In this document: piece after piece, positions 1 to 64,000 of the stretch
How positions within the stretch are numbered: the first letter of the stretch is position 1
How the letters are laid out: each line of letters begins with the position of its first letter
IMG/VR virus record: IMGVR_UViG_3300027833_000011
Source: a virus
Taxonomy: Duplodnaviria > Caudoviricetes
Length of the DNA: 64,000 nucleotides
Strand: one strand, 5' to 3'
Program-made: the position numbers and the translations under genes
The notes under the pieces: model-generated
Told to the model about the DNA's origin: nothing
Database searches by the model: none
Seen by the model: only the letters and a program-made list of their open reading frames with translations

Positions 1-94
1 TATTAGAGAGAATTCTATCACTAATATCTATATAGAAGAAATGGAAGGATTAAAGAAAGACCAATCTTTCAAAAACTTAATAGAACTCCTTTAA
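1..94 (+). CDS. 3' end of an upstream gene (partial)
   Basis: Open frame from position 2 (IRENSITNIYIEEMEGLKKDQSFKNLIELL) ending at TAA 92-94. Confidence 0.5.
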   Translation, partial: IRENSITNIYIEEMEGLKKDQSFKNLIELL

Positions 95-146
95 TTTTTA
101 TTCACTTTATTTTTTAATTTAATACTTTTACGTATATAATAGAGCG

Positions 147-1178
147 ATGCGAAGACGTAAAAGTAAAATATTTGATATATACATAACCACAGGTGCTGGT
201 AATACAGTCGGTGGTGGTTCTGATGTGTGGGTAAATAATTGGTTAAAATTAGTTCCTAAACACTTAGAAATTAAACCAATCTTACTTATTGATAATTATA
301 GGTTTCAAGGGTTTGAAGAAGATTCCATTCCTATTGAACACATTTTCTATAACGAAAGACCTGATGAATCTAAAAGATTACTACAGGAATGTCGACACAT
401 TCACTTTTTACATAATCATTACACTAAAAGACCTCACCTATGGAAGTATAGGTTTAAGTTTAAAAGTATTGCGGTTCACGCATACGCCAGAGAGATAGTT
501 GATTCTTATAAGGAGCTAGGGTTCTCAAGAGATTCAGTCCCTTTTTTATGGAATGTCGAATGGCAAGACGAATTAATCCGTGAGTGTGAAACTAAGTATT
601 GGGTTGGTTCACAAAAGGGTTTGGTTAATGATATTTTTAACGACTGTATAACAATCCCAAATTATTATGAGTTTATATGGAATAAGGAATATTTTCATAG
701 TAATGTGGTTGGGTTTGCTGCAAGGGCAGAAACAAGAAAGGCTATTCATTTTTTAGAGAATGTTAGGTCTAATGCTTTTACTTCAAGTAATGGGGTTAAG
801 ATATGGGAGAAAAATACTAAAATGAAGTTCAACAATACTAAAATCATTGAGTATAATCCAATCTTAACGGATGAATACTACACGAGTAGTCTATTCGGTA
901 TATTCCATGGTGCTTACGTTAAAGAACCATTTGGGTATTCGATTCTCCAAGCCGTTGATGCTGGTAAATTACCTATAATAGCTAAAGGGTGGTGTCCTGA
1001 GTTTAACTATCCGTATCGAGCGTCGAGTAAAGAAGAGTTTGAAGACATGGTTAAGATAATCCAAAACACAAATAAAGAAACAAGAGAAAACATCTTTAAC
1101 TCGGCTAAATCGTTTTTAAAGAAATTTGATAATAAAGACCATTGGGTTGAAAGAATGAAAACAATATATAATGAATAG
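147..1178 (+). CDS. GT-B fold (GT4-like) glycosyltransferase
   Basis: N-terminal GGGSDVWV motif and C-terminal EPFGYSILQAVDAGKLPII, a variant of the GT4 E-x7-E motif. Confidence 0.7.
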   Translation: MRRRKSKIFDIYITTGAGNTVGGGSDVWVNNWLKLVPKHLEIKPILLIDNYRFQGFEEDSIPIEHIFYNERPDESKRLLQECRHIHFLHNHYTKRPHLWKYRFKFKSIAVHAYAREIVDSYKELGFSRDSVPFLWNVEWQDELIRECETKYWVGSQKGLVNDIFNDCITIPNYYEFIWNKEYFHSNVVGFAARAETRKAIHFLENVRSNAFTSSNGVKIWEKNTKMKFNNTKIIEYNPILTDEYYTSSLFGIFHGAYVKEPFGYSILQAVDAGKLPIIAKGWCPEFNYPYRASSKEEFEDMVKIIQNTNKETRENIFNSAKSFLKKFDNKDHWVERMKTIYNE

Positions 1179-2124
1179 AAAATTAATAGTTTCACGAATG
1201 TGGACAAAACGAGGTATACAACAATACTTCTCATTACTCCAACTATCTAAAGAATTTTGGGACTTTGAAATAGAGGCTCATATTTTAATAGATGATTGGA
1301 CACATGAGGACGATTGGACTTTTGAAATTGAAAAACTTAATAATCCACATAGAGAAGGGTTTCCAATGACTGTGGAGTTTTACACCAAAGAAGAGTTAAA
1401 ACAATGGTATCATAGTAATAATATTATAGACAAGAGTGTGTTTGATAACATGAAAGGGTTTTTACACATTTATCATCTTCTATTGTATTTTTATTTATAT
1501 ATTGAAAAAGGTATTGATTACTTAGTGTCTTATGATGATGATATTGTGTTTAATAAAAAAGTTAGTCCTGAGTTAAATGAAATCGATGGTTTAATCGCTA
1601 ATAAAACACCATTTGTTATTGACGAAGAGTACTTTCCTATGTCCGACAAAAGTATGTTTGTTGGGTTATCTAATTATTTTAACCGTGATTTAACACCCGA
1701 TTATTATAGAAATAACATTAGGGGTGTTGGGGCTAATGCTGGTTTTATGGGTATAGAAACCTCATCAATATTTAGTTCTTTTAAAGACAATTTTATGGGT
1801 TTGATATCCTTATTTGACTTCAAATCACCAAATTTAAAATCGATTGATGAACCTTACCATTATACCGATAAGGTTTTATTTGATACTCAAGAACAAAGTT
1901 TTATGAGTATTATGTTACACTGTTTCGCGACAAAAGAATTATTTAGGTTAGGTGGGGCATTAGGGTATTTCTTTGACACCCCAATACAAGAAGCAGTAAA
2001 TAAGTCTAAGTTAATACATTTTACAGGAGACAGAAAATACGACCCACAATTTCCAAAGATTATTGTAGATTTTCTAAAGAAACATGGTCATAACAATATC
2101 ACACCAGATTGGTTTTATTATTAA
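1171..2124 (+). CDS. GT-A fold glycosyltransferase (GT8-like)
   Basis: YDDDIVF (DxD), NAGFM, EQSFM and LIHFTG motifs typical of GT8-like enzymes. Confidence 0.65.
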   Translation: MNRKLIVSRMWTKRGIQQYFSLLQLSKEFWDFEIEAHILIDDWTHEDDWTFEIEKLNNPHREGFPMTVEFYTKEELKQWYHSNNIIDKSVFDNMKGFLHIYHLLLYFYLYIEKGIDYLVSYDDDIVFNKKVSPELNEIDGLIANKTPFVIDEEYFPMSDKSMFVGLSNYFNRDLTPDYYRNNIRGVGANAGFMGIETSSIFSSFKDNFMGLISLFDFKSPNLKSIDEPYHYTDKVLFDTQEQSFMSIMLHCFATKELFRLGGALGYFFDTPIQEAVNKSKLIHFTGDRKYDPQFPKIIVDFLKKHGHNNITPDWFYY

Positions 2125-2130
2125 ATAATT

Positions 2131-3240
2131 ATGTTGGAACCGTTATACAATAAAGAAATATTAGAAGAAGGTATTATTGAAGCTTTAAGACACATTGATG
2201 CTTTTGATGATATTGAAAAGGCGAAAGAATGTCTAAGAACGGCACTATCACCAAATGAAAAATGGGCGATTAATTTACTAAACTCGAGTGTTAGTGATAA
2301 TATGAAATTCCACACAATGAATGGGTATAATTTACCGTTTTTTGAGAATGATAGTAATATACCAAAAAGAGCTAAAAACGCTAGATTATGTGTCGTATAT
2401 CAAGTATGGGGTAATCATAACTATTTAAAGTTTTTATACTTATCAATTTTATCACAATTGGTGTATACGGATATTTTAGATTTTGATGTTAAAATATTTT
2501 TAGGTAAAGGATTTGTTAACGATGTAGGTGCATCATTAATCGACCGATTATTACCTGAAGGGTCTATTATACCTGTTAATGATGGGTTATCTTTAAAATA
2601 TGGTTTAACTTCCCATCCGCATTTACAGAACTATGATGTGGTTTCGGTTGTTGATACAGACGCATTTTGGTTTCACCCTAAAGGTGTGAAAACTAATGTA
2701 TACCAACAAATGTTAGATTTGTATGACTCAGGTTTTGATAGTCTTATTATGGCGCCAGACCCTGACTTAGCAAGTTCAGTATTTTGGCAAAGAAGAGATA
2801 CGTTAAACACCAACATACCTGCTGAACATTATAAAAGTTATTTCTACAGAAATGCGAATACGGATGAAAAAAAACTTACTGAATTTGTGGACCATGATAA
2901 GAATTGGTTTCTATCGTGTCTATTTGTATATGGTAAAAATCATTTTAAAGAACCAGGATATGGTAAATACGCCTTGACCTGTTTATACGATGAATTACTT
3001 TGTGATGAAACAGTTTGGATGATGTGGGGTATGGGTCACGATTACGAAATTGAGAATATGGATAATACAGGATTTTTACGATGGGTTGGTGCGAATGATT
3101 TCGATAGGTATTGGAGTAATGAGAAAAACATAGAAGATGTTTTATCTTATATTCATCCTGTACAGGGGGACCATTGTTATAATATGAATCTAATTAAGTT
3201 ATATGATAAAATAGTAGAAGATTATAAATTAAGTAGATAA
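2131..3240 (+). CDS. putative GT-A glycosyltransferase
   Basis: VVDTDAFW (DxD), CDETVW and YIHP motifs; lies within the GT cluster. Confidence 0.5.
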   Translation: MLEPLYNKEILEEGIIEALRHIDAFDDIEKAKECLRTALSPNEKWAINLLNSSVSDNMKFHTMNGYNLPFFENDSNIPKRAKNARLCVVYQVWGNHNYLKFLYLSILSQLVYTDILDFDVKIFLGKGFVNDVGASLIDRLLPEGSIIPVNDGLSLKYGLTSHPHLQNYDVVSVVDTDAFWFHPKGVKTNVYQQMLDLYDSGFDSLIMAPDPDLASSVFWQRRDTLNTNIPAEHYKSYFYRNANTDEKKLTEFVDHDKNWFLSCLFVYGKNHFKEPGYGKYALTCLYDELLCDETVWMMWGMGHDYEIENMDNTGFLRWVGANDFDRYWSNEKNIEDVLSYIHPVQGDHCYNMNLIKLYDKIVEDYKLSR

Positions 3241-4163
3241 TGAAAAGACCCGATTATAGTGTGATGTATGTTTTACACGTCATGCCAGAAGAAATACAAG
3301 ACGTTGGTAGAATAATAAAAGACTTTGAAATATCGACAAAAGAAAACTCAAATGTGGGTGTTACTTTATATATTGATTTGAATTTTTCAGATGTCTATTA
3401 TGATTGGTCAAATTCTAAAATGACTAAAGAAACTTTTTATCATTTATTTCAAAACTTCTTAATACATTCTCGAAAAAATTTAAATATAATACACAATGTA
3501 AGAGATACGGGGCATTGGGGGGTTAATTCAACTAGAAGAAACGTGATTAACGAATACAAAGATACGTTTGATTATATCGGTTTTATTGATTGTGACATAT
3601 TTTTTGACCCAGCGGCTATTCAGTATGTGTATAAAACATTAGAAAAAGAACCGGGGGAATTTATCGTATTTTCTGGTTTATTACCTAAGATGTGGAACGA
3701 ACACTTTGATGAACTCACACATAAAAAATTTAAGAATGTGACTGATAGGTCATTTCCTTTTAAGGTTAATCCTTTGAGTGTTTATGGGTTCCACCAAACA
3801 CAGAGAAATGAGGTGGGATATACTTCTGATATTATGGTTGGTGGTGGATGGTTTAACGTTTTTTCTACAACGATTTTCGATTACGTAACCATACCGACAG
3901 AATTAGGGGTTTATGGTATTGATGACCATTGGATTCAAGAATGTTGTCGTTTCCTTAATAAATCAGGATGGGACATTAAACAATGTTATAATAATAAGTT
4001 TTTAGTACTAGAGAACCACGGTCGTAAATTTAACCTACCTGAACCTTTTATTATTAAAAAAATGGTTAACGGTGGTAAATTTGAGTACGAAAAAAACGCA
4101 AAACAAAATTACGAAAGTTTATTCAACGAATATAAGAAAAGTATAATCAGTAAGTATTTCTAA
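3240..4163 (+). CDS. GT2-like glycosyltransferase
   Basis: YIGFIDCDIFF (DxD), GGGWF and YGIDD motifs. Confidence 0.6.
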   Translation: MKRPDYSVMYVLHVMPEEIQDVGRIIKDFEISTKENSNVGVTLYIDLNFSDVYYDWSNSKMTKETFYHLFQNFLIHSRKNLNIIHNVRDTGHWGVNSTRRNVINEYKDTFDYIGFIDCDIFFDPAAIQYVYKTLEKEPGEFIVFSGLLPKMWNEHFDELTHKKFKNVTDRSFPFKVNPLSVYGFHQTQRNEVGYTSDIMVGGGWFNVFSTTIFDYVTIPTELGVYGIDDHWIQECCRFLNKSGWDIKQCYNNKFLVLENHGRKFNLPEPFIIKKMVNGGKFEYEKNAKQNYESLFNEYKKSIISKYF

Positions 4164-4165
4164 CT

Positions 4166-5668
4166 ATGAAGTTATTTTTTACTTTTTACAGTAAAGAAAG
4201 TATTCCTAAATTACACCATTTTTTCAATCACTATAGGAACTTAGGTGTTACCAATTTTTACGCTATATATCACACATATGGAGAACATAGTAAAGATGTT
4301 TTAGATTATGTAATGAAAAATGCTATGGTTGTTAAGATATGGGATGGAGTATTTAATGAGCATAATAAAATTAAACATATAAATGATGCGAGATTAAAAT
4401 TCTCAAGTTATGGAGAATGGTCGTTTACTGTTGATTGTGATGAATTTATCGATATAAGTCTAAACGACTTAAACAAAGTGATTAATAGTGATGCTAACTA
4501 TGTTAAGTTTAGTTTAATCGATAGGGTATCTAAACCATCACTTAAAGAAGTCACTATTGAAGAGGATATAGAAATGACGTTTCCACATTATTCTTTTATT
4601 ACGTATCGTTTATTAGAGGGGACGACATCTAAAGTGCCTCTATCTGTTCGTGAAGTTATTATTGGTTTAGGTTATCATGATGTCATTGGAGAACAAGAGC
4701 AAGTGGTTAAGTTAATAAAACACCCTTTAAATGGGTATGTTAATCACTTTAAATGGGATAGTGATGTTATCTATACTATACACGATAGGGTTACTAATAG
4801 GTTAATAGATGACGGAAGTGCTGATGATTATATAGAAGAATGTGAAGTTGCGTTGTCTTTAGATTATGATAATGTGATTACCTACGACAAACCTTTAGGT
4901 ATGAAGTTATTGTTTATAGTTTGGTCTCTTCAGGATTATAATATGTTAAAACAATTCTTCATACATTATAGAACTTTAGGGGTTACCAAATTTTATTGTA
5001 TTTTTCACACTTACGGTATGGAAGATAATTTTATTTATGATTTCGTTAAAGAAAACGCTGAGATTGTACACCATTGGGATGAGAAATATACTACGGAGTG
5101 GGAATGTAAACTCAAAAATAAATATAAAAGGGAAATATGTGATGATGAGAACGAATGGGTATGGTGTGTTGACGCTGACGAATTTGTTGATGTCTCACAA
5201 GATTTTGTGAGGGAAGTAATACGTAGTGACTCAAATTACGTTAATGGGTGGATGGTAGATAGGTTTTCTGAAGAGGGGTTAATAGTTCCATTGGATGATA
5301 ATATGTTTAAACAGTTCCCTATTAGAACTTACTATACTCGTTTTAAATTAAACGGTTCTGGTTCTAAAATCCCATTAACTCGTTCTTATGTTCTTATTGG
5401 TGTGGGACATCATGTGGTACTAAACGAATTGTACGATTATCAATTAAATGACGATAGAGTCTTAATTCCTTATAATGGTGATGAGGAAACTTGGATTGAA
5501 GTTGCTCATATCAAATGGCATTATCAATTGTTGGAGGAAATATATAATAAATTCACTAAAACAATGAATTTATGTCAATATTCGGCAAGAGAAATGGGAG
5601 TATTTGTCTTAGATTATTGTTATAAGAAAAAATCAATAACTGAGATTATTAAAGATGTGAGGATATGA
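4166..5668 (+). CDS. tandem two-domain GT2/GT92-like glycosyltransferase
   Basis: Two homologous halves, each with HYRxLGVTxFY, VDxDEF, DR and HxKW motifs. Confidence 0.65.
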   Translation: MKLFFTFYSKESIPKLHHFFNHYRNLGVTNFYAIYHTYGEHSKDVLDYVMKNAMVVKIWDGVFNEHNKIKHINDARLKFSSYGEWSFTVDCDEFIDISLNDLNKVINSDANYVKFSLIDRVSKPSLKEVTIEEDIEMTFPHYSFITYRLLEGTTSKVPLSVREVIIGLGYHDVIGEQEQVVKLIKHPLNGYVNHFKWDSDVIYTIHDRVTNRLIDDGSADDYIEECEVALSLDYDNVITYDKPLGMKLLFIVWSLQDYNMLKQFFIHYRTLGVTKFYCIFHTYGMEDNFIYDFVKENAEIVHHWDEKYTTEWECKLKNKYKREICDDENEWVWCVDADEFVDVSQDFVREVIRSDSNYVNGWMVDRFSEEGLIVPLDDNMFKQFPIRTYYTRFKLNGSGSKIPLTRSYVLIGVGHHVVLNELYDYQLNDDRVLIPYNGDEETWIEVAHIKWHYQLLEEIYNKFTKTMNLCQYSAREMGVFVLDYCYKKKSITEIIKDVRI

Positions 5669-7116
5669 TAGGTATACATTCGGTCTTTAGTAATGAGAAT
5701 AGAGGGTTTATTTATAATGTAAACACAGAAATTAGTACTGTTGAGTTATATACGTGGGTTTATTCAATATTAACGTGGAAAAGAGATGGTCATCCATTAT
5801 ATCTCTATTGTGATGATAAAATTAATGACTTTGTTATCAAATACGGTTTTTCTCATTTATATGATGAGGTAAGAGTTAGAAATTATAACGACGACATACA
5901 CGAATGTTTTTGGTCGTATAATAAAATACGTGTGATTGAAGAGTTTGGGGAACCAGTATGTTTGTTCGATGTGGACACTTTTTTTAGGAATACCGAATTT
6001 ACTAAGTTACAATATGATATGATAACATATCATTATGAGTTATGGGATTTGGAGTTAAAAAATAAAATGTTTAACAGTAAAGATAGTTTAAAAAACTTAA
6101 GTTTCTACCAAACGGTAGACGATAGTGTTGAGGTTGTTAATGGTAGTTTACTAATTTTTAATAGTTATGATTTAAAAACAGAATTTTTACGTAACGCTAA
6201 AGAGGTTGTTGATACTATAAAAACAATCGATTATGAAAGTCAATTTGAGTATGATTCGTATACCATTTTTATGGAACAGGTTAATTTGGGTTATTTAAAT
6301 AAGAAATATCACTGTGGTAAAGTTTCTAAAAGAAATGAGTGGGGAGATTATAGATTTAACAGGAACGAACCATTTGTTCATTTAGGTCATAATAAAGAAC
6401 GATTGGAGTATGGTAATCCACAAACAAAACAAAGATATGTTCAGGTAATTAAGGAGAAGATTATTGAGTTAGGATATCCTGAGTTTGAAAAGTTATTTAC
6501 CTTAACGACGTTCGAAGGTGATAAGACCCAAAACTCTTTAACACCTCAAAGGGTTAAACCAACCGCTAGAAATATGGGTGATAAGATAAGTTCTGAATTG
6601 TTCACTAAATGGTATGGTGATAATGCGGAGTTATTGAAAGATAGTCGATTTGACATTGCGATATGGGGTTCTATATTGGGTAATGACATTGACTTGATTA
6701 TATCAACGTCTAAAGGGGTTAATGTAAGTGATAAAGACTTAGAAGATTTTATGTTATCAATACATAGGTCAGGTGATTATCTCAGTATTACTGTTGAGGT
6801 ATTATATACCAATAATATTGACTATTTTAGAGAATTTAGAATGGAAAATTCTCAAAAAGTAAAAGAAGACATTCTTATTGGGTTTGTTTCTGAAGCGGAT
6901 TATGAGTCAAACGGTGAGTTAAGAACGGTGGGTAACTTAAAGTTTTATGAAGGACCATTTAACGATGCTTACTATAAATCAACAAATAAACATGATGAAG
7001 TTCTATTTATAGATTCAGTAAAAGATATAAAAAACAACGATGGTTATACACATTTTTCATCTGAGGTTTATAATACCATATATGAAAGGTTTGGAATTTT
7101 CAGTATGTTAGGCTGA
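5665..7116 (+). CDS. GT-A-like domain fused to a putative nucleotidyltransferase-like domain
   Basis: LFDVDTFF, VNGSLL, MEQ and FVHL in the N-terminal half; WGSILGNDIDLII (GS...DxD) in the C-terminal half. Confidence 0.45.
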   Translation: MIGIHSVFSNENRGFIYNVNTEISTVELYTWVYSILTWKRDGHPLYLYCDDKINDFVIKYGFSHLYDEVRVRNYNDDIHECFWSYNKIRVIEEFGEPVCLFDVDTFFRNTEFTKLQYDMITYHYELWDLELKNKMFNSKDSLKNLSFYQTVDDSVEVVNGSLLIFNSYDLKTEFLRNAKEVVDTIKTIDYESQFEYDSYTIFMEQVNLGYLNKKYHCGKVSKRNEWGDYRFNRNEPFVHLGHNKERLEYGNPQTKQRYVQVIKEKIIELGYPEFEKLFTLTTFEGDKTQNSLTPQRVKPTARNMGDKISSELFTKWYGDNAELLKDSRFDIAIWGSILGNDIDLIISTSKGVNVSDKDLEDFMLSIHRSGDYLSITVEVLYTNNIDYFREFRMENSQKVKEDILIGFVSEADYESNGELRTVGNLKFYEGPFNDAYYKSTNKHDEVLFIDSVKDIKNNDGYTHFSSEVYNTIYERFGIFSMLG

Positions 7117-7131
7117 AAAAATATTAACTGA

Positions 7132-7140
7132 ATATTTATA
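7132..7140 (+). promoter_or_regulatory. putative late promoter motif TATTTAT(A/T), representative site
   Basis: Same motif upstream of genes at 21866, 25225, 28759, 30092, 36275, 43820, 46241 and 49749 on +, and at 23729 and 35035 on - before minus-strand genes. Confidence 0.6.
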
Positions 7141-7154
7141 ATAAAAGAATATAG

Positions 7155-9266
7155 ATGGCATATCTAAAGAAAAATATAGAAACATTAATTGATATTAAAA
7201 TTACAGACAAAGGTAGGGAGTTAATTTCTACAGGTAAGTTCTGTAACATTGAGTATTTTCAGGTTGGTGATTCTGAATTTGACTATAAAAACGAAACTAT
7301 CTTTAAGAGAGATGGGAAGAAAGACACGCAGATTGTGTTTAGAGCTAAAGATAAGGATTCGGATGTTAAATATCCAATACCTGTCGGTAGTGAAAGTCCT
7401 GACGACCCATTAAGTTGTAATACTTACGGTAGGGTTTACCCAAATCATCAAGAAGAGGTTGTAAGTAAGAAAGTAGAGTTTTTAGGTGTGACACAAAATC
7501 AAAATATAAAGACACCGTTAGGTATATGTGTGCCATTGATGAACTTTGATGGGACAGATACTTTGGTGACTAACAAGTTAATATCTTGTGAGTATATTTT
7601 AATCAAATTTCCCCAAGACCCGTCAAACGTTTTAGATACTGATGGTCCTTGTTTATGGTATAAAGTCGTTTCGTTTATTGATGAGAATACGATTCAATTA
7701 GACAGACCTTTACCTAACTATTCTTTTGTTACTGACCTTAGTAAAGAGGCGACATTATTTGAATACGCAAAAAGAGAGACTACGGAATATTTAGATTTCA
7801 ATGTTGCGTGGACTGAGGAGTTTGCTGGTTTTGATGTTAACTTACCAAGAACATTTGCTGAAGGGTCTAAATATCTATCGGCTAAAGAGATGTTCGGTTA
7901 TACGTCATACGAGCATGGAGACAATTATTATTCATGTAACCCTGAACCAACAACGACCACTACAACGACAATATGTCCTCCTGAGTTTTTATCATTGGAC
8001 CTAACAAGAGAACCTACAGTACAATTATTTAGTAATGTTGAAGTAAGTGGAGAGAGTTGGGATTATTGTTCTTCTTATGTAGATTCTTACGGTAAAGAGG
8101 TTTATGTGTATCCTGACGAACAAAAATTTATTGGTATAATACATTATACTAAATGGGAAGACTATTATGGAACGGGTGAATGGTGGAAAGAATTTGACGG
8201 TGAATTCGAATTAAACCTACCAACGTTAATGTACCATAGAGATGAAGATAATAAAATGGGACATAAGTTTAAAATGGGTTCAATCAATAACTACGTTAAG
8301 TCGTTAGTGAATGATGAAATGGATTCTGAAGGTGAAGTTTATTTCGATTTAATTGATACAACAAGTAATCAAAATATTGTTGGTAAGATATTCCCACACA
8401 AACAAGCGATTGTTATCGACGACGAAGAGATATTAATGGCATTATCAATGAAGTCTAATAGAAATTGGACATTACCGGCACCAAAGGCGGTTAGAATATC
8501 GTCAGATGCTGATTGTATCGATTCTCCTGATGATGTTATGTTACCTAAAGACTTAACAAAACAAGTTTTTATTTCTTATATGTTCTACAATAAGAATAAC
8601 AAAATGTATTCGGCACCATCGGCTCAATACGTTAGGGTTGACCCTAGTGGTACTGATGATTTTGATGTTGCGGTTTCATTTAAAGATGGTTTTAATTTCT
8701 TAAGAGATAAGATTATCACGGACAACAATCCAGGGTTTCAAGCGACTAATTTCTATATTTTAGTACAACAGGTTGATACTAAAGATAAACCATTACCTGA
8801 CGAATGGAGGTATATTGAGTATACTGATAGTTTAAATGGGTTTACTGGTGGTAACATATTAAGTTCTCACTTAACCGGAACTAAATTCATAGTCAACTCT
8901 GAACTATATAATAACGCAAATGCGTTCAACTACAGACAGTTAATTGGTTATCCTAATCAGAATGAAAGAAATAATCTAATCTTTGGTGATGAGTTTATGT
9001 TAATGGGGGATGTTACCCTAAACAAACAACACAGTGTTTATGTTATGAACTACATAGTAGACCTACCAAGTAATAAGTTTATAAGGTCACAAAACCCGAC
9101 ATGGGACCAAGACACTGACAGTAAAAAACAGGACTTATATATTACCGAAGTTGCTTTATACAACGACGATAAGGATATGGTTGCAATTGGTAAGGTGTCA
9201 AAACCACACAAAAGAAAGGTTGACCCTGCTAGTAATCAGGTTATATCGGTTAAATTAGATTTTTAA
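7155..9266 (+). CDS. virion structural protein (baseplate or tail associated)
   Basis: N-terminal ITDKGRELI...FQVGDSEFDY and C-terminal YITEVALYN...VAIGKVSKP resemble jumbo-phage structural proteins; preceded by ATATTTATA. Confidence 0.55.
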   Translation: MAYLKKNIETLIDIKITDKGRELISTGKFCNIEYFQVGDSEFDYKNETIFKRDGKKDTQIVFRAKDKDSDVKYPIPVGSESPDDPLSCNTYGRVYPNHQEEVVSKKVEFLGVTQNQNIKTPLGICVPLMNFDGTDTLVTNKLISCEYILIKFPQDPSNVLDTDGPCLWYKVVSFIDENTIQLDRPLPNYSFVTDLSKEATLFEYAKRETTEYLDFNVAWTEEFAGFDVNLPRTFAEGSKYLSAKEMFGYTSYEHGDNYYSCNPEPTTTTTTTICPPEFLSLDLTREPTVQLFSNVEVSGESWDYCSSYVDSYGKEVYVYPDEQKFIGIIHYTKWEDYYGTGEWWKEFDGEFELNLPTLMYHRDEDNKMGHKFKMGSINNYVKSLVNDEMDSEGEVYFDLIDTTSNQNIVGKIFPHKQAIVIDDEEILMALSMKSNRNWTLPAPKAVRISSDADCIDSPDDVMLPKDLTKQVFISYMFYNKNNKMYSAPSAQYVRVDPSGTDDFDVAVSFKDGFNFLRDKIITDNNPGFQATNFYILVQQVDTKDKPLPDEWRYIEYTDSLNGFTGGNILSSHLTGTKFIVNSELYNNANAFNYRQLIGYPNQNERNNLIFGDEFMLMGDVTLNKQHSVYVMNYIVDLPSNKFIRSQNPTWDQDTDSKKQDLYITEVALYNDDKDMVAIGKVSKPHKRKVDPASNQVISVKLDF

Positions 9267-9321
9267 GACTTTATTTAGTTTTAAATATTGTTAAGTTTAT
9301 AACTCAAAAGATATAATACAT

Positions 9322-9945
9322 ATGAGACCTAGTCAGAAAAAGAGCCCAAAATTATTGGGGTTAGACATATCAACAAAGACAATTGGATTTGCTTTGTTCG
9401 AAAAATCAGATATGAGTTTATTAGAACTCACCCACTATTCACCAATAATTAAACCAAGACCTGAAGACCTTATTGAAGAATTAATCAAAAAGGCGGATGC
9501 GTTTTCTAAGAAACTAACAACGTATCAAGATATTGGTATTGAGTTGGTGGTGATAGAACAACCACTACTAAATTCTAATAATATATATACGGTTGGGACT
9601 TTAATGAAATTTAACGCATTGATTTCTAAAATAGTATATGATATATTGGGTGTAGTACCTAAATACATATCAACTTACGACTCAAGAAAATACGCATACC
9701 CTAACTTATACGCAGAAAACGTAAGGGGTAAAAAAGTGTTGTTTGGGGGTTATCCAAAAGGATGTGATAAGAAACACATTATTTGGGAGCAAGTTGCCGA
9801 AAAGGAACCACAAATTACTTGGTTATATACGAGAAACAACACTCTGAAGAAAGAGAATTTTGATATGACCGATGCGTATACGTGTGTGTTGGGTTATGTT
9901 AACGTTCTTAAAGAAAAGAAAGAAAAGGAAGAAAAAGGGGAATAG
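9322..9945 (+). CDS. RuvC-like Holliday junction resolvase
   Basis: LLGLDIS, VVIEQP and DMTDA acidic catalytic motifs. Confidence 0.75.
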   Translation: MRPSQKKSPKLLGLDISTKTIGFALFEKSDMSLLELTHYSPIIKPRPEDLIEELIKKADAFSKKLTTYQDIGIELVVIEQPLLNSNNIYTVGTLMKFNALISKIVYDILGVVPKYISTYDSRKYAYPNLYAENVRGKKVLFGGYPKGCDKKHIIWEQVAEKEPQITWLYTRNNTLKKENFDMTDAYTCVLGYVNVLKEKKEKEEKGE

Positions 9946-9982
9946 ATTTGACTAGTCAAGTATAATTCTTTATTTTTACCCT

Positions 9983-10924
9983 ATGAGTGAAAACTTAGAT
10001 ACAGATTTATTATTATCGTTAGTTGAGGATGTTTTAGGTGAATACCGTAAACACAATGACGGACATGGTCAAATATCATTTGACTGTCCTACCTGTTCTT
10101 ATGATATAAAAGGATTAGATGATGGTGACGGAAAAGGTAACTTGGAAGTTAACTATCATCGTAATGTATTTAAGTGTTGGGCATGTTCAGAAACACACGG
10201 GACACACGGTTCAATATATAAGTTAGTCAATATGTGGGGAACCCCATACCAAAAGAAACAACTTTCTTTGGTCATGCCAGATACCTTTATGGATAGAGGT
10301 GAGATTAAGTATGAGGTTGTTAAATTACCAAAAGAATACGTTAGATTTAAAGATGCTACTGTTGGGTTAAAGATGACTCATCATTACAAATACGCATATA
10401 ACTATTTGAAAGGTCGTGGTATTAGTGACGAGGTTATTGATAAACACCATATGGGTTTTTGTTATGACGGACCATATTCGGGTAGGATTATCGTTCCTTC
10501 ATATACTCAGGACATGGAGTTAAACTTTTTTGTGTCAAGGTTATATGGTAATGGTTTCTTAAAATATAAGAACCCCAAAGCGTCTAAAGATACGTTAATA
10601 TTTAACGAGTATTTAATCGATTGGAATAAAGACATATATATTTGTGAAGGTGTCTTTGATAGTATATTCTTACCTAATTCAATACCTTTGTTGGGTAAGT
10701 TTATTAACGATTATCTATGGGGTCGACTTTACGATGACGCAAAAGGTGATATAATTATATGTTTAGACGGTGATGCTTGGGCAGATGCCGAAAAATTATA
10801 TTATAAATTAAATGGTGGTAGACTTTACGGAAGGGTTAAAGTTGTCAAACTACCTGAAGATAAAGACATCGGTGACCTAAGAGGTGTGTTACCTGAAGGT
10901 TCGGTGTTAGAATTAGAAAGATAA
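9983..10924 (+). CDS. DNA primase (Zn finger plus Toprim)
   Basis: CPTC...CWAC zinc ribbon, YLKGRGI, GRIIVP, KYKNP, ICEGVFD, LDGDA. Confidence 0.85.
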   Translation: MSENLDTDLLLSLVEDVLGEYRKHNDGHGQISFDCPTCSYDIKGLDDGDGKGNLEVNYHRNVFKCWACSETHGTHGSIYKLVNMWGTPYQKKQLSLVMPDTFMDRGEIKYEVVKLPKEYVRFKDATVGLKMTHHYKYAYNYLKGRGISDEVIDKHHMGFCYDGPYSGRIIVPSYTQDMELNFFVSRLYGNGFLKYKNPKASKDTLIFNEYLIDWNKDIYICEGVFDSIFLPNSIPLLGKFINDYLWGRLYDDAKGDIIICLDGDAWADAEKLYYKLNGGRLYGRVKVVKLPEDKDIGDLRGVLPEGSVLELER

Positions 10925-10934
10925 AAAAGAAGAT

Positions 10935-11624
10935 ATGATACATCCAGAAATTTACAGTTATTTTGATGATAAAGAGGCTTGGAAAAGAAAGTATATGAGA
11001 CCTGAGGCTTTATCAATGGAGTGGGATATGATGTTAGAAGAGGTTGGACCTGATGTCTACCAATTTCCACTATTTAAAGAAGAGTTATGTGCTAAATTAA
11101 TTGAAGAAGCTGAAGCGACACAATCGTGGACACATAAAAGACACGCGTTTTATCCCACTACGGATATGTTGGTCGAGACCTTTGGGTTTGAAGAGATATA
11201 CCATGAGATTATGGATGACTATATTATGGGAGCGGCAAGACACATTTACCAATTAAATGGTCAGAATTGGGACCAAGGAAATGTATATTCCGAGAATTTT
11301 ATGATACGTTATTCACCTGAAGAACAGGGACATTTATCATTACATTATGACCAATCGTCAATATCGTGTAACGTAGCATTAAATAACGACTTTGAGGGTG
11401 GTGGTACGTATTTCTCAAGACATAAGGTATTGGCGAAAGCTAAAGGAACAGGTTATGTTACATTTCATCCTGGACAGATAACACACAAACACGGAGGGAT
11501 GCCGACAAACAAAGGAACCCGATATATTATTGTTTCATTTATGAATGACGATAAAAATAGAGAAAATCACATTAATGATTTAGAAAGATTTGCTAACGAA
11601 AAAGGATTCTATAATGATAAATAA
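10935..11624 (+). CDS. PLOD-type lysyl hydroxylase (2OG-Fe(II) dioxygenase), standalone catalytic domain
   Basis: PDVYQFPLF, PTTDM, NFMIRYSPEEQ, HYD (HxD), NVALN, FEGGG, HPGQITHKHGG, GTRYIIVSF, all collinear with the procollagen-lysine dioxygenase C-terminal domain. Confidence 0.85.
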   Translation: MIHPEIYSYFDDKEAWKRKYMRPEALSMEWDMMLEEVGPDVYQFPLFKEELCAKLIEEAEATQSWTHKRHAFYPTTDMLVETFGFEEIYHEIMDDYIMGAARHIYQLNGQNWDQGNVYSENFMIRYSPEEQGHLSLHYDQSSISCNVALNNDFEGGGTYFSRHKVLAKAKGTGYVTFHPGQITHKHGGMPTNKGTRYIIVSFMNDDKNRENHINDLERFANEKGFYNDK

Positions 11625-12393
11625 GATAGTACATTTCTCAGATTTACATTTAAGATTATATCAATATCATGCTCAATATAAAGAAATATTGACTGATATG
11701 TTACAACAATTTAAAGACGAGGAACCTGACCGTATAGTTTTTACTGGTGATTTAGTACATTCAAAAAATCAGATTACACCTGAACTTATTGATGTGACAA
11801 GGTGGGTGTTAGATGAATGTTCTAAAATTGCGAGGACGGTATTAATAATTGGTAATCATGATTTCTTAGAAAACAATATGGATAGGATGGATTCAATCAG
11901 TCCTATTTTAGATTCTATGAATAATGATAATATTGATTATTATATGGATAAGGGGTTGTATGAAGATGAGAATGTGGTGTGGGTTGTGTATTCGTTAAGG
12001 ACACATAACGAACCACCTGTTATTGATAGAGTTGAGGGTAAGAAACACATTGGATTATTTCACGGACCAGTACATGGGTTAACGACTGACGTTGGTTATG
12101 AATTTTCAGAAGGTTATGACCCGTTTAAATTTAAAGGTTGTGATTTGGTATTGTGTGGTGATATACATAAAAGACAGATATTTGATATTCCTGAAGGTAA
12201 GGCGTATATGGTCGGTTCGACAATACAACAAAACTTTGGAGAGTCAGTTTCAAAACATGGGTATGGTACCTACTATATAGATAAAGATGAATATTCGTTT
12301 ACGGACTTAGATAATAAGTCACCTTTCTTACAATTTAAGATTACGGATATTGAGGACATTGAGAATGGGAAAGAAGTTTTGCTTAACGCTTGA
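11614..12393 (+). CDS. sbcD: Mre11/SbcD (gp47-like) metallophosphoesterase nuclease
   Basis: SDLH, TGDLVH, IGNHD, FHG and GDIH motifs, YMVGS; ATG 11614 preferred to the track start 11590. Confidence 0.85.
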   Translation: MINKIVHFSDLHLRLYQYHAQYKEILTDMLQQFKDEEPDRIVFTGDLVHSKNQITPELIDVTRWVLDECSKIARTVLIIGNHDFLENNMDRMDSISPILDSMNNDNIDYYMDKGLYEDENVVWVVYSLRTHNEPPVIDRVEGKKHIGLFHGPVHGLTTDVGYEFSEGYDPFKFKGCDLVLCGDIHKRQIFDIPEGKAYMVGSTIQQNFGESVSKHGYGTYYIDKDEYSFTDLDNKSPFLQFKITDIEDIENGKEVLLNA

Positions 12394-13252
12394 TAAAAAC
12401 GTTTTAGATTTTTGTAAATTAAATGACATTGAAGATGTTAGGGAATTTGCTATAAAATGTTTTGAAAAGGGTCTGACTATTGAGAAATATGGTGAGACAC
12501 CTTTACTTATGCCCAAAGAAATCAAGACGGTGATTAAAGAAATTGAAAAAGAAGTAATCAAAGAAGTTGAAGTACCTGTTGAGGTCATTAAAGAGGTTAA
12601 AGTAGAGGTTCCCGTTGAGAAAATAGTGGAAAAAATTGTTGAAAAACCTATTGAAGTGATAAAGGAAGTCATTAAAGAGGTACCAGTCGACAAAATAGTG
12701 GAAGTGGAGAAAGAGGTCGTTGTCTATAAAGAAAGACCCGTAGAAATCATAAAAGAGGTTGAGAAGATAGTTGAAAAAGAAGTCCCAATAGAGAAAATTA
12801 AGGAAATCGAAGTAATTAAAGAGGTCTATATAACGGATGACAAGCAGGTTGAGGAACTTGGTGATAAAATAACACAGTTAGAGAAACAAAATAAGGATTT
12901 GTCCCAAAAAGTGATTAAATTAGAGACAACTCCCCCTAAAATTGTGGAAAAAGAAATACCGATTGAGAAAATTAAGATAGTTGATAGGGAAGTCCCTGTT
13001 GAAATCATCAAAGAGGTTGAGAAAATAGTAGAAAAACCTATTGAAGTGATAAAGGAAGTCATTAAAGAGGTAAAAGTAGAGGTTCCTGTTGAAAAAATCG
13101 TCAAGATTAAGGATAACTCTGAAATAGAAAAATTGACTAAACATAATAAAGAATTAATTGAGTCATTAGCTAAATATGACGAAATGTTTAGTAAATTTGA
13201 ACAGAAAATAAGCGTTAAAAAATCAAAAAGAGATAATTTATATGATGAGTAG
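12350..13252 (+). CDS. EKIVEVPV-repeat (alveolin/articulin-like) low-complexity protein
   Basis: Many IKEVEVPVEKIVE repeats flanking a short coiled coil; probable start ATG 12365. Confidence 0.7.
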   Translation: MRTLRMGKKFCLTLDKNVLDFCKLNDIEDVREFAIKCFEKGLTIEKYGETPLLMPKEIKTVIKEIEKEVIKEVEVPVEVIKEVKVEVPVEKIVEKIVEKPIEVIKEVIKEVPVDKIVEVEKEVVVYKERPVEIIKEVEKIVEKEVPIEKIKEIEVIKEVYITDDKQVEELGDKITQLEKQNKDLSQKVIKLETTPPKIVEKEIPIEKIKIVDREVPVEIIKEVEKIVEKPIEVIKEVIKEVKVEVPVEKIVKIKDNSEIEKLTKHNKELIESLAKYDEMFSKFEQKISVKKSKRDNLYDE

Positions 13253-13562
13253 TTTAATATTGTTTGCGTTTGTGGCATATGGTATGACCACAATAATAGT
13301 TTACGGTTCTATATTAGAAGGAATTCGTAATTTCATACATAAAAAGGGGGAAAATAATTCGTTTATGAAGTTTTTCTCAGACTTAGTAGGTTGTGTGTTA
13401 TGTACATCGACATGGGTAGGATTCTTCTTATCAATAACGATGTTTTCACCAACTAATACTATTTATGGTATATCCCTACCGATGACAATATTCTTTGACG
13501 GAATGTTTTCAGCGGGAATAGTATGGGGAATAAACACACTTATAGAGTGGTTTGAAGATTAA
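13242..13562 (+). CDS. small membrane protein (DUF1360-like)
   Basis: Three hydrophobic segments and a CxxCxSxWVG motif. Confidence 0.55.
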   Translation: MMSSLILFAFVAYGMTTIIVYGSILEGIRNFIHKKGENNSFMKFFSDLVGCVLCTSTWVGFFLSITMFSPTNTIYGISLPMTIFFDGMFSAGIVWGINTLIEWFED

Positions 13563-13566
13563 TATT

Positions 13567-14178
13567 ATGATTAAATTTTTAAAGAAATTATTTAGTAAAG
13601 ATGTTTTATTTGACTTATCAAAGATTGATGGGTTTGTTAAAAACTATGAATTAGACTTAGATAAGTTTGAAAAGGACTGGATGACAGGTGATGGTGTTTC
13701 TGATTACGTTAAAGGTGTTAATCACGAATGGTTATCTCCGGAATCGGTAAGTTTAGAAAATGAAGAAATACACATAACGTCTATACATAGACCGATTAAT
13801 GTTGGGGGTGAAATATTTGACTATAAAACAGGTGTGGTAACAACAACACGTTTTTTTAGTTATGGTTATTATGAGTTCTCAGTAGATTTACCAAACAAAA
13901 GTTCACATACGCCAACTGTTGAGATATTCAACCCTGAAAGTAACATTGAATTAGTTACGGGTAATTATGGGGTTAAAAAAATTGGTTTATTATATTTAAA
14001 CAAGAAAATAGAACTTTACCACGACAATATTTTAGTTAAGAAGATTAAGAACGGGAATATAGGTTCTGAGGTGAAGTTAAGAATTAAGCACGGATTAAAT
14101 CCTTCGGTTGAAGGTACCCACATTAAAGGTAACGATACTTTAAGGTTGATTAGTTTAGACTATTACAGAAAAAAATGA
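13567..14178 (+). CDS. degenerate GH16-like beta-sandwich protein
   Basis: YKTGVVTT..FSYGYYEFSVDLP resembles GH16, but there is no ExDxxE motif. Confidence 0.4.
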   Translation: MIKFLKKLFSKDVLFDLSKIDGFVKNYELDLDKFEKDWMTGDGVSDYVKGVNHEWLSPESVSLENEEIHITSIHRPINVGGEIFDYKTGVVTTTRFFSYGYYEFSVDLPNKSSHTPTVEIFNPESNIELVTGNYGVKKIGLLYLNKKIELYHDNILVKKIKNGNIGSEVKLRIKHGLNPSVEGTHIKGNDTLRLISLDYYRKK

Positions 14179-15104
14179 TACTAAAATTAGGTTCTAAAGG
14201 TGAGAGTGTTAAAGAAATACAAGAGTTTCTCGGTATTACAATGGATGGTGATTTCGGTCCAAAAACTGAGAGAGCAGTTAAAGAATGGCAAAAGACAAAA
14301 GGACTATTTGTTGATGGTATTGTTGGTCCTTCCACTTGGAACGCTATGGGTATTGCTACTACTGATATATCGGAAATTGCGTTAACAGATGGAATAGTTA
14401 TCAATAAGACTTATTTACCCGACGGTGAATATTATAAAGGGCCTGTGGATAAAGAATACTTATTTTTACACCACACGGCAGGTGGAAATAACCCATATAG
14501 AACTATATTACATTGGGGTAGAGACAGTAGAGGTAGAATTGCAACTGAGTTTGTTATTGGAGGTAAGTCAATTGATGGTGACGACCAATACGATGGTGAG
14601 ATAGTTCAATCATTTTCTGAAGGGGGTTATTCATGGCATTTGGGTAAGAATGGCTCACAACATATGCACGTACACTCAGTAGGTATTGAGGTTTGTAATT
14701 ATGGTTATCTAACTAAAGGTGGGTACAAAAAGAAAATTAATGGTAGACGTGTTTGGGTGGATAGAGACCCTGATTCTTATTACGCATACACAGGTAGTAA
14801 AATACGTGAAGAGGATATTGTGTTTACTGAGGAATTTAGAGGTTATACTGCGTGGCACGCATACACAGACAAGCAAATTGAGTCTTTAAAGGAGTTAATA
14901 CTTTACATCAAAGAAAGAGATGGTATTGACATACAAAAGGGATTAATTAGTGAATATAAAAAAAATGGTTTGGATTCATTTGAATGGAATTCAGATGCAT
15001 ATTATGGTAGAATTAAGGGTATGTGGACACATACAAACACCAAAAAAGGTAAGTCAGATATGTCACCCCAACCCAAACTGATTGAGATGTTACTCAGTCT
15101 ATAA
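14175..15104 (+). CDS. endolysin: peptidoglycan-binding domain plus N-acetylmuramoyl-L-alanine amidase (Amidase_2)
   Basis: LKLGSKG..V..IQ..L...DGDFGPKTE.AV..WQ...DGIVGP.TW; then LHHTAG, SVGIEVCN, THT..K.D. Confidence 0.85.
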   Translation: MILKLGSKGESVKEIQEFLGITMDGDFGPKTERAVKEWQKTKGLFVDGIVGPSTWNAMGIATTDISEIALTDGIVINKTYLPDGEYYKGPVDKEYLFLHHTAGGNNPYRTILHWGRDSRGRIATEFVIGGKSIDGDDQYDGEIVQSFSEGGYSWHLGKNGSQHMHVHSVGIEVCNYGYLTKGGYKKKINGRRVWVDRDPDSYYAYTGSKIREEDIVFTEEFRGYTAWHAYTDKQIESLKELILYIKERDGIDIQKGLISEYKKNGLDSFEWNSDAYYGRIKGMWTHTNTKKGKSDMSPQPKLIEMLLSL

Positions 15105-15122
15105 AAAATACAAATTTTAATG

Positions 15123-15148
15123 AATCCTGTCAGAAATGACGGGATTTC
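15123..15148 (+). terminator. stem-loop, probable intrinsic terminator
   Basis: aatcctgtca-gaaa-tgacgggatt directly after the endolysin; short U tract. Confidence 0.55.
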
Positions 15149-15160
15149 AAGTTTAATATA

Positions 15161-15592
15161 ATGAATATGGAAAGTTATAAAATTAGAAAGGCGGTCTTCG
15201 AAGATTTAGAAGATATTTGTCGATTATTAAGCGAATCGTTTATTGAAACCAAAGAACCGATTAGGTATTGGTGGAGAATAATGGAGAACACATCGATACA
15301 TACATATGTGGTTGAGAGTGAAGGATATATTGTAGGTACGGCTACATTACACGTATTAGAAAAACTAATCGGTGGAGGTTCATATGTTGGGCAAATTGAG
15401 GATGTTTGTATATCAAAATCACACAAAGGTGAAGGGTTAGGACAAATGTTAGTCAATCAATTAATCGAATCCTCAAAAGAATTACGTTGTTATAAGGTTA
15501 TTTTAAATTGTGATGAAAAATTAGTACCATTTTATGAGAAAAATGGGTTTTACCAGAAAGAAATACAAATGCGTTTGGATAATAAAAAATAA
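15161..15592 (+). CDS. GNAT, glucosamine-6-phosphate N-acetyltransferase (GNA1-like)
   Basis: TATLHVLEKLI, GQIEDVCI, HKGEGLG, CYKVILNC and FYEKNGF match GNA1-type enzymes. Confidence 0.7.
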   Translation: MNMESYKIRKAVFEDLEDICRLLSESFIETKEPIRYWWRIMENTSIHTYVVESEGYIVGTATLHVLEKLIGGGSYVGQIEDVCISKSHKGEGLGQMLVNQLIESSKELRCYKVILNCDEKLVPFYEKNGFYQKEIQMRLDNKK

Positions 15593-15629
15593 AGTCATAC
15601 TTTTGTGTTCTAATTAAAAAGATACTTAT

Positions 15630-15866
15630 ATGACGACAGTAACATTTAGCATTTGGGACGGTGGGAAACTAATCACCGAATATCCTTTAGAGATTCAAGA
15701 AGAAAACATAGAGAAAACACATATTGACGCATCGTCAGTATGGGATGAGTATACTGTATTGGCAGAATGGGGTGACGGGAAAACTGCTACAATCATGCCG
15801 TTCACATATTCCAACTCACTTAATGGGGAGGTGTCTAATAATCAACCAATTGAATTCCTACTATAA
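15630..15866 (+). CDS. hypothetical protein
   Basis: 78 aa ORF in the collinear gene run. Confidence 0.55.
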   Translation: MTTVTFSIWDGGKLITEYPLEIQEENIEKTHIDASSVWDEYTVLAEWGDGKTATIMPFTYSNSLNGEVSNNQPIEFLL

Positions 15867-15868
15867 TT

Positions 15869-16117
15869 ATGTTTAGAAAAGATGATTTATATACGTTATT
15901 TCTCGTGGTGATTATAATATCAGTGTTGGGAATTTCTCTCGGTTTTATATCGTTATTAGTGTTTTTTGTGTCTAATCTATCGTTAATGGGGTCTTTAGTC
16001 GTTGCGACATTTACACACGTAATTTTGTTTTATATGTTATACCGTAAAATAGTAGGGGAGTTAAAAGAAATGAATGTCGATGGTTTAGATTTCGATGATA
16101 TCGAAGACTTAGGTTAA
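15869..16117 (+). CDS. small membrane protein
   Basis: Two hydrophobic helices and an acidic tail. Confidence 0.55.
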   Translation: MFRKDDLYTLFLVVIIISVLGISLGFISLLVFFVSNLSLMGSLVVATFTHVILFYMLYRKIVGELKEMNVDGLDFDDIEDLG

Positions 16118-16123
16118 AAAAAA

Positions 16124-16155
16124 TTTGTGAGGGTCAGATATTTGGCTTATCTTTG
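16124..16155 (+). promoter_or_regulatory. Bacteroidota-type primary-sigma promoter
   Basis: TTTG (16124) - 20 nt - TATCTTTG (16148). Confidence 0.75.
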
Positions 16156-16176
16156 TAGTATCAAAATAAAGAAACT

Positions 16177-16725
16177 ATGACAAGACAAATAATCGAAAAT
16201 ACAACTGTAAACTATTGGGGTCAAACTCAGGACACTAAGAAAATCAAGGATGAATTATTCTGTGATAGCAACACAATTGCTCAGAATGGGAGTTCATTGG
16301 CGATGTCAGAGAAAAATGACTGTGTGGTACGTGCGTTTATGGTTGTTTTAGATTTGTCTTACGATAAGACTCACAAATGGGTTACAGATAACTTTAATAG
16401 AGTTCACCGAAAAGGGACGTATACTGGTCGTTACTTAACTAATGTCTTAGGTAAGAGAAAAAACTACAAAAAGATTAGTTTGTTTGGTGTGTCTCCAGGT
16501 CGTACATATTCTTTCGGTAAGAAAGAGTTATACAACCCTAAATACAAGGGTAAAAAGACTTGTTATACGGTTAAGTCTTTCATGGAGAACTATCCGAAGG
16601 GACGTTATTTCATCATCGTTAAAGGTCACGCATTAGCTTTGGTTGACGGAGTATTATATGGTAACGGTAGTGAACAGTTTAACGGATTTCGTAGAAGAAT
16701 CCACTATGTGGTAAAGGTAGGGTAA
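16177..16725 (+). CDS. hypothetical phage protein
   Basis: NDCVVRAF and VKGHALALVDG motifs; has its own promoter. Confidence 0.7.
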   Translation: MTRQIIENTTVNYWGQTQDTKKIKDELFCDSNTIAQNGSSLAMSEKNDCVVRAFMVVLDLSYDKTHKWVTDNFNRVHRKGTYTGRYLTNVLGKRKNYKKISLFGVSPGRTYSFGKKELYNPKYKGKKTCYTVKSFMENYPKGRYFIIVKGHALALVDGVLYGNGSEQFNGFRRRIHYVVKVG

Positions 16726-16979
16726 TGGAAAAAGAACACAGGTACGAAGATAACTTACACATTATAGATGTTATCATAGATGAACTTATGTTGGTAAGAA
16801 CAATTGAAGAGATTACGGAATTCGACAAGGCGGTTAACATTACGTTCTTAAAGATGTTCCCAACGGTTAATCCACAGGCGGATATTATTGAGGGGTTGTT
16901 TAGGGATTACTGTAAGGATTATACGGTTAAGGTGTGGTATGAAAGTTTATTTAAAATACCGATTGAAAAGATTGTGTAA
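16725..16979 (+). CDS. hypothetical protein
   Basis: Translationally coupled (TAATG) 84 aa ORF. Confidence 0.6.
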   Translation: MEKEHRYEDNLHIIDVIIDELMLVRTIEEITEFDKAVNITFLKMFPTVNPQADIIEGLFRDYCKDYTVKVWYESLFKIPIEKIV

Positions 16980-17002
16980 TACAAACTTAAATATTATCTT
17001 TG
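16971..17002 (+). promoter_or_regulatory. Bacteroidota-type promoter containing TTGTGTAATACAAAC
   Basis: ATTG - 20 nt - TATCTTTG (16995). Confidence 0.7.
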
Positions 17003-17045
17003 TACTATCAATAAGAAAGATATAAACCTAAAAAATCCGATTCAA

Positions 17046-17579
17046 ATGACAAACGCCAAAAACATCATCGTAAAAAAAGCCGAAGAATTAATCGACTACT
17101 TAGTTCAGAAAGAAGAGTCTCGTTTCAACGACATCAAAGAAAGTTACGAACTTTTCTTAAAAGAAAACCCATCAGTATATCAGTACGGTCCTTACGAAAG
17201 AAAGAAATGTTACAGTCTATCTGAGAACGGAGAAACTGACTACACAAACGTAAGATATTTCTTCCACAACAGAGGAGCGGTTAAATTACTCGAAGAGGTA
17301 AGAATGGCGACTGACGAGAAAGGGATGGTTAAGTATCTTGAAAACTACCGAGAACTAAACAAAGTTAAATTGGTTCGAGCGATTGAGAAGTACATCACTG
17401 AAGACATGACCGTGAAAGGTGAGGTATACATCAACGAAGGTGTGAAAGGTGTTGAGGTGTCAGCGGAGGTTAATACAACTGAAGGGTTAAGAAACTTTAG
17501 AACCAACGCAATATTCGCAGGGGGATACATCCAAAGATATCACTACCGATACAGAGGAGGTCTTCACTTAGTGAAGTAA
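17046..17579 (+). CDS. hypothetical early protein
   Basis: 177 aa ORF between its own promoter and terminator; ends AGGYIQRYHYRY. Confidence 0.7.
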   Translation: MTNAKNIIVKKAEELIDYLVQKEESRFNDIKESYELFLKENPSVYQYGPYERKKCYSLSENGETDYTNVRYFFHNRGAVKLLEEVRMATDEKGMVKYLENYRELNKVKLVRAIEKYITEDMTVKGEVYINEGVKGVEVSAEVNTTEGLRNFRTNAIFAGGYIQRYHYRYRGGLHLVK

Positions 17580-17583
17580 GACC

Positions 17584-17613
17584 AAAGGGGGACGAAAGTC
17601 CCCCTTATTTTTT
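17584..17613 (+). terminator. intrinsic terminator
   Basis: aagggggac-gaaa-gtccccctt followed by a T tract. Confidence 0.85.
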
Positions 17614-17622
17614 GAGATAATG

Positions 17623-17654
17623 GTTGTGTAATACAAACATAATGACTATATTTG
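17623..17654 (+). promoter_or_regulatory. Bacteroidota-type promoter containing TTGTGTAATACAAAC
   Basis: GTTG - 20 nt - TATATTTG (17647). Confidence 0.7.
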
Positions 17655-17680
17655 TATAACAATAAAAAAAAACAAATATT

Positions 17681-17977
17681 ATGTCAGTCAACAAAGTTTT
17701 AGTTCACACACAGTACGAAGAAAATTATGGTTTTAATGAGGGTAACTATCATTGGAAGATGAAAGGTGGTCACACATTTCAAATCGAGATGGATGTTGAT
17801 TTATTAATGTATAGTGACGCGGAGAAAGTGTTCGGTGAGATGTTGGAATTACATTGTAATGACCATGAGCGTTTTACCTACGCAGGATTTGAAATCCAAT
17901 GGCAAGAGCCAACGGTTTTGGGGACTCAGGAGGATTACATTAAGACGAATCAAGAACTAAATCCTGAGACTGTATAG
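17681..17977 (+). CDS. hypothetical early protein
   Basis: 98 aa ORF downstream of a promoter. Confidence 0.65.
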   Translation: MSVNKVLVHTQYEENYGFNEGNYHWKMKGGHTFQIEMDVDLLMYSDAEKVFGEMLELHCNDHERFTYAGFEIQWQEPTVLGTQEDYIKTNQELNPETV

Positions 17978-17978
17978 T

Positions 17979-18707
17979 ATGGAAGGATATGTATACATAG
18001 CAAGAATCATTGACCACGGAGGTAAATTCGTAAATGGGTACCATAAGATTGGTCTCTCAAAACAGTATAAGGTACGTGAGACACAGTTAAACTCAACGCA
18101 CTTACCTTTTGATGTTATGATGGTAAGAGTCTTTGAAACGGAAGATATGAACAAATTAGAGGGTATTCTTCACGTTTGTTTCGAGGACTATAGAGTTATT
18201 AAAGAGTATGATGACCGTAGGAATATTACAACAGAGTGGTTTGATGTTTCGGATATTGACACCTTTCATTCACGATTGGATAAGATGGTAAGTTATCTAT
18301 CTGTTAAGGAATTGGATTTAGGTCTTAGTGTTGATAACGACGAAACCCTAACTGATGAAGAAAAGGTTGATGTTAAAAACAAAATTGGTCGGGCAAAGTC
18401 TACGAATCTAAAGGTTACCATTGGTGATAGAGTTATTACTAACAAAACCGCAAAAGAAACGTATGTGTCGGTTATCAACGAAATCACTAACGGTGTTAAC
18501 AGGTCAGTCATTGAATACAATTTCTCATCTTTCTTTAAAAACGATAAGGACGAGTTTAGAGACTCACTTAGTGACCATAATAAGGTTATGATGGACTGTG
18601 GGATGTTTATGTCCACATGGGGTTCTAATGTAACTAAAATCAAACGAATTAAAATGATTTGTGAGAAGTTAGGGGTGGAAAATGTGGAGTGTGAAATTAT
18701 CGATTAA
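17979..18707 (+). CDS. T5orf172/GIY-YIG-like domain protein
   Basis: GYVYI..., KIGLS..., R..QL, LE..LH..F, TEWF. Confidence 0.7.
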   Translation: MEGYVYIARIIDHGGKFVNGYHKIGLSKQYKVRETQLNSTHLPFDVMMVRVFETEDMNKLEGILHVCFEDYRVIKEYDDRRNITTEWFDVSDIDTFHSRLDKMVSYLSVKELDLGLSVDNDETLTDEEKVDVKNKIGRAKSTNLKVTIGDRVITNKTAKETYVSVINEITNGVNRSVIEYNFSSFFKNDKDEFRDSLSDHNKVMMDCGMFMSTWGSNVTKIKRIKMICEKLGVENVECEIID

Positions 18708-18721
18708 CGGATAAAATAAAA

Positions 18722-18751
18722 GACCCTCACTATTGAAAGTGGGGGTTTTTT
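18722..18751 (+). terminator. intrinsic terminator
   Basis: accctcact-attgaa-agtgggggt followed by a T tract. Confidence 0.7.
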
Positions 18752-18779
18752 CTGTTATATTTAAAACAAAATACGATTT

Positions 18780-21122
18780 ATGTTAGATAAAGATAAATTG
18801 GAAAATCCAAAGATAAAGATAGTATGGGAGGACGTTGCTGAGTCATTTACTCAGGAGAGAATTGCTCGTATTAAGTCTTATTTTTCGAAGAAGTACAAAT
18901 CAAAGAATGTTACGGTTGTGACCAAAGTAGTGGTATCCAAAAACGAAGCAAAATTGGATTCCATTGATATGGCGGATAACATCTTAGACACACAATACCA
19001 AAAAGAGTTGGTAAAGGATTATATAAAGACTAATGACATTAAAGTTGAATGGGATTTATTATCTAAGTTAGATGACCGTGTTAATAATGAAATAGATAAG
19101 TCACACCAAAACACAATAAGGTTTAGACAGTGGTATATTAAAAGGTTAGAGTTTTCTAACTTCTTATCTTATGGTGAGGGTAACACAGTTCCGTTTGACG
19201 ACTTAGGTGGTATCACCTGTATTGAGTCTGACCCACCAAACTTCGGTGGTAAAACTGTATTAGCAGTGGATTTATTAATGTTCTTATTCTTCAATAGAAC
19301 AACAAAGACTAAAAAGAACGAAGAGATATTCAATCAATTTACAACCAAAGATGAGGTTCATGTAAGAGGTGATGTTATGATTGATGGTGACGAATACGTT
19401 ATTGTCAGAAACATTAAGAGAAAACCAAAAAGAGCTGGTGGGTTTACCGTAACGTCTTCATTGGAGTTCATCAAGAAAATGAGTGACGGTTCACTAGTCA
19501 ATCTGTCAGGTGAACAAAGAAGAGAAACTGAGGAGTTTATTAAGTCAGCCATTGGAACTGAAGATGATTTCTTAACTACTATATTGACAACAGGTACAAA
19601 TTTGGAGGAGTTAATCGATTCCAAACCTACTGCGTTGGGTCAGGTTTTTACTAAGTTTATTGGTTTAGAATCGTTAAGAGAAAAAGAAGATGTTGCTAAA
19701 AAGATATTTTCAGAATGGAACAAATCGTTAATCTCAAACGTATACAATTCTCAGGATTTAAAACAGACAATATTAGACTGTAAAGAGACCATCAAAGAAA
19801 ATAAGGTTTTAATTGTTGATAAGACAAAACTATTGGGGATTAAAGAAGGTGAGTTAAAAAACGCAATTGATAAAAAAGATTTATTGATTGAGAAGAAACA
19901 CTCTGATATCGATGAGGAATTAACCAAACTAAACCCTGAGAGATACTTAACAGAGATTAAGGAATTCGAGGATAAGGTTACGGTAACCAAACACTATTTT
20001 GAAGAAATTAAGGTGACCGAACCATCTAAATATTATCACGGTGACGAACATAAGGAAGTCAGAGATTCAATCAATGAGGGTAAAGTTAATCAGACAATAA
20101 GTGAGAGAGTAATTAAAGAATTGGGAGAGATGATTACCCAACTTAAAGAGGGGGAGATTTGTCCTACATGTAAAAGAGCGTTGGACGATGTTGACCATAC
20201 TGACGAAATTAAACAAAAAGAGAAAGAACTTAAGAAAGAAAAAAAATCACTTAAGTCCGTTGAAAAAGAACTTATAACATTAACTGATAAAGATGAGAAA
20301 CAATCCATCCTTAAGAAACAATTTGAGGATTATGACAGAGATAAGTTACGAAAAGAGAAGTATCGTTTAGAGTTAATGACTAAAGAGTTGGAATTAAAGT
20401 CTATGACTGATACAATGGACAAATGGGAGTCTAACAAGTATAAGTTAGAGGAGAATATGGTCATTGAAAAGGATTTAATGTTGATTAAGACAAAGATTGA
20501 CGGTTTAGCCGCTGAGGTTGATACGTTTAAGTACTTAATCCAAGACTATAACAACACTATTAAGACTAATGAGACCAAAATCACAGAATCTGAACAATTA
20601 ATGGATAAAATTGTGAAAGAAGAGGACTATAAGCAGATATTTGAGTCGTTCTTAGCGATATTTGGTAAGAACGGTATATCAAAGATGATTTTAAGGTCTA
20701 TGATACCTGTTATCAACTCAGAATTAGCTCGTCTGTTGGAGGATAGTTGTAGATTCACATTAGATGTTAGAATATCTGAAAAGAATGAGATAATGTTCGT
20801 TATGATTGATGATGAAACAAGAGTAGAGAAACCAATGGGTTCTGGTTCAGGGTATGAACGTACAATTGCGTCTATGGCGTTAAGAGCGGTGTTATCTAAA
20901 GTGTCAGCATTACCAAAACCAAATGTTATAGTTATGGATGAGGTGTTTGGTAAAGTTGCTGATGAAAATTTAGAGATGGTTGGTGGATTTTTTAGAAAAA
21001 TTAAAACATATTTTGAACATATATTTGTGATTACTCACAATCCATTAGTCAAAAATTGGTCTGACCATGTAATTACTATAAATAAGAACGACAACGTTTC
21101 AAAAATTAAAAATATTATATAA
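18780..21122 (+). CDS. sbcC: Rad50/SbcC (gp46-like) ATPase with N-terminal extension
   Basis: LEFSNFLSYG, NFGGKT (Walker A), coiled coils, CPTC zinc hook, GSGYE signature, VMDEVFG (Walker B), ITHN. Confidence 0.9.
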   Translation: MLDKDKLENPKIKIVWEDVAESFTQERIARIKSYFSKKYKSKNVTVVTKVVVSKNEAKLDSIDMADNILDTQYQKELVKDYIKTNDIKVEWDLLSKLDDRVNNEIDKSHQNTIRFRQWYIKRLEFSNFLSYGEGNTVPFDDLGGITCIESDPPNFGGKTVLAVDLLMFLFFNRTTKTKKNEEIFNQFTTKDEVHVRGDVMIDGDEYVIVRNIKRKPKRAGGFTVTSSLEFIKKMSDGSLVNLSGEQRRETEEFIKSAIGTEDDFLTTILTTGTNLEELIDSKPTALGQVFTKFIGLESLREKEDVAKKIFSEWNKSLISNVYNSQDLKQTILDCKETIKENKVLIVDKTKLLGIKEGELKNAIDKKDLLIEKKHSDIDEELTKLNPERYLTEIKEFEDKVTVTKHYFEEIKVTEPSKYYHGDEHKEVRDSINEGKVNQTISERVIKELGEMITQLKEGEICPTCKRALDDVDHTDEIKQKEKELKKEKKSLKSVEKELITLTDKDEKQSILKKQFEDYDRDKLRKEKYRLELMTKELELKSMTDTMDKWESNKYKLEENMVIEKDLMLIKTKIDGLAAEVDTFKYLIQDYNNTIKTNETKITESEQLMDKIVKEEDYKQIFESFLAIFGKNGISKMILRSMIPVINSELARLLEDSCRFTLDVRISEKNEIMFVMIDDETRVEKPMGSGSGYERTIASMALRAVLSKVSALPKPNVIVMDEVFGKVADENLEMVGGFFRKIKTYFEHIFVITHNPLVKNWSDHVITINKNDNVSKIKNII

Positions 21123-21123
21123 T

Positions 21124-21864
21124 ATGAAGATTGATAGAGTTTATGTCATCACAATGGATATGAGTGATGAATACAAAGATGAGTTATTTGAGAGAGTGTT
21201 AAATTTACCACTACCTTCAAATACACCTGTTGAGTTTAAACAAGGGTTTCCAGGTAAGGATTTATTGGAAAGACCTGAAGACTTTCCTGAGTATCGTATA
21301 TACCCACATTGGAACCTTAACAACCCAGAGGGTTGGTGGTGGTGGCAAAGACCAGCGTTATCAGGTGAAGCGGGTGGTATGATATCACACACAATGTGTT
21401 GGGAAGATGCGTATGAGAAGGGGTATGAAAATATTATGATTATTGAAGATGACTTTACGGTCGAAGAACCTATTGATTGGGGTATCTTTAAAGAACTTGA
21501 TGGTTATGAATGGGATTTATGTTTAATGGCTCACAATTCATTACACGAACATTTTTCAGATATTATGAAACCTTTAAATATTGGTAGAGAACATTTTATC
21601 AGACCAACGTTCTTTTATAATACTCATACTTATATACTTTCTTCGGGAGGTATTAAGAAATTAGTTGAGGACCATTTAGATGTGTTAAAACAAAATATTA
21701 TAGTATCTGACGAATTTTTATCTGCAGTTACTTCATCACATCCAAGACCTGATTTAAGAGAGATGTACATAACTAATATGTCAGCGGTTGCTACAAAAGT
21801 TAATTATACAGGACAAACAAGAAGTGAAGGTTTGGGTAATTCTTTAACCGAGACTGAAAAGTAA
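21124..21864 (+). CDS. GT25 glycosyltransferase, COLGALT (collagen galactosyltransferase)-like
   Basis: RVYVI, RP..GE.G..ISH..W, IIEDDF, WDL, Y....YILS..G..KL, DEFL......HP, terminal SLTE. Confidence 0.75.
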   Translation: MKIDRVYVITMDMSDEYKDELFERVLNLPLPSNTPVEFKQGFPGKDLLERPEDFPEYRIYPHWNLNNPEGWWWWQRPALSGEAGGMISHTMCWEDAYEKGYENIMIIEDDFTVEEPIDWGIFKELDGYEWDLCLMAHNSLHEHFSDIMKPLNIGREHFIRPTFFYNTHTYILSSGGIKKLVEDHLDVLKQNIIVSDEFLSAVTSSHPRPDLREMYITNMSAVATKVNYTGQTRSEGLGNSLTETEK

Positions 21865-21878
21865 TATATTTATAAGAT

Positions 21879-22433
21879 ATGGGATTAGATATTAGTTATT
21901 ATAAACTTGGGAATAAAGTTGAGGTTGACGACACTATAGAAGAGTGGTCAGAAGAGTTTTATGACAAGTATGGGCACGATTTGATATGGTTATATAATAA
22001 TTATGAAATGGAACAATCAGACGACCTTGACGGTTTTTATAACGCAGAAAGATTAGGTGGTTTTAGAGCGGGTTCGTATTCAGGATACGGACAGTATAGA
22101 AGGACCTTACGTAGATTATCTATTGTTGCGATGGCAGAAAATAAAGAACTGGCTGAAAAATATAAAGATGAAATCCCATTTGACTTACAACTCAACTTTA
22201 GTGACTGTGAAGGGTTTATTGGTCCATTCTCAAGTGTTACTTTAAGAGACCAATATAGAGAATTTCATGGTCCAATCATAAAAGACATTATAAAGATGGC
22301 TAAATATGGTGTAAAAACTGACATATACAAAGCTATCTCTAGAGAGGAGTTAGAGTATTTTGCTGGTTTGTATATTAATTGGAAAACGGCATTTGAAGAA
22401 ACTTCTAACGTAGGTGTTGTATATTACACCTAA
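21879..22433 (+). CDS. hypothetical phage protein
   Basis: MGLDISYY start; FRAGSYSGY and NFSDCEG motifs. Confidence 0.65.
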   Translation: MGLDISYYKLGNKVEVDDTIEEWSEEFYDKYGHDLIWLYNNYEMEQSDDLDGFYNAERLGGFRAGSYSGYGQYRRTLRRLSIVAMAENKELAEKYKDEIPFDLQLNFSDCEGFIGPFSSVTLRDQYREFHGPIIKDIIKMAKYGVKTDIYKAISREELEYFAGLYINWKTAFEETSNVGVVYYT

Positions 22434-22447
22434 TTGTTATATATTTG
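22416..22447 (+). promoter_or_regulatory. Bacteroidota-type promoter upstream of clpP
   Basis: GTTG - 20 nt - TATATTTG (22440). Confidence 0.6.
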
Positions 22448-22469
22448 TATCACACTAAAAAATTAATTT

Positions 22470-23144
22470 ATGGATTATAGAGATATTAACGACTTTGGTC
22501 GTTTTGCTAAAGATAAGGGGATTTCAGGAATGAATCTTCACTACTTCAACCAAAAAGTAGAAAATTCAATGACACCTTACATTTTAGAGGAGAGAAGTCT
22601 TAACGTAACACAAATGGATGTGTTTTCAAGATTAATGATGGACAGAATCTTATGGGTTTCGGGACCTGTAAATGACCAAATGGCGTCTATTGTACAAGCA
22701 CAATTACTATTCTTAGATAACCTTGACGATAGAGATATTTCAATGTATATCGATTCACCAGGTGGTTCTGTTAAAGCGGGACTTTCAATGGTTGATGTTA
22801 TGGACTATGTGAATAGTGATATTGCTACCGTTAATGCAGGAATGGCGGCATCGATGGGTTCTGTACTGTTAGGTGCAGGAACCAAAGGTAAAAGGTCTTC
22901 ATTAAGATTCTCACAAACAATGTTACACCAATCATCAGGTGGTGCGGTAGGTAACATTCAAGATGCTGAGATTTCTATGATTGAATGGAGAAAAGTAAAC
23001 CAACAGTTATTTGAATTGTTAGGGGGTTACTGTGAAAAAGACGCAGAACAAGTTAAGAAAGATGCGACTCGTGATTTCTGGTTAAGTGCTGACGAAGCGA
23101 AAGACTACGGAATTATTGATGAAGTTATTCGTAAACGAAGATAA
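22470..23144 (+). CDS. clpP: ATP-dependent Clp protease proteolytic subunit
   Basis: DVFSRLMMDRI, YIDSPGGSV, AASMGS (Ser), MLHQ (His), RDFWL (Asp). Confidence 0.95.
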   Translation: MDYRDINDFGRFAKDKGISGMNLHYFNQKVENSMTPYILEERSLNVTQMDVFSRLMMDRILWVSGPVNDQMASIVQAQLLFLDNLDDRDISMYIDSPGGSVKAGLSMVDVMDYVNSDIATVNAGMAASMGSVLLGAGTKGKRSSLRFSQTMLHQSSGGAVGNIQDAEISMIEWRKVNQQLFELLGGYCEKDAEQVKKDATRDFWLSADEAKDYGIIDEVIRKRR

Positions 23145-23148
23145 AAGT

Positions 23149-23175
23149 AAAAAGGGACCTTAGGGTCCCTTTTTT
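23149..23175. terminator. bidirectional intrinsic terminator
   Basis: A tract - agggacc-ttag-ggtccct - T tract between convergent genes. Confidence 0.85.
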
Positions 23176-23198
23176 AGTATATATGTATGGTTGATTGG

Positions 23199-23696
23199 TT
23201 AGTATAGTTTGTCTCTAAAGAATACTGATTCCTCATCGGATAAGTAAGCCTCACCATTAGTTAATCTTTTTCTTTCGAACTCTAAGATACCCATAGCGAC
23301 TTTTTTATCATATTCTTTATCGTCTGTCATAGGTATTAATGCGTCGTAATATATAAGACCTGTAAAACGTCTTCTAGTTCCGTCTTTATATGAAAACAAT
23401 TCATCTACATCGTTTTCATCTAATTCAATTTGTCCAAATTCGCTTTCTTTGAAATGGTTTACTTGACTTAGTGGGTTTACTTCATCCTCATCTTCATCAT
23501 CATCTTGTTCTGATAAGTTAGGGTTATCGTAGTTTTTGACCTTATGGTCTTCACCGTGAGCTAAGTCTTTTTGTTCTCCATTTGCGTAATCACTAAACGG
23601 TTCAGACTCAACATGCGTTTCATCAATTTCAGAGTTAGTCATAGATTCAACTATACGTTTAAATTGTGATTCGTCTAATTTAATTTTTTTACTCAT
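23199..23696 (-). CDS. acidic hypothetical protein, probably late or head-associated
   Basis: N-terminal KIKLDESQFKRIVE motif; ATATTTATA upstream on its own strand. Confidence 0.65.
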   Translation of the reverse strand: MSKKIKLDESQFKRIVESMTNSEIDETHVESEPFSDYANGEQKDLAHGEDHKVKNYDNPNLSEQDDDEDEDEVNPLSQVNHFKESEFGQIELDENDVDELFSYKDGTRRRFTGLIYYDALIPMTDDKEYDKKVAMGILEFERKRLTNGEAYLSDEESVFFRDKLY

Positions 23697-23838
23697 TATA
23701 AAATGTTTTTAAGAATATGATTCTACTATATAAATATAAGAAAACCAAAACAAAGTTAATTTTTACCTATATAAATGTAAATAATGTTTGGATATAAGTG
23801 AATTAATTTTTACTTTTGTCTACTTATAAAATACATAT

Positions 23839-24420
23839 ATGAATAAAAGAAATAAGTCATACCTACTTTTCCTTTATGGGATTTGGATAGATGAGAAAGA
23901 TATTATACGTGCACTACAAGAGACACTAATAGTTGTAATTGACTCAGGGTATATGAAGTTTGTACACGGACCAGGTTCCGCTATTGTTTGTTTTAAGTCA
24001 CAAGAAAGTTTTGAGGATTTATCTGAGTTTATACAAGATTCTTTACCAAACTACGTTACTAATCACATATTCATTCCAAAACCAAGAAAATTATCACATA
24101 GATTTCCTGATGATATGGATAAACACTTATTTGATGTTGATACCAACACCAATGATTTAGTTGATAAGCAAAATGAAAAATATGAATCACCACCTGATAT
24201 CCCTATGAATATGGAGGACTTCGATAACCCAATTTTTGATGGTATTATAGGTAAAATAGATGAGATGTTTGAGGACTTTGTAACAGATGTAAAGAAAATT
24301 ACAAACAAATCAAATAATTTTAATATTGATGATATATTGGATAAGATTACAGAAAATGGCGTATCTTCGCTAACCAAAGAAGAAAAAGAATTTTTAGATA
24401 AACAAAACAACCAAAAATAA
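23839..24420 (+). CDS. hypothetical protein with C-terminal DUF6576-like helix pair
   Basis: IDDILDKITENGVSSLTKEEKEFL. Confidence 0.6.
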   Translation: MNKRNKSYLLFLYGIWIDEKDIIRALQETLIVVIDSGYMKFVHGPGSAIVCFKSQESFEDLSEFIQDSLPNYVTNHIFIPKPRKLSHRFPDDMDKHLFDVDTNTNDLVDKQNEKYESPPDIPMNMEDFDNPIFDGIIGKIDEMFEDFVTDVKKITNKSNNFNIDDILDKITENGVSSLTKEEKEFLDKQNNQK

Positions 24421-24423
24421 TAT

Positions 24424-25215
24424 ATGGCTAAATACACATCACACATCAACCAAGACGAGATATCACATTATCTTAAAGAGTTAAGAAAGATTCCTGTTAT
24501 CACACCTGCTAGAGAAAAGGAACTGTCTAAAATTATGTTAAATCCGAATGTAACCCAAAGAGAGACTGATAAGGTACATAAAGAATTGTTGGAGGGTAAC
24601 TTAAGATTTGTTATAACAGTGGCTAAAGACTACCAAGGTCAAGGTATTGATTTATCTGACTTGATATCTGAAGGTAATTTAGGTCTTATGAAGGCGATTA
24701 AGTCATTTGATTGGAGTAGAGGTTTAAGATTTATATCATACGCGGTATGGTGGGTTAAACAATCAATCTTCCAATGTCTAAATGAAAATTCAAGGACTAT
24801 TAGGTTACCTGTTAATGTTGTACAAGAAGTACAAAAGGCAAAAAAACAAGATAAACGTGTGGAGGATTTAAATCCACGTCTTAGTAATTTAGCACACGCA
24901 ATCACCTTCGATGACCATATTAATGAGGAGGGTGACACTATGTTCGATTTATTAGAAGATGTTGAAGCGGTAATGCCAGATTCAGCTTTGGACGGTAAAG
25001 ATATAGTTAAAAGACAACTCCTTACTATTATGGATGTCTTAGACGAACGTGAAAATGCTATAGTTAAAGATTACTTCGGAATCACTGGTACTCCAAGGAC
25101 TTTAGAAGACATTGGTAATGATTTCGGACTTACAAAAGAAAGGGTCAGACAAATTAAAGAAAAGGCGTTACGTAAGTTACGTAATGAGTCAGACGCAATA
25201 TTTGACTACTTATAA
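24424..25215 (+). CDS. RNA polymerase sigma70-family factor (RpoD/RpoS-like, no region 1.1)
   Basis: YLKEL, NLRFVITVAK, DLISEGNLGLMKA..FD..RG.RF.SYAVWW, HTH TLEDIG..FGLTKERVRQI. Confidence 0.92.
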   Translation: MAKYTSHINQDEISHYLKELRKIPVITPAREKELSKIMLNPNVTQRETDKVHKELLEGNLRFVITVAKDYQGQGIDLSDLISEGNLGLMKAIKSFDWSRGLRFISYAVWWVKQSIFQCLNENSRTIRLPVNVVQEVQKAKKQDKRVEDLNPRLSNLAHAITFDDHINEEGDTMFDLLEDVEAVMPDSALDGKDIVKRQLLTIMDVLDERENAIVKDYFGITGTPRTLEDIGNDFGLTKERVRQIKEKALRKLRNESDAIFDYL

Positions 25216-25267
25216 AAGTTTGACTATTTATAGTGATATGTGTATTATTTAAAAATACTATGTCATT

Positions 25268-26791
25268 ATGAGAATACTTAGAGAACTACAGAAAAGAATA
25301 TTCCCAACGTTGATAGCACTTACGGCATTGTCTGTGAGTCTTTCAGCTGCCTTTTATTCGGTAACGGGATTGAGTAAATTATTTGCGGGAGCGTCATTTC
25401 AAGTTATGGTAATGGCGGGTTCATTAGAAGTCGCTAAATTGGTGATAGCTTCGTTGTTATACCAATATTGGGGACAGTTAAATAAAATATTAAGAACCTA
25501 TCTGTCAGTTGCGACTGTGATATTGGTGATAATTACATCGGTAGGTATATACGGATTCTTGTCTGCGGCGTACCAAGAAACTGCAACGAAAACAGGGATT
25601 GTAGACAAAGAAGTTGAGTTATTAGAACTTAGAAAAAATAGGTTTGCTGAGAGTAGAGATTACTACTACCAAGAAAAAAAGTCTTTAGATGAAGGGATAA
25701 ATCAATTAAGGAAAGGGTTATCTAATAACGTCATTCAATATAAAGATAAAGAAACAGGTCAGATTATAACCACAACATCATCTTCAAACCGAAGAGCGTT
25801 ACAAGAACAACTTAAGAGTGCTATAGAACAAAGAAGTCAAATTTCTATTAAGTTAGAACAGGCAACAGATTCTATAAATTCAATAGAGGTTAAATCATTG
25901 ACTGTAGAGACAGAGTCAGATTTGGCAGGTGAATTGGGTCCACTGAAATATTTGAGTGAATTGACAGATGTACCAATGAATAGGATTATCAATTACTTAT
26001 TATTGATTATTATATTTGTGTTTGACCCTCTAGCAATATCTTTAGTGATTGCTGCTAACTTTGCGTTTGATAAGATAAAACCTAAAAAGAAAGAGGTTGA
26101 CGATAATACGGAGGTTGGACCACAACCAATGATTTTAAACGAAGATGTTTTATCACACATAGAAAAAGTATTAGATAAAAAGGTTAGGGATGTCTCAGAC
26201 CTTAAAGAACCTGATTCTGAACAAGGGGTAATGGTTGATGAAGAAGAAATCGACGAAGACAATATGTACGATGAAGATTACTACCAATGGGAAAAAGAAT
26301 CTGTTGAAGAATTACATTTACGAGACATATCTGAAGATTTTGTAGAGGATATCATAATTGATAAATCCAACCAAGATGAGTTAATCAGGACAATGGCTAG
26401 TTTAGATAGTAGTGAAGTTTTACGTGAAATTAAGAAAGAGATTATGCCGGATAAAGATAATTCATGGGATAGTACACTACAAGACGGTTTAGAAGATGAA
26501 GAATGGGATGAAGACCATGCGTTAGACCAAGTAATGAATGATATGGTTAAAGATTTCACTGAGGAGGATATTCAAAAAATAATTGACACCAACGAGGAGG
26601 AGATTGAACCTAATGAAGATTTAAAATTAGCGGCTGAAAAATTTAAAGATATAGTGGTCAATGACCCTGAAGAAGTGGTTGTTGAAGACACGTTAAAAGA
26701 GGTAGAACCACCTGTTAGTAAAACTAATGTGTCACCATATTTAAGAGTAGGAAATAGGGTAATACCGAGAAACAAGAGATATGGAAAATAA
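25268..26791 (+). CDS. multi-pass membrane protein with coiled coil and acidic tail
   Basis: N-terminal TM helices (SAAFYSV.GL..LFAG, LEVAKLV), GELGPLKY, IIFVFDPLA. Confidence 0.7.
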   Translation: MRILRELQKRIFPTLIALTALSVSLSAAFYSVTGLSKLFAGASFQVMVMAGSLEVAKLVIASLLYQYWGQLNKILRTYLSVATVILVIITSVGIYGFLSAAYQETATKTGIVDKEVELLELRKNRFAESRDYYYQEKKSLDEGINQLRKGLSNNVIQYKDKETGQIITTTSSSNRRALQEQLKSAIEQRSQISIKLEQATDSINSIEVKSLTVETESDLAGELGPLKYLSELTDVPMNRIINYLLLIIIFVFDPLAISLVIAANFAFDKIKPKKKEVDDNTEVGPQPMILNEDVLSHIEKVLDKKVRDVSDLKEPDSEQGVMVDEEEIDEDNMYDEDYYQWEKESVEELHLRDISEDFVEDIIIDKSNQDELIRTMASLDSSEVLREIKKEIMPDKDNSWDSTLQDGLEDEEWDEDHALDQVMNDMVKDFTEEDIQKIIDTNEEEIEPNEDLKLAAEKFKDIVVNDPEEVVVEDTLKEVEPPVSKTNVSPYLRVGNRVIPRNKRYGK

Positions 26792-27374
26792 TCAAAAGCC
26801 GTTTCATATTAGAAGAAAACAGAATAAGACTCAAATAATGTTAACTCACACATCACGTGACTTAAAATTTTATTTGATGACTTTGAAGTATAGATATGGT
26901 GGTAATTTTGAAAGAATACCGTCTTATCTTATTAGTAAAGAAGGAGTGGTTACCAATATGTTCGAAGCTAAATATAGTTCAAATTACTTTGGAACGAGAA
27001 GAATTGATAACCGAGCGATTATAATTTCATTAGAAAATAATGGTTGGTTAAAAAAACATCACCTATCGGGTAAGTTTATGAACTGGGTTGGTGATATTTA
27101 TTTTAAGAAGCCTTTCGAAAAGAAATGGAGAGGTTTCGGGTTTTGGGATTCTTATACTGATGAACAGTATAAGTCATTATCGGACCTAATAACAAAATTA
27201 AGTGAAGAGTTTGATATACCTTTGGAGTATGTAGGACACAACACTAAGATAACGGGGGTACAAAATTTTAAAGGTATTACCTCAAGGTCGAACTATTCGG
27301 ATATACATACTGATGTGTCACCGGCATTTGATTTTAAAAAGTTAAAACAATATATAGATGAAAAACACGATTAA
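26781..27374 (+). CDS. Amidase_2-fold protein, probably inactive
   Basis: IMLTHT, YLISKEG, IIISLEN, YTDEQYKSL; Zn-ligand His positions appear replaced (LTHT, TSRSN). Confidence 0.6.
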   Translation: MENNQKPFHIRRKQNKTQIMLTHTSRDLKFYLMTLKYRYGGNFERIPSYLISKEGVVTNMFEAKYSSNYFGTRRIDNRAIIISLENNGWLKKHHLSGKFMNWVGDIYFKKPFEKKWRGFGFWDSYTDEQYKSLSDLITKLSEEFDIPLEYVGHNTKITGVQNFKGITSRSNYSDIHTDVSPAFDFKKLKQYIDEKHD

Positions 27375-27879
27375 CGAATACGACCAAATTAAGACGTTAC
27401 TTAAACGTTCAAGGGCGTTAACAGAACAAATTGATAATAGACAAAGTATTGATGATACGTCATCAGAAGATACTAAACCTGAAGAAAAGAGAGAAGAGTT
27501 CACTGTTTCAGGTGGTAAGATTGTTGTACACGGTTACGAAACAGAAGATATGAAGGTTACTGATGAGGAAAAACAAAACTTTCAGGAGACAATGGATGAA
27601 TTTGTAGAACAGGTTTCTGATTTAGTTGATTATAACGCATTACATCTTTATCCGGATAATATTGAATGGTCAGGTAAGTTAGTTAAATTTGACTTAGAAT
27701 TCTTTTACACGTTAGGTGAAAACAACGGAGTATATCTAAACGGTCAAATGATTAAAATTGACGACGACTTTTTAGAGATGATTAGTAAGTTAAGAAACTA
27801 CTATAAAGTATTCTCAAGTAAGTGGGCTAAATTAGTAGCAGCAAGAAAGAAAACAGAGATAGATGACGATTCTTTATAA
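27358..27879 (+). CDS. hypothetical protein
   Basis: 173 aa ORF overlapping its neighbours in the late block. Confidence 0.65.
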   Translation: MKNTINEYDQIKTLLKRSRALTEQIDNRQSIDDTSSEDTKPEEKREEFTVSGGKIVVHGYETEDMKVTDEEKQNFQETMDEFVEQVSDLVDYNALHLYPDNIEWSGKLVKFDLEFFYTLGENNGVYLNGQMIKIDDDFLEMISKLRNYYKVFSSKWAKLVAARKKTEIDDDSL

Positions 27880-28759
27880 TATATTAGGTTATATAACTGA
27901 TGGTTTGGGGTTGATTAAAAAATACCCTAAATTTTTCTTAGGTGTTGCTATTGCGATTTTTGTAATGTTATTTTTCAAACAATGCGAAGATAATAGACAA
28001 CTTAAAAATAGTATTGAACAATTAGAGGTTAATATAGACAACGAGTCTAATAGAACCTTAAATAACATAAAGGCATTAAGGGACAGTGTAATAACTATCA
28101 ATGAGACTAATACCTATCTAAAAGGTGTTGTTAGAGTTAAGGATGGAGAGAACGAGATTTTATCAGAAAGGATAGGGAAACAAGTGGTTAAGATTAACAC
28201 TCTAAAAGAAAAGTTAGACGATAAAATTAAAATTAAGAATGTTTATGTTACTGATATCACTTCAGAAATTGAAACTAACGACGTATTAACTCAGGTTGAT
28301 AGAGACACTTTAGGGAATATTGGTATTGGAATAAAGGATAGTAACCAAGTGTATTCTATTGAAACACAAACGTGGTTTAAGTTGATTCCTGATTCTACGA
28401 GTATGAAATTAAAATTGGTGGATAAGTACGGTTTCGGAAAAAGTTCACTATTAAAACAAAACTTTAATTTCTCATTAACATTATCCCAATTAGAGTTACC
28501 AGACGGCAATACAAGGGTTCTTATAACCCCGTATGATACTTTTGGTAATGAGATACCAAAAAGTCTATTATCGATACCATACGTTGACGGTGTTGATTTT
28601 ATAGACATTGAGCCACAGTTAATACCTTCACCAATTAAGAAAAGAAAAAGGACAGGATTCGGTGTAATGATTGGACCTAGTTTTGGGTTAAATCAATTCG
28701 ATGGAGCCTTCAGACCGACATGGGGAATAGGAATAACTGTAGGTTATAAGATTTTCTAA
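27863..28759 (+). CDS. membrane-anchored coiled-coil protein (possible spanin-like)
   Basis: N-terminal TM helix followed by Cys, a coiled coil, and a C-terminal amphipathic beta-hairpin ending GYKIF. Confidence 0.55.
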   Translation: MTILYNILGYITDGLGLIKKYPKFFLGVAIAIFVMLFFKQCEDNRQLKNSIEQLEVNIDNESNRTLNNIKALRDSVITINETNTYLKGVVRVKDGENEILSERIGKQVVKINTLKEKLDDKIKIKNVYVTDITSEIETNDVLTQVDRDTLGNIGIGIKDSNQVYSIETQTWFKLIPDSTSMKLKLVDKYGFGKSSLLKQNFNFSLTLSQLELPDGNTRVLITPYDTFGNEIPKSLLSIPYVDGVDFIDIEPQLIPSPIKKRKRTGFGVMIGPSFGLNQFDGAFRPTWGIGITVGYKIF

Positions 28760-28771
28760 TATTTATTAGTA

Positions 28772-29020
28772 ATGGCACTAACAAAAACAGATACATTAAA
28801 GATAGAGAGAATGGTTCGTAAAGAGATGAAAGACTTTATGAGTAGCAGTCGAATAAAAAACCTTGTTATCAAATCCGTAGAGGAGGAGTTATCGAAAAAA
28901 GGGGTTGTAGATAAAAAGCAAGTGGTTGATATTTCCACTAAAGCATTGGTTGAGTTGTTTAGACAATTATGGATGAGAAGAAGTTTTTGGGAACAACCAG
29001 TAAAAAACATTAGACCGTAA
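28772..29020 (+). CDS. hypothetical protein
   Basis: 82 aa; ATATTTATT upstream. Confidence 0.65.
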   Translation: MALTKTDTLKIERMVRKEMKDFMSSSRIKNLVIKSVEEELSKKGVVDKKQVVDISTKALVELFRQLWMRRSFWEQPVKNIRP

Positions 29021-30081
29021 TGGATATTAAAAAAGACATAAAAAGTGCGTTGACTACTCACATGAGTAAAGTAGGTCACATTAACCAATCAAAAGACTTA
29101 AGTAATTTAAGTAATATGATTTCTGAGAAAACCGTAAAATTCGGAAAGAAAGAGGTCTATGAGATATTAGATGAGGTTATGACCGTAGAAGGTGATATTG
29201 ACGAATTAAGGTTAAACCCTTTTGGTTCTAACATTAAAGACATTGAGAAAGCATCTGCTAGTTTTATCAAAGAATTATCTAAGAAACTACCTAAGTTAAA
29301 AGTTCAGGATTTACAAAGACTTAAAGTATTATTTGGTCAGGTAGAATCGGAATTGAGAAACGTTAAGAACCAAATCAATCTTGACGGTGTTGATGAACCA
29401 GAACCGTCTACAAAAGAAAAAATTATTAATAAGGTTAAAGGGATGATGTCAGAAATCACAGGAGCCGCTTCGGCAGGAGGATTTTTAGGTCCACTCTTTT
29501 CACCGATAGTAAAACAAAAAGGACCATCAAAACCAAATAAGAACAAAAAGTCTTATGAGGTTAAAGAAGATAAAGGTTTCTCAAAGTACTTAGAAACTGA
29601 TGAAAACCCTAATGGTGAAACTGACGGGTTAACTCCTGATGTTTTAAATAACATTATCTCTAAGATTGTAAAATCACATAATGGTGAAGAAGAGACCCCT
29701 AAAATGGACACAAAAGAGGCCACATTAGCGTCAAGTTCAGGGTCTTATGAGACACCATTCTTTTTGGCTAAGAATAATAAGAATTGGAGAGGAGCTGCTA
29801 AGACATTATATAAAGGTGGTAAATTTGTGAAGGTAAAGGATAAATGTAAGACATTCCCATATTGCAACCAAGGGGATATAAAGGCGTTAGAATTATTTGA
29901 AAACGGGAAGTATTCAACGTTAGCTGAAAAGGTTGCCGACAAAATGGGTGAAGACCCATTAAAAGTTAAATCGTTAGTATTGAACAACATTGAAGAATCA
30001 TTATTTCAGACAAGGATGAAAGAAAAGAATGAAAAGAATATTGAAAATTCAGAAAAAAACAATAAGATTAAGGATAAATAA
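29020..30081 (+). CDS. hypothetical late protein
   Basis: 353 aa; EITGAASAGG, EATLASSSGSYETP, KCKTFPYCNQG motifs. Confidence 0.65.
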   Translation: MDIKKDIKSALTTHMSKVGHINQSKDLSNLSNMISEKTVKFGKKEVYEILDEVMTVEGDIDELRLNPFGSNIKDIEKASASFIKELSKKLPKLKVQDLQRLKVLFGQVESELRNVKNQINLDGVDEPEPSTKEKIINKVKGMMSEITGAASAGGFLGPLFSPIVKQKGPSKPNKNKKSYEVKEDKGFSKYLETDENPNGETDGLTPDVLNNIISKIVKSHNGEEETPKMDTKEATLASSSGSYETPFFLAKNNKNWRGAAKTLYKGGKFVKVKDKCKTFPYCNQGDIKALELFENGKYSTLAEKVADKMGEDPLKVKSLVLNNIEESLFQTRMKEKNEKNIENSEKNNKIKDK

Positions 30082-30116
30082 TACTATAAAGATATTTATA
30101 TTAAAAGACCATTAAG

Positions 30117-31004
30117 ATGAAACTAAATAAATTCAATAAAGAACTAGGTAATATTATCGAAAACGTCGTAAAAGACGAAGTTCTTAAAACATTAAATATA
30201 ACTGAAGAGGCTACGGTTTGTGAAAATTGTGGGTTAAATGAGACGGAATGTAAATGTCCCGTTAATGAAGAATCTGACGTAGATGAAGGAAATGCTTTTA
30301 CAGATGCTAGGAGTAAGGCAATTGAAGCGGGTGAAGACTCGTTTACTGTTGACGGAAAAGAGTATCCGATTAAAGGAGACAAGGAAAAAGTTAAGGAATC
30401 TACTAAGAAAGTACTAACATTAACAGAATCAGAACTTATATCTCTTATTGAGAAGTTAGTTTCAGAACAATCAGTACCTGGAATTGATGAATACAAAAAG
30501 GCTCATAAAGAATCAGGTAAATTTAATAAAGATAATGACGAGATTGTCTCTAAAAAAATGTCTGAATATACAGATGTTGAAGGAGGAGAGAAAAACGAAT
30601 TTCCAAATCAAAATGGTGGTGAAGTAAAAGCCGATAGAGTTGAAGATGACGAAGAAATTGAGTTCATTGAAGATATGAAAGGTGGTATGACCGCTTTAGA
30701 GTATGACAGAACAAACGATGAATTTGAAGAAAAAGTAGAGAAACAACTTAAGGGAGATTCAACTCAAGGGAACGCTCAGGTTGATGAGGACAACGAACCA
30801 TTAGGTAACGTAGTTCCAACAGAGACAGGTGAGAAGTTCGACAAGGCTCGTAAAAGACAAGGTCTTAACAAAGAAAAGAAAAAGGGTTATAATACATTTC
30901 CACAGAAAGTTGAGCAGGTTAAAGAGTCGTTGATAAACGATAAAGTATTATCAGATATGGATAAGATGAGACATCTTGTTCTATATACGAAAAAGACTCA
31001 ATAA
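30117..31004 (+). CDS. acidic late protein, possibly head internal or scaffold-like
   Basis: LTLTESELISLIEKLVSEQ motif, very acidic; ATATTTATA upstream. Confidence 0.65.
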   Translation: MKLNKFNKELGNIIENVVKDEVLKTLNITEEATVCENCGLNETECKCPVNEESDVDEGNAFTDARSKAIEAGEDSFTVDGKEYPIKGDKEKVKESTKKVLTLTESELISLIEKLVSEQSVPGIDEYKKAHKESGKFNKDNDEIVSKKMSEYTDVEGGEKNEFPNQNGGEVKADRVEDDEEIEFIEDMKGGMTALEYDRTNDEFEEKVEKQLKGDSTQGNAQVDEDNEPLGNVVPTETGEKFDKARKRQGLNKEKKKGYNTFPQKVEQVKESLINDKVLSDMDKMRHLVLYTKKTQ

Positions 31005-31041
31005 GACTTGATATAACTTAAGTTTTTGGTATTCTTATTGT

Positions 31042-31512
31042 ATGAGTGATAATCAAAACTTTATAGTTACAGAGTTTTATCAATACCTAACCCAAGAGAT
31101 GAACGAAAATCAAATAGAGGTATGGTTAAAGGCTAATAACATAATCCCCGAATATTCTGAACTATTCTACGATTTTGTAATGTCTTTGTATACTCTCGTA
31201 GAAATCACATACTTAGGAGACGATGTGGTGTCTGATGTCGATGACAAACAGGGACACTTCAATTGGTGCTTTAACAAAGTCATTGATGACTTTGAGAAAG
31301 AAGGTATTGTGTTTTCACCTAAAGGTCAGCACTATGATTATTTTTGGTCTTTCTTTAAAGACGCATTTTACTATGAAGAGACTAGAGAGACTGTAGAGAA
31401 TATTGAGATATTCTTTAAAAATTTATTCAACCTAAAAGGTAAAAAGACTAAGAGTGAGTTAGATATGTATACTGATTTATACAAAATATTAGAAAACGCA
31501 TTAAAGTCTTGA
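31042..31512 (+). CDS. hypothetical protein
   Basis: 156 aa ORF. Confidence 0.65.
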   Translation: MSDNQNFIVTEFYQYLTQEMNENQIEVWLKANNIIPEYSELFYDFVMSLYTLVEITYLGDDVVSDVDDKQGHFNWCFNKVIDDFEKEGIVFSPKGQHYDYFWSFFKDAFYYEETRETVENIEIFFKNLFNLKGKKTKSELDMYTDLYKILENALKS

Positions 31513-31560
31513 CATAACATAAAAAAGTGATTAACTTTTACATAAATAAAAACAATTGTA

Positions 31561-31734
31561 ATGGATACATTAACAAAGATTAAAGAATTAACTGAGGTAT
31601 TATCTTACGATTCTCAGAAAGCGATTGAGAAAGGTAATAAAAGTGCTGCTACAAGAGCTAGAAAAACGGCACAAGAGATAAAAAATCTTTTACAGGATTT
31701 GAGAAAAGAGGTTTTAGACGCAACAAAAAAATAA
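31561..31734 (+). CDS. histone H1-like protein Hc1 family (not in the ORF track)
   Basis: Hand translation MDTLTKIKELTEVLSYDSQKAIEKGNKSAATRARKTAQEIKNLLQDLRKEVLDATKK; GNKSAATRARK is the Hc1 signature. Confidence 0.85.
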   Translation: MDTLTKIKELTEVLSYDSQKAIEKGNKSAATRARKTAQEIKNLLQDLRKEVLDATKK

Positions 31735-31735
31735 G

Positions 31736-31915
31736 ATGATACATAAAATTGAATTATTCCTTTTTATCCTTTCAGTGTTCTATAATACTACATTAGTATT
31801 TAAGATGGTTAGAAATGTTCTTAGAACACCTCCACAACCGTTAAACTTAGAATGGAAAGATATGTTACTTTGGGGTATTTCATTATCATATATTATAACC
31901 TATATTTTAACATAA
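31736..31915 (+). CDS. small two-TM membrane protein (not in the ORF track)
   Basis: 59 aa ORF MIHKIELFLFILSVF...WGISLSYIITYILT fills the gap exactly. Confidence 0.6.
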   Translation: MIHKIELFLFILSVFYNTTLVFKMVRNVLRTPPQPLNLEWKDMLLWGISLSYIITYILT

Positions 31916-31916
31916 C

Positions 31917-32366
31917 ATGAGTTTATACAATCACATAGAAAAAATGGAACCTTACTTCCATTCAATAAGAAAACATAAAGGGTTTTTTATCATTGATATT
32001 AAACTACCGGATGATTGGAGATATAAGGATATTACATTTGAAAAGAAAGACGTTGTAGGTTTTAAAGACAATGGACTAAAAGACGGTAAGAGATTCTTAT
32101 CTTTCTTCTCAAAACAAGAAGAGATAGATATCGAAAATTCGGTTAACACAGTATTAGAGGTTATAGAATCAAACAAAGAAAGAGAAGCCAAAGAATCGTT
32201 ATTAAGAGAGAAAATGGTTGAACTTAAAAAACAGTTTGAACAAACGGACTTAGATACCCTTAAAAGTTTAGAATTTGTATTTGACGCTACTGAAGAAATA
32301 GAAACAGAAATAGAAAGTCACGATGAAGGAAGTGAATTGGTTGAGCAGGGAACTGAAGAAGGATAG
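31917..32366 (+). CDS. hypothetical protein
   Basis: 149 aa with a C-terminal coiled coil. Confidence 0.65.
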   Translation: MSLYNHIEKMEPYFHSIRKHKGFFIIDIKLPDDWRYKDITFEKKDVVGFKDNGLKDGKRFLSFFSKQEEIDIENSVNTVLEVIESNKEREAKESLLREKMVELKKQFEQTDLDTLKSLEFVFDATEEIETEIESHDEGSELVEQGTEEG

Positions 32367-32511
32367 TCTTGAGGTTGAAACCCACAAACAAAATTTGATT
32401 AAACAAATAACTTTGTTAAATAAAGAAGTTGTTTCAAACACCGTAGTAGTTAATACGGAGAAAAAACGTTTAGGATTGATATGGAGACTAAAAAAGGTGT
32501 TGGGGATATAA
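32323..32511 (+). CDS. hypothetical protein
   Basis: 62 aa overlapping ORF. Confidence 0.45.
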   Translation: MKEVNWLSRELKKDSLEVETHKQNLIKQITLLNKEVVSNTVVVNTEKKRLGLIWRLKKVLGI

Positions 32512-32714
32512 TGAATCAATTAGGTATAATCTCAGACCTATTAGAGAAAATAAATTTAGAGACAGAGAACGTAAAAGTTGACATAGATTTAAAATCTGAA
32601 GAGTTTGATGAAATGCACGATAAAGTAGTTCAAAAACGAGGATTGTTTGTTATTCCTAAAAAACATTTTAACGTAACAATTTCAGGTATTACATTCACAT
32701 TTAGAAAAGTCTAA
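32481..32714 (+). CDS. hypothetical protein
   Basis: 77 aa; probable start ATG 32511. Confidence 0.5.
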   Translation: METKKGVGDIMNQLGIISDLLEKINLETENVKVDIDLKSEEFDEMHDKVVQKRGLFVIPKKHFNVTISGITFTFRKV

Positions 32715-33346
32715 TAAGAATAATGACGATATAAGGATTCCTTTGGGAATCCATTTTTTTGCAGTAAAATGTATAAATCTTTACGTTGAGCGGTTGAAAA
32801 ATCAATTACATACATAACATTTCCCATTCCATCGTCTAAAGACAGTTTACGAAGAATACCAAACAATCTCTGACAATCATCTATGTTTTTAAGACCATAA
32901 CCAATAATATTATCGTCTTTTTGTATGAATATCTTAGAATTAAGTGTAAAAACTTGTTTAAATTCACCACCACGTTTTATTCGTCTATATAATTCTTCAA
33001 CATAGATAAATTCGTTGTTTTGGTAATCCCATATTTTTTCTTCAATGTCGTAATTATCTAAATTTAAGAATGTGTGTAATCCTGAAGTGAATTCTGCTTT
33101 CTGATTTCTACCTAAATCATCTTTAAAGAATAAGTCAGGAGATGGTACATCTAAAGTGGTAACTAACGCGATATTATATTTGACTTTCTCTTTATTACGA
33201 AAGACTTGCGGAAAAATGGGTTTATCTTTATTTAGATATTCCTTATATTTCTTTTTAGTATTGTTTAAGTTATTGGACCTAAACAACACTCTTCTTTTTT
33301 TCTTATTAGAAAAAAGAACAATACAATATTTTTTATCAGTACCCAT
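32711..33346 (-). CDS. hypothetical protein
   Basis: 211 aa, basic N-terminus; start abuts the dnaJ start. Confidence 0.65.
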   Translation of the reverse strand: MGTDKKYCIVLFSNKKKRRVLFRSNNLNNTKKKYKEYLNKDKPIFPQVFRNKEKVKYNIALVTTLDVPSPDLFFKDDLGRNQKAEFTSGLHTFLNLDNYDIEEKIWDYQNNEFIYVEELYRRIKRGGEFKQVFTLNSKIFIQKDDNIIGYGLKNIDDCQRLFGILRKLSLDDGMGNVMYVIDFSTAQRKDLYILLQKNGFPKESLYRHYSY

Positions 33347-34156
33347 ATGAATAATTATTACAAAATTTTAGGATTAAGTAAAGACGCAAGTCAAGAGGAC
33401 ATTAAAAAGACTTATCGTAAACTTTCTAAAAAACACCATCCAGACATGGGAGGTGATGATGAAATGTTTAAAAAAATTAATGAAGCTTATAGTGTGTTGG
33501 GTGATGAGAAAAAAAGAAAAGAACATGACAATCCAAGACGTGGTTTTGATGATATATTCTCGTCAGGTGGTTTCGGTTCTGATTTTATGGAAAGTATGTT
33601 CAATCAAAGTAGGTCTCGTAGATACAGAGGTTCCGACATAAAAATTGACTTAACTATCACGGTAAAAGATTCTATGATGGGAGGTGAGAAGGAAGTGTCA
33701 TATTATCGTATGACTAAAGATTTCAGAGAAGAAAGACGTAGTATAAAGATTAATATACCACAGGGTGCAGACGATGGTAATCTTTTCAGGGTTTCAGGTG
33801 GTGGTAATCAAGGGGAGTCCTCACCGGGTGATTTAATTATAATTATTAATATAGGTTCAGATGGAGTGTATTCAAAATCAGGTTTCAATCTTTTTTATAA
33901 CTTAGAGTTGAACCCTTTAGAGATATTAACAGGTAAAGAGGTTACGATTGATTTATACTACAGTAAGATTAAAGTAAATATCCCATCGTGTGTTGATATG
34001 AATAAACAAATGAGAGTTAAGGGTAAAGGATTTAAAACACGAAGAGGTTTTGGTGATTTGTTTATTACATTTAAAGTAAAAACACCAAAAGAATTATCTG
34101 AATATGAATGGAGATTAGTTGAACAACTAAAAAAAGGAGACAATTTTAGAGATTAA
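33347..34156 (+). CDS. dnaJ: DnaJ-family co-chaperone (class II, no Zn finger)
   Basis: NYYKILG, KKHHPD, FKKINEAY.VL, G/F-rich linker, C-terminal substrate domain (GSDI...; GDL...). Confidence 0.9.
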   Translation: MNNYYKILGLSKDASQEDIKKTYRKLSKKHHPDMGGDDEMFKKINEAYSVLGDEKKRKEHDNPRRGFDDIFSSGGFGSDFMESMFNQSRSRRYRGSDIKIDLTITVKDSMMGGEKEVSYYRMTKDFREERRSIKINIPQGADDGNLFRVSGGGNQGESSPGDLIIIINIGSDGVYSKSGFNLFYNLELNPLEILTGKEVTIDLYYSKIKVNIPSCVDMNKQMRVKGKGFKTRRGFGDLFITFKVKTPKELSEYEWRLVEQLKKGDNFRD

Positions 34157-34285
34157 CTCGACCATGCCATAAACAAACAGACTTCCTACGATTATCATTC
34201 CTATAATAACAGGTCTTTCAGTTTTTCTCAACTCTCTTTCGAGTTGTTCTCTCTGTTCTTTCTTTTTACATTTATTACACGCCAT
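34127..34285 (-). CDS. small membrane protein
   Basis: Probable start MACNKCKKK at 34285; C-terminal TM helix. Confidence 0.55.
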   Translation of the reverse strand: MACNKCKKKEQREQLERELRKTERPVIIGMIIVGSLFVYGMVELISKIVSFF

Positions 34286-34337
34286 ATTAATCTTTTTTAT
34301 AAAGTTATTAAAACGGGGTATTAAAGTAAAGTATTGG

Positions 34338-34595
34338 TTAGTAGTCCAAAAGTACGTCAGAACAATTTTCAACACAAACAGTTTTGGTATTGTAACCTAC
34401 ATAGTCGAAAGTGATACTATCGCCTTCTACAAAGTTGATGGTATACCTTCCGTTAATATCTGTATATGTTTCATCAATTGATGTTGATACGTGGACTAAC
34501 ATTAACTCATCACACATTTGTGAATCTTTAACTGTACCGCTTACGGTCTGTGTGATGTTTAAATTAAGTAATGTTAATAATAAAAAAATTCCCAT
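34338..34595 (-). CDS. secreted carboxypeptidase-regulatory-like (SusC N-terminal-type) domain protein
   Basis: Signal peptide, then TVSGTVKDS...TYTDINGRYTI...ITFDYVGY. Confidence 0.65.
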   Translation of the reverse strand: MGIFLLLTLLNLNITQTVSGTVKDSQMCDELMLVHVSTSIDETYTDINGRYTINFVEGDSITFDYVGYNTKTVCVENCSDVLLDY

Positions 34596-34653
34596 ATATT
34601 TGTTTTAATACATATATATGAGAATAGTTAATAGTTATAAGTTTGTAGGTTAA

Positions 34654-34992
34654 TTAACCGTTATTAAAATCTATATAACTTACGGCAGATATCCTCATAT
34701 TATCTTTATATTTAACCTCACCAATTAAAACACCTTCGAGGTTGTAAAATTTCCATTTACCTGAACGTTTACCTTTATAAAATTGTGCGGATGCTTGTAA
34801 TTTACCATTTGTGTGGTAAGAATACCAATATCCGTCTTTTTTACCGTCCCAGTAGGTACCTTTCTCTAATAATTTACCATCGGTACTTGTGATTGTGACT
34901 TCTGAGTAACCATTTTTTGGAATGTTTTGACCGTATGATACAGTCATAATAAGTAAACCTAATAAAATTGTCATTAATTTTTTCATCTTCAT
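34654..34992 (-). CDS. secreted MORN-variant repeat protein
   Basis: Signal peptide ending SYG-Q; repeats GKKDGYWYSYHTNGKL, GKRSGKWKFYNLEG. Confidence 0.75.
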   Translation of the reverse strand: MKMKKLMTILLGLLIMTVSYGQNIPKNGYSEVTITSTDGKLLEKGTYWDGKKDGYWYSYHTNGKLQASAQFYKGKRSGKWKFYNLEGVLIGEVKYKDNMRISAVSYIDFNNG

Positions 34993-35094
34993 AGTTTTTA
35001 GTGTTACGTTATAGTTAACCTAATATTAACTTAATATAAATATAATAAAAAGAGAACATAATATGAAGGTTTTTTAAAATTTAACTAAATAACA

Positions 35095-35126
35095 TTTGCC
35101 TTTTACCTTTTTTTATCTTACATTTG
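35095..35126 (+). promoter_or_regulatory. Bacteroidota-type promoter
   Basis: TTTG - 20 nt - TACATTTG (35119). Confidence 0.7.
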
Positions 35127-35157
35127 TATACGATAAAAATTTAAATAGAGATAGAAT

Positions 35158-36036
35158 ATGTTTAGTTATATAGGAGGAAAAAGTAAAATAGGTAAATGGA
35201 TTAAAGAGTTTATACCTACAGATATGGAAACTTATGTGGAACCATTCAGTGGTGCTTTTTGGGTTTACTATAATTTAGATTTGGCGTTATACCCAAACTT
35301 AAAGACAGTGGTATATAATGATTTTAATAAGGTAAATGCTAACTTATTTGCTTGTGTAAAGAAATATGGTGAGTTTTACGAGTTTATTAAAGACATTCCC
35401 GCTCAAGAGAAAGATAGGTTTGAAAGATACCAAAAAGGAGCGTTTGAGGACTTTGATTTTGACCCAGACACCCCTAATTTTCAAAAAGGTTTGGAGTATA
35501 TCTACGTTGTGACTCAAGTGTTTAGTGGGATTAGACCTGAAACGTCTAACTTCATAGATTTAAAGGGTAAATACAATTCTAAATTCAACTCATTTAGAAA
35601 TAAACTAAATAATCCCAAGTACTATAAGCATTTTCAAATGATAACGCATGTTAAGAATGAGGATTTTGAGGATATCATTAATGAGTTTGATTCACCAACC
35701 ACATATTTTTATTTAGACCCACCATATTGGAAAACTGAGGATTATTATTCTAACCAAGACTTTGACGTGACAGACCACAAAAGACTTTCAGAGGTATTAG
35801 GTCGTATTGATGGTAAATATAGTCTATCTTACTACGATTTTGAGTTATTGAAAGAATACTACCCAAAAGACACCCATAGATGGACGAGTAAAGATTACGC
35901 AAAGGCTGCAGGTGCGGTATCAGGTAAAAAACAGACAAAGGCTAGTGAGTTATTGATTATGAATTATAATGATACAACGTGGCAAGATGTTATTTTAGAA
36001 AAAGAAAATATTACAGACGATACATTTGGAAAATAA
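35158..36036 (+). CDS. DNA adenine methyltransferase (D12/Dam family), orphan
   Basis: YIGGKS, YVEPFSG, VYNDFN, YLDPPY, LSYY, ELLIMNY. Confidence 0.9.
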   Translation: MFSYIGGKSKIGKWIKEFIPTDMETYVEPFSGAFWVYYNLDLALYPNLKTVVYNDFNKVNANLFACVKKYGEFYEFIKDIPAQEKDRFERYQKGAFEDFDFDPDTPNFQKGLEYIYVVTQVFSGIRPETSNFIDLKGKYNSKFNSFRNKLNNPKYYKHFQMITHVKNEDFEDIINEFDSPTTYFYLDPPYWKTEDYYSNQDFDVTDHKRLSEVLGRIDGKYSLSYYDFELLKEYYPKDTHRWTSKDYAKAAGAVSGKKQTKASELLIMNYNDTTWQDVILEKENITDDTFGK

Positions 36037-36055
36037 CGATTTTTATGTATCTTTG
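36025..36055 (+). promoter_or_regulatory. Bacteroidota-type promoter
   Basis: TTTG - 19 nt - TATCTTTG (36048). Confidence 0.7.
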
Positions 36056-36092
36056 TACTTCATTAGAACATTTAATAATAATAATTTAAGTC

Positions 36093-36221
36093 ATGGCAGC
36101 AAACACCAACACATTTAAAAAGGCTAAGAAAAAAAGACCGGGAGTTCACTCTAAGAATAACAATTCTGCGAGTAAAAACTCACCAAATTATCAGAAAAAA
36201 TACAGAGGTCAAGGAAGATAG
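36093..36221 (+). CDS. 42-aa highly basic protein (not in the ORF track)
   Basis: MAANTNTFKKAKKKRPGVHSKNNNSASKNSPNYQKKYRGQGR; sits between its own promoter and terminator. Confidence 0.7.
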   Translation: MAANTNTFKKAKKKRPGVHSKNNNSASKNSPNYQKKYRGQGR

Positions 36222-36224
36222 TCT

Positions 36225-36263
36225 AAAAAAATATCCCTCTAATTAATTTAGGGGGATATTTTT
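36225..36263 (+). terminator. intrinsic terminator
   Basis: A tract - atatccctct...agggggatat - T tract. Confidence 0.65.
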
Positions 36264-36298
36264 GTTAAAAATAGATATTTATTAATAAACGTATTAGT

Positions 36299-37747
36299 AT
36301 GAATTTTGAAAAATTAATCAGAGAAATGATTTTGGAAGATGCTCGTTTAGAGCACCTACTAAAAACACATGCTCACAAGGATATAGTGAAAGTTAATAAG
36401 GAGACAGGAAAGAGAAAAGTCAAAAAGGCTCCTCTTACTTCAGACCAAATGATGATTATGGTTGGTAACGACCCAACATCAAGAATTGATGGTTTAGACT
36501 TAACACAACTACACGATGATGAAACATTAAAGAATATTTCTCCTGATTCTGTTAAAAAAACGGGTGAATACACTCAATGGATGGTTAAACAGTATAAGAT
36601 GTTACCACAGATGACTGAGATTCCTTATGGTGAATCGGGGTATGATTCAGAATTATCAGAAAAACAAAGATTATTTTTTGAGGATTTATATAAAACTAAA
36701 GAAGACTTAATAAAGTTTCACAGGTTTAAAACTACGGATAAGATTGAAGAGGCTGATATTAACAAATATACGATTCGAGAGTTAGAGACACTTGTCGCTC
36801 CATTATCTTTGGAGTTAGCTACGAGTACTAAGGCTGAGAGAAAATCGTCTATGTTACATCCAGGTGCTGAATTTATGGTGGAAACAGATAAATGGTATGT
36901 GGTTAAAATACATCGTAATGATGAGTTAGGAAAAGAAGCTGCCGTGTTCTACGGAGGGTCACAAAAACGTCCATCAGAAGGGGAAACTAGTTGGTGTACA
37001 TCGGCTCCTGGTATGAATTACTACTTTAACTACTTAAAAACAGGTCCTTACTACGTTTTTTTAGATAAAACAGACACTAAAACGGGTAATGTTTCAGGAT
37101 TACCAACACATAGATACCAATTCCATTTTGAGTCTAATCAGTTTATGGATGTTAATGATAGACAGATTGACTTAGTTAAATTCTTTAATGATAATCCTTC
37201 TTTAAAAGATGAGTTTAAAACGGTTATTACGTCACACTTCAGTAAAGCAAAAGGTAAGAGTTCTTCAAAAACTGTTGAGGTAAGTTACCCTTCAGATGGA
37301 ATATCTAAGTTAATTGGATTGTATGGGTTTGATGATTTCTTCGAGGGTTTACCGTCTGATTTAGAAAGTTTTGAATTTGAGTATTCAAACTCAGGGTATG
37401 GAAGTAATAAAGATGTTCAACCACCTAAATTAGCAATACCTGATAGTATTGGTAGGTTTACAAGTCTAAAAGTATTGTTCTTCGATAACTGTATTGTGTC
37501 AATACCTGAAAGTATTTCTAAAATACCTTTAACTATCCTTTCAATACCAAACAACAAAGGTGTTAAATTACCTGATTCGTTGGCTGACATGATTAACAAC
37601 GGTACTTTAAATATTTTAGGTTTATCAGGTTCTGGATATACAATGGAGACATTACCACCAAAAATTGTTGAAGCGATTAAGAAAAGAGAAAGTGAAAGCG
37701 ATACTAACCCAAGCGAAGAGACTGCGTTCTTAGTGATATTAGATTAG
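36299..37747 (+). CDS. phage protein with a C-terminal leucine-rich repeat region
   Basis: TSWCTSAPG...YQFHFESNQFMD domain, then IPDSIGRFTSLKVL / IPESISKIPLTIL / LPDSL LRR units. Confidence 0.7.
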   Translation: MNFEKLIREMILEDARLEHLLKTHAHKDIVKVNKETGKRKVKKAPLTSDQMMIMVGNDPTSRIDGLDLTQLHDDETLKNISPDSVKKTGEYTQWMVKQYKMLPQMTEIPYGESGYDSELSEKQRLFFEDLYKTKEDLIKFHRFKTTDKIEEADINKYTIRELETLVAPLSLELATSTKAERKSSMLHPGAEFMVETDKWYVVKIHRNDELGKEAAVFYGGSQKRPSEGETSWCTSAPGMNYYFNYLKTGPYYVFLDKTDTKTGNVSGLPTHRYQFHFESNQFMDVNDRQIDLVKFFNDNPSLKDEFKTVITSHFSKAKGKSSSKTVEVSYPSDGISKLIGLYGFDDFFEGLPSDLESFEFEYSNSGYGSNKDVQPPKLAIPDSIGRFTSLKVLFFDNCIVSIPESISKIPLTILSIPNNKGVKLPDSLADMINNGTLNILGLSGSGYTMETLPPKIVEAIKKRESESDTNPSEETAFLVILD

Positions 37748-37751
37748 TAGT

Positions 37752-38024
37752 TTGATGGATAATGAGGTTATTATTTACGTTAAAAACTTAAAAAAGTATT
37801 TAGTTAATTCCGCTAAGGCGAGAGAATTATTTCTCAGTAACGCCATTGACATTGATGACTTTATAAATGAGGTTGTTAAAGTGGCGAGAAACAATGTTAA
37901 GAAAGGTAAAGACCCACAACTCACACAAAAACAGTACGAAGAAGTACGTTTCAAACTCACAGACAAAGAATCCGACATTCCTATGATAGAGATAAAAGGG
38001 TTCCCTCCATTTTTTTTAAATTAG
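37752..38024 (+). CDS. hypothetical protein
   Basis: 90 aa ORF. Confidence 0.55.
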   Translation: MMDNEVIIYVKNLKKYLVNSAKARELFLSNAIDIDDFINEVVKVARNNVKKGKDPQLTQKQYEEVRFKLTDKESDIPMIEIKGFPPFFLN

Positions 38025-38069
38025 TGTTGTTTATTAATCAGTTTTTCTTATATTTCTAAAAAAGATTTA

Positions 38070-39476
38070 ATGAAAAACAGGTTAACTTTAGTGACGGTTG
38101 CGACTCATAAGACGCATGAGTTAGATAGGTTTATCGAATCCGCTAAATATCACGGATATGACTATGTTATATTAGGATTAGGGATGGAATGGACTGGTGG
38201 TGTTGCCGACAATGGTCGATTAGTATTTCCCGGTGGAGGAATGAAAGTGAATCTTCTAAAGAATTATCTATCCACATATAAGGGGTCGAATAGCGATGTA
38301 ATACTTTTTACAGACTCCTACGATGTTGTATTCAACGAAAAACCCGATGAGTTATTAAGTAGATGGGACGGCAATGTATTATTTACCGCAGAAAAAACTT
38401 GTTGGCCTGACAGGGATTTGGAAGAAGAATATCCAAATTCACCTTACGGTTATAAATATTTAAATAGTGGTGGTTTTATTGCGACAGTTGGTGACCTAAT
38501 TAATCTAACGGAAACTAAGTGTATGGACCACGACGATGACCAATTATATTATACACTAAAGTTTTTAAATGGTGACAAGATTAATTTGGACTATAATTTA
38601 GACATATTTCAAACTCTTAATCAGTCTATTGATGATGTTGAAATACATGACGGTAGAGTTTATAATAAAGTGACTAAAACGTATCCTATAGTTATTCATG
38701 CTAATGGAGGTGTTGGCCCAAGGACTTATTTAAACAAATTTTATAACGATATGAGACAACCAGAGCCTACATTAAAAAGATTAAACGGTAATGAAAGAGT
38801 GTGTTTACAAATGATATTTGATAAGAAACATACAAATCCGTCAATTATGGTTGAAAGTCTTTCCTACTTAACCTATGATAAAAGATTAATTGATTTATCG
38901 TTTTATAATAATAACAAAGAAAATCAATGGGCTATTGAGAACTACATTAAAAATAATGAAGACAAATATAACTCAATCACACAGGTTTATGACGATAGTA
39001 AAGGGGTTTATGAGTTAAGAGAAATCTTATTTAAAAACGCCACACAATATGATGGGGATTATGTGTTACATAATGACTCGTCGTTTATTATGAAAAATAA
39101 AGATATCATTCAATTATTAATGTCAGAAGGTAAGGATATTATCTCACCAATGATTAATACTGAACAAACGTTTAACTCTAACTTTTGGGGTGGTGTTTCA
39201 GATGATGGGTATTATTTAGAGAGTTACGATTACCACGATATTAGAACGTACAATAAAAAAGGAACTTTTGTTGTTCCATTTATTAGTGGGGTGATGATGT
39301 TTAGTAGTGAAATATTAAAAACTGATTTATTTGTTACGATGTTTAATAATTTAGAAAAAGAAATTCTTAATTATTATGGTGAAGACTACATGGTTGTATT
39401 GGCAAATACTATCAGAGACAAGAATTTGTTTATGTATGTAACCAATAAAAGATATTATGGAAAATTTTTTAATTAA
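38070..39476 (+). CDS. PLOD-type glycosyltransferase plus accessory domain (no hydroxylase domain)
   Basis: VTVAT, F..SA, LGLG..W.GG, GGGMKV.LLK, LFTDSYDV, FTAEK.CWPD, YLNSGGFI, DDDQLYYT, H.NG; accessory IISPMI, SNFWGG...DGYY..S.DY, VPFIS. Confidence 0.88.
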   Translation: MKNRLTLVTVATHKTHELDRFIESAKYHGYDYVILGLGMEWTGGVADNGRLVFPGGGMKVNLLKNYLSTYKGSNSDVILFTDSYDVVFNEKPDELLSRWDGNVLFTAEKTCWPDRDLEEEYPNSPYGYKYLNSGGFIATVGDLINLTETKCMDHDDDQLYYTLKFLNGDKINLDYNLDIFQTLNQSIDDVEIHDGRVYNKVTKTYPIVIHANGGVGPRTYLNKFYNDMRQPEPTLKRLNGNERVCLQMIFDKKHTNPSIMVESLSYLTYDKRLIDLSFYNNNKENQWAIENYIKNNEDKYNSITQVYDDSKGVYELREILFKNATQYDGDYVLHNDSSFIMKNKDIIQLLMSEGKDIISPMINTEQTFNSNFWGGVSDDGYYLESYDYHDIRTYNKKGTFVVPFISGVMMFSSEILKTDLFVTMFNNLEKEILNYYGEDYMVVLANTIRDKNLFMYVTNKRYYGKFFN

Positions 39477-39477
39477 A

Positions 39478-39510
39478 TTTGGACTACAAAGAAAAAAAGG
39501 CTTATCTTTG
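39478..39510 (+). promoter_or_regulatory. Bacteroidota-type promoter
   Basis: TTTG - 21 nt - TATCTTTG (39503). Confidence 0.75.
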
Positions 39511-39537
39511 TAGTGAACAAAAAGAGAAATAGAAATT

Positions 39538-40347
39538 ATGGCAGACTTATTAAAATATCACAAATCTTTACCTTTAACAGAACAAGAAATATTAGACAGA
39601 GCACCATCTGTTTTTGCAACAGAGGCTTCAGGTCACGTTTCAGAGAAGTACACTTTTATTCCAACAACTCAAGTTATTGAGGATATGGAGGAGTTAGGTT
39701 GGAAAGTATATTCGGCGGAACAAAGAACTGCTAGAACTAAGGTTAGAAACACACACACGAAACACTTATTACGTTTTCGTAACGACACTCTAACTGAAGT
39801 GTTAGGTTGTATTCCTGAGATTACACTAACCAACTCACACGACGGTCGAAACGCATTTCAATTCTATGTTGGACTATACAGACCTGATATTCAAAGTTCT
39901 TTTGTAATTCGTCACGAAACGTTGAATGGTTTACGTATCAAACACCAATGGTACACGTTAAATGAGGTAAGAGAAGTAACACAAAAAGTTATTAATCACC
40001 TACCAGTTTTAATCGAACAGGTACAATTATTAAACAACACGACAATCGGTAAAACAGAACAAAGAGAATACGCGATGAGAGCTATGATGACACGTTGGGG
40101 TAAAGACTACCCTTCAATTTTACATAGAGTCGTTATGAATCCGATTAAAGGTGAAACAGTGACATTGTGGGACGCATTTAACAACGTACAAAACCATATT
40201 CTAAACGGTGGTATCACTTACACATTAGCGTCTAAACGACAACAAACTGTAAGAGCGATTACAAACGTCGACTTAAAAATTAAAATCAACGAAGAGTTGT
40301 GGGAAGTGACCCAAGGGTATGTCAAACTAAAACAAAAAGTATATTAA
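39538..40347 (+). CDS. DUF932/DUF945-family protein
   Basis: APSVFA, VSEKY.FIPT, KHLLRF, NSHDG..AF.FYVG.YR, LWDAFN.VQ..I..GG, INEELW. Confidence 0.8.
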   Translation: MADLLKYHKSLPLTEQEILDRAPSVFATEASGHVSEKYTFIPTTQVIEDMEELGWKVYSAEQRTARTKVRNTHTKHLLRFRNDTLTEVLGCIPEITLTNSHDGRNAFQFYVGLYRPDIQSSFVIRHETLNGLRIKHQWYTLNEVREVTQKVINHLPVLIEQVQLLNNTTIGKTEQREYAMRAMMTRWGKDYPSILHRVVMNPIKGETVTLWDAFNNVQNHILNGGITYTLASKRQQTVRAITNVDLKIKINEELWEVTQGYVKLKQKVY

Positions 40348-40348
40348 C

Positions 40349-40375
40349 AAAAAGGGACCTCGAGTCCCTTTTTTT
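40349..40375 (+). terminator. intrinsic terminator
   Basis: agggac-ctcga-gtccct followed by a T tract. Confidence 0.8.
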
Positions 40376-40403
40376 ATTCGGTAAAAACTCTTATCTTTAC
40401 TCC

Positions 40404-42062
40404 ATGGTTGAAAATCTGTATAAGAATATTTTTGATGAACATAGGATTACGTATCACGAAGTGTCTAATGATGCGACTTTAATGCGTAACATAGAGGACC
40501 ATAAAACCAATGCGTCTAGAATGGATGGGTATAGTAAACATAAGTTATATTATTTTACCGTATCTAAATATTCAGAAAATAAAGAAGACTTTATTGATGA
40601 ATACGGTAATATGTTATGTGACTTGGAGAATACTCGAAGAACTGTTGTCGTTGAAAAAGAGGGGGATAAGGTTAGGTTATCTTTTTACTATTATAAGAAA
40701 TTTAGGAAGGTGGGTAAGTTGTATTTTGCTAAGATGTACGACCGACATTATCTGACCTATAATTTAAAGACTAATAATTTTTATATGACAAACGTTATGA
40801 AGTCGATAGGTTATAGAAGAAGTAAACGAATACGTTGTAACCCAACACATAATATTAGTCGAGTGGTTGAACACATTCATGACTTTAAGTTTACTAATGA
40901 TGATTCAGAATATCTTAAAGTGTTTATGAGGGCTTTAGACCCTGAAACTAACTATGGTAAAGACAAGTACTTAACATTTGAAGAGGCATTCATAAGATTC
41001 TTTGTTGGTAGAAATGGTATTAAAGGTCCAAATCATATGACATCGTTAATATTGAGAAATTATCCAGGTAAGAAGTCCTTAAAGAAGAATGGGTATAATC
41101 TAATACATTCAATATTAGATAATGTTGGGTTGAAAAGTAAGTACTTCGTTAGTTTAATGAACAACTATAAACCTGATTTAAGTTATTTGATTCAATATGC
41201 TAACCTATTAGGGTTAAAATATGTTAAGAGTATTAATAAGGAGTTTTTTAAGAAAGAGAGGGCTCCGTATGAAACCTTTGTTGATTTAAAGAAAAAGTAT
41301 TACGAAGATACGGAAAATTATCCTATTTACCAAAACATTACTGATTATGATAGAAAAAACATAGTTAAGGTTATCAACGATTTTACGGTTACGAGTCCTG
41401 ACACACCAATTAATAGTACACGTTCTATGAATATCACAGGGCTGATAAATGACCATATTAGGATTATGGATAACTTAAGAACGTTTGAGGAGGATATTAA
41501 ATTTAAGTCTAAGACTTATTCAGAATTTGAGCAAGAACACGTTAACTATAGTGAGAAGTATTCGTTATATAGAAATTCTGAGGAGATTTACTACCAATAT
41601 GATGAACAAATAATTAATGGTTTAAAGAATTCACAAAAAGGGTATGAGTACGTATTATTATCGAATGATATGGACTACATAAATGAGTCTACACATCAAA
41701 ACAATTGTGTTAGAACTTATATTGATAAGTTTGATTCTATAATCATTTCTGTTAGACTTGGGGGTAAAAGAATAACGACTGAATTCACATACAAAGGTGA
41801 TTGTATTCAAAAGAGAGGGTCTTATAATAGTGAAGTTGACGAATCTTTTAATGAGGGTATTATGGAGTTGGAACGTATTATGAAAACTATTTATTTGAGT
41901 GGGGGGTTAAAACAACCAACTATCAAAATAAAGAATAAACTTAACGGAGACGAAAAACACTATACTATTAAAGAGTTAAAAACGAATGGGTATAGACGTT
42001 CTAAAGGTAATGAAGGTTTTTTGGATTTTGTCGACGATGAATTAGATTTTATGTTAATATGA
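40404..42062 (+). CDS. PcfJ-like domain protein
   Basis: C-terminal YINES.HQNNCVRTY...IIS.R; start ATG 40404 preferred because 40299 overlaps the terminator. Confidence 0.6.
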   Translation: MVENLYKNIFDEHRITYHEVSNDATLMRNIEDHKTNASRMDGYSKHKLYYFTVSKYSENKEDFIDEYGNMLCDLENTRRTVVVEKEGDKVRLSFYYYKKFRKVGKLYFAKMYDRHYLTYNLKTNNFYMTNVMKSIGYRRSKRIRCNPTHNISRVVEHIHDFKFTNDDSEYLKVFMRALDPETNYGKDKYLTFEEAFIRFFVGRNGIKGPNHMTSLILRNYPGKKSLKKNGYNLIHSILDNVGLKSKYFVSLMNNYKPDLSYLIQYANLLGLKYVKSINKEFFKKERAPYETFVDLKKKYYEDTENYPIYQNITDYDRKNIVKVINDFTVTSPDTPINSTRSMNITGLINDHIRIMDNLRTFEEDIKFKSKTYSEFEQEHVNYSEKYSLYRNSEEIYYQYDEQIINGLKNSQKGYEYVLLSNDMDYINESTHQNNCVRTYIDKFDSIIISVRLGGKRITTEFTYKGDCIQKRGSYNSEVDESFNEGIMELERIMKTIYLSGGLKQPTIKIKNKLNGDEKHYTIKELKTNGYRRSKGNEGFLDFVDDELDFMLI

Positions 42063-42652
42063 AAAAAACAATAACAATGATTTTATGTATGTGTATTGTT
42101 ACGGCATTTACATTAAGAGAACAACAACAATATGAGGACGTAACGATAACTACAGACATATACACAGTATTATACTCTCAAGAATATGAACAACCACTTA
42201 AGTTAGATTATATAGTACAATGTCCTGGTGGTGGTGTTAGTAGAAAAGGGTTGGACTTCTATGGGGTTGACAGTGTGAAGACTTCAAACAATAATGATTA
42301 TCGTAACAATGTTTGGGATAAAGGTCATTTAGCGCCAGCGGCTGATTTTAATTGTAGTCGAGAGATGTTAAAGAAAACATTCTCGTATTTGAATTGTGCT
42401 CTACAACACGAAGGTCTTAATAGAGGACCGTGGAGATTCTTGGAAGAATACGAAAGAGAGTTGGCGTTAGAAAATGATACGGTTAAGGTTTCTGTGATAG
42501 TACATTTCGATAACGACACTGTATTACCAACAGGTGCTAAGATACCATCAGATTTCACTAAGATAATTATAGTGAATAATGACACCTTAACCTACAAATT
42601 CCCAAACAAAAATGTTAGAGGTAAAAAATGGGAAGAATTTGAGGTTAAGTAA
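42059..42652 (+). CDS. secreted DNA/RNA non-specific endonuclease (NucA family)
   Basis: Signal peptide; WDKGHLAPAADF, N..LQHEGLNRGPW..LE. Confidence 0.88.
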   Translation: MKKTITMILCMCIVTAFTLREQQQYEDVTITTDIYTVLYSQEYEQPLKLDYIVQCPGGGVSRKGLDFYGVDSVKTSNNNDYRNNVWDKGHLAPAADFNCSREMLKKTFSYLNCALQHEGLNRGPWRFLEEYERELALENDTVKVSVIVHFDNDTVLPTGAKIPSDFTKIIIVNNDTLTYKFPNKNVRGKKWEEFEVK

Positions 42653-42697
42653 TTTACAACCTTAATATTATAAGGTATTATTATAAAAACAAAAATT

Positions 42698-43018
42698 ATG
42701 AAAAAAGTATCATACAGTGAATTTAAAGAGTTACAATCTGGTAACAATAGAATATTCGTAGATTTCTACGCCGATTGGTGTGGACCATGTAAAATGATGT
42801 TACCTGTATTAGAAAAGGTGTCTGATGAAATGTCTGAGACTGGTGTGACCTTTGTTAAGGTTAACGCTGATGAAGAAAGAGAATTATCTGCAGAGTTTGG
42901 TGTTAGAGGGATTCCAACATTCGTTATGATTGACGAAGGTGAGGTTAAAAACAGATTCTCAGGTGTTAAGGGTAAAGCGGAATTAACCGAAAGTATTAAA
43001 GAAACATTCAATGTCTAA
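42698..43018 (+). CDS. trxA: thioredoxin
   Basis: VDFYADWCGPCK, GIPT. Confidence 0.92.
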   Translation: MKKVSYSEFKELQSGNNRIFVDFYADWCGPCKMMLPVLEKVSDEMSETGVTFVKVNADEERELSAEFGVRGIPTFVMIDEGEVKNRFSGVKGKAELTESIKETFNV

Positions 43019-43286
43019 AGACGTATTCCTATACACAATGGACGGTTGTCCTTACTGTCAAGAGGTTAAAACATTATTGGATAATGATAATGTTAAATAC
43101 ACTGAGAGAGATTGTGATGAATATGAAATGCAATATGAGATATTAAAATCTAATACTGAAAATAACGAATTTGTTCCTGCTTTTGAAATTAGGGATAATG
43201 AAAAAATGACTAAACGTTTCTTAGCTCCTGATAGAGATTTTGAAGAATTAGAACACGCGGTTTATTTAGTTAAAAAATACATTTAA
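43011..43286 (+). CDS. glutaredoxin-like protein
   Basis: YTMDGCPYC, VP. Confidence 0.8.
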   Translation: MSKDVFLYTMDGCPYCQEVKTLLDNDNVKYTERDCDEYEMQYEILKSNTENNEFVPAFEIRDNEKMTKRFLAPDRDFEELEHAVYLVKKYI

Positions 43287-43819
43287 TGATAGTAGAGACA
43301 AACGTAGGGTTAGAGTATAAGGTACCTAAAGGACCGAGATTAAAATCAAGAAGAGAATTTCAGTTAGATAATGGGTTGGTAATTGCCACCTTTGATGGTG
43401 ACTTAAGTGAGTTAGATTTTATGGTAAAATACTTAGACCCTAATGTTTCTAAAAGTTTAAGAACACCGTCTTATTGTATGATTGGTGTTGATTTATTGTT
43501 AAAGGCACAACAGAATAAAGGTTTGACTAAAGATTTTGTTATTGAGTTTATTCAATTTTGGGATAACTTAGTTCCACCTTTAGATATAGAAAGTAGAGAT
43601 AGTTACGTTTTTAACTTCGACAATGTTTTAGGAGATTATTCTGAATTAAACTTCTATGGTGAAATGTCGGTTGAGATGTTATCAACAGTCATTAATTTGT
43701 ATGTGTTAAATGAGAAGTCTAAGTTAAAAGGTAAGAAGTTTAGGACCCTTTTAGAGAGTATAGTTAAATATTGTGATAACAATATGGACTACTTCACACT
43801 AATTTCTAAGATAAAGTAG
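43286..43819 (+). CDS. hypothetical protein
   Basis: 177 aa, coupled to the upstream gene. Confidence 0.6.
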   Translation: MIVETNVGLEYKVPKGPRLKSRREFQLDNGLVIATFDGDLSELDFMVKYLDPNVSKSLRTPSYCMIGVDLLLKAQQNKGLTKDFVIEFIQFWDNLVPPLDIESRDSYVFNFDNVLGDYSELNFYGEMSVEMLSTVINLYVLNEKSKLKGKKFRTLLESIVKYCDNNMDYFTLISKIK

Positions 43820-43843
43820 TATTTATAGTTAATACTATCTACT

Positions 43844-44656
43844 ATGGAAAAAAAATACGAGATTAAAGTTAGAGACAAAGGTTTTAGCGTGTTACGTACT
43901 GATGACGTAATAGGGTTTAAAACATATACGGTTGTTAATGAGAATGACAGTAACTACTATACCGTATCAGTTGCTAATAACGCAACCTTAAAAGAATCTA
44001 ATAATGATGAGGTTTTTTATGTTATCAAAGAGAAAGGTAGAAGTATTATTAGAGAAAATATAAACACAATCTTTCCAACCACAATTGTAAATTACTTTCT
44101 ATCGAATTTAAATGAAAATGAAGAGTATGTGGGGGAAGGTAATTCAGAAGAGGTTTTAGATTACCTTTACGACACTTTCAATGGATTAAGTTACCGAGTA
44201 AGACATGTGATATATTACGACAACATAAAAGACTCTTTAGATTATGAATTCTTATTGATTATTGGAGGTGATTTGGATACTGTATATCTTTCAGTTAAGG
44301 AAAACGGTGATATTTTTGTTGTTGACAATGACGAAGTTCATTTGTTAGGTGATACAGGTTCTCCTGAGTATTTTGAAAAATCTTTATCTACTTACTTAAG
44401 TGGTATGGAACATTTTACTGCGATGGTTAATGAGGATACGGATGATGAGGTCATCATTGAGTCATTTAATCAAACACACGGTATTGTAATAGAAAATAGA
44501 ATCGCTCAAATATACAATAAGGATACTTCAAAATCTTGTGGTTATATTGATAGACGTAATGGCGTTTATAATTTAACAGAAGAAGTTAAATTATATGGGG
44601 TTGATAGATTAAAATCTATTGTTGAAAACTACGAAGTAAAACAATTACTTAAATAG
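43844..44656 (+). CDS. hypothetical protein
   Basis: 270 aa; TATTTATA upstream. Confidence 0.6.
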   Translation: MEKKYEIKVRDKGFSVLRTDDVIGFKTYTVVNENDSNYYTVSVANNATLKESNNDEVFYVIKEKGRSIIRENINTIFPTTIVNYFLSNLNENEEYVGEGNSEEVLDYLYDTFNGLSYRVRHVIYYDNIKDSLDYEFLLIIGGDLDTVYLSVKENGDIFVVDNDEVHLLGDTGSPEYFEKSLSTYLSGMEHFTAMVNEDTDDEVIIESFNQTHGIVIENRIAQIYNKDTSKSCGYIDRRNGVYNLTEEVKLYGVDRLKSIVENYEVKQLLK

Positions 44657-44658
44657 TA

Positions 44659-45210
44659 CTATTGTCTTATTAGTAGGTCTATAAAGTGTTCTTTAAGGTC
44701 CATTCTTTCTTCTTCGGGGTAACTACACCACTGCCAAGTAATACTTGATTTAATCGTGTCTATTTCGGTCTGAACTTTCTTACAGTTTTTCTCTAAGGTA
44801 TCTAAATCTTTCTTATCAAATTCTTTTTCGATATCAATATCTAATTCGTCTGATAACATAACCAACTCCATTAGATTTAAATTTTCATATGCTTTAGCTG
44901 CTTTTGAAAATATCTTATTCATCTTTTCGTCCTTAATAACATCAGGATGTGTTTTACGTGAGATATTACGGTACAGTTCTTTTGCGATTTTAGAGTTGTT
45001 CTTAGGTTTAACTTCTTCGTTAAGTTCATCGATTAGTTTTTGACCCTCAGCGGATGCCTTATCAATACCATCATGATTAGACTCGTCCATTAAGGTGTCT
45101 TTAAAGTCCTCCATAAATATTGAGGTATATTCCTCCTGTTGTGAAGTTACTTCGTCTAACTCTAATTGGAGGTATTTGTATTTAAACACCCATTTTTTCG
45201 TTATGTTCAT
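44659..45210 (-). CDS. J-domain-containing protein
   Basis: KELYRNISRKTHPD...FSKAAKAYE flanked by coiled coils. Confidence 0.7.
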   Translation of the reverse strand: MNITKKWVFKYKYLQLELDEVTSQQEEYTSIFMEDFKDTLMDESNHDGIDKASAEGQKLIDELNEEVKPKNNSKIAKELYRNISRKTHPDVIKDEKMNKIFSKAAKAYENLNLMELVMLSDELDIDIEKEFDKKDLDTLEKNCKKVQTEIDTIKSSITWQWCSYPEEERMDLKEHFIDLLIRQ

Positions 45211-45211
45211 A

Positions 45212-46189
45212 TTAAAATATAATAAGTTCTTTGGTTTTGTCTAACTTTTCCCATTGAAATTTATCAGGATTATCAAAACCGTTAATATAGTAATCTTTAT
45301 AATTTGGTGTGAAAAAATCTAACTTATCTTTCATTTGTTTAATTGATAGAGGAAAGACATCCATTACACAACTATAAATATTTTTCATATCGTATTTCTC
45401 AGTACCAAATGAATTAATATTAAAACTTAATGGTGTAATTGAACTTTGATTAAAGTTAACACTTATTAAACATTCGTCCATTAATGAACTATTAACAATG
45501 TTTTTAGACATATACCTCAAATAAAGAGGTAGTATTCTATTTGGTGATAATGGGTCAGAACCAATGAATTGATTATTGGTTGTTGGTAATTCGTGATAAC
45601 TATGTAGAGTATTATTATTGGTATAGAACTCACTATGGGTTGTATATGTATTTAAGATACTTACAGATGGTTTCTCTAAGTTTGGGTCGTCGAGTCTAAC
45701 AATATTTAAAACGTCTTTCTTAGACACACTCCTGTCGTTAGTCATAACAGTAATTGATATGACATTACATTCTTTAGTATCGTATGTTAATTGACAAATA
45801 TGTGAGTGACTTTTACTCAACCCGTCTACAATTTTTTGAGAGATGTGTTTACCAATGGGGTATGAATTGACTACGTTTTTTGTTGAGTACCCATAATAGT
45901 TACCATAATGTAGTGTGTCAGAATAAATTGGCGATTTTTGTTGAAAAAAATTAATCTCGGAGAACGTATTAAATAACTCAAAATTATCTTGGAAAAGGTA
46001 TGATTTCAAATCAATTAAGTTTGTAGTAGGAAGATAGATATTACAGTATTTACCAAATATTGAAGTATTTATATTGTAAGGAAACAGATTGTTACACTCA
46101 ATGAAGTAGTCCACAATAGATTCGCTAATAATATTAGGAATAGATTGTTTAGTTTTAACCGAATAAGACTTGTAATTTCTGTATCTCAC
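45212..46189 (-). CDS. divergent S-adenosylmethionine synthetase (MetK) homolog lacking catalytic motifs
   Basis: Collinear with MetK throughout (GYST.N; LRYMSKNIV..L.DEC.I; SFGTEK; F.L..M.D.LD...P.Y; FQWEKLDK); GHPDK, GRK and GGGAFSGKD motifs eroded; GTG start. Confidence 0.75.
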   Translation of the reverse strand: MRYRNYKSYSVKTKQSIPNIISESIVDYFIECNNLFPYNINTSIFGKYCNIYLPTTNLIDLKSYLFQDNFELFNTFSEINFFQQKSPIYSDTLHYGNYYGYSTKNVVNSYPIGKHISQKIVDGLSKSHSHICQLTYDTKECNVISITVMTNDRSVSKKDVLNIVRLDDPNLEKPSVSILNTYTTHSEFYTNNNTLHSYHELPTTNNQFIGSDPLSPNRILPLYLRYMSKNIVNSSLMDECLISVNFNQSSITPLSFNINSFGTEKYDMKNIYSCVMDVFPLSIKQMKDKLDFFTPNYKDYYINGFDNPDKFQWEKLDKTKELIIF

Positions 46190-46277
46190 TTTTTTTTTTA
46201 ATAAATGTATATAAATTATACTACATTATAAAGGAAGTGATATTTATAAAAGTATTAAAAAAGTAAAAAGATAATAA

Positions 46278-48833
46278 ATGGCTAGGTATAGAAGGCTCAC
46301 CACAACTACTACTTCAATCATTCAGGGCGTCCCGTCCACTATCGACACAATACAAGAATTAGCATCATTCGTAAATGAAAATGCTATTATTAATGTTGAT
46401 ATAAACGGGTTAGACTTAGTAATTGATAGAAATAACGGAACACAAGACGTTATTGATTTAACTCCAATTGCGACAGGAGAGGTAAGTGCGGTATCTATAA
46501 TAAGTACTAATTTAAATAACGGTACTTTAACCTTAACCAAGTCAGACAACACAGAGTTTAGTGTTGATTTAAAACAACTACAATTCATCGTTACACCTTC
46601 ATTGGTTGGTAACGATTTAATTTTTACAGATTCTTTAGGTTCTACAATTAGTATTGACCTAACATCCTTCGACCAAACAGTTTCAGTTAATTCACTTTCG
46701 ACACGTATTTCTTCAGAAGAAATCGGTAGAATCGAGGGGGATAACTCATTGTCTGGTTCGATAAATTCACTTTCAACTAGAATAGACAATAGTGGTTCTA
46801 CGTATGACGATACTGCCGTGTATGGTGAGATATCTACGGTAAAAACGTCATTAGACGGTAGAATAGATGGTATTTCGATACCATCAGAATTTGATTCAAG
46901 TTCTTTAAATACTAGGGTTTCATCTGTAGAGAGTACGGTTAGCGGAATTTCAATTCCTTCGGATTTTGATTCAAGTTCGTTAACAACAAGAATATCATCT
47001 GTAGAGAGTACGGTTGATGGGATTTCAATTCCTTCGGAGTTTGATTCTTCTTCACTAACCAGTAGAATTTCTATTGAGGAGAGTGTTCGTACGGATGGTG
47101 ATACATCGATTTCACAGTCGATTAATCAAAGATTCAGTAATATAAGTGGTTCTATTTACGATGATACGTCATTAACGACAAGAGTGTTGTCAATAGAAAG
47201 TAGTGTTGACGGAATATCAGTACCTACTGATGTGTCTGACTTAACTGATAATGGGGGTGTTTTAAATGGAACAACGTATGATGATGCATCGATAGAGACG
47301 AGAATTTCTTCGTCAGTATCATCTTTAGATACGAGGTTTGAGAATAACAGTTCAACTTACGATGACACTGACATATATGGTCAGGTTTCCTCAGTTAAGG
47401 TATCATTAGACACTAGAATTGACGGGTTAGTAATACCTAACGAATATAATGATAGTTCTTTACAGACTAGAGTTTCTTCAGTAGAGAGTACGGTTAATGG
47501 TATTTCAATACCATCAGAATTTGACCCATCATCTTTAGAAGATAGGGTTTCTGTGGAGAAAGTTGGAAGAATTGCTGGTGATAATTCATTAACAATTCGT
47601 GTTAGTCAATTAGAAGTTGCTGACCCATCTATAGATAGTAGAATTTCAACGGAAGAGTCATCTCGTATATCGGGTGACACTTCGATAGACCAAAGATTTA
47701 GTAATCTTAGTGGTTCTATATATAATGACACATCATTAGTAAGTAGGGTATCGACATTAGAGGATACCGTTGGTGGTATATCTATTCCTTCAGAATTTGA
47801 TTCTACATCACTTACAACAAGGTTATCGTCAGTAGAGAGTACGGTTAATGGTATTTCGATACCATCAGAATTTGATTCAAGTTCAATTGAGACACGTATT
47901 ACAACAAATGATACACATATCGTTTCTATTAATACTAGAGTATCAAACAAAGAAACATTAATTAGTGACGTATCAACAGAGTTGGCGTCATTATCTATAC
48001 CATCAGAATTTAATTCTTCGTCTTTAACAACGAGAATATCTGCGATGGAGATTGTTCATGATTTAGACGAACAATCAATCAATACAAAAATATCGAGTAA
48101 TAGTTCAACAATAGCTTCATTAGATAATAAGTTATCGTTAACTGAAACTAATTTTAGTTCGGATATATCATCATTAACAAGTTTAATTGGTGGGTTACAA
48201 ACGGTTGTTAATAGTCAACAATCTACAATAGTCTCATTAGGGGATAAAATTGAAGAATGTTGTGATGGTCCTGAACCAACTACAACAACTACAACAACTG
48301 AGTCACCTACAACGACTACTACAACAACTGAGTCACCTACAACTACAACAACAACGACTCAGAGTGGTACGACTACAACGACAACGACATTAAATAGTAG
48401 TAACTCTTATCTATTATATGCTGACGCTGGGCCTGGTGCAGGACAAGTATTATACAATTCGAGTAACCAACAATTCTATCCGTTCTTAGTACAAAATAGT
48501 CCAACAAATTTTAATGATTTTGTTACGGACAGACTTAACAATTCAAATAATATTACTATATTTAGTCATGACGTATGTGCAGATAAAGACACCGTTACTT
48601 TTAGTTTGAATTTCCCAGGAAGTACAAACGGAGTACAGGCGTTCTACTTACATCCGTCGTCTCAAGGCACTATAGTTAATATACTTGATACGAATAATAA
48701 CACTACCTATTCTGTGACACCAAGTAGTGGTCAATCAGTAACGATAGGTGGTGCTAACTATACTTTATATAGATGGTTACAACCACAACCGAATGGTTCG
48801 ACTTTCTCAATAAAGGTAAATAATTGTTTATAA
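46278..48833 (+). CDS. fibre or structural protein with SSLxTRISSVES repeats and a Thr-rich linker
   Basis: Repeats GISIPSEFDSSSLTTRISSVES; CCDGPEPTTTTTTT tracts; globular C-terminus. Confidence 0.75.
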   Translation: MARYRRLTTTTTSIIQGVPSTIDTIQELASFVNENAIINVDINGLDLVIDRNNGTQDVIDLTPIATGEVSAVSIISTNLNNGTLTLTKSDNTEFSVDLKQLQFIVTPSLVGNDLIFTDSLGSTISIDLTSFDQTVSVNSLSTRISSEEIGRIEGDNSLSGSINSLSTRIDNSGSTYDDTAVYGEISTVKTSLDGRIDGISIPSEFDSSSLNTRVSSVESTVSGISIPSDFDSSSLTTRISSVESTVDGISIPSEFDSSSLTSRISIEESVRTDGDTSISQSINQRFSNISGSIYDDTSLTTRVLSIESSVDGISVPTDVSDLTDNGGVLNGTTYDDASIETRISSSVSSLDTRFENNSSTYDDTDIYGQVSSVKVSLDTRIDGLVIPNEYNDSSLQTRVSSVESTVNGISIPSEFDPSSLEDRVSVEKVGRIAGDNSLTIRVSQLEVADPSIDSRISTEESSRISGDTSIDQRFSNLSGSIYNDTSLVSRVSTLEDTVGGISIPSEFDSTSLTTRLSSVESTVNGISIPSEFDSSSIETRITTNDTHIVSINTRVSNKETLISDVSTELASLSIPSEFNSSSLTTRISAMEIVHDLDEQSINTKISSNSSTIASLDNKLSLTETNFSSDISSLTSLIGGLQTVVNSQQSTIVSLGDKIEECCDGPEPTTTTTTTESPTTTTTTTESPTTTTTTTQSGTTTTTTTLNSSNSYLLYADAGPGAGQVLYNSSNQQFYPFLVQNSPTNFNDFVTDRLNNSNNITIFSHDVCADKDTVTFSLNFPGSTNGVQAFYLHPSSQGTIVNILDTNNNTTYSVTPSSGQSVTIGGANYTLYRWLQPQPNGSTFSIKVNNCL

Positions 48834-48834
48834 T

Positions 48835-49716
48835 ATGGCTGACGAAATATTTCCAATTCAAGAAGGTGGTTTAACAGTAGGAGGACCTATCGTACCAGCA
48901 TCTGAAGATGCTACGTACGGAACGCACTTCTCATATTTAGGTGTTGGTGGGTATGTTGAAGTACCAACTGATGATTATAGAAATGGAATCCCTGTGGGTT
49001 CAAACATAAATGCTGACGGATATTCTTCAGGTAGAAGAAGATTCGGTATGATGGTTTATGTTATTGAAGATAATAAACTTTATAGACTATCACCTACAAA
49101 GGCTGATGGTAATAAGGTATCGTTATCTGATTGGGACACCGCAAGTGAAGCACAAAAGATTGTTTGGTTAGACCCTATGGCGTCTGCTTTTGACTTCTCG
49201 ACGTTTTCACAAATAACGGGAACACAAGACGATGATGATGCTTGGGAGGAGTTAGATTTCACGTCAGGTGGAAGTAATACAGATACTAAAGTATCAGGCG
49301 CGACTCTAACGGGTTCGGTACTTTCAATAAAACAAAACAACGGAGAACCTAATATTAATTTAGATTTATCAGGTTTAGATGACCGTTTTGTATACGCTGG
49401 TAGTTATAACGCAGGGCAACTAACGTTAAATATATCAGGTGCTGATGATGTGGTAGTTCCATTACAGGGATTAGTAAACACCATAGCAGATACGGCATCA
49501 TTTGATGCTACAACAAATAAAATAGTATTCTCAAGTGATGGAGGAGGTAGTCTATTTAGTGTGGACCTTTCAGCTCTTAAGGATAATGAAGATAATTTAG
49601 TCGCTTCAGAAGCAGTCGACGGTGAGGTTGATGTTGTTACTGAAGAAGAACTAACGCAGAGAATTAATGAAGATTTTTCAGATTATTTAGATGATAATTT
49701 AAGTTCATTAATTTAA
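48835..49716 (+). CDS. structural protein of the fibre cluster
   Basis: GRRRFGMMVYV motif, beta-rich G.L.L....VDLS repeats. Confidence 0.65.
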   Translation: MADEIFPIQEGGLTVGGPIVPASEDATYGTHFSYLGVGGYVEVPTDDYRNGIPVGSNINADGYSSGRRRFGMMVYVIEDNKLYRLSPTKADGNKVSLSDWDTASEAQKIVWLDPMASAFDFSTFSQITGTQDDDDAWEELDFTSGGSNTDTKVSGATLTGSVLSIKQNNGEPNINLDLSGLDDRFVYAGSYNAGQLTLNISGADDVVVPLQGLVNTIADTASFDATTNKIVFSSDGGGSLFSVDLSALKDNEDNLVASEAVDGEVDVVTEEELTQRINEDFSDYLDDNLSSLI

Positions 49717-49786
49717 TGTAAAACGAGATACTTACAACCGGTGGGTTGTATTTATTAATAATAAACCATATATAAAAAAAAACAAA

Positions 49787-52303
49787 ATGGCAAACACACA
49801 ATTTCAAGATTTAGCATCACTTATTGCGGGTAAGTTGAATTTAATCATTGGTAAAGTAAACACCAACACATCAGGAAGGACTTCATTAGGAGTTGCAATT
49901 TCTGACGAGGCGGCTACACGTTTATCAAATGACAATTCAATCGTAGCATTAATCGACGCTAACGATGCGAAAGACGTATCATTAGAAACAAGAGTTTCAG
50001 GTGAAGAGGTCTTAAGAGTAAATGCTGACGGTTCTTTAACAACAAGAATCGGAGCGGAAGAGGTAGCAAGAGCGAGTGCTGATTTAGCGGCGTCTCAATC
50101 TGTTACTGCAAAATTAACATCAGTAGATTCGAGAGTAACTGCTGAGGAGTCTTCAAGAGTTGCGGGTGATTCATCTGTAACAACTGCAATGACTAATAAA
50201 ATTAATCAAGTTGAAGCGGATTCAATTTCTGCTGACGGTTCATTAGCAACTGCAATCGGTAACGAGGCGACTGCTAGAGTAAACGCTGACGGTTCTTTAA
50301 CAACAAGAGTATCGAACGAAGAAGTAGCAAGAGAAAACGGAGACGTTTCAATCGCGGCTTTACTTTCGACTGAGGTTGTTGATAGAACAAACGCAGTATC
50401 TGCTGAAGCAACGGCTAGAGTTAATGGAGATAATTCATTAAACTCTAAAATTTCTTCTGAGACATCTGCAAGAGTATCGGCTATATCATCAGTAGATGTA
50501 GAATTAGCTGGTGGAGTTGGTTCAATTGAAACAAGATTATCAAACGAAGAATCGACATCAGCATCGGCTGACGCTTCTATCGTTGTTGCTTACCAAGCGG
50601 CTGACGTATCTTTAACTTCAAGATTATCGACTGAAGAAGAAGCAAGAGCTAACGGAGATTCTGCATTAGAGACTTCATTAAACTCTGAGATATCTTCAAG
50701 AGCATCAGGTGATGTGGTATTAGATGGTAAAATCTCAACAGAAGTTGTAAGAGCAACGGCTGCTGAAGGTTCATTAAATACTAAAGTATCTGTTGAAACG
50801 GCAAGAGCGATTGGTGTTGAAGGTTCATTAGAAACAAGAATTTCTTCTGAAGAGGAAGCTACAGTATCTTTAGCTAACTCATTACAGGTTTACATGTCTG
50901 ACGAAGTTGAGTCAATTGATGTAAGAGTATCAAACGAAGAATCGACATCAGCATCAGCTGACGCATCTATCGTTGTTGCTTACCAAGCTGCTGACGGTGT
51001 ATTAGAAACAAGAATTTCTAATGAGGAAGTTGCAAGAGCAAACGGAGACACTGCATTAAATACTTCATTAACATCTGAAATCTCTTCTAGAGTATCAGGT
51101 GACTTATCGTTAAACAACAAAATTGATTCAGAAATTTCAACTGAGGTTATCGCAAGAGACTCAGCAATTACTGGAGCGATTAACGACTTAGTGGATGGTG
51201 CAGGTGATGCATACAACACTTTAAGTGAATTACAAGCAGAATTACAAGATAACGATAGTGATATCGCTACTATCTTAACTGCACAAGGTTCTTTAAATAC
51301 AAGAATTGGGGCTGAAGAGTCTGTATCTGCATCGGCTGACACATCTATCGAACTTAGAGTTTCAACTTTAGAGAACGGTAATACATCAGCAGTAGATTCA
51401 TTAGATGTAAGAGTAACGGCTGAAGAGTCAATCTCAATTTCATCTGACGCATCTTTAGAGACAAGAATCTCAAATGATGAAGACGCATTAGCATCGGCGA
51501 AACTTTCATTAGGAAACGCTGACGGTTCATTAGAAACAAGAATTTCTGAAGAAGAATCAGTACAGGCATCTGTAGGTTCATCTTTAACAACAAGAGTTTC
51601 AAACGAAGAATCGACAAGATTGGCTAAAGATACTTCAATCGAGGTGGCTTACCAATTAGCTGACACTTCATTAACAACAAGAATTTCTACTGAAGAAGTT
51701 CTTAGACAAGCTGGTTTAAGTATTTTAGCTTCTGATATCGAAGATGAAGAAGATAGAGCAATTGCAGTTGAAGGTTCGTTAAATACGAAACTTAACGCTG
51801 AAATCGCAACAAGTTCTACGGCTGACGCATCGTTAAACACGAAGGCTAACAGTTTAGAAACTAAATTTGACGGAGAAGTTGAGACTGAATCAATCGCAAG
51901 AGTTTCAGCTGATACTTCATTAACATCAAGATTATCAACTGAGGAAGTTGCAAGAGTTAACGGTGACGCATCTGTATTATCAGCGGCAACATCATCAGCA
52001 ACGGCAGTATCAGTAGCACTATCAAGTGAGATTTCTTCAACTAATGCAGATTTCGTATCATCAGACGCAAGAGTACTTGCTGAAGAAGGAGCGAGAGGAG
52101 CGGCAGACACGTCATTAACGACAAGATTATCGTCTGAAGAAGTTGCAAGAGCTAACGGAGACAATGCGATTAACGTAGACCTTACATCATTAGAAACAAG
52201 AGTTTCAACGGATGAGGTTGAGTTATCAAGTCACATTGCTTTCCAAGGGACAGTTGCTGAATTCTCAACTGTATTAGATGCTAACATTATAGCATTAAGT
52301 TAA
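49787..52303 (+). CDS. long coiled-coil fibre protein with 18/11-residue repeats
   Basis: ADxSLxTRxSxEExARxx units over about 800 aa. Confidence 0.8.
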   Translation: MANTQFQDLASLIAGKLNLIIGKVNTNTSGRTSLGVAISDEAATRLSNDNSIVALIDANDAKDVSLETRVSGEEVLRVNADGSLTTRIGAEEVARASADLAASQSVTAKLTSVDSRVTAEESSRVAGDSSVTTAMTNKINQVEADSISADGSLATAIGNEATARVNADGSLTTRVSNEEVARENGDVSIAALLSTEVVDRTNAVSAEATARVNGDNSLNSKISSETSARVSAISSVDVELAGGVGSIETRLSNEESTSASADASIVVAYQAADVSLTSRLSTEEEARANGDSALETSLNSEISSRASGDVVLDGKISTEVVRATAAEGSLNTKVSVETARAIGVEGSLETRISSEEEATVSLANSLQVYMSDEVESIDVRVSNEESTSASADASIVVAYQAADGVLETRISNEEVARANGDTALNTSLTSEISSRVSGDLSLNNKIDSEISTEVIARDSAITGAINDLVDGAGDAYNTLSELQAELQDNDSDIATILTAQGSLNTRIGAEESVSASADTSIELRVSTLENGNTSAVDSLDVRVTAEESISISSDASLETRISNDEDALASAKLSLGNADGSLETRISEEESVQASVGSSLTTRVSNEESTRLAKDTSIEVAYQLADTSLTTRISTEEVLRQAGLSILASDIEDEEDRAIAVEGSLNTKLNAEIATSSTADASLNTKANSLETKFDGEVETESIARVSADTSLTSRLSTEEVARVNGDASVLSAATSSATAVSVALSSEISSTNADFVSSDARVLAEEGARGAADTSLTTRLSSEEVARANGDNAINVDLTSLETRVSTDEVELSSHIAFQGTVAEFSTVLDANIIALS

Positions 52304-52320
52304 TAATATTAAGGTATGTT

Positions 52321-52350
52321 TATAAGGAGGGGGAAACCCCTCCTTATATT
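52321..52350 (+). terminator. strong stem-loop, terminator or processing site
   Basis: tataaggagggg-gaaa-cccctccttata, 12 bp perfect stem. Confidence 0.7.
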
Positions 52351-52405
52351 AACTTATAAAAAATAAAACCTCGGAAACGAGGAGTGTATAAAAAAATAAA
52401 GAATA

Positions 52406-53836
52406 ATGACACAATACCAACAATTAGCAGGTCTAATCGCAGGAAAGTTAAATTCGATAATTACGAAAGTTAACGTTAACACTGGTGATGTAGACGCTAT
52501 CCAAGGAGGTTCATTAGATTCTAGATACTATACAGAGACAGAAGTTGATACATTCATCAGTAACTCCACTGCGACTACATTAAATTTTAATGCGGACAAT
52601 GGAGTTTTTACGTTAACAAAAGGAGACGGTTCTACAATCACAGTTGATTTAGACGGTAGGTTTACAGATAACGCTCATGCTGATGCAATGAACCAAGGAG
52701 TCGCTACTACAGATACACCAAATTTTGTTGGTGTGCAGGTAGGGACATTAAACGTATCTGAATTGACAACGGACTTAGTTCCAGACACTGATTCAGCATT
52801 AGATTTAGGGGAAACTGACAAACAATATAACGATTTATATTTATCAGGTCAGATTTACCAATCAGGTGTACCGATTCAATCGGCAGAATCAAAGCCTTTA
52901 GTTTATCACGAAAACTTTACGGGTGACGGTTCAACAACTGAATTTACAGTGTCTAAAACATTAACTTCGTTAATTATGACGGACATTAATGGTTTAGTTC
53001 AGGAAAAGGGTGAGGATTTCACACACACAGATTATTCGAAAACTATAACATTTGCAAACGCACCACAATCGGGTGAGGTTGTACAGATAACATATTTCTA
53101 TGGTGGGTCAAAACCTATCATGAAGTACGAGACATTTACTGCTAACGGTACTAGTGATAGTATTACAGTAAGTGATTCGTTATCACAGGTTGTTTATGTT
53201 GAGATTAATGGTTTAGTACAACTTAAAGGAGATAACTACAACACAACGGGTAGTTTAATCGAATTTGAGGGTACTCCAACATCAGGTTCTGAAATTGCAG
53301 TACTTTACTATAATACAGGTGACTCATCAGTATCGGGAACATCTAATAAACTTGCTAAATTTGGGGTTGACGGACTTTCAGTTGTCGACTCATTAATTAG
53401 TGAAACAGGGAATACCGTTTCAATCACAGGAAATCTATTCGTAGGTGGTGATACCACAACAGTAAATTCAACAGAAGTTGAAATTGCTGATAAGGCAATC
53501 GTATTAGGAGCAGGAGCACAGTCTTCTGAACTTGCTGCGGCACCATCAGGAATAAAAATCGGTGATGAAGATTCTCCATTAGCGTCCATTTTATATAATG
53601 GAAGTGTATGGAATTTTGACGGAGGTATCGGTTCTTCTACTGTAATTAATAAATCACAATCAATAACTTTCTCAGGAGATGTTAGTGGTTCTGGTACGAT
53701 TACAAATTTAGGGGATATTGAAATAACAAATATGGACTTTAATACATCGGCGTTAAGAACAGAAATGGACGACTACATCGGTACGTATATACAATTCCGT
53801 AATGATTTAAATACGGGATTAAACTCGTTAGTATAA
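52406..53836 (+). CDS. fibre or baseplate-associated protein with two tandem beta-sandwich repeats
   Basis: FTGDGSTTEF...INGLVQ..G.DF...ITF..AP..G repeated twice; N-terminus paralogous to the 49787 protein. Confidence 0.7.
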   Translation: MTQYQQLAGLIAGKLNSIITKVNVNTGDVDAIQGGSLDSRYYTETEVDTFISNSTATTLNFNADNGVFTLTKGDGSTITVDLDGRFTDNAHADAMNQGVATTDTPNFVGVQVGTLNVSELTTDLVPDTDSALDLGETDKQYNDLYLSGQIYQSGVPIQSAESKPLVYHENFTGDGSTTEFTVSKTLTSLIMTDINGLVQEKGEDFTHTDYSKTITFANAPQSGEVVQITYFYGGSKPIMKYETFTANGTSDSITVSDSLSQVVYVEINGLVQLKGDNYNTTGSLIEFEGTPTSGSEIAVLYYNTGDSSVSGTSNKLAKFGVDGLSVVDSLISETGNTVSITGNLFVGGDTTTVNSTEVEIADKAIVLGAGAQSSELAAAPSGIKIGDEDSPLASILYNGSVWNFDGGIGSSTVINKSQSITFSGDVSGSGTITNLGDIEITNMDFNTSALRTEMDDYIGTYIQFRNDLNTGLNSLV

Positions 53837-53901
53837 AATGGTTGAGTTATCAACTACGTTTGGAAACAAACAAATAAATAAAATTAATAAACATTAAAAA
53901 A

Positions 53902-56900
53902 ATGGCATTAAGACAATTAGGATTATTCCAACTTAATACGAACCCAGGAACACAAGAAATTGATTTAGGTACTACCGCTAATTTTCTTGATGAAATATTC
54001 GTTGATTCCATATCCGCAAACACTTATTTAGGTGACGGGTCTGGACTTACAATCGACGGTATTGATTCATTAGTCGATAGTCTTTCAATTGAAACTTCTG
54101 CAAGAACAGGAGCTGACACATCGTTAGCTACAAAAATTTCTACAGACGTTCAATCGGCAATCGACAACTTAGTAGATGGTGCACCAAGTGCGTTAGATAC
54201 TTTAGTTGAGTTAGCATCCAAAATCGGTGAAGGTTCCATTAGTGAAGCAAACATCGTAGCTGAGATTAACTCAGTAGGTGTACGTGTAACTAATGAAGCG
54301 GCAACAAGATTGTCAGCGGATGGTTCGTTGGCGACTTTGATTGGACAAGTTTCAACGGGTGCGTCTTCAAACTTAGCGTCTGAGATTCTACAAACTGGTA
54401 ATGAAGTAAATTCATTAACGACTAGAATTTCAACAGAAGAATCTGTTAGAGACACACAGGTAACATCATTAGCCAATGAGATTACAGGTGAGGTTACTGC
54501 TGATATTACTTCGGTTGATACAAGAATCACAGGAGTTGAGGGAGATTTAACTTCAGTAGAGACAAGATTGTCAACTGAAGAGTCTACTATGGTGGTAACT
54601 GTAAATAGTTTAGGTACCGTAGTCGACGGAGACATATCGTCTGTAGTAACTAAGATAGGGGATGAAGAATCTTCTAGAATAGGGGCTGATAATTCATTAG
54701 CAACGTTAATATCTACGGAAGTAGTTAATAGAGAGAGTGAAGATAACGTATTAGACGGTAAAATAACCACAGAGGCATCATCAAGAGGTGTTGCTGATAA
54801 TTCTTTAGGAGATAGAATTGACACCTTAGAAGATAATCCATATGACGATTCATCAATCAACACAAGAGTTGGTGGTGTTGAATCAAGTGCGAGTTCTTTA
54901 GGAGCAAGAATTTCATCTGAAGAGGTAGTTAGATTATCTAAGGATAATTCTATTGCGACAATTGCGGGACAAAATACTTCAAGTATTAATACGGCATCGA
55001 CATCATTAACGTCTAGAATTTCTACTGAAGAAATTGCAAGAACTACGGGTGTAAATTCTGTAAATGATAAAGTAGGTGTTGAGGCTTCAAGTAGAGTTGT
55101 AAAGGATGATTCATTAGACGCTAAAATAGATTCGGAAATATCAACACTTAAATTAGATGTTGTACAGAATGAATCAGACATTAGTGGTGAAGAGACAATA
55201 AGAATTCAGAAAGATAACTCATTAGATAGTAAAATATCTACTGAAGTTGTTACTTTAGAGGCTAAAGACACATCTTTAGCAACTAGAATAGGTGTTGAAG
55301 AAGGTGCAAGAGCATCGTCTGACTCAGCATTAAGTAATGAGATTTCGGTTCAAGCATCGATGAGACAATCAGCGGATACGGCAATTTCAAGTCAATTAAT
55401 ATCAGATATTTCTGTATTAGTTGATGCTGATGATAATTTATCATCTGACATTGTTGCTGAAGAGTCTTTAAGATATGCGGCGGATGATTCATTAACAACT
55501 AGAGTTAGTAGTGTTGAATCGGAAGTTTCATCAAATAAAGCGTCTACAGACACTAGAGTGTTAACAGTTGAAGGTCAAATAGGTGGTATCGATGTTGATA
55601 TTACAGGTTTAACTTCAGGAGTTAATAGTTTAGATAGTAAAATTGATTCAGAAATATCTTCTGAGGTAGTTGCAAGAAATTCAGCAATCGTTGTCGCTAA
55701 AGACGAAATCATTAACGGTGCTGGTGACGCTTACAATACGTTAAGTGAGTTACAAACTGCGTTAGAAGATAACGACGGTGATATAACAACTATATTAACG
55801 GCACAAGGTTCTATTAATACTAGAATAACAACTGAAGAGTCTACTAGACTTTTAAAAGATAGTATTTTAGAGTCTGAAATTGATAATAAAACTAATTCGT
55901 TAGAAACTAGAATCAGTACATTAACATCTAAAGATGTTGTAATTGATTCAGATATAACGTCTGAAGTATCTTCAAGAGTGTCAGGAGATTTATCACTTAA
56001 CAATAGAATATCAAGTGAAGAATCGGCTAGAGAATCTGCAGTTACTGCGATTAATGAAGCTGCTTACGATGATTCATCAATCAACACAAGAGTTGGTGGT
56101 GTTGAATCAGACTTATCTTCTGAAATTAGTTCAGAGGCGTCATCAAGAGTATTAGGTGACAATTCATTAAATACTAAGATTGGTTCAGTATCTACGGCAT
56201 TGGCGTCAGAGATAGGAACAACAAACGGTGAAATCACATCATTAAACACAAGAGTTTCTAACGAAGAAGATAATTCTACGACATTAGAGAATTCTTTAGT
56301 GGGTGTTGATACATCATTACATAGTAGAATTTCTTCTGAAGAGGTTACTAGGAGTTTAGCAGTAAGTTCATTACATGTTAAATCGGGTAACATCACGGGA
56401 GATGTGACTTCTATAGCAAATAGAATACAATCTGAAGAGTCTACAAGACTATCAAGTGATAACATATTAACAGGTTCAGTTGGTTCAATCAATACGAGAG
56501 TTGCAACTGAAGAAGGTAAGTCGACATCATTAACAACGAGAGTTAGTAATGTAGAAAGTGATTTAACTTCAGAAGTTAATTCGGTTGACACAAGAATTGA
56601 TAATATTGAGGCGGCTGCTTACGATGATTCATCTATCAATACAAGAATTGGTGGTGTTGAATCAGACTTAACAACGGCTGAAGGTTCTTTAGAAACAAAA
56701 ATAACTGCAGAGGAGAGTTCAAGAGTATTAGGTGATTCATCACTTACTACTGTAATTAGTACTCTACAATCGGACTTAAATACTGAAATTGCATCTACAA
56801 ATACGGAGATGACATCTTTAGATACGAGATTATCTACGATTGAATTGGATGACGAAACTGTTGAGTCTTCATTAGAAACTAAAATTGGTGGAGTATCTGC

Positions 56901-59900
56901 TGATTTAGCGACTGAGGTTGGAGTAAGAGGTACGGCTGACACTTCATTAACGAATAGAATTGCTAGTGAAGAAACAAACAGAGTTTCTGCGGATTCATCT
57001 TTAGCTCTTTTAATCGGGGGTAACGCATCTGACATTAGTTCACTTAACGAATTATCGGGAGTGTCAATAACAGGTGACGTATTAAAAGTATCAGGTTCAA
57101 ATCAAGCGTTTACTGTTGATTTATCACAGTTTAACGATAATACAGACAATTACATAACAGGAGCGGCACTTTCAGGTGATGTATTAACATTATCAAGAGT
57201 ATCAGGTTCTGTAACGGTAGATTTAGGTCAATATCAAACCTCATCAGAGGTGGCATCACAAATAACAACGGCAATCACAGGTTACGCTACTGAGAATTAT
57301 GTTGATAGTGCAATAGCACCATTAGCAGTAAAAACGGTAGTATCTGCGGCTGACGCTTCATTAAACACTAAGATAGATTCTTTAGACTCAAGTTTAGATT
57401 CAGAGATTTCATCTAGAATTGAAAGTGAGGATTATGTTATCGGTGCTGCGATGTCTAATGACACATTAAAATTAACAAGAGCGAAAGGTGGTGTAGTATC
57501 AGTAGACCTGTCACAATTTATAGATGACACTGACACAGATAACTATATTACAGGAGCTGCGATATCAGGTGATATACTAACATTAAGTAGACAAAACGGA
57601 GACGTTACGGTTAACTTAGGTCAGTATCAAACTTCTTCAGAAGTTGCATCACAGATAGCAACAGGTCTTGTAGGTTACGCTACTGAATCATATGTTGGTT
57701 CGGCAGTTTCACCTAAAGCTAATAAAACATATGTTGATTCACAAGACGCGTCATTAGCGACTAGAATAGATTCAATTGATACGACAATCGCATCACACAA
57801 TGAATTAGACGGAACAAGTTTCGTAGCTAACATACTTACAGTTTCAGGTTCTGAGGCTGACTACTCAGTAGATTTAAGTTCATTAGCAACAGACGTAAAT
57901 GTTTCTTCAGGTTCATACAATTCAACAACAGGTACGTTAACATTAACGAAATCTGACGGTGGAACTGTTGCGGTAAGTAACTTCTATGTAGATGTAAACG
58001 GAGATAACTTTATCACGGGAGCAAGTGTAGTAGGTCAAAACTTAATCTTATCAAGACAAGGGTTAACGGATATTACGGTATCTTTAGCTGGTTTTGTAAC
58101 ATCAGGTGAATTAACAACGGCAATTTCAGACTTCAAGTCAAGTTCAGCAATCGCAACTGATATATCATCAGCGGTGGCTACTGAATCAGGAATCAGAAGT
58201 TCGGCTGACAACTCATTAGCAGTTGCCATATCAGCGGTACAATCAGATTTCGATTCAATACCTGAAGATGAAAATGATTATATTTCATCAGCGGCAATTG
58301 TAAGTAACAATTTAGTTATTACAAGAACTGACGGTGGGACAGTAACAGTTAGTTTAGCACAATTTATGGATGACACTAATACGGATAACTTCGTAACAGG
58401 TGCGTCTTTATCGGGTGATACATTAACATTAACGAGAGACTCAGGTAACTCTATTACAGTTAACTTAGGTCAATATCAAACTTCTTCGGAAGTAGGTGGA
58501 CAAATAACATCAGCATTGGCGGGTTACGCTACTGAGAGTTATGTTGGTAGTGCAATTGCACCATTAGCGGTAGCATCGGCAGTATCTACGGCTGATTCAT
58601 CATTGAACACTAAGATAGACTCTTTAGAATCAAGTTTAAATTCTGAGGTCTCGTCAAGAATAGCAACCGAAGATTATTTAGTCGGAGCTACAATGTCTAA
58701 CGACACATTAAAATTAACAAGAAACTTAGGTGGTATTGTAACAGTTGACTTAGGTCAATTTAAAGACAATACTGACAACTTCCTAACAGGAGCTTCTTTA
58801 TCGGGTGATTTACTTACTCTAACAAGAAACTCAGGTGGTTCATTATCTGTTAACTTAGGACAATATCAAACATCGTCTGAAGTGGCATCACAGATAACCT
58901 CAGCAATTGCTAATTACGCTACTACATCATATGTTAATACTGCTGATACTTCATTGGCAAGTAAAATAACATCTGTAGACACAAGATTCGGTGGCTTACC
59001 ATCTGAAGATTATGTAACAGGAGCGGTTATGTCTAACGACACATTAAAATTAACAAGAGCACAAGGTGGTGTTGTATCAGTAGACTTAAGTAGATATACT
59101 ACGGCTTCTGAATTAACATCGGCTTTATCTCCATACGCAACCTCAGCGGTTACTTCTACACAGATTTCATCAGGAATCCAAACAGAAACAAACAGAGCGG
59201 TTGGTAAAGAGAACTCATTACATACAAGGATTGGTCAAGTATCAACGGCTTTAGGAACTGAGATTGGAACAACAAATAGTGAAGTTACTTCATTACATAC
59301 GAGAGTTGGTTCAGTATCAACGGTAGCGTCGACAAATACTACGAACATTGGTTCAGTATCAGCACTAACAGGTTCATTAAGTTCAGATATCTCTACATTA
59401 GAGGCGTCTGGTTACGATGACTCATCTTTAGCAACAAGAATCTCAACAGAAGAGTCGACAAGGTTAGTTAAAGATAATTCATTAAACACTAAAGTTGGTT
59501 CAGTATCTACGGCAATAGCTAACGAGATAAATTCAACTAATGGTGATATCACATCATTAAACACGAGAGTGGGTAATGAAGAAAGTACGAGAAGTACTAA
59601 AGACAGTTCATTAACAACTGCCTTATCTGCGGAAACCGCAGCAAGGATAGCTGGTGATGGTAGTTTAGGTACACGTATTGATGGTATAAATGAATTAGAC
59701 GGGTTAGTATTCTCATCTAACGTTTTAACGGTAGGTGGTTCTGAAAGTGACTTCTCTGTAGATTTAGGAGTATTAGCTTCTGATGTAACAGTTACAGGTG
59801 GTACATATAATTCAGGAACACAAACATTAAACTTAACGAAGAGTAATAATGATACTATCGCAATCTCAGGATTTGCTATTGACACTGACACTGATAACTT

Positions 59901-60723
59901 TGCTGATTCAGTATCATTCAATTCGACTAATGGTGTATTAACCATTGGTAGAACAGGGACGTTATCTGACATATCAGTTGATTTAGATGGTAGATACTTA
60001 GTAGATACTGTAGACAACAACAACTATGTAGATGGTGCGAGTTTCAATACGACTAACGGTGTCTTAACAATAGGAAGGTCAGGTTCTTTATCTGATATTA
60101 ATATTGATTTAGACGGAAGATTTACAGATAATGGTTACGCAGACGCAATGAACCAACATGTAAAAACTAACTCAGCGGTAACGTTCAGTACGGTTAATAC
60201 AGGTCAGGGAGCGACTGAAGTACATTTAATGAATCAAAATGTTAGAACATCTGACACGGTAACATTCAATCAAGTTAACGCTAGTATTGGTGATATCGAT
60301 GAAATCAGAATTGATACTACAACGTTAACAAGTTCATTAGGTGTCTTATCTATAAACACTGATGTGGAAATCACGGGAGAGTTAAGAGCAACAAGTAAGT
60401 CGTTCTTAATCGACCATCCTACTCAACCTAACATGAAGTTACAATATGGTAACTTAGAGGGACCTGAGCATGGAGTCTACATTAGAGGTAAAGTAGGTGC
60501 TGACGGTATGATTGAATTACCAGAATATTGGACTGAGTTAGTACATGAAGATTCTATAACAGTACAGTTAACTGCTATTGGAGCACCAACAACACACTAT
60601 GTTAAGTCTATTGAAGACAACAAAGTAGAAGTTGGTTCTGAAAGTGGTATAGTAAATGCTTTCTACACGATAAACGCTGAGAGAAAGGATGTTTATAAAT
60701 TAAGAGTTGAATTTCCAGCTTAA
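53902..60723 (+). CDS. giant tail fibre (2273 aa)
   Basis: 18-residue coiled-coil repeats, DNYITGA.LSG..LTL.R...VDL repeats, C-terminal SKSFLIDHP..EGPE.GVY.RG...AERKD domain. Confidence 0.85.
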   Translation: MALRQLGLFQLNTNPGTQEIDLGTTANFLDEIFVDSISANTYLGDGSGLTIDGIDSLVDSLSIETSARTGADTSLATKISTDVQSAIDNLVDGAPSALDTLVELASKIGEGSISEANIVAEINSVGVRVTNEAATRLSADGSLATLIGQVSTGASSNLASEILQTGNEVNSLTTRISTEESVRDTQVTSLANEITGEVTADITSVDTRITGVEGDLTSVETRLSTEESTMVVTVNSLGTVVDGDISSVVTKIGDEESSRIGADNSLATLISTEVVNRESEDNVLDGKITTEASSRGVADNSLGDRIDTLEDNPYDDSSINTRVGGVESSASSLGARISSEEVVRLSKDNSIATIAGQNTSSINTASTSLTSRISTEEIARTTGVNSVNDKVGVEASSRVVKDDSLDAKIDSEISTLKLDVVQNESDISGEETIRIQKDNSLDSKISTEVVTLEAKDTSLATRIGVEEGARASSDSALSNEISVQASMRQSADTAISSQLISDISVLVDADDNLSSDIVAEESLRYAADDSLTTRVSSVESEVSSNKASTDTRVLTVEGQIGGIDVDITGLTSGVNSLDSKIDSEISSEVVARNSAIVVAKDEIINGAGDAYNTLSELQTALEDNDGDITTILTAQGSINTRITTEESTRLLKDSILESEIDNKTNSLETRISTLTSKDVVIDSDITSEVSSRVSGDLSLNNRISSEESARESAVTAINEAAYDDSSINTRVGGVESDLSSEISSEASSRVLGDNSLNTKIGSVSTALASEIGTTNGEITSLNTRVSNEEDNSTTLENSLVGVDTSLHSRISSEEVTRSLAVSSLHVKSGNITGDVTSIANRIQSEESTRLSSDNILTGSVGSINTRVATEEGKSTSLTTRVSNVESDLTSEVNSVDTRIDNIEAAAYDDSSINTRIGGVESDLTTAEGSLETKITAEESSRVLGDSSLTTVISTLQSDLNTEIASTNTEMTSLDTRLSTIELDDETVESSLETKIGGVSADLATEVGVRGTADTSLTNRIASEETNRVSADSSLALLIGGNASDISSLNELSGVSITGDVLKVSGSNQAFTVDLSQFNDNTDNYITGAALSGDVLTLSRVSGSVTVDLGQYQTSSEVASQITTAITGYATENYVDSAIAPLAVKTVVSAADASLNTKIDSLDSSLDSEISSRIESEDYVIGAAMSNDTLKLTRAKGGVVSVDLSQFIDDTDTDNYITGAAISGDILTLSRQNGDVTVNLGQYQTSSEVASQIATGLVGYATESYVGSAVSPKANKTYVDSQDASLATRIDSIDTTIASHNELDGTSFVANILTVSGSEADYSVDLSSLATDVNVSSGSYNSTTGTLTLTKSDGGTVAVSNFYVDVNGDNFITGASVVGQNLILSRQGLTDITVSLAGFVTSGELTTAISDFKSSSAIATDISSAVATESGIRSSADNSLAVAISAVQSDFDSIPEDENDYISSAAIVSNNLVITRTDGGTVTVSLAQFMDDTNTDNFVTGASLSGDTLTLTRDSGNSITVNLGQYQTSSEVGGQITSALAGYATESYVGSAIAPLAVASAVSTADSSLNTKIDSLESSLNSEVSSRIATEDYLVGATMSNDTLKLTRNLGGIVTVDLGQFKDNTDNFLTGASLSGDLLTLTRNSGGSLSVNLGQYQTSSEVASQITSAIANYATTSYVNTADTSLASKITSVDTRFGGLPSEDYVTGAVMSNDTLKLTRAQGGVVSVDLSRYTTASELTSALSPYATSAVTSTQISSGIQTETNRAVGKENSLHTRIGQVSTALGTEIGTTNSEVTSLHTRVGSVSTVASTNTTNIGSVSALTGSLSSDISTLEASGYDDSSLATRISTEESTRLVKDNSLNTKVGSVSTAIANEINSTNGDITSLNTRVGNEESTRSTKDSSLTTALSAETAARIAGDGSLGTRIDGINELDGLVFSSNVLTVGGSESDFSVDLGVLASDVTVTGGTYNSGTQTLNLTKSNNDTIAISGFAIDTDTDNFADSVSFNSTNGVLTIGRTGTLSDISVDLDGRYLVDTVDNNNYVDGASFNTTNGVLTIGRSGSLSDINIDLDGRFTDNGYADAMNQHVKTNSAVTFSTVNTGQGATEVHLMNQNVRTSDTVTFNQVNASIGDIDEIRIDTTTLTSSLGVLSINTDVEITGELRATSKSFLIDHPTQPNMKLQYGNLEGPEHGVYIRGKVGADGMIELPEYWTELVHEDSITVQLTAIGAPTTHYVKSIEDNKVEVGSESGIVNAFYTINAERKDVYKLRVEFPA
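56994..59100 (+). repeat. internal modular duplications within the giant fibre
   Basis: Blocks such as GQYQTSSEVASQI..GYATE.YV and EDY..GA.MSNDTLKLTR recur three to four times; aatgacacattaaaattaacaaga-like DNA near 57456, 58698 and 59037. Confidence 0.8.
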
Positions 60724-60771
60724 GATGACTAAACATAATAACATAATAAATTTTAAAATTGATTCTTTGTA

Positions 60772-63588
60772 ATGGCTAAGAACATAATTATCACACCGAA
60801 TTTAACAGGGACAGATAATCCAAACATAGCTATCACCAATGGAAATGAAGAGATTGTCATCGGCTTAAACGCCGGTGGCTCTCTTATCTTCCAAGATGGT
60901 GGTGGAGCTACGTTATTGGAACTGGACTCTAATGGTAACGCCACAGTAAAGAACCAAAACCTTAAAACTAATCAGTTTACAGTAAACTCACAAGACGCTT
61001 TCGACGAGTCCCTTTATGTAGGTCCATCAGGACACTTAAAAGGACAGAAAGGTATCAAAGGAAACATAGGACCCACCGGAGCTCAAGGAGCGAAAGGAGT
61101 AATTGGGGCAAAAGGTTTGAAAGGATACATTGGTTCCGTAGGGGTGGTAGGTGCCCAAGGTGCTCAGGGTACTCAAGGACAAGTAGGTGCAACTGCACCA
61201 CAAGGTCCAAAAGGCCCAATAGGAAATGCAGGTCCAATAGGACCCGTAGGACCAAAAGGAGGACAAGGTACTCAAGGACCTAAAGGTTACGTAGGTAATC
61301 AAGGGAGTAAAGGAGTAACAGGACCTAAAGGTCTAAAAGGAGGAGTAGGTCTACAAGGACCAAAAGGTGCTTCACCTCAAGGACCACAAGGACCGCAAGG
61401 ACCTCAAGGACCACAAGGACCGCAAGGACCTAAAGGTTATAAAGGGATAAAAGGTGCGACAGGGAATGTCGGACCAACAGGTTATAAAGGTATCGCGGGT
61501 ACTAAAGGTAACGAAGGACCCATAGGGGACAGAGGAGCCACAGGACTTAAAGGATACAAAGGTATTACAGGACCTAAGGGTCAGACGGGTAATAAAGGAC
61601 CCAAAGGTAATGCCGGTGACCAAGGACCTACTGCATCGAAAGGTGTGTTAGGTAATAAAGGTACTAAAGGTAATAAAGGTGTCATTGGCTCGAAAGGGTA
61701 TAAGGGCAACAGAGGAACTCAAGGACCAAAAGGATATGAACCGAAAGGACCGAAAGGATACCAAGGACCGAAAGGATACAAAGGTATCAAAGGAAATAAA
61801 GGTATTAAAGGTATTACAGGACCAGGTGGACCGAGAGGTATACAAGGTGGTGGTGGTGACTTAGGACCTACGGGAACTGCAGGTATCAACGGACCAAAAG
61901 GACCAAGAGGTGTTCAAGGACCTGTCGGTACTCAAGGACCAAAAGGTTATAAGGGTGTCAAAGGTATCAAAGGACCTCAGGGTACAAAAGGACCTCAGGG
62001 AGACCAAGGAGGACCAGGTGCTAAAGGTGTTATTGGAGGCCAAGGTAATAAAGGTATAAAAGGTAACGCAGGACCAAAAGGTTATATTGGTTCTTCTATT
62101 AAAGGTAATAGAGGAGGACAAGGACCAACAGGTTATAAAGGTATCAAAGGTAATAAAGGTGTTAAGGGTATCAAAGGAAACTTTGGACCACAAGGACCTA
62201 CAGGACTAAAAGGAAACCAAGGAGGACAAGGTGCTAAAGGATATGCTGGAGCTACAGGAACTAAAGGTAACCGAGGTGGTACTGGAGGTTCTGGAGACAA
62301 AGGTGTTACAGGACCAGGTGGACCAACAGGTGGAAAAGGTATTAAAGGTAACATAGGTGGCCAAGGAGCAAGAGGTAATACAGGAGCCCAAGGTTATCAA
62401 GGAGCAAGAGGTACTACAGGACTTAAAGGAAATAAAGGTATTAAAGGTTATCAAGGACCAGGTGGACCAACAGGTGGTAAAGGTATTAAAGGTAATATCG
62501 GACCAGGTGGACCAACAGGGCCAGGAGGTGATAGAGGACCAGGAGGTGATACAGGTGGTAAAGGTTACAGAGGTGACCAAGGACCTGTAGGACAGAAAGG
62601 TTATAAAGGAGCACCAGGTGGTAAAGGTATCAAAGGTAACATAGGTGGTCAAGGAGCGAGAGGTCCACAAGGAGGACAAGGGTCTCAAGGACCACGAGGT
62701 GGAACAGGACCAAAAGGACCTAAAGGTTACAAAGGTAATGCTGGTAACAAAGGTTATCAAGGTGCTAAAGGTATCAAAGGTAATAAAGGAACTAAGGGTT
62801 ATACAGGTACTCAAGGGTTGAGTGGTGACAAAGGTTATATAGGTGGACCAGGAGGACAAGGACCAGCTGGAGGTAATAATACGACTAAAGGTGGTAGAGG
62901 AGCTACAGGTTCTTCTCCAAAAGGTTATATTGGAGCACAAGGTAACAAAGGTGTTAAAGGTTTTATAGGTAATCAAGGACCGGGAGGTGACATATATTTG
63001 GTATCAAATTTCCCTGATGCACCAAGTGGACCAACAGGTGATAGAGGACCTACAGGTTCTAATGGTACATCTAAAGGACCAAAAGGATATGCAGGACCTT
63101 TAGGTGCTAAAGGTAATCAAGGACCAAAAGGACCAACGACTTTCGGAAGCAAAGGTAAGAGAGGTGCAAAAGGTACTGGAGGACCAAAAGGACCTACAGG
63201 TTATAAAGGTATTAGAGGGCCGAATGGTTATAAAGGACCAAAAGGACCTACAGGAAATACATCTGATGCAAGATTGAAAGAAAACATTAAAGAGTTAACA
63301 GGTGGTATTGAAAAAATATCAAAACTTAGAGGTGTTAAATTTGATTGGGTAGAAGGTTCTATACATAATGTACACGAAGTTAAAGGTAGAGATGCTGGTT
63401 TTATCGCTCAAGAAGTTAATGAGGTTTTACCTGAGTTGACTAATATAATGAATGAAGAGAATGGTACGATGCAAGTTAACTACGCTAAGATGACTTCAGT
63501 ATTAATTTCAGCGCTGAGAGAACAGAGGGAAATCGTTAAAGAATATACTGATAAACTTGAAATAATTAAATTAAATCGTTCGAAATAA
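60772..63588 (+). CDS. Lys-rich collagen-like fibre with a C-terminal Peptidase_S74 intramolecular chaperone
   Basis: About 240 Gly-X-Y triplets (approx. 61040-63258) with short interruptions; SDARLKENI...GFIAQEV..VNY S74 motifs. Confidence 0.92.
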   Translation: MAKNIIITPNLTGTDNPNIAITNGNEEIVIGLNAGGSLIFQDGGGATLLELDSNGNATVKNQNLKTNQFTVNSQDAFDESLYVGPSGHLKGQKGIKGNIGPTGAQGAKGVIGAKGLKGYIGSVGVVGAQGAQGTQGQVGATAPQGPKGPIGNAGPIGPVGPKGGQGTQGPKGYVGNQGSKGVTGPKGLKGGVGLQGPKGASPQGPQGPQGPQGPQGPQGPKGYKGIKGATGNVGPTGYKGIAGTKGNEGPIGDRGATGLKGYKGITGPKGQTGNKGPKGNAGDQGPTASKGVLGNKGTKGNKGVIGSKGYKGNRGTQGPKGYEPKGPKGYQGPKGYKGIKGNKGIKGITGPGGPRGIQGGGGDLGPTGTAGINGPKGPRGVQGPVGTQGPKGYKGVKGIKGPQGTKGPQGDQGGPGAKGVIGGQGNKGIKGNAGPKGYIGSSIKGNRGGQGPTGYKGIKGNKGVKGIKGNFGPQGPTGLKGNQGGQGAKGYAGATGTKGNRGGTGGSGDKGVTGPGGPTGGKGIKGNIGGQGARGNTGAQGYQGARGTTGLKGNKGIKGYQGPGGPTGGKGIKGNIGPGGPTGPGGDRGPGGDTGGKGYRGDQGPVGQKGYKGAPGGKGIKGNIGGQGARGPQGGQGSQGPRGGTGPKGPKGYKGNAGNKGYQGAKGIKGNKGTKGYTGTQGLSGDKGYIGGPGGQGPAGGNNTTKGGRGATGSSPKGYIGAQGNKGVKGFIGNQGPGGDIYLVSNFPDAPSGPTGDRGPTGSNGTSKGPKGYAGPLGAKGNQGPKGPTTFGSKGKRGAKGTGGPKGPTGYKGIRGPNGYKGPKGPTGNTSDARLKENIKELTGGIEKISKLRGVKFDWVEGSIHNVHEVKGRDAGFIAQEVNEVLPELTNIMNEENGTMQVNYAKMTSVLISALREQREIVKEYTDKLEIIKLNRSK

Positions 63589-64000
63589 TGGCACTACAAA
63601 AAGGAAACAAAGGGATACATATATTCCCAAATAGAGTAGGTACGAATGAACCTAAAATAGAACTTTATCAAGGTTCTACTACGTATACACTAGAGGTAGA
63701 AGACAATACTAATGATGTTGTTATATTCTTAAATGGTACAGAGGTTGCTCGTATGAAATCATCAGGTGATGAAAGATTTCAAATTGTTGGAGACCTAATA
63801 ATTGACGGAGATTTAAGAGACTCAAGTGGTAACGTAATCGTAACTCAATCAGGTATATACAACGGAACATTTCAAGGTACTACAGGTGACAGAGGACCTC
63901 AGGGACCTCAAGGTAACCAAGGACCTAAGGGAATAAAAGGACCAAAAGGTAACTTTGGACCTACAGGTCAGAAAGGACTTAAAGGTATTGCTGGTAATAA
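63588..64000 (+). CDS. second collagen-like protein (partial, runs off the window)
   Basis: TAATG coupling; MALQKGNKGIHIFPN... then GTTGDRGPQGPQGNQGPKGIKGPKGNFGPTGQKGLKGIAGN. Confidence 0.85.
   Translation, partial: MALQKGNKGIHIFPNRVGTNEPKIELYQGSTTYTLEVEDNTNDVVIFLNGTEVARMKSSGDERFQIVGDLIIDGDLRDSSGNVIVTQSGIYNGTFQGTTGDRGPQGPQGNQGPKGIKGPKGNFGPTGQKGLKGIAGN

Follow-up and report, generated by a model that had tools for sequence, protein, structure and literature searches.

Genes at the locus

The window, by which we mean the whole stretch of 64,000 nucleotides of viral DNA that was analysed (IMG/VR record IMGVR_UViG_3300027833_000011), contains genes for three enzymes of the PLOD and GT25 types and for two collagen-like fibres. 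All five open reading frames were present at the coordinates given in Table 1. A first-pass annotation had read them as a complete, animal-type pathway for collagen lysine hydroxylation and glycosylation together with its substrates, and comparison of the enzymes with PLOD3, COLGALT1 and mimivirus L230 by HMM, and for the GT25 also by predicted structure, upheld its three homology calls. Enzyme and fibre genes are kept among relatives at 47-99% identity, indicating that they are not chance ORFs.

Table 1. Collagen-related genes identified in the window.
Feature	Coordinates	Strand	Length	Evidence
Stand-alone PLOD-type lysyl hydroxylase (LH) domain	10935..11624	+	229 aa	Pfam; LH3/L230 alignment
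Single-domain GT25 glycosyltransferase, candidate Hyl galactosyltransferase	21124..21864	+	246 aa	Pfam, profile, AF2 fold
PLOD GT + accessory (AC) domains (GT-AC), candidate Gal-Hyl glucosyltransferase	38070..39476	+	468 aa	Pfam; LH3/R699
Collagen-like tail fibre, proposed substrate	60772..63588	+	938 aa	Pfam Collagen + Peptidase_S74
Second collagen-like fibre gene, 5' part, truncated by window end	63588..64000	+		Pfam Collagen, 28.9 bits

The window also encodes a sigma-70 factor, ClpP, DnaJ, SbcCD-like proteins and two Amidase_2 proteins, one of which carries a peptidoglycan-binding domain (PG_binding). The predicted sigma-70, ClpP and peptidoglycan amidase genes suggest that the host is a bacterium, and a marine T4-like jumbo bacteriophage is the best explanation for the source of the window. 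Genes are densely arranged, mostly in one orientation and with frequent overlaps; those for the enzymes lie 22-50 kb away from the fibres, surrounded by replication, repair and lysis genes. Nine out of ten large window proteins had no match in PHROGs. Near-identical sequence was found in metagenomes from several studies (marine, seawater and coral-reef). Contigs from metatranscriptome libraries spanned the PLOD GT gene and most of positions 30000-49999 at 90-100% identity, which we did not count as proof of expression because DNA carry-over is possible.

The LH protein matched the Pfam families OGFOD2-like (36.9 bits, cut-off 31) and 2OG-FeII_Oxy (26.1 bits, cut-off 23). Its residues 2-204 aligned to the LH domain of human LH3 (LH3 503-714, E 3.7e-34), and an alignment was also obtained with the LH domain of mimivirus L230 (6ax6, E 2.1e-27). 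The predicted HxD...H...R signature was found intact: the Fe ligands H137-x-D139 and H186 and the 2-oxoglutarate-binding R196 matched the ligand positions of LH3, which we take to be H667/D669/H719/R729, and were invariant in 17 homologues. Orthologues were 69-97% identical, with syntenic copies in L007 and L009-L012. In the LH tree, the phage enzyme fell inside a broad radiation of microbial and viral sequences, with the animal PLODs as a separate, long-branched clade. Its nearest relatives were microbial (40-50% identity, versus about 33% for the animal enzymes), on which grounds we reject a recent capture from an animal. The label "animal-type" is apt only as regards homology and architecture. 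LH is a candidate hydroxylase of Lys in collagen X-Lys-Gly, for which its co-occurrence with Lys-in-Y collagens gives indirect support.

GT25 matched Pfam Glyco_transf_25 (PF01755; 37.1 bits, cut-off 24). COLGALT1 was its best solved relative, as the COLGALT-like label had implied: the family profile aligned to the full length of the COLGALT1 catalytic domain with an E value of 1.3e-17, compared with 2e-3 for bacterial GT25 and 0.09 for mimivirus R655. Similarly, COLGALT1/2 were the top fold matches of the AF2 model (pLDDT 85; TM 0.74-0.76), whereas TM was 0.48-0.57 against LOS GT25 enzymes and about 0.5 against R655. Residues D109/D110 correspond to the Mn/ribose pair D436/D437 of COLGALT1 and D196 to its catalytic base D522, and all were invariant in 28 homologues. 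An invariant S240-x-T242 is collinear with the lid-loop residues S569/T571, although it lies outside the HMM alignment in a model segment with a pLDDT of about 60. R354, which contacts the pyrophosphate in COLGALT1, aligned to Tyr17 and is therefore not conserved (roles of these COLGALT1 residues: PMC12987934). The protein corresponds to the C-terminal catalytic domain only, the N-terminal GT domain of COLGALT, which binds UDP-Gal and docks on LH3, being absent; from its sequence and model, GT25 thus appears like the catalytic half of COLGALT1/2 and not like a full COLGALT.

Residues 2-226 of GT-AC matched Pfam GT_PLOD (PF25342) with 218 bits (cut-off 27), and residues 4-466 aligned to LH3 15-492 (E 1e-55) and to R699 18-455 (E 4e-51). 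As in mimivirus R699, the GT_PLOD domain is followed by an accessory Rossmann domain. The DSYD motif and poly-Asp DDDQ loop named in the first-pass annotation were located at positions 82-85 and 155-158. W41, K59, D82, Y84, D85, E108, W112, D156, D157 and N212 are equivalent to R699 W48, K62, D83, Y85, D86, E114, W118, D162, D163 and N218, respectively, residues that have been probed by mutagenesis and of which Y85 is not critical (PMC9546862, PMC12279948). The Mn-binding D82/D85, the UDP-binding W41, the glycoloop residues E108/W112, the poly-Asp residues D156/D157, the metal His H210 and N212 were invariant in the PLOD-GT alignment; the roles of these R699-type residues are described in the same two papers. 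We therefore regard GT-AC as a candidate Gal-Hyl glucosyltransferase and, judging by the alignment, an architectural twin of R699. A complex prediction asking if LH and GT-AC, as the halves of a split PLOD, reassemble gave a score of 0.00, which counts neither way.

Collectively, the listed catalytic residues were retained in all three enzymes with R354 of COLGALT1 as the one exception. At the level of sequence, the proteins are confirmed as intact relatives of the animal collagen lysine hydroxylase, galactosyltransferase and glucosyltransferase; we reject decayed pseudo-enzymes, since the catalytic residues do not vary from one lineage to another.

Collagen-like fibres and their association with the enzymes

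The complete fibre consists of a non-collagen N-terminal head of about 90 aa, 233 G-X-Y triplets (counted in runs of at least 4, the longest run having 86) and an S74 intramolecular chaperone domain. Pfam assigned 241 bits to Collagen and placed Peptidase_S74 at residues 831-889 (E 1e-15), and the S74 tail matched tail-fibre genes in 1169 phage records. The abundance of Gly-X-Lys triplets reported initially was evident in both genes. Lys occupied 85 Y positions (36.5%) and a single X position in the complete fibre; if X and Y were equally likely, the chance of finding at most one X among 86 Lys would be about 1e-24 by our own arithmetic. Pro was found in 62 X and 3 Y positions, and with almost no Pro in Y, the fibres cannot be stabilised by hydroxyproline. 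The second ORF, whose start overlaps the stop of the first fibre gene, has Lys in Y in 5 of the 13 triplets seen. Orthologues of both were found in L116: that of the first has 29.6% Lys in Y, and that of the second is a 966 aa protein with 32.5% Lys in Y over its first 342 aa. According to a review, Thr predominates in the Y position of bacterial collagens (PMC8968730). Richness in Lys could also serve a charge function independent of any modification.

LH, GT25 and PLOD-GT genes are syntenic in marine relatives in which the PLOD-GT is just 47-60% identical and the collagens have 30-33% Lys in Y. More distant IMG/VR contigs of T4-like jumbo phages (G001-G004) encode a PLOD-GT with 34% identity and an LH with 45-48% identity. 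A GT25 with 59-61% identity is present in G003 and G004; G001 and G002, both incomplete contigs, yielded none. These four contigs carry 3-4 collagen genes each, with Lys in 29-49% of Y and no more than 1.3% of X positions. The three enzymes and collagens with Lys in Y thus occur together in several phage lineages, as expected from the first-pass annotation. Among the best 150 GT25 relatives, metagenome fusions of the GT25-LH, GT4-GT25-LH and GT25-PLOD-GT types were found, and at least 36 include an LH domain that shares 34-50% identity with that of the window. In metagenomes, the GT25 and LH subfamilies of the window are often joined in one protein, and the fusions link this GT25 subfamily with the PLOD GT as well.

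Loci encoding PLOD-GT relatives in viral contigs were recovered by an alignment-based search; a single PLOD-GT protein used as query gave no match in viral contigs, and neither did the alignment search in genome contigs. A collagen ORF was found within 10 kb in 35 of the 60 viral loci recovered with the PLOD-GT profile, and in most of them Lys was the first or second commonest Y residue; at some viral loci, the collagens accompanying a PLOD-GT relative had just 1-10% Lys in Y. Two LH-negative cyanophages served as controls, S-SCSM2R and ACG-2014f, with collagens containing 0% and 2.3% Lys in Y, respectively. The control set was restricted to these two because tblastn of the collagen repeat region against phages returned no match, probably due to low-complexity masking. 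Bacterial chromosomes with GT4-LH fusions had no collagen gene within 8 kb, and collagens with Lys in Y occurred elsewhere in only some of these genomes; the LH radiation may therefore act on other substrates too.

Unannotated GT-LH fusions were identified in cultured phages, namely Roseobacter phage CRP-6 (gp58) and the Synechococcus phages S-CAM9 (N161109_031), S-PRM1 and S-8S53/55/56, where they are recorded as hypothetical proteins or generic 2OG oxygenases. In CRP-6 and S-CAM9, the fusion is located at a distance of two to four genes from a collagen tail fibre with Lys in 26 of 99 and 22 of 65 Y positions, respectively, and none in X. The description of the genes as scattered over 50 kb is thus accurate for the lineage of the window, but enzyme and substrate are adjacent in other phages. 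The cultured-phage fusions resemble the window proteins in their PLOD-type GT domain (29-37% identity) and LH domain (24-32%). They differ in being two-domain proteins like L230, without an AC domain, and in having very divergent LH domains (branch length 4.2 in the LH tree). No GT25 partner was found in any of 50,697 deposited phage records. With CRP-6 and S-CAM9 in culture, the core claim can be tested now.

Proposed pathway and alternatives

We propose that the three enzymes would work as separate cytoplasmic proteins on the collagen-like tail fibres that the phage itself encodes, at a stage when the chains have yet to fold. LH, with Fe2+, 2-oxoglutarate and O2, would hydroxylate the Y-position Lys of Gly-X-Lys; GT25 would put a first sugar, most likely galactose, on the hydroxylysine (Hyl); and GT-AC would attach a second, most likely glucose. 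As a result, the Lys residues in Y, amounting to 30-50% of all triplets, would bear a hydroxyl and mono- or disaccharides. Mimiviral LH and P4H are known to hydroxylate collagen within E. coli (PMC9546862). Judging by homology, retained catalytic residues, substrate-type sequence and co-inheritance, we put the probability that the tail-fibre collagens are hydroxylated and glycosylated by these enzymes at roughly 0.65; for Glc-Gal-Hyl as the final product, the odds seem slightly less than even. We infer the role of the fibres as substrate, the order of the steps and the identity of the sugars, and likewise the benefit, which might lie in helix stability, hydration, protease resistance or receptor tuning.

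The enzymes and the substrate could be as proposed and the glycan another one, an outcome that we consider unlikely. The sugar added by GT25 would then not be galactose, or the PLOD GT would glucosylate Hyl directly in the manner of L230, whose product is Glc-Hyl and not Gal-Hyl (PMC9546862), and the product would therefore not be Glc-Gal-Hyl. Bacterial GT25 enzymes vary in their donors and acceptors, COLGALT1 R354 is replaced in the phage enzyme, and sugar donor specificity cannot be read from alignments of GT25 and PLOD-GT proteins. Arguing for the disaccharide, GT-AC retains all contacts of R699 to the Gal-Hyl acceptor and UDP-Glc donor within the same GT and AC architecture, R699 is inactive on Glc-Hyl (PMC9546862), and GT25 is much nearer to COLGALT than to the LOS enzymes.

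This proximity of GT25 to COLGALT also argues against the idea, improbable in our view, that the enzymes have different targets, be they further proteins of the virion or the host or, via GT25, glycans on the host surface, with the Lys-rich collagen being coincidental or related to charge. Such targets would be consistent with the bacterial GT4-LH fusions without collagen nearby, with the distance of the enzyme genes from the fibres and their replication, repair and lysis neighbours, and with a cluster of glycosyltransferase genes and Thr-rich structural proteins encoded in other parts of the genome. Speaking against such targets are the collagens near PLOD-GT relatives in the viral loci and in two cultured phages, the near confinement of Lys to Y, which is the position that PLOD enzymes use, and the two LH-negative controls without Lys in Y.

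An origin of the window in a eukaryotic giant virus or polinton-like virus, making it one more mimivirus-type system, is very improbable: R699-like proteins are common in giant-virus MAGs (GVMAG loci) and collagen-S74 fusions also exist in polinton-like viruses (PMC12220804), but the sigma-70, ClpP, amidase and SbcCD-like genes, the tight packing of mostly co-oriented, often overlapping genes and the T4 gp23 capsid gene of relatives G001 and G003 (found in these distant relatives only) speak against it. No NCLDV capsid match was obtained in G001-G004, a result of little weight since control genomes were equally empty.

Novelty and comparison with known systems

To our knowledge, collagen Lys hydroxylation and Glc-Gal glycosylation are regarded as hallmarks of the animal matrix, with mimivirus as the sole viral exception. 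A full-text literature search found no paper on either modification in bacterial viruses. The novelty lies in the set of three enzymes, and in describing such enzymes in phages at all; mimivirus is the known viral precedent. The initial remark that no bacteriophage with all three activities and a matched substrate was known needs a qualification: mimivirus has L230, R699, R655 and collagens, and cultured phages carry the unannotated two-domain GT-LH proteins.

A wider picture can be drawn tentatively, and we lean towards doubting it as a whole. Hyl-linked collagen glycosylation, far from being confined to animals and mimivirus, would be widespread in marine bacteriophages and some bacteria; a split PLOD and a minimal COLGALT would furnish phage fibres with Glc-Gal-Hyl in the cytoplasm of the bacterium; metazoan PLOD/COLGALT would be one branch of an older microbial and viral radiation; and the phage GT25 would supply the galactosyltransferase step missing for fully glycosylated recombinant collagen in E. 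coli. Should phage tail fibres bear this modification, it would represent a novel kind of post-translational change to virions in bacteria, one that might influence how stable the fibres of abundant marine phages are and how they recognise receptors. The origin of PLOD/COLGALT would need rethinking, because the phage enzymes belong to a large radiation of microbial sequences in which GT-LH fusions abound. The enzymes would also be compact and native to the bacterial cytoplasm. Bacteria cannot yet be used to produce glycosylated human collagen, one reason being that active human glycosyltransferases are hard to express in them (PMC9546862), and a 246-aa COLGALT-like phage enzyme with an R699-like partner would directly address this gap.

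Similarly to bacterial and phage collagens such as BclA, Scl and prophage tail fibres (PMC8968730, PMC3368898), the fibres of the window have Gly-X-Y repeats flanked by trimerisation domains and a surface or tail fibre role. Unlike them, they have Lys in Y, where Thr or Gln is typical; known BclA glycosylation is on Thr, and hydroxylysine chemistry of prokaryotic collagens is not reported in review PMC8968730.

With the animal PLOD3 (LH3)/COLGALT1 (GLT25D1) complex (PMC11897130, PMC12003778, PMC12987934), the phage system shares homologous GT-AC, LH and GT25 catalytic domains with the metal and catalytic residues kept, as well as the Gly-X-Lys substrate motif with Lys in Y. GT-AC and LH cover LH3 positions 15-492 and 503-714, as if a PLOD had been divided where AC meets LH, with 27 kb between the two resulting genes. 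Unlike the animal proteins, the phage GT25 is devoid of the non-catalytic N-terminal domain that docks on LH3, the enzymes have no signal peptide or ER context, and identity is only 17-35%; the animal LH domains form their own clade apart from the phage and microbial radiation.

The mimivirus set comprises L230 (GT+LH), R699 (GT+AC, Gal-Hyl glucosyltransferase), R655 (GT25-like, putative), the prolyl hydroxylase L593 and eight collagens (PMC9546862, PMC12279948). The phage host is probably bacterial and that of mimivirus is an amoeba; the phage LH stands alone, whereas that of L230 is fused to a GT; and the phage GT25 is far nearer to COLGALT than R655 is (E 1.3e-17 versus 0.09, TM 0.75 versus about 0.5). 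The window showed no prolyl hydroxylase, its collagens are almost without Pro in Y, and the proposed phage substrates are tail fibres with S74 chaperone domains. Both viruses encode an LH, a PLOD-type GT and a GT25-like enzyme together with their own collagens, and GT-AC has the architecture and the mutagenesis-probed residues of R699. The enzymes of both are soluble, and the mimiviral ones function in the bacterial cytoplasm.

The split PLOD and the GT25 enzyme

All five genes named in the first-pass annotation (starting at 10935, 21124, 38070, 60772 and 63588) were recovered in an ORF check. Residues 2-204 of the lysyl hydroxylase (LH) protein matched the C-terminal LH domain of human LH3/PLOD3 (chain positions 503-714, E 3.7e-34), with a second match to the LH domain structure of mimivirus L230 (E 2.1e-27). 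The HxD...H...R motif was intact, as the annotation had proposed: H137-x-D139, H186 and R196 correspond to the iron/2-oxoglutarate ligands and were invariant in 17 homologues. The assignment of 38070 as a PLOD-type glycosyltransferase (GT) also held, since this protein aligned end to end with the GT and accessory (AC) domains of LH3 (positions 15-492, E 1e-55); it matched mimivirus R699 with an E-value of 4e-51. Based on the LH3 regions to which each protein aligns, 10935 and 38070 jointly correspond to a PLOD divided between its accessory and LH domains. Ten R699 residues have been probed by mutagenesis or structure (W48, K62, D83, Y85, D86, E114, W118, D162, D163 and N218), and all except Y85 are critical (PMC9546862, PMC12279948). 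The phage protein has counterparts of all ten (W41, K59, D82, Y84, D85, E108, W112, D156, D157 and N212).

A profile built from 28 GT25 homologues gave a full-length match to the C-terminal catalytic domain of human COLGALT1 (E 1.3e-17); the match to a solved bacterial GT25 covered 40 residues only (E 2e-3) and that to mimivirus R655 gave an E-value of 0.09. Searching the PDB and Swiss-Prot libraries with an AlphaFold2 model (pLDDT 85) returned the COLGALT1/2 catalytic domains as top fold matches (TM 0.74-0.76, E about 1e-15), with a clear gap to R655 and the bacterial lipooligosaccharide GT25 enzymes (TM 0.38-0.57). The COLGALT-like character suggested for this enzyme was thus borne out by both comparisons. 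D109/D110 occupy the positions of COLGALT1 D436/D437 and D196 that of D522, all invariant in the family; in COLGALT1 these residues, including the catalytic base D522, were defined by a ternary complex (PMC12987934). Unlike COLGALT1, the phage protein has Tyr in place of R354, a lid-loop Ser/Thr pair that is a proposed one (S240/T242), and no non-catalytic N-terminal lobe. The protein is thus comparable to the catalytic half of COLGALT rather than to the full enzyme.

Features of the window and of related loci
Feature	Coordinates	Details
GT2-type domain gene	4166-5668	Glyco_tranf_2_4, E 2e-12
LH protein	10935-11624	229 aa
Amidase_2 protein	14175-15104	also PG_binding_1 domain
GT25 protein	21124-21864	246 aa; 37.1 bits, cut-off 24
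ClpP	22470-23144	E 7e-58
Sigma-70-type factor	24424-25215	regions 2 and 4
Amidase_2 protein	26781-27374	
DnaJ	33347-34156	full
PLOD GT-AC protein	38070-39476	468 aa; Pfam GT_PLOD, 218 bits
325-aa protein	45212-46189, - strand	C-terminal domain of S-adenosylmethionine synthetase only, E 4e-18
Collagen fibre	from 60772	short N-terminal head, 233 Gly-X-Y triplets, C-terminal Peptidase_S74 chaperone domain
GT4-LH fusion, Aliishimia chromosome	L121 6924-8606	about 570 aa
GT4-LH fusion, bacterial chromosome	L122 6873-8612	about 570 aa
GT4-LH fusion, bacterial chromosome	L120 1016-2752	about 570 aa
Tandem LH pairs, distant contigs	G001:C1:46815-48169; G002:C1:79551-80926; G004:C1:11991-13348	

The collagen fibres and the phage that encodes them

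The longest uninterrupted triplet run of the 60772 fibre was 86, and its S74 domain matched tail-fibre genes in 1169 phage records. The description of this collagen as lysine-rich was correct: Lys occupied 85 Y positions (36.5%) and a single X position, Y being the position on which PLOD and COLGALT enzymes act (PMC12987934, PMC13382579). Pro was found at 62 X and 3 Y positions; with Y-position Pro nearly absent, hydroxyproline-based stabilisation has no substrate. A further fibre of this type begins with the gene at 63588. Directly 5' of the collagens lie four large ORFs (851, 838, 476 and 2273 aa; 46278-60723) without matches in Pfam and PHROG, whose composition is the opposite of that of the collagens (Thr 9-14%, Lys 1-3%). 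Kept at the loci L115 and L116, they are probably tail or fibre proteins. In contigs from three metatranscriptome libraries, about 145 bases at 47298-47445 were swapped for about 136 others, which looks like a variable segment of the 851-aa Thr-rich protein across related strains.

The window has a GC content of 31-41% and densely packed, frequently overlapping genes, mostly on the + strand. ClpP, DnaJ and the sigma-70-type factor form a large host-like proteostasis/transcription gene set, Dam-type methylase and SbcCD-like proteins are also encoded, and both Amidase_2 proteins are candidates for an endolysin or virion lysin. A co-oriented, partly overlapping gene run immediately 5' of the LH gene (1-9266), which includes the GT2-type domain gene, could also act on the fibres. 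The 325-aa protein was kept in relatives (L004 17169-18140). A capsid protein of the T4 gp23 type (E 4e-63) was found in distant relatives having the enzyme set. A search for NCLDV capsids gave no match in four distant contigs (G001-G004), but as the control genomes were negative too, this result carries little weight by itself. The window very probably derives from a T4-like jumbo phage with a marine bacterial host. Metagenomes of several studies (marine, seawater and coral-reef) contained near-identical DNA, and coverage of the PLOD-GT gene by contigs of metatranscriptome libraries hints at its expression.

Recurrence of the enzymes with lysine-rich collagens

The expected co-occurrence of the enzymes with Lys-rich collagens recurred in close syntenic relatives and in distant contigs. 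Close relatives from Tara and polar metagenomes carried LH, GT25 and PLOD-GT at the same relative positions, a synteny that persisted at 47-60% PLOD-GT identity; further down one such contig, Lys made up 30-33% of Y and 0-1% of X in orthologous fibres. Four distant IMG/VR contigs (119-199 kb) encoded PLOD-GT (34% identical), LH (45-48%) and, in two of the four, GT25 (59-61%). Each had 3 or 4 collagen genes (about 350 to 1773 aa), with Lys at 29-49% of Y and at most 1.3% of X. LH is single-copy in the window clade and often a tandem pair in the distant contigs, one copy being 45-48% and the other 30-34% identical to the window LH, with some matches flagged for internal stop codons. Collagen ORFs of at least 20 triplets lay within 10 kb of 35 of the 60 viral loci retrieved by a PLOD-GT profile search, and in most of these 35 Lys was the first or second commonest Y residue.

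In the deposited phage collection, PLOD-GT-like and LH-like sequences occurred in 11 and 12 records, mostly cyanophages (S-CAM9, S-PRM1, S-8S53/55/56) plus Roseobacter phage CRP-6, labelled as hypothetical proteins or generic 2OG oxygenases; no GT25 relative was found there. In CRP-6 the tail fibre gp60 (Lys in Y in 26 of 99 triplets, none in X) is followed two genes downstream by gp58, a GT-LH fusion, and S-CAM9 has a GT-LH fusion four genes past an 1831-aa tail fibre (22 of 65, none in X). By contrast, the collagens of two LH-negative control cyanophages had Lys at 0% and 2.3% of Y, with Gln or Thr dominant, in agreement with published bacterial collagen composition (PMC8968730). Another tail-fibre/oxygenase pair was seen in Synechococcus phage Sf-FS3 (L105, PV340856.1 about 29593-30354), where a prolyl 4-hydroxylase-type 2OG dioxygenase gene lies directly 3' of a 2423-aa S74 tail-fibre gene; this record gave no collagen match at E 1e-5.

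The best 150 GT25-family relatives among 1.8 billion representative proteins included GT25-LH, GT4-GT25-LH and GT25-PLOD-GT fusions. At least 36 of these proteins finish with an LH domain whose identity to the window LH is 34-50%, higher than for any animal PLOD (about 33%). These fusions tie the window GT25 subfamily to its LH subfamily and to PLOD GT. Another fusion type, abundant in metagenomes, is a family of proteins of about 692 aa (including P0029, P0035, P0062, P0063 and P0105) that joins a PLOD-type GT to SAM-dependent methyltransferase domains, on contigs of up to 110 kb.

LH homologues 42-46% identical were also found in bacterial genomes (Aliishimia, Granulosicoccaceae, a Chromatiales symbiont and Blastocatellia), mostly as GT4-LH fusions whose flanking 8 kb lack a collagen gene. 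Aliishimia has a collagen-like ORF 1.3 Mb from its fusion (L126; Lys in Y in 64 of 158 triplets), a second genome had 19-23% Lys in Y, and the remaining genomes little or none. These homologues indicate that the hydroxylate-then-glycosylate module extends beyond phages and may have substrates besides collagen. An unrooted maximum-likelihood tree was built from 51 LH domains. It placed the animal PLODs in a single, strongly supported, long-branched clade and the window clade in a microbial radiation of poor resolution that includes bacterial, fused and stand-alone domains; the cultured-phage GT-LH fusions were far more divergent. The term animal-type is therefore a statement about homology and chemistry rather than recent ancestry; as the tree is unrooted, we claim no direction of transfer.

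Proposed fibre modification and known systems

Collectively, homology and comparative genomics support a phage enzyme set predicted to modify its own Lys-rich fibres. The LH protein would act in the host cytoplasm, hydroxylating Y-position Lys of fibre chains that have yet to fold. The GT25 protein would attach the first sugar, probably Gal, and the GT-AC protein the second, probably Glc. S74 chaperones drive trimerisation and are then cleaved off, steps that would follow glycosylation in this fibre. The modification might benefit the fibre by stabilising or hydrating the helix in the absence of hydroxyproline, by protecting it from proteases or by tuning its receptor interactions. Such chemistry is feasible in a bacterial cell, as mimiviral hydroxylases function in E. 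coli (PMC9546862).

A full-text literature search, with most subscription journals outside its coverage, found no paper on a phage lysyl hydroxylase or hydroxylysine (Hyl) glycosylation. This kind of system is already known from mimivirus, which combines L230, R699 (a Gal-Hyl glucosyltransferase of proven activity) and R655 with collagens (PMC9546862). Unlike the mimiviral set, the one described here belongs to a bacterial virus, has LH and GT-AC as separate proteins, and includes a minimal GT25 that is far closer than R655 to COLGALT. These three features are new, as is the clear evidence that marine phages commonly carry such systems.

Follow-up and report, generated by a model that had tools for sequence, protein, structure and literature searches.

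The 64,000-nucleotide stretch of DNA analysed here (virus record IMGVR_UViG_3300027833_000011, hereafter the window) carries three separate genes whose products resemble the enzymes that hydroxylate and glycosylate collagen lysines. In our reading, the window comes from a large uncultured marine tailed phage in which the pathway of collagen-lysine modification is unfused, each of the three enzymes being autonomous, and the split between them is the normal, long-inherited state and not a recent break of a PLOD gene (probability about 0.72). The features concerned are the following:

10935..11624, + strand: ORF B, predicted standalone collagen-type lysyl hydroxylase (LH module), an Fe2+/2-oxoglutarate dioxygenase of 229 aa
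21124..21864, + strand: standalone GT25 (COLGALT-like) glycosyltransferase of 246 aa (PF01755), candidate hydroxylysine glycosyltransferase
38070..39476, + strand: ORF A, the GT-AC protein of 468 aa (PF25342 plus a second GT-A-like domain)
38070..38774, + strand: GT_PLOD catalytic glycosyltransferase domain of the 468-aa protein, residues 1-235 (PF25342, invariant motifs)
38775..39476, + strand: AC (accessory) GT-A-like domain of the 468-aa protein, residues ~236-468 (alignment with the LH3 AC domain)
60772..63588, + strand: collagen-like tail fibre of 938 aa with a C-terminal intramolecular chaperone, proposed substrate
63588..63998, + strand: start of a second collagen-like fibre gene that runs off the window, with Gly-X-Y repeats including Gly-X-Lys

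We infer which substrates the enzymes act on, which sugars they add and in what order. The standalone LH would hydroxylate the Y-position lysines of Gly-X-Lys triplets in collagen-like fibre chains that have not yet folded. The standalone GT25 would then put a first hexose on hydroxylysine, and the GT-AC protein would put on the second, giving fibres with a hydroxylysine-linked disaccharide. LH, GT25 and GT_PLOD (with or without AC) are modules with constant ends that viruses and cells bear either singly or in many fused combinations.

The window is AT-rich (31-41% GC), with nearly all genes on one strand in a phage-like arrangement. Its genes include a primase-like gene, a Mre11/Rad50-like pair (Metallophos and a 780-aa SbcC-like protein), ClpP, DnaJ, a Dam methylase and a cell-wall amidase. 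A search of the window for tRNA genes was negative, and most of the neighbouring genes had no PHROGs match. The nearest match in a cultured phage, a Microcystis phage, showed about 24% identity; a megablast of 25 kb of the window against cultured phages gave no match, and a pattern-based search of viral contigs retrieved no relatives. The 938-aa fibre matched Collagen (PF01391, 5.8e-73) and Peptidase_S74 in Pfam, as well as tail-fibre PHROGs. Lysine occupies the Y position in 85 of its ~233 Gly-X-Y triplets, so that the X-Lys-Gly acceptor motif is present. The two collagen-like fibres encoded at 60772 and 63588 are likely substrates of the enzymes. Note that the enzyme genes lie 22-50 kb from the fibre genes, so that this assignment of substrates is based on co-occurrence in one genome, not on adjacency.

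The GT-AC gene was analysed against Pfam and PDB sequences. GT_PLOD (PF25342) matched residues 2-226 of the 468-aa protein (1.5e-64). Residues 4-466 aligned with chain residues 15-492 of human LH3 (E 1e-55), and residues 8-464 aligned end to end with residues 18-455 of mimivirus R699 (9dyt; E 4e-51). Animal PLODs share about 33-35% identity with the window protein over GT-AC. In an alignment with relatives and animal PLODs, W41, D82-S-Y-D85 (DxxD), W112, D156-D157-Q158 and H210 of the GT domain were invariant, and these residues line up with the LH3 motifs. The GT_PLOD feature set of DxxD, UDP-binding Trp, gating Trp, poly-Asp loop and His is present, and the catalytic residues are intact. The AC domain also aligned to ColGalT1 residues ~102-260 (E 5e-15). 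In LH3 this domain is non-catalytic and lacks a conserved DxD (PMC6082870). A conserved DxD at the GT-A metal site was also absent from the AC domain in our alignment of relatives, and the phage AC domain is probably non-catalytic, as in LH3. No LH dioxygenase domain is present on the GT-AC polypeptide, whose ORF stops at 39476. The protein thus has the architecture of R699: GT plus AC in ~460 aa, no LH, and conserved DxxD and Trp. Standalone GT-AC proteins of about 465-480 aa form a large family (300 matches at E<1e-10, on contigs of up to several hundred kb), all ending 3-8 residues past a conserved N-x-x-Y-[FY]-G motif.

For the 229-aa protein, residues 2-204 aligned with LH3 chain residues 503-714 (E 4e-34), and a further match was obtained with the isolated LH domain of mimivirus L230 (6ax6; E 2e-27; PDB sequences in both cases). 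Pfam assigned OGFOD2-like and 2OG-FeII_Oxy domains. H137, D139, H186 and R196 were invariant in the alignment with relatives and animal PLODs, and the protein has the HxD...H iron triad, the 2OG-binding Arg and N-terminal helices before an LH-type DSBH; its catalytic residues are intact. No domain precedes the LH module in the 229-aa ORF, which therefore is not an L230-type GT25-LH fusion. Standalone LHs, like standalone GT-AC proteins, form a large metagenomic family, and the module start motif HPE[LI]Y is common to all standalone LHs, GT25-LH fusions and PLODs. An exhaustive search for LH relatives returned 2465 proteins, which by local classification and Pfam included standalone, GT25-LH, X-GT25-LH (L230-like), GT25-GT-LH, GT-AC-LH (PLOD) and GT25-GT-AC-LH architectures; on the GT side, GT25-GT-AC fusions and methyltransferase-inserted GT-AC proteins were found in addition. 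Outside its own clade, the best relatives of the window LH were GT25-LH fusions (46-51% identity, 200-223 bits). In comparison, PLOD-type LHs scored about 115-122 bits, and the LH domains of animal PLODs were 30-34% identical. By score, the window LH is thus nearer to L230-like GT25-LH fusions than to PLODs.

The third enzyme gene is a separate ORF 10 kb downstream of the LH gene. Its 246-aa product matched PF01755 with 37.1 bits (Pfam cut-off 24), and its best PDB match was the catalytic domain of human procollagen galactosyltransferase 1 (residues 375-522, E 7e-7). The acidic metal-binding motif IIEDD of the window protein lined up with VFEDD of COLGALT1. The protein also matched the GT25 domains of GT25-LH fusions, with E values from 1e-20 to 2e-39.

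A preliminary description of this DNA had covered the GT-AC and LH genes and read them as a PLOD split exactly at the domain boundary, without gap or overlap. Both ORFs are as described there. The 468-aa protein ends ...NLFMYVTNKRYYGKFFN and is aligned through the end of the LH3 AC domain (chain residue 492), and the 229-aa protein begins MIHPEIYSYFDDKEAWKRKY, with the alignment to the LH region of LH3 starting from its residue 2. The two genes, which lie on the same strand with their starts 27,135 nt apart, thus encode homologous proteins that complement each other, one corresponding to the GT-AC part of PLOD and the other to its LH part (E 1e-55 and E 4e-34, respectively). As judged from these alignments, the complementary cover of LH3 by the two products is far beyond chance. 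The two products do not overlap on LH3, and only ~10 LH3 linker residues (493-502) are unmatched, compared with 3 unaligned terminal residues in the phage proteins. The GT-AC protein does end at the AC/LH boundary, but this boundary is common to whole families, in which GT-AC ends and LH starts recur at the same places; its exactness is a family property. The preliminary description had overlooked a known active standalone GT-AC protein, mimivirus R699 (PMC9546862, PMC12279948), given which the split as such is not surprising.

The arrangement of the loci was compared with that in related genomes. In a relative with a contig of 117,761 bp, LH, GT25 and GT-AC occur in the same order, with 25.4 kb from LH to GT-AC compared with 27.1 kb in the window. 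More distant freshwater relatives (46% identity for LH, 33% for GT-AC) keep the neighbours of each gene. The LH gene sits between the primase-like and Metallophos genes in the window and in the relatives, the GT25 gene follows the 780-aa SbcC-like gene in a position that is kept in relatives, and GT-AC is placed after genes for ~470-aa and ~90-aa proteins in the freshwater relatives. The separate loci and the order of LH, GT25 and GT-AC are thus kept in relatives down to 33-46% identity. Within one pair of genomes, LH shows 80% identity (neighbours 76-87%) and GT-AC 55% (neighbours 43-63%). Divergence of the enzymes like that of their own neighbours points to vertical inheritance in place. This indicates that the separate loci are an old, stable state, vertically inherited where they stand.

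In the relatives, down to 33% identity, the GT-AC gene is always preceded by genes for an LRR_14-matching protein (482 aa here) and a ~90-aa protein (36299..38024 in the window). A DUF932 gene and a gene for a PcfJ-like protein come after it in the marine relatives.

The closest characterised counterpart of the phage GT-AC protein is R699, which by itself is an active collagen glucosyltransferase and glucosylates galactosyl-hydroxylysine as a cooperative antiparallel homodimer (PMC9546862, PMC12279948). Both are standalone GT plus AC proteins without LH (458 aa for R699, 468 aa here), and both conserve the DxxD and the UDP-binding Trp (PMC9546862). They differ in origin: R699 comes from a giant virus of amoebae, whereas the window protein is encoded in a tailed bacteriophage and belongs to a phage clade of its own. 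Human LH3/PLOD3 (PDB 6fxk, 6teu) is homologous to the phage halves in all three domains, with conserved catalytic residues. However, LH3 is one polypeptide that resides in the ER, whereas the phage proteins are products of two genes 27 kb apart, both outside the fused clades, and would act in the cytoplasm of a bacterial host. L230 (GT25-like plus LH) and metagenomic GT25-LH fusions share a homologous LH module with the window, and the window GT25 matches their GT25 domains; the two modules are fused in L230 but are separate genes 10 kb apart here. L230 adds glucose, not galactose, as cited in PMC9546862. Human COLGALT1/GLT25D1 (PDB 9evj, 8zgc) corresponds to the window GT25 in its catalytic domain, including the EDD motif, although the match is weak. 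Its N-terminal domain resembles the AC domain of the 468-aa protein. In contrast to COLGALT1, the phage GT25 is a single-domain protein.

Fused versions of the same modules are present in cultured phages, where GT25, GT_PLOD and LH form a single protein annotated 'hypothetical protein':

S-CAM9, L010:2365-4206: GT25 + GT_PLOD + LH fusion gene (N161109_031)
S-PRM1, L012:1362-3206: GT25 + GT_PLOD + LH fusion gene
Roseobacter phage CRP-6, L011:2473-4242: GT25 + GT_PLOD + LH fusion gene (gp58)

These are tailed marine phages with the same three catalytic modules as the window, and they also encode tail fibres; that of CRP-6 is collagen-like, with 99 Gly-X-Y triplets. In contrast to the window proteins, the fusions (589-614 aa) have no AC domain and lie beside tail-fibre genes, and they are only 27-35% identical to the window domains. 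Two more small 2OG oxygenase genes precede the fusion gene in S-CAM9 and S-PRM1.

Separate GT and LH phylogenies were built from proteins that are mostly metagenomic; R699 and L230 are known here as PDB matches only and are not in the trees. Both halves fell outside the fused PLOD clades, although the backbones are without resolution. In careful GT-AC trees, the window protein was placed in a 25-row phage clade (support 99/98) together with syntenic relatives and two GT25-GT-AC fusions, with animal PLODs as a separate clade. The AC-linked (PLOD-type) LH domains formed a 22-row clade (99/92) that excludes the window LH. With the two halves placed in this way, the trees exclude that a captured crown PLOD (e.g. 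an animal one) underwent fission, and the simple fission of a PLOD that the preliminary description had suggested is not supported, given the two clades and the synteny of the loci. A more ancient event, with capture of a fused GT-AC-LH gene by a phage ancestor, a break at the AC/LH linker and later separation of the pieces, we consider very unlikely. The abutting ends of GT-AC and LH at the linker would fit such an event, as would the free GT-AC trees, in which LH-fused forms are non-monophyletic and the phage clade lies among them. However, a tree that unites all LH-fused GT-AC rows and leaves the phage clade outside them was not rejected (p-AU 0.25), and the exclusion of the window LH from the PLOD-type clade argues against this history as well. 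Moreover, the two genes occupy different conserved neighbourhoods throughout the lineage, the same ends recur in hundreds of standalone proteins and GT25-LH fusions, and no relative or intermediate with adjacent GT-AC and LH halves was present in any locus examined. The same p-AU of 0.25 is consistent with the opposite history, also raised in the preliminary description as a pre-fusion state, in which the phage GT-AC and LH would be the closest surviving relatives of the genes fused into PLOD and eukaryotic PLOD would have originated from a virus-like unfused pair. The LH tree, too, is compatible with one fused clade that leaves the phage halves outside: constraining the window LH clade to group with PLOD-type LHs gained 2.4 lnL over the free tree (p-AU 0.55; careful search, 79 rows). 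Note that an apparent AU rejection of this grouping in quick searches (dlnL 402, with three misassigned rows; dlnL 181, p 0.0002) was a product of poorly optimised constrained searches. The GT-domain tree puts the phage clade together with non-metazoan GT-AC-LH forms, with weak support (90 SH-aLRT). But failure to reject is not support, and the LH scores place the window protein nearer to GT25-LH fusions. With the syntenic freshwater LH clade added, the constrained tree was 19 lnL worse (p 0.15). Moreover, when AC-less phage GT25-GT-LH forms served to root the GT domain, the result was a polytomy from which the direction of fusion or fission is not readable. P0080 and P0098 (about 300 aa, 'GT only') resemble truncated GT-AC proteins and did not serve as outgroups. 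We regard the pre-fusion history as unlikely, and it is doubtful that this widespread lineage of large aquatic phages preserves the unfused GT-AC, LH and GT25 state from which the PLOD fusion arose. If it did, the animal toolkit for collagen lysine modification would trace to modules first diversified on viral or bacterial collagen-like fibres.

Two further alternatives to three autonomous fibre-modifying enzymes concern function. The two halves might reassemble in trans, as the preliminary description had proposed, into a PLOD-like GT-AC:LH complex needed for activity. The two short helices at the start of LH lie between AC and LH in LH3 (PMC6082870), and the window LH keeps this segment; in addition, human LH3 and COLGALT1 were solved in one complex (PDB 8zgc). 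However, the N-terminal helices are also found in GT25-LH fusions and in all standalone LHs and hence are not AC-specific. R699 is active alone as a homodimer (PMC12279948), and the LH domain of L230 was crystallised by itself, as a homodimer according to the description in PMC9546862 (PDB 6ax6). Since homologues of each half act alone, reassembly is not needed, and the proposal gained no support here. The identities of 80% for LH and 55% for GT-AC between the same genomes are also unlike those of a tightly co-evolving pair. A complex prediction for the AC domain (residues 230-468) with LH scored 0.00, which counts neither way. We consider an obligatory complex improbable. Alternatively, the enzymes could have targets other than the fibres, such as proteins or glycans of the host surface or free metabolites. 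Such targets would be consistent with the distance between the enzyme and fibre genes in the window, with the annotation of GT25 in bacteria as an LPS-biosynthesis family, and with the production of kojibiose from glucose by R699 (PMC12279948). Against this, the window, a freshwater relative and CRP-6 each combine the enzymes with collagen fibres rich in Gly-X-Lys, the fused phage versions lie directly beside tail-fibre genes, and the characterised homologues all act on collagen lysines (PMC9546862, PMC6082870). Non-fibre targets therefore seem highly improbable to us.

To our knowledge, the hydroxylation of collagen lysines and their subsequent Gal-Glc glycosylation are considered chemistry of animals, mimivirus being the only viral example. 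A literature search found no published description of PLOD-type enzymes or of the collagen-lysine pathway in bacteriophages. The novelty lies in the complete lack of fusion and in the occurrence of an R699-like, AC-bearing GT in a tailed phage. The pathway would be present in its most dissected form, its three small enzymes each having a gene of their own in a bacterial virus that also encodes Lys-rich collagen fibres. The proteins are predicted to be compact, single-activity enzymes, probably expressible in bacteria, for the production of modified recombinant collagen. The arrangement is also a natural test case for the functional importance of the AC domain and of fusion to LH, and it adds unfused lineages for reconstructing the assembly of PLOD.

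Several metagenomic proteins combine the GT modules in other ways. In one GT-AC family (P0024, P0030, P0057, P0100 and similar, about 692 aa), a SAM-methyltransferase is inserted in the middle of GT_PLOD, giving the layout GT 15-198, methyltransferase ~224-318, GT 386-459 and AC 470-692. Others (P0062, P0094 and similar, about 721 aa; P0032 and P0076, 718 aa) join GT25 to GT-AC and thus have two glycosyltransferases but lack LH. Two GT25-GT-AC fusions are nested within the phage standalone GT-AC clade, and fusion of modules has thus occurred within the phage lineage.

Finally, we noted other coding features in the window and its relatives. In a freshwater relative, a collagen-like ORF of >1031 aa in which G-L-K and G-P-K triplets predominate lies 7.6 kb downstream of GT-AC (L004:19062-21434). 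Directly upstream of the collagen-like fibre genes of the window is an ORF of 2273 aa (53902..60723) with no Pfam match and no Gly-X-Y runs. The ClpP protease of the window is encoded at 22470..23144 and a 263-aa protein at 24424..25215; an 82%-identical homologue of the latter in relatives matches Sigma70 regions 2 and 4. A 500-aa protein with a Glyco_tranf_2_4 domain is encoded at 4166..5668, amid unannotated genes. The 300-aa protein at 12350..13252 consists mostly of (E/K)-(V/I)-x-K-E-(V/I) repeats (EVIKEVEVPVE...), and a long antisense ORF over the same interval is probably a repeat artefact.

Follow-up and report, generated by a model that had tools for sequence, protein, structure and literature searches.

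A catalytically dead MetK homologue encoded beside a J-domain protein in large marine phages

MetK, the SAM synthetase, is among the most conserved enzymes known. In the window analysed here, a stretch of 64,000 nucleotides from a virus of the Caudoviricetes (IMG/VR record IMGVR_UViG_3300027833_000011), one gene codes for a protein that resembles MetK from end to end and lacks its active site. The question is what such a protein, referred to here as pseudo-MetK, does for the phage. An earlier note had reported an intact ORF, had read its product as a full-length, catalytically dead MetK homologue, and had suggested either that the dead subunit poisons the host enzyme or that a structural or ligand-binding fold has been repurposed. 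The coordinates of the ORF were verified, and the gene forms a cassette with the gene that follows it:

45212..46189, minus strand: pseudo-MetK gene, an intact ORF of 325 aa with a GTG start, stop codon counted in
44659..45210, minus strand: gene of a 183-aa protein identified from its sequence as a J-domain protein, beginning 1 nt past the pseudo-MetK stop codon
46190..46277, no strand: cassette leader/intergenic region, 88 bp, AT-rich and divergent, between the cassette and an 851-aa fibre-like gene

Relatives of the pseudo-MetK gene have an ATG start at the equivalent position. Immediately 5′ of the GTG codon there is an A10 leader, and a Shine-Dalgarno sequence is absent. The region 46190..46277 is presumably the site of the cassette promoter, which is inferred only, because scans for consensus promoters and terminators around the cassette gave scores not above those of shuffled sequence. 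An Rfam search near the gene revealed neither a SAM riboswitch nor any other element. Contigs from RNA libraries of four studies, from a strain ∼95% identical, cover parts of the cassette, although such contigs do not prove transcription.

MetK homology and loss of the active site

With a plain sequence search and Pfam, only the C-terminal third of pseudo-MetK was recognized (PF02773, E 3.8e-18, 66 bits against a cut-off of 25), and the N and M domains (PF00438 and PF02772) were undetected by Pfam. HMMER aligned residues 207-320 with residues 261-374 of E. coli MetK (E 2.3e-12) and recovered both of the alignments that had earlier been made by eye; the C-terminal domain is ∼33% identical to MetK. 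When the family was compared with MetKs as profiles (hhalign), residues 15-320 matched MetK residues 17-377 (probability 99.8, E 2.9e-30, 301 columns), and the N-terminal 200 aa by themselves were also collinear with MetK (probability 76%, E 2.3e-5). The AF2 model, built from an alignment that included true MetKs, reached a pLDDT of 87 and a pTM of 0.86. In Foldseek, which provided the structural alignment proposed in the earlier note, this model gave TMq values of 0.83-0.86 to solved MetK structures, and of 0.87 in the ESM Atlas. From an alignment of the family only, the model was poor (pLDDT 55), but its top structural match was still MetK, a weak independent check. Structure searches of the AFDB clusters and the ESM Atlas returned MetKs only, no structural match was present in BFVD, and atlas feature searches yielded nothing usable.

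The profile comparison, the N-terminal 200 aa alone and the AF2/Foldseek results thus agree on a likeness to SAM synthetase that runs end to end. We conclude that pseudo-MetK is a member of the MetK/MAT superfamily by homology and, as judged from the model, that it keeps the three-domain, pseudo-threefold beta-alpha-beta-beta-alpha-beta MAT fold. It shares this fold with MetK/MAT (EC 2.5.1.6; E. coli 1FUG, 1RG9 and 7LL3), with which it is collinear over ∼95% of its length, but differs in having no catalytic, metal or triphosphate residues, in the deletion of the loops that bear them, and in a re-surfaced dimer interface.

The loss of the GHPDK, GAGDQG, GRK and GGGAFSGKD motifs was verified per residue. 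The first motif and E43 show the changes H15T/S, D17Q, K18S and E43N; GAGD119 is deleted, and K166 is replaced (K166S/I); D239, R245 and K246 have become S, N and N. In the last motif G259-261 (GGG) reads T/S-N-N, K266S, K270S and D272N follow, and only F263, G265, D267, P268 and R273 survive. Gaps in the alignment coincide with the loops bearing D118, D163/K165 and D238. Of the 18 SAM contacts listed for E. coli MetK (1RG9; PMC8727953, Fig. S2; distance to SAM up to ∼4 A), one is kept (T227, poorly conserved anyway) and three are deleted. F230, which stacks on the adenine, is lost or variable in the family, and so are D238, E55, Q98, D118 and K269. With the binding loops and residues for ATP, methionine, metal and SAM deleted or replaced, the sequence indicates that pseudo-MetK cannot make SAM, and very probably it is unable to bind SAM. 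Fold and motif loss together bear out the description of a full-length, catalytically dead MetK homologue.

Pseudo-MetK might sequester or sense SAM or a molecule derived from it (e.g., the SAM-AMP of type III CRISPR), or might catalyse a different reaction in the old pocket. Such a role would suit a fold that descends from a SAM-binding enzyme and in which conservation persists at about half of the former active-site positions, and SAM-AMP signalling exists in Bacteroidota. However, nearly all SAM contacts are gone, as counted above, the metal and triphosphate ligands are all lost, and where the cavity of MetK has small Gly and Ala residues the family has the bulkier Asn, Tyr and Gln, so that the cavity is probably filled. 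We consider such a role very improbable. Binding of nucleic acids through the Arg/Tyr-rich first strand was dropped as a candidate in view of the acidic to neutral pI of the proteins (4.9-6.8).

Selection and distribution of the family

The reading frame is intact in all of the at least 14 homologues of pseudo-MetK (41-98% identity), and 68 columns are invariant in an alignment of 14 sequences. Between the window and its relative L008 the dN/dS ratio was 0.107 overall, with 0.129 in the N-terminal and 0.073 in the C-terminal part, and other pairs gave 0.05-0.15, with dS up to saturation. Purifying selection therefore acts on the unrecognizable N-terminal part as well as on the MetK-like C-terminal part, and the gene does not evolve neutrally, a point that the earlier note had wished to see checked in relatives. 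Homology to an enzyme, loss of catalysis and purifying selection make pseudo-MetK a pseudoenzyme.

The family is small, with two 50%-identity clusters among 1.84 billion representatives, and all of its members come from related marine large phages, which probably infect Bacteroidota. Near-identical copies are found in marine metagenomes from many studies. A scan of IMG/VR with family patterns revealed no relative, and in INPHARED there was no near DNA match, and tblastn returned true MetKs only, over the C-terminal third. The nearest catalytically intact MetK (P0016) was considered as a clue to the donor, but its context is cellular and uninformative.

That the gene is a decaying, non-functional relic of an auxiliary metK might be suggested by the loss of every catalytic residue and by a product ∼55 residues shorter than MetK. 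The intact frames, the low dN/dS values, the invariant positions and the wide occurrence of copies in marine metagenomes make decay barely credible; the selection analysis rules it out, barring the case that the homologues are mis-assembled copies of one sequence.

Partner genes in two lineages of dead MetKs

Since the J gene starts 1 nt after the pseudo-MetK stop codon, the two genes are probably co-transcribed. The J domain comprises residues 67-112 of the 183-aa protein, and both flanks are conserved and unique to the family. The HPD motif (KTHPD) is invariant in 14 sequences; the match to Pfam DnaJ (E 1.4e-5) has 25.5 bits, just below the gathering score of 27.8, and the family profile matched the J domain of CbpA with an E of 1.8e-5. 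By these sequence features (helix II, HPD loop, helix III) the neighbour is a J-domain protein, apparently a specialized, class-C-like one and a putative DnaK co-chaperone. Its dN/dS is 0.04-0.07. Wherever a locus has enough sequence, the J gene adjoins pseudo-MetK, with a spacing of 1-3 nt and down to 41% pseudo-MetK identity. Loci were also found via a conserved neighbour, orf177, and those with enough sequence all have both cassette genes; as there is no relative without the cassette among them, they hold no information on co-loss. The strong conservation and this constant two-gene unit with a J-domain protein argue for a repurposed pseudoenzyme rather than a decaying gene. A complex prediction for the two proteins from their own family alignments scored 0.00 against a mark of 0.32, which is no answer either way.

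The earlier reading had overlooked what is the most informative feature of the locus, namely the conserved operon with the J-protein gene, in whose place a sister family has ClpP. Two further genes of the window are relevant:

33347..34156, plus strand: canonical DnaJ (Pfam DnaJ E 2e-22, DnaJ_C E 6e-32; HPD present)
35158..36036, plus strand: D12-class N6-adenine DNA methyltransferase (Dam-type, SAM-dependent; PF02086 E 4.1e-21)

The methyltransferase gene lies 9 kb from pseudo-MetK and is also present in the relatives L001-L006. Genes for DnaK, DnaJ and ClpA are present in comparable large aquatic phages of Bacteroidota (PMC12619734; dead MetK is not mentioned there), and phage RB43 is documented to have a J-domain protein, Rki, that acts via the DnaK of the host (Perrody et al. 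2012, PMC3486835; cited in PMC12619734). Like the 183-aa neighbour, Rki is a small phage J-domain protein with HPD; outside the J domain, however, the two are unrelated in sequence, and Rki is not known to be paired with a pseudoenzyme.

A second family of dead phage MetKs (P0021, P0165 and P0166; 338-343 aa) has lost D17, E43, D119, K166, D239, R245, K246, K270 and D272. Unlike the pseudo-MetK family, it retains the GHP motif and a Pfam-detectable N domain; it lies at the syntenic position that the pseudo-MetK family occupies, with the same glutaredoxin, PcfJ-like and DUF932 neighbours. Whereas a J-domain protein follows pseudo-MetK, a ClpP with an intact triad is encoded 3-15 nt downstream in this sister family, at two loci whose pseudo-MetKs are 46% identical, and in one locus bS21 also follows. 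The two dead families group in the tree (SH-aLRT 85), but both are long branches, so that long-branch attraction is possible. No description of the sister family was found in the searchable literature. Pseudo-MetK differs in catalysis from the compact, often shortened MetKs borne by other phages beside DNA methyltransferase genes (e.g., Streptococcus Javan, Faecalibacterium, Helicobacter and Erysipelothrix phages): the catalytic motifs of those proteins are intact, and they are interpreted as auxiliary sources of SAM, whereas the motifs are lost in pseudo-MetK, and their partner gene codes for a methylase instead of a J-domain protein.

The former dimer face and the function of pseudo-MetK

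No part of MATs evolves more slowly than the large (dimer) interface, in which the E. coli and human enzymes share 38 of 51 residues (PMC8727953). We mapped the published 51-residue interface string onto the sequence, with seven positions unplaceable. Only four of the 44 mapped positions are identical in the pseudo-MetK family and six are deleted, whereas a diverse set of MetKs keeps the consensus at 31 of the 44. At 18 of these positions new residues are conserved in at least 13 of the 14 sequences. Near-invariance in the family is more frequent at positions conserved in MetK (26/56) than elsewhere (83/269; odds ratio 1.9, p 0.03), and half of those 26 positions now carry different residues. 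The former active-site face is still under constraint, and the active-site/dimer face is now lined with Asn, Tyr, Ser, Arg and Lys residues whose conservation is specific to the family. We read this re-surfaced face, from the sequence pattern, as a new binding surface that may serve self-association or a new partner.

How the poisoning of host MetK fares can be judged from these data. A dead subunit would co-assemble with the host enzyme, through the large interface or as a pseudo-dimer on the MetK dimer, and so lower or rewire SAM synthesis, which might blunt, e.g., SAM-dependent defences such as type I R-M or BREX. MetK oligomers already present could in addition be pried apart or destroyed with the help of the J protein and DnaK, or of ClpP in the sister lineage. 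Dead paralogues of obligate oligomeric enzymes often pair with the active enzyme, as the trypanosomatid AdoMetDC prozyme does. In pseudo-MetK the fold and its length are fully retained, and the C-terminal domain remains markedly MetK-like (40% identity to the MetK consensus, against 16-23% in the remainder). The active sites of MetK are composed of both subunits (PMC8727953), and phage targeting of MetK is proven for T3, whose SAMase (SAM lyase, gene 0.3) not only cleaves SAM but also binds MetK and inhibits it (bioRxiv 10.1101/2023.02.27.530186; PDB 8bb1). This is the only established phage protein that acts directly on MetK and, as pseudo-MetK would be on this reading, it is related to the host SAM supply. 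It is, however, an active enzyme with an unrelated fold; pseudo-MetK has the fold of MetK and no homology to SAM lyases, and T3 is without a SAM-dependent methylase of its own whereas the present phage has one.

Co-assembly is made less likely by an interface that has kept four MetK-like positions in the slowest-evolving region of the enzyme, and the Dam-type methyltransferase of the phage itself requires SAM. Known anti-restriction, anti-BREX or other anti-defence genes were not recognized in the locus or nearby. Lytic infection usually shuts off host gene expression, so that co-assembly with nascent MetK would be limited. The dominant-negative reading of the earlier note is therefore unsupported and somewhat weakened, by the J-protein operon and the ClpP of the sister family as well as by the re-surfaced interface and the Dam methylase, and we consider it unlikely.

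A job unrelated to the neighbouring genes must also be weighed, with pseudo-MetK as a repurposed scaffold and the J protein merely as its dedicated folding helper. Pseudo-MetK might, for instance, act as a homodimer in the assembly or structure of the adjacent giant fibre proteins, or it might bind a sugar or some other neutral polar ligand. Dead-enzyme homologues of viruses are mostly reused for unrelated jobs, as are the dUTPase-related tegument proteins of herpesviruses and the inactive RNR R1 proteins M45/UL45. These proteins and the AdoMetDC prozyme are, like pseudo-MetK, dead homologues selected for a non-catalytic role, but they differ from it in fold and host. In all relatives the cassette and the 851-aa fibre-like gene are transcribed divergently, the phage is heavily invested in glycosylation, and Asn, Tyr and Ser abound on the re-surfaced face. 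Moreover, MetK is a classic obligate GroE (GroEL) client with an aggregation-prone fold (PMC9950496), and because the fold is GroEL-dependent the J protein could be a mere folding helper and uninformative on function. This reading leaves unexplained the pairing of the second dead lineage with ClpP, which is a protease rather than a folding helper; the cassette is also opposite in strand to the structural genes, and the searches point to no ligand or partner. We place this reading on the doubtful side. The broader fallback of the earlier note, a repurposed structural or ligand-binding fold, is in keeping with the data.

The explanation that we tentatively prefer, at less than even chances, is that pseudo-MetK is a neofunctionalized MetK-fold protein that works with the Hsp70/J system of the phage, or with ClpP in the sister lineage, on some target. 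Pseudo-MetK and the J protein, expressed from the two-gene operon, would form a targeting module in which pseudo-MetK supplies the specificity and the J protein turns on the DnaK ATPase at the site so chosen, and a particular target would be remodelled, held or taken apart during infection. ClpP would be tied to that slot in the sister lineage, with proteolysis in place of remodelling. Host MetK, reached by homotypic recognition, would be one candidate target among several. That pseudo-MetK is physically coupled to the J protein or to DnaK we infer, as we do the existence of a target; gene adjacency is the sole link of pseudo-MetK to the J protein or ClpP. J proteins and ClpP act differently, and a common logic of one slot may over-read coincidences in a proteostasis-rich genome.

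A bolder reading, in which MetK has become a target-recognition subunit that hands host MetK or another conserved host oligomer to phage-controlled Hsp70 (through the J protein) or to ClpP, we regard as improbable. If true, it would represent a modular system of pseudoenzyme bait plus unfoldase or protease that selectively dismantles an enzyme of the host, and the phages would have a new means of controlling the SAM metabolism of the host or defence that depends on SAM.

No pseudoenzyme derived from MetK was found in the literature searched, and full-text searches returned no report of a catalytically dead MetK under selection. The pseudo-MetK/J pair is small, soluble-sized and open to direct test. 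Two dead lineages in one slot, one with a J-domain protein and the other with ClpP, suggest that large phages with chaperones and proteases of their own also supply the matching specificity factors, which have been proposed before but not assigned to particular genes. If the target is host MetK, the cassette would be a second phage strategy against SAM supply, mechanistically unlike the T3 SAMase; if it is not, pseudo-MetK would be a clean example of an ancient enzyme fold re-surfaced for a new job.

The pseudo-MetK gene and its setting

The window has the marks of phage DNA (GC 30-40%, long co-directional gene arrays, an SbcC-like nuclease and fibre-like giant genes), and no tRNA genes were found within it. 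Inside a long plus-strand array lies a two-gene minus-strand cassette. The gene of pseudo-MetK, the dead MetK homologue, comes first, and that of a J-domain protein (J protein) starts 1 nt past its stop.

Genes of the window considered here
33347-34156, plus strand: canonical DnaJ (J domain and DnaJ_C, HPD intact)
34654-34992, minus strand: small ORF with MORN-type repeats (Pfam MORN_2, E 1.7e-9)
39538-40347, plus strand: DUF932 protein
after the DUF932 gene, to 42062, plus strand: 587-aa protein with a PcfJ-like domain and a weak NAPRTase_N match
42059-42652, plus strand: NS-type DNA/RNA endonuclease
42698-43286, plus strand: thioredoxin-like, then glutaredoxin-like genes, by synteny with relatives L001 and L004
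44659-45210, minus strand: J protein, 183 aa
45212-46189, minus strand: pseudo-MetK, intact, 325 codons, GTG start, TAA-type stop inside the coordinates

The block from the endonuclease to the glutaredoxin-like gene (42059-43286, plus strand) is kept in all relatives. Relatives differ in what occupies the slot convergent with the J gene: the window has a 270-aa ORF there (43844-44656, plus strand), relatives L004-L006 a PPK2-domain gene (polyphosphate kinase 2) of 613 aa (L004 11526-13367), and L010 a 406-aa ORF (11035-12255). Cross-matches revealed a conserved N-terminal stretch of ~25 residues common to an 838-aa (49787-52303, plus strand) and a 476-aa protein (52406-53836, plus strand), which may be an attachment module of fibre-like proteins; internal repeats are common to the 838-aa and an 851-aa protein.

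Relatives of pseudo-MetK have ATG at the codon of the GTG start, and an identical N-terminus, MRYRNYKS. Upstream of the start there is an A10 run (46190-46199) and no Shine-Dalgarno sequence, which is compatible with a host of the Bacteroidota, the predicted hosts of comparable large aquatic phages (PMC12619734). This leader is 1 base shorter in contigs of a ~95% identical strain from two RNA libraries, a length polymorphism.

A MetK fold without catalysis, under selection

Plain searches detected just the last third of pseudo-MetK: Pfam S-AdoMet_synt_C matched residues 208-315 (E 3.8e-18), and E. coli MetK 261-374 matched with ~33% identity (E 2.3e-12), a match that reproduces two stretches aligned by eye to SAM synthetase in the earlier note. 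The rest required more sensitive methods. When profiles of 14 family members and 17 true MetKs were compared, pseudo-MetK 15-320 aligned with MetK 17-377 (probability 99.8%, E 2.9e-30), and the N-terminal 200 residues alone were collinear with MetK 17-179 (probability 76%, E 2.3e-5). An AF2 model from a 71-sequence alignment (pLDDT 87, pTM 0.86) superposed on solved MetKs with a TMq of 0.83-0.86, and on an ESM-Atlas MetK cluster with 0.87; since the alignment included true MetKs, this is partly a homology model. The family-only model was poor (pLDDT 55), but its first 180 residues had the same order of secondary structure, and its top Foldseek match was still MetK (E 3e-7, low TM). We regard full-length homology to MetK, which the earlier note had proposed from an end-to-end alignment, as established.

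State of MetK residues in the pseudo-MetK family (E. coli MetK numbering, counted from Met1)
H15: T/S, variable
D17: Q
K18: S
E43: N, invariant
GAGD loop with D119: deleted
K166: S or I
D239: variable
R245, K246: N, N
GGG259-261: T/S-N-N
K266: S
K270: S
D272: N/S

This residue-by-residue table agrees with the loss of the GHPDK, GAGDQG, GRK and GGGAFSGKD motifs noticed earlier; only F263, G265, D267, P268 and R273 survive in the last motif. Pseudo-MetK is ~55 residues shorter than MetK, and the gaps coincide with the loops bearing D118, D163/K165 and D238. Of the 18 E. coli MetK residues listed as about 4 A or less from SAM (PMC8727953, Fig. S2), 1 is retained and 3 are deleted. Judged from these residues, pseudo-MetK cannot be a SAM synthetase, and SAM binding in the old pocket is very unlikely. 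A role as a sponge for SAM or a SAM derivative, with 17 of the 18 contacts lost, is hence highly improbable.

The gene is not a decaying, non-functional relic, a reading that the selection data refute and that we consider barely conceivable. The 14 full-length homologues (41-98% identity) are all 318-327 aa long, with open frames and 68 invariant columns, and evolution is far from the neutral course that would have contradicted the earlier note, with dN/dS of 0.073-0.136 in the comparisons listed below.

dN/dS of pseudo-MetK (Nei-Gojobori)
window vs relative L008, whole gene: 0.107
window vs L008, N-terminal 206 codons: 0.129
window vs L008, C-terminal part: 0.073
window vs L013: 0.114
L015 vs L010: 0.136

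The MetK-unlike N-terminal part is therefore constrained nearly as much as the MetK-like part. Among the same relatives pseudo-MetK identity is 47-59%, a faster divergence than that of its neighbours (J protein 66-75%, orf177 76%, the 476-aa protein 66-76%) and at a rate similar to fibre proteins. The family has very few members: when 1.84 billion representatives were searched exhaustively with HMMER, two clusters of it emerged, then a gap, then true MetKs at E 5e-12. Near-identical DNA was present in marine, seawater and coral-reef metagenomes from many studies.

The former active-site face and dimer interface

Positions conserved in at least 85% of MetKs are near-invariant in the pseudo-MetK family more often (26/56) than those elsewhere (83/269; odds ratio 1.9, p 0.03), and half of these 26 carry a different residue, as in E9K, E43N, Q120Y, K166S, G241F, G244N, G260N and K270S. 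Conservation is lowest in the central region (residues 111-206), and the GHPDK loop position varies. We also mapped the large-interface string of E. coli MetK (PMC8727953, Fig. S4) onto the sequence. Of its 44 placeable positions 4 are retained, 6 are deleted, and 18 carry a replacement, mostly Asn, Tyr, Ser, Arg or Lys, that 13 or more of the 14 sequences share; interface identity is 38/51 between E. coli MetK and human MAT, and 12/51 between bacteria and archaea (PMC8727953). The face was thus re-surfaced and then frozen. Nucleic-acid binding was dropped as a candidate function because the proteins are acidic to neutral.

These data bear on the proposal of the earlier note that a dead subunit poisons host MetK oligomers and lowers SAM. 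In its favour, dead paralogues of oligomeric enzymes often act in this way, MetK sites are formed by two subunits, and the case of T3 marks MetK as a target worth hitting. It is weakened by an interface replaced almost throughout, by a SAM-dependent Dam methylase that the phage itself encodes and by the lack of anti-defence neighbours, and we regard it as rather unlikely.

Gene pairing with J-domain and ClpP proteins

The J protein matched Pfam DnaJ just below the gathering score (E 1.4e-5), and its family profile matched the CbpA J domain (E 1.8e-5). Its KTHPD motif is invariant in 14 sequences, and both flanks (N- and C-terminal) show high conservation and found no match in searches. With dN/dS of 0.04-0.07, it is under stronger constraint than pseudo-MetK. 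The pair has the same spacing and orientation in all relatives with enough contig, including the most distant one (pseudo-MetK 41%, J protein 65% identical), and occurs in six further loci reached via a neighbouring gene. Given the canonical DnaJ, the phage has at least two J-domain proteins.

A weak match, P0021, led to a second dead-MetK family of three clusters (338-343 aa), which retains the GHP motif and a Pfam-detectable N domain, and has lost D17, E43, D119, K166, D239, R245, K246, K270 and D272. It belongs to more distant phages, with a shared glutaredoxin, PcfJ-like and DUF932 neighbourhood to which it runs in the opposite direction; the DUF932 and PcfJ-like pair, which flanks the dead-MetK slot in both groups, is a long-range synteny anchor. 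In the two loci examined (L016 10001-11928; L017 10001-11689), the pseudo-MetK genes, with products 46% identical to each other, lie 3-15 nt ahead of a ClpP gene whose product has an intact Ser-His-Asp triad (GMAASMG, MLHQ, RD); in L016 the gene for ribosomal protein bS21 comes next. A quick ML tree placed the two dead families as sisters (SH-aLRT 85) on stems of ~1.9 substitutions/site each, a grouping that long-branch attraction may have produced.

Pseudo-MetK is a MetK-fold pseudoenzyme under selection whose former interface has been re-surfaced. It shares what looks like an obligate operon with a specialised J-domain protein, and its sister lineage is paired with ClpP. This suggests that it is functionally part of a phage proteostasis toolkit. 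We tentatively favour a scheme, inferred only from gene adjacency, in which pseudo-MetK would contribute a binding surface, and hence specificity, and the J protein would activate DnaK; together they would act on a particular target by remodelling or holding it, with ClpP as a putative proteolytic counterpart in the sister lineage. Phage and plasmid biology has classical examples of J/DnaK systems that dismantle particular oligomers, lambda P-DnaB and P1 RepA. A phage J protein that works through DnaK is documented for RB43 (PMC3486835, as cited in PMC12619734). The main rival, that the J protein does no more than aid a chaperone-dependent MetK fold whose function lies elsewhere, draws on MetK being an obligate GroE client (PMC9950496), and we hold it to be possible, if somewhat doubtful.

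Full-text literature searches found no report of inactive phage or viral MetK/MAT homologues, and the paper describing large aquatic Bacteroidota phages that encode DnaK and DnaJ makes no mention of inactive MetK (PMC12619734). Pseudo-MetK is a pseudoenzyme from a family with none previously known, in a new gene pairing; its anatomy is well defined and, given how strongly MetK is conserved, unexpected, and the pair lends itself to simple tests.

Follow-up and report, generated by a model that had tools for sequence, protein, structure and literature searches.

That animals glycosylate the hydroxylysine (Hyl) of their collagens is textbook knowledge, and among viruses mimivirus is, to our knowledge, the single exception. 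The presence of a lysine-rich collagen gene in a tailed-phage genome that also encodes three homologs of collagen-modifying enzymes raises the question as to whether phages carry out this chemistry as well; a search of the literature found no paper on collagen Hyl glycosylation in bacteriophages. We analysed the whole 64,000 nucleotide stretch of IMG/VR record IMGVR_UViG_3300027833_000011 (hereafter the window), with particular attention to the collagen-like fibre gene near its end (Table 1). No deposited phage matched when 22 kb of the window were compared by Megablast.

Table 1 Location of the features discussed in the text, with the evidence for each assignment
Feature	Position	Strand	Evidence
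Collagen-like tail-fibre gene, 938 aa (P0001)	60772..63588	+	ORF, translation, Pfam Collagen + Peptidase_S74
N-terminal non-collagen domain, aa 1-90, acidic, pI 4.35	60772..61041	+	
Collagen domain, aa 91-830, 236 G-X-Y triplets, 10 interruptions, 91 X-Lys-Gly sites	61042..63261	+	
Longest interruption, YLVSNFPDAPS, aa 742-752, 13 residues between flanking Gly	62995..63027	+	
Predicted autocleavage bond Thr830-Ser831 (codons T830 + S831)	63259..63264	+	Dyad alignment, family rule
S74 intramolecular chaperone / autoprotease domain, aa 831-938	63262..63585	+	Pfam, PDB match, predicted homotrimer
Second collagen-like fibre gene, truncated by window end	63588..64000	+	Pfam Collagen 9.4e-07
2273-aa Ser/Thr-rich, strongly acidic fibre-like protein, immediately upstream of P0001	53902..60723	+	
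Stand-alone PLOD-type lysyl hydroxylase (LH) domain, 229 aa, candidate first enzyme	10935..11624	+	Pfam OGFOD2-like + 2OG-FeII_Oxy
GT25 glycosyltransferase, COLGALT-like, candidate Hyl galactosyltransferase	21124..21864	+	Pfam Glyco_transf_25 3.8e-09
PLOD glycosyltransferase (GT) + accessory-domain protein, R699/LH3-like, candidate Gal-Hyl glucosyltransferase	38070..39476	+	Pfam GT_PLOD 1.5e-64

By its sequence the fibre protein is a collagen triple-helix repeat protein, the triple helix itself being predicted: its long Gly-X-Y runs score 241 bits against the Pfam Collagen family (PF01391, E 5.8e-73, cutoff 27.2). The triplets are organised in 11 runs, the longest comprising 86 triplets, and the domain would measure ~212 nm assuming that it is helical throughout. 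All six of the short interruptions listed in a preliminary description of this locus were found, together with four further ones (GPT-ASK-G, GGN-NTTK-G, GTS-K-G and GPT-TF-G). Five interruptions are of the G4G type that is typical of non-fibrillar collagens. The N-terminal domain, presumed to be the virion-attachment end, belongs to no Pfam or PHROG family and its Atlas leads all fell below 0.9; orthologous domains (MAKNIIIVP...) begin the Lys-rich collagen ORFs of three other viral contigs (L129, L131 and L165).

The C-terminus of the protein resembles the extreme C-termini of many tail-fibre families in PHROG, and it is here that residues 831-889 match Peptidase_S74 (PF13884, E 1e-15, 58.2 bits with the cutoff at 22). 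At the start of this domain, in SDARLKENI, Ser831 and Lys836 align with the SDRRIKKDI of phage S16 gp37 (6F45) and also with the S587 and K592 positions of the MyRF ICA domain (PMC8326128), so that a Ser-Lys dyad with the lysine five residues after the serine is present; the motif SD.RLKENI is conserved among homologs. Members of the family cleave N-terminal to the nucleophilic serine, in MyRF between P586 and S587, the equivalent of endoNF S911 (PMC8326128), and the predicted cut therefore falls between Thr830 and Ser831 instead of at the Ser-Asp bond that had been suggested. When three copies of the S74 region were modelled together the ipSAE was 0.80 (best control 0.00), with a contact agreement of at least 94% and a partner pLDDT of at least 78. 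Of the solved one-chain pairs 20 of 30 attained this mark, as did 1 of 23 single chains, and because solved complexes of a like kind exist the pass may reflect memory and shows likeness only. Contacts between chains in the model include fragment residues 1-48, which cover collagen residues 795-830 and the junction. The domain is thus predicted from the model to homotrimerise, and judging by the aligned dyad it probably releases itself by autoproteolysis.

An S74 chaperone acting like a procollagen C-propeptide, as proposed in the preliminary description, is a reasonable analogy given that the domain is real, carries the dyad and is predicted to trimerise. Animal procollagen (LH3/PLOD3-COLGALT1, C-propeptide) has both X-Lys-Gly sites and a removable C-terminal trimerisation module in common with the phage fibre, but the self-cleaving S74 module is unrelated to the C-propeptide, the phage collagen has no hydroxyproline, with Pro essentially confined to X, and Lys makes up a far larger share of Y than the few percent seen in animals. 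The closer counterparts of the module are endoNF (K1F), S16 gp37 and T5 pb1 (PF13884, MEROPS S74), which have the same domain, dyad, C-terminal position and predicted trimer. In those phage fibres the chaperone is joined to a triple beta-helix, whereas here it abuts collagen directly (GNT-SD), a junction that we saw in one other viral contig (L008). A search anchored on S74 recovered 69 homologous fibres of which 1 was collagenous, indicating that the chaperone is a generic tail-fibre module and making this set unfit as a collagen panel; a single-protein query with the C-terminus found three related loci only.

The composition of the collagen domain is dominated by lysine at Y. The preliminary description had counted about 37 Y-Lys in the first 85 triplets by hand, and our recount gives 34 strict Y-Lys and 36 K-G dipeptides. 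Over all 236 triplets Y is occupied by Lys 85 times (36%), followed by Gln (42), Thr (31), Ile (16) and Arg (16), and X is occupied by Lys once. The commonest triplets are GPK (20), GPT (14), GIK (13), GYK (11) and GNK (10), and 91 of the 92 lysines in the collagen region are directly followed by Gly, so that lysine is found where a lysyl hydroxylase substrate has it, at Y of Gly-X-Lys-Gly. Clustering of Y-Lys in adjacent triplets was not significant (observed 35, expected 28.9, p 0.06). The earlier statements that Pro occurs essentially at X only and that acidic residues are rare were borne out by the counts, with 62 Pro at X against 3 at Y and 14 D+E against 108 K+R. The mature chain has a pI of 10.4 and a charge of ~+87. 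Like the Scl2-type and BclA bacterial collagens, the fibre is free of hydroxyproline, has its Pro at X and carries polar residues at Y (PMC8968730). It differs from the Scl2 type, in which acidic residues and K-G-E/D charge pairs are abundant, in that D+E make up 3% of X/Y positions and neither KGD nor KGE occurs, and it therefore lacks a salt-bridge scheme.

All three activities that act on collagen lysine have homologs in the window. The putative hydroxylase matches the LH domain of human LH3 (E 3.7e-34) with the HxD...H...R Fe/2OG ligands aligned, and that of mimivirus L230 (E 2.1e-27). For the GT25 protein the sole matches in the PDB were to procollagen galactosyltransferase 1 (COLGALT1, E 7e-07). 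The third protein (468 aa) matches LH3 residues 15-492 (E 1e-55) and, over its full length, mimivirus R699 (E 4e-51), an enzyme with reported Gal-Hyl glucosyltransferase activity (PMC9546862); the sugars named for the GT25 and PLOD-GT products in Table 1 follow from these homologies and are provisional. The genes are separate from one another, at distances of 22-50 kb from that of the fibre. Enzymes for cross-linking were not seen.

For comparison we drew a composition-blind panel of 101 viral collagens using a GGN7 x 15 DNA pattern; in a tblastn search of phages with the collagen, effects of the low-complexity filter and matches to GPQ runs prevailed, and its hits were left out of the panel. 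Median Y-Lys in the panel is 0.014 and the 90th percentile 0.25, with 5% at 0.36 or above, placing the fibre (0.36) at the ~95th percentile and, for net charge per triplet (+0.38 to +0.40), at the ~98th. Loci related by enzyme were collected with an alignment query, a single-sequence PLOD-GT query having found none, and PLOD-GT-domain relatives were encoded on 473 IMG/VR contigs. Among the best 80 of these 473 contigs, 49 have a collagen ORF no further than 10 kb away and in almost every case on the same strand, and the per-locus median Y-Lys is 0.26-0.29 with X-Lys ~0. This Y-Lys is ~20-fold higher than in the blind panel (Mann-Whitney p ~1e-11). Panel contigs scored as enzyme-negative are mostly fragments, and the loci compared are phylogenetically non-independent. 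With the GT domains clustered at 70% identity, 12 of 12 clusters with collagen nearby have Y-Lys of at least 0.17 (p 3e-7), and at 50% identity 5 of 5 have at least 0.28. The preliminary description had named as the outcome that would count against it an ordinary Y-Lys frequency among phage collagens from genomes lacking the enzymes, together with an already stable unmodified helix; a Y-Lys frequency like that of the fibre is not ordinary among viral collagens, which favours the proposal.

Y-Lys co-varies with the presence of the enzymes across genomes. Fibres accompanying the nearest enzyme relatives (L129, L130, L131 and L165, 47-51% identity) have Y-Lys of 0.43-0.47, and in L066, whose collagen is the most Lys-rich of the blind panel (52% Y-Lys), a GT4+GT25+LH fusion gene follows directly downstream of it. 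In ten genomes that lack both enzymes and are at least 90% complete, the median is ~0.01 and the maximum 0.25; moderate Y-Lys, up to 0.25, does occur in near-complete genomes without the enzymes. There is one counter-example, G032, in which a GT4+GT25+LH fusion adjoins near Lys-free collagens (GPI/GPQ/GPR, Y-Lys ~0.01), so an LH-type domain beside collagen does not always mark a Lys-rich substrate and homology alone cannot give specificity. Linked and unlinked collagens also differ in how their lysines are paired. Lys-rich collagens linked to the enzymes have a net charge per triplet of +0.12, and G-D/E follows 38% of their Y-Lys, against -0.11 and 87% in those that are unlinked (p 7e-6); the phage fibre has +0.38 and 0%. 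In other collagens most lysines thus take part in K-G-D/E salt bridges, which none of the fibre lysines do.

Because Lys-rich viral collagens cluster beside these enzymes, the fibre is very probably an enzyme substrate, and the proposal of the preliminary description that the Y-lysines are modified gains support from the co-encoded LH, GT25 and PLOD-GT and from the association across genomes. On this basis we consider it likely that the protein forms homotrimers and serves a marine jumbo phage as a collagen-like fibre of the virion, with lysines that are substrate for the three enzymes which this phage itself encodes. The analysis establishes the domain architecture, the composition, the enzyme homologies and the cross-genome association; from these we infer that modification occurs, and likewise the identity of the sugars, the order of events and the purpose of the decoration. 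The chain would be laid out as a small acidic N-terminal anchor, a 740-residue collagen rod and the C-terminal chaperone. In animals X-Lys-Gly is hydroxylated and then glycosylated before the helix forms (PMC8968730). The phage enzymes would likewise act before the chains fold, in the cytoplasm of the host, with the 91 X-Lys-Gly sites as target: the LH would generate 5-hydroxylysine, the GT25 would attach a first sugar and the R699/LH3-like GT a second, giving a decoration of the Glc-Gal-Hyl type. The S74 chaperone would trimerise and then probably nucleate C-to-N zippering of the triple helix, before severing itself at the predicted bond via the Ser831/Lys836 dyad. With S74 cut off the mature fibre would end in collagen without a globular tip, a polycationic rod densely covered in sugars, its lysines 'free' in that none would be engaged in a K-G-D/E salt bridge. 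A stronger form of the proposal, for which we put the chances slightly better than even, is that phages make a true 'glycocollagen' in bacteria, with up to 91 Lys per chain (~270 per trimer) converted to glycosylated Hyl by phage homologs of animal LH3 and COLGALT1; enzymes and substrate would have co-evolved, and the lysines of the fibre would have been released from the salt bridges that they usually form in K-G-E/D.

The hydroxyl and the sugars attach at Lys C5 and the epsilon-amine keeps its charge, and for this reason the earlier idea that modification would offset the cationic character of the trimer fails. It also means that charge and modification roles can coexist, which bears on the best of the alternatives, namely that the lysines act mainly as charge, the rod sticking to anionic host polymers or to its acidic upstream neighbour (pI 4.1, ~-195 per chain) with few or none of them modified. 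The strongly basic mature chain, the loss of any globular receptor-binding tip along with S74 and the retention of charge after modification are all in keeping with such a role. Charge alone, however, leaves unexplained why Lys is confined to Y and why, from lineage to lineage, collagens rich in uncompensated Lys go together with the enzymes. Arg, the more helix-stabilising cation at Y in host-guest peptide studies, is used only 16 times, and we regard a mainly electrostatic role as unlikely.

Somewhat less likely again is that the enzymes target another virion or host protein, with Lys richness reflecting lineage drift or amplification of a K-G-Y/I/N-K repeat. The distance of the enzyme genes from the fibre gene and the counter-example G032 would fit this explanation, as would recurring motifs such as KGYKGIKGNKG, which with Tyr, Asn or Ile after K-G in 54 of 85 cases suggest internal duplication. 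AT bias as a source of the lysines is ruled out (Spearman rho of GC against Y-Lys 0.015 across viral collagens; median Y-Lys 0 in low-GC collagens), the association spans 12 enzyme lineages and two fusion architectures, and the orthologous fibres named above retain their Y-Lys despite having diverged in sequence.

Bacillus anthracis BclA consists of GPT repeats that are glycosylated on Thr. Tuning for Thr glycosylation, as suggested at first for this fibre too, is improbable as a second major modification, for although there are 31 Y-Thr, 14 of them in GPT, Thr is not dominant at Y as in BclA-type collagens, its 13% lies below the median of the viral panel (24%; 66% of the collagens there equal or exceed the fibre) and is not raised in enzyme-linked collagens, and Thr at Y is the prokaryotic default, at 31.6% over all bacterial collagens with a range of 31.6-48.3% (PMC8968730).

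The combination of Lys-rich collagen and enzymes seen in the window has parallels in cultured phages and in mimivirus. S-CAM9 (fibre N161109_027, enzyme N161109_031), S-PRM1, S-8S53/55/56 and CRP-6 (gp60/gp58) combine a Lys-rich collagen with the three activities, as the window does, and in S-CAM9, S-PRM1, S-8S53 and CRP-6 these are contained in one protein. The fusions, such as S-CAM9 gp031 and CRP-6 gp58, consist of GT25, PLOD_GT and a lysyl-hydroxylase-like C-terminus and lie 0-3 genes from collagen tail fibres, in contrast to the three dispersed genes here; as 'Rosetta stone' fusions they count in favour of the substrate reading. Collagen segments of the nearby fibres have Y-Lys of 37-44% in the cyanophages and 26% in CRP-6. 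The S-CAM9 fibre also ends in S74. In these phages the collagen is a 55-99-triplet insert in a larger fibre and contains K-G-E pairs, whereas in the window it forms the whole rod. Mimivirus (collagens L71, R240 and others; enzymes L230, R699 and the GLT25D-like R655) resembles the window in having Lys-rich, Pro-poor collagens with LH, PLOD-GT/AC and GT25-like proteins. Mimivirus L230 is reported to hydroxylate lysines of Lys-rich viral collagens and to glucosylate them, adding Glc where animals add Gal, and Hyl is present in virions (PMC9614988). Here the LH is a stand-alone gene whereas L230 joins an LH to a Glc-transferase, the fibre is of the tail-fibre type with an S74 chaperone whereas the mimivirus substrate is a capsid-fibril protein, and the host is a bacterium, so that the chemistry would run in the bacterial cytoplasm.

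If this is correct, marine phages would widely carry out a modification that has been regarded as confined to animals and giant viruses, given the 473 contigs with the GT, and cultured cyanophages and roseophages would make direct testing possible. A pathway working in the bacterial cytoplasm would matter for authentically modified recombinant collagen, a field in which mimivirus enzymes are valued for their solubility in E. coli (PMC9546862). A sugar-coated cationic rod would also be a new surface chemistry for phage fibres and could affect adsorption, protease resistance or host range in the ocean. Likely substrates may be recognised by a rule based on sequence: Lys solely at Y, without K-G-D/E partners, beside LH/GT25 genes.

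Both neighbours of the fibre gene also appear to encode fibre components. The C-terminus of the acidic upstream protein matches phrog_17490 and phrog_28536 and, weakly, a minor-tail family. The second collagen-like gene starts on a base that it shares with the stop of the first, its product and the N-terminal domain of the first fibre have a weak motif in common, and Lys occupies Y in 5 of its first 12 triplets as counted by eye.

The 236 triplets of the P0001 collagen region carry Lys at 85 Y positions (36%), followed by Gln (42), Thr (31), Ile (16) and Arg (16), with Pro (62), Asn (30), Tyr (25), Ala (22), Gly (21) and Ile (19) most frequent at X and only three Y-Pro and one X-Lys. Prokaryotic and viral collagens typically place Pro at X and Gln or Thr at Y (PMC8968730). 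Gly directly follows 91 of the 92 lysines, which are evenly distributed over the rod, with 9-13 in each stretch of 30 triplets. K+R number 108 vs 14 D+E; the mature chain (aa 1-830) has a pI of 10.4 and a charge of ~+87 at pH 8. The preliminary description had counted about 37 Y-Lys-Gly in the first ~85 triplets and our recount of 34 strict Y-Lys, or 36 K-G dipeptides, bears this out; the interruptions it named are all present together with four others (five G4G, two G5G, one G3G, one G6G and one 13-residue break). After K-G, Tyr, Asn or Ile comes next in 54 of 85 cases, Pro is under-represented (10/85) and Asp is absent, and within residues 91-830 Y-Lys precedes 19 of the 25 X-Tyr and 17 of the 19 X-Ile, a bias that could represent either an enzyme recognition context or the trace of repeat amplification.

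Features of the collagen-like fibre P0001, candidate modifying enzymes and related loci
Feature	Position	Strand	Basis
Collagen-like fibre gene P0001	60772..63588	+	938-aa ORF; Pfam Collagen E 5.8e-73, Peptidase_S74 E 1e-15
P0001 N-terminal domain	aa 1-90	+	acidic, pI 4.35
P0001 collagen region	aa 91-830	+	236 Gly-X-Y triplets, 11 runs, longest 86 triplets
P0001 S74 domain	aa 831-938	+	Pfam Peptidase_S74 match = residues 831-889
Candidate PLOD-type lysyl hydroxylase domain, stand-alone	10935		human LH3 residues 503-714 E 3.7e-34; mimivirus L230 2.1e-27
GT25 enzyme	21124		COLGALT1 = only solved relatives
PLOD-GT protein, 468 aa	38070		LH3 GT + accessory domains E 1e-55; mimivirus R699, full length, 4e-51
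Three-domain fusion, S-CAM9 N161109_031	L123:5365-7203		GenBank: hypothetical protein
Three-domain fusion, CRP-6 gp58	L125:10130-11896		GenBank: hypothetical protein
Orthologous fibres	L131:18036-20703; L129:10187-11117; L165:19770-20697		shared N-domain

A composition-blind panel of viral collagens was drawn by scanning IMG/VR for GG at 9-base spacing across 16 triplets, with X and Y tabulated per collagen ORF and statistics taken over the largest collagen ORF of each of 101 loci. Y-Lys had a median of 0.014 and a 90th percentile of 0.25, reaching at least 0.36 in only 5% of loci, while net charge had a median of -0.09 per triplet with +0.40 reached by 2%, and median Y-Thr was 0.24. By these distributions P0001 is in the top few percent of viral collagens for Y-Lys and net charge, whereas its Y-Thr is not enriched and lies below the median, so that the proposed tuning for Thr did not hold. 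Local GC content was rejected as the cause of Y-Lys (rho 0.015; low-GC loci median 0).

Searching IMG/VR with a PLOD-GT domain alignment identified relatives in 473 contigs, and in 49 of the best 80 a collagen ORF (16 triplets or more) was found within the available flank (up to 10 kb), almost always on the same strand. These collagens have a per-locus median Y-Lys of 0.26-0.29 vs the panel median (Mann-Whitney p ~1e-11 against the panel, loci related), with at least 0.16 in 89% of loci and X-Lys near 0. The preliminary description had named, as part of what would refute its reading, an ordinary Y-Lys frequency among phage collagens from genomes lacking the enzymes, and on this point the comparison favours that reading. 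As loci were related they were collapsed by GT-domain identity, and all 12 collagen-containing clusters at 70% had Y-Lys of 0.17-0.74 (p 3e-7) and all five at 50% had at least 0.28. In the reverse direction PLOD-GT occurred in only 1 of 106 panel records, its collagen having a Y-Lys of 0.24; enzyme-negative records are mostly fragments, and the ten genomes at least 90% complete and with neither enzyme had Y-Lys of 0-0.25 (median ~0.01). The most Lys-rich panel collagen (52%, locus L066) is encoded directly ahead of a GT4+GT25+LH fusion gene. A counter-example is viral record G032, where an LH fusion sits beside almost Lys-free collagens.

In this complete 170-kb record (L233, G032:C1:97500-117400) two GPI/GPQ/GPR collagens (Y-Lys ~1%, X-Pro 67-88%) are immediate neighbours of a P4H-like 2OG oxygenase and of a 794-aa fusion of GT1/4, GT25 and LH-like domains, and a 2645-aa (G-T/S-S)n protein is also encoded. 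At locus L235 (G093:C1:2000-21559) a GT4 + GT25 + LH fusion of 753 aa and then a sulfotransferase-family gene come after a collagen of 2235 aa in which Y-Lys makes up 52% (229/442 triplets), a hint that the fibre may also be sulfated.

Lys-Gly-Asp/Glu is the classic interchain salt bridge of collagen. Among Lys-rich collagens only (Y-Lys at least 0.16), those with no enzyme seen had a net charge of -0.11 per triplet and Gly-Asp/Glu after 87% of Y-Lys, vs +0.12 and 38% of Y-Lys in K-G-D/E pairs for those linked to enzymes (p 7e-6). P0001 goes furthest in this direction: KGD and KGE are both absent and the net charge is +0.38.

The hydroxylase, GT25 and PLOD-GT genes of the window are dispersed and far from the P0001 gene. 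The HxD, H and R positions of the hydroxylase align with human LH3, and mimivirus R699 is by experiment a Gal-Hyl glucosyltransferase (PMC9546862). Using tblastn we found enzyme homologues in Synechococcus phages S-CAM9, S-PRM1 and S-8S53/55/56 and in Roseobacter phage CRP-6, where GT25, PLOD-GT and an LH-like C-terminus form one polypeptide of 589-613 aa, which argues that the dispersed genes of the window work in a common pathway. Tail-fibre genes are found 0-3 genes ahead of the fusion gene; their collagen segments contain a GxKGQKG motif and have a Y-Lys of 37%, 39%, 44% and 26%, and the S-CAM9 tail fibre, like P0001, ends in S74. Two small 2OG-Fe(II) oxygenases are encoded just before the S-CAM9 fusion. 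These cultured phages offer laboratory systems for testing the modification prediction. Contigs with the closest enzyme relatives contain orthologous fibres that have diverged and are interrupted far more often (in L131, ~30 breaks in 206 triplets) but still have a Y-Lys of 0.43-0.47. Many of these interruptions take the recurring form G-x-x-S-T-D-K-G or G-x-x-A-S-Q-G, with Lys or Gln still before Gly. Frequent collagen breaks are a trait of the P0001 fibre family.

At the C-terminal end SDARLKENI (S831, K836), conserved in homologues, aligns with the intramolecular chaperone of phage S16 gp37 (6F45, E 5e-6) and with the MyRF ICA domain. In MyRF cleavage falls between P586 and S587, and S587/K592 correspond to S911/K916 of endoNF (PMC8326128). 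Since the S74 family cleaves N-terminal to serine, the cut is predicted between T830 and S831, at the last triplet GNT, rather than at S-D as first suggested. A model of three copies of residues 795-938 scored an ipSAE of 0.80 vs 0.00 for the best control (contact agreement at least 94%, partner pLDDT at least 78; calibration 20/30 solved pairs vs 1/23 single chains), pointing to an S74 homotrimer, although with similar complexes already solved this score is one of likeness and not proof. A direct collagen-to-S74 junction was found in P0001 and one other viral contig (L008).

We infer lysine modification of P0001, and with it sugar identities and function. Chains would be hydroxylated and then glycosylated at K-G sites while unfolded, as animal collagen lysine modification has to come before helix formation (PMC8968730); S74 domains would next trimerise, the triple helix would zip up in the C-to-N direction, and finally the chaperone would cut itself out, leaving a rod of ~212 nm without a globular tip. 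Modification could not offset the charge, as had been supposed, because the Lys epsilon-amine persists after hydroxylation and glycosylation. A literature search found no publication on phage hydroxylysine collagen.

By gene content the window looks like a jumbo phage, and a DNA search found no deposited phage close to it. Nearly all genes are on one strand and include ClpP (22470), a sigma-70-type factor (24424), DnaJ (33347), a non-specific endonuclease (42059), thioredoxin (42698), a MetK-like C-terminal domain (45212, - strand), a Dam methylase, amidases and an SbcC-like protein; most of those given with positions are auxiliary genes of a kind usual in jumbo phages. The P0001 stop codon and the ATG of the collagen-like gene that follows, which the window end cuts through, overlap by one base (63585-63590); the two products have in common the N-terminal motif I-I/H-I-x-P-N-x-x-G-T-x-x-P. 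They may be paralogues whose translation is coupled, and could conceivably form a heterotrimer. Immediately upstream of P0001, 53902-60723 (+) encodes a 2273-aa Ser/Thr-rich fibre-like protein (pI 4.1, net charge ~-195), and with such strongly opposite charges the adjacent fibres could pair electrostatically.
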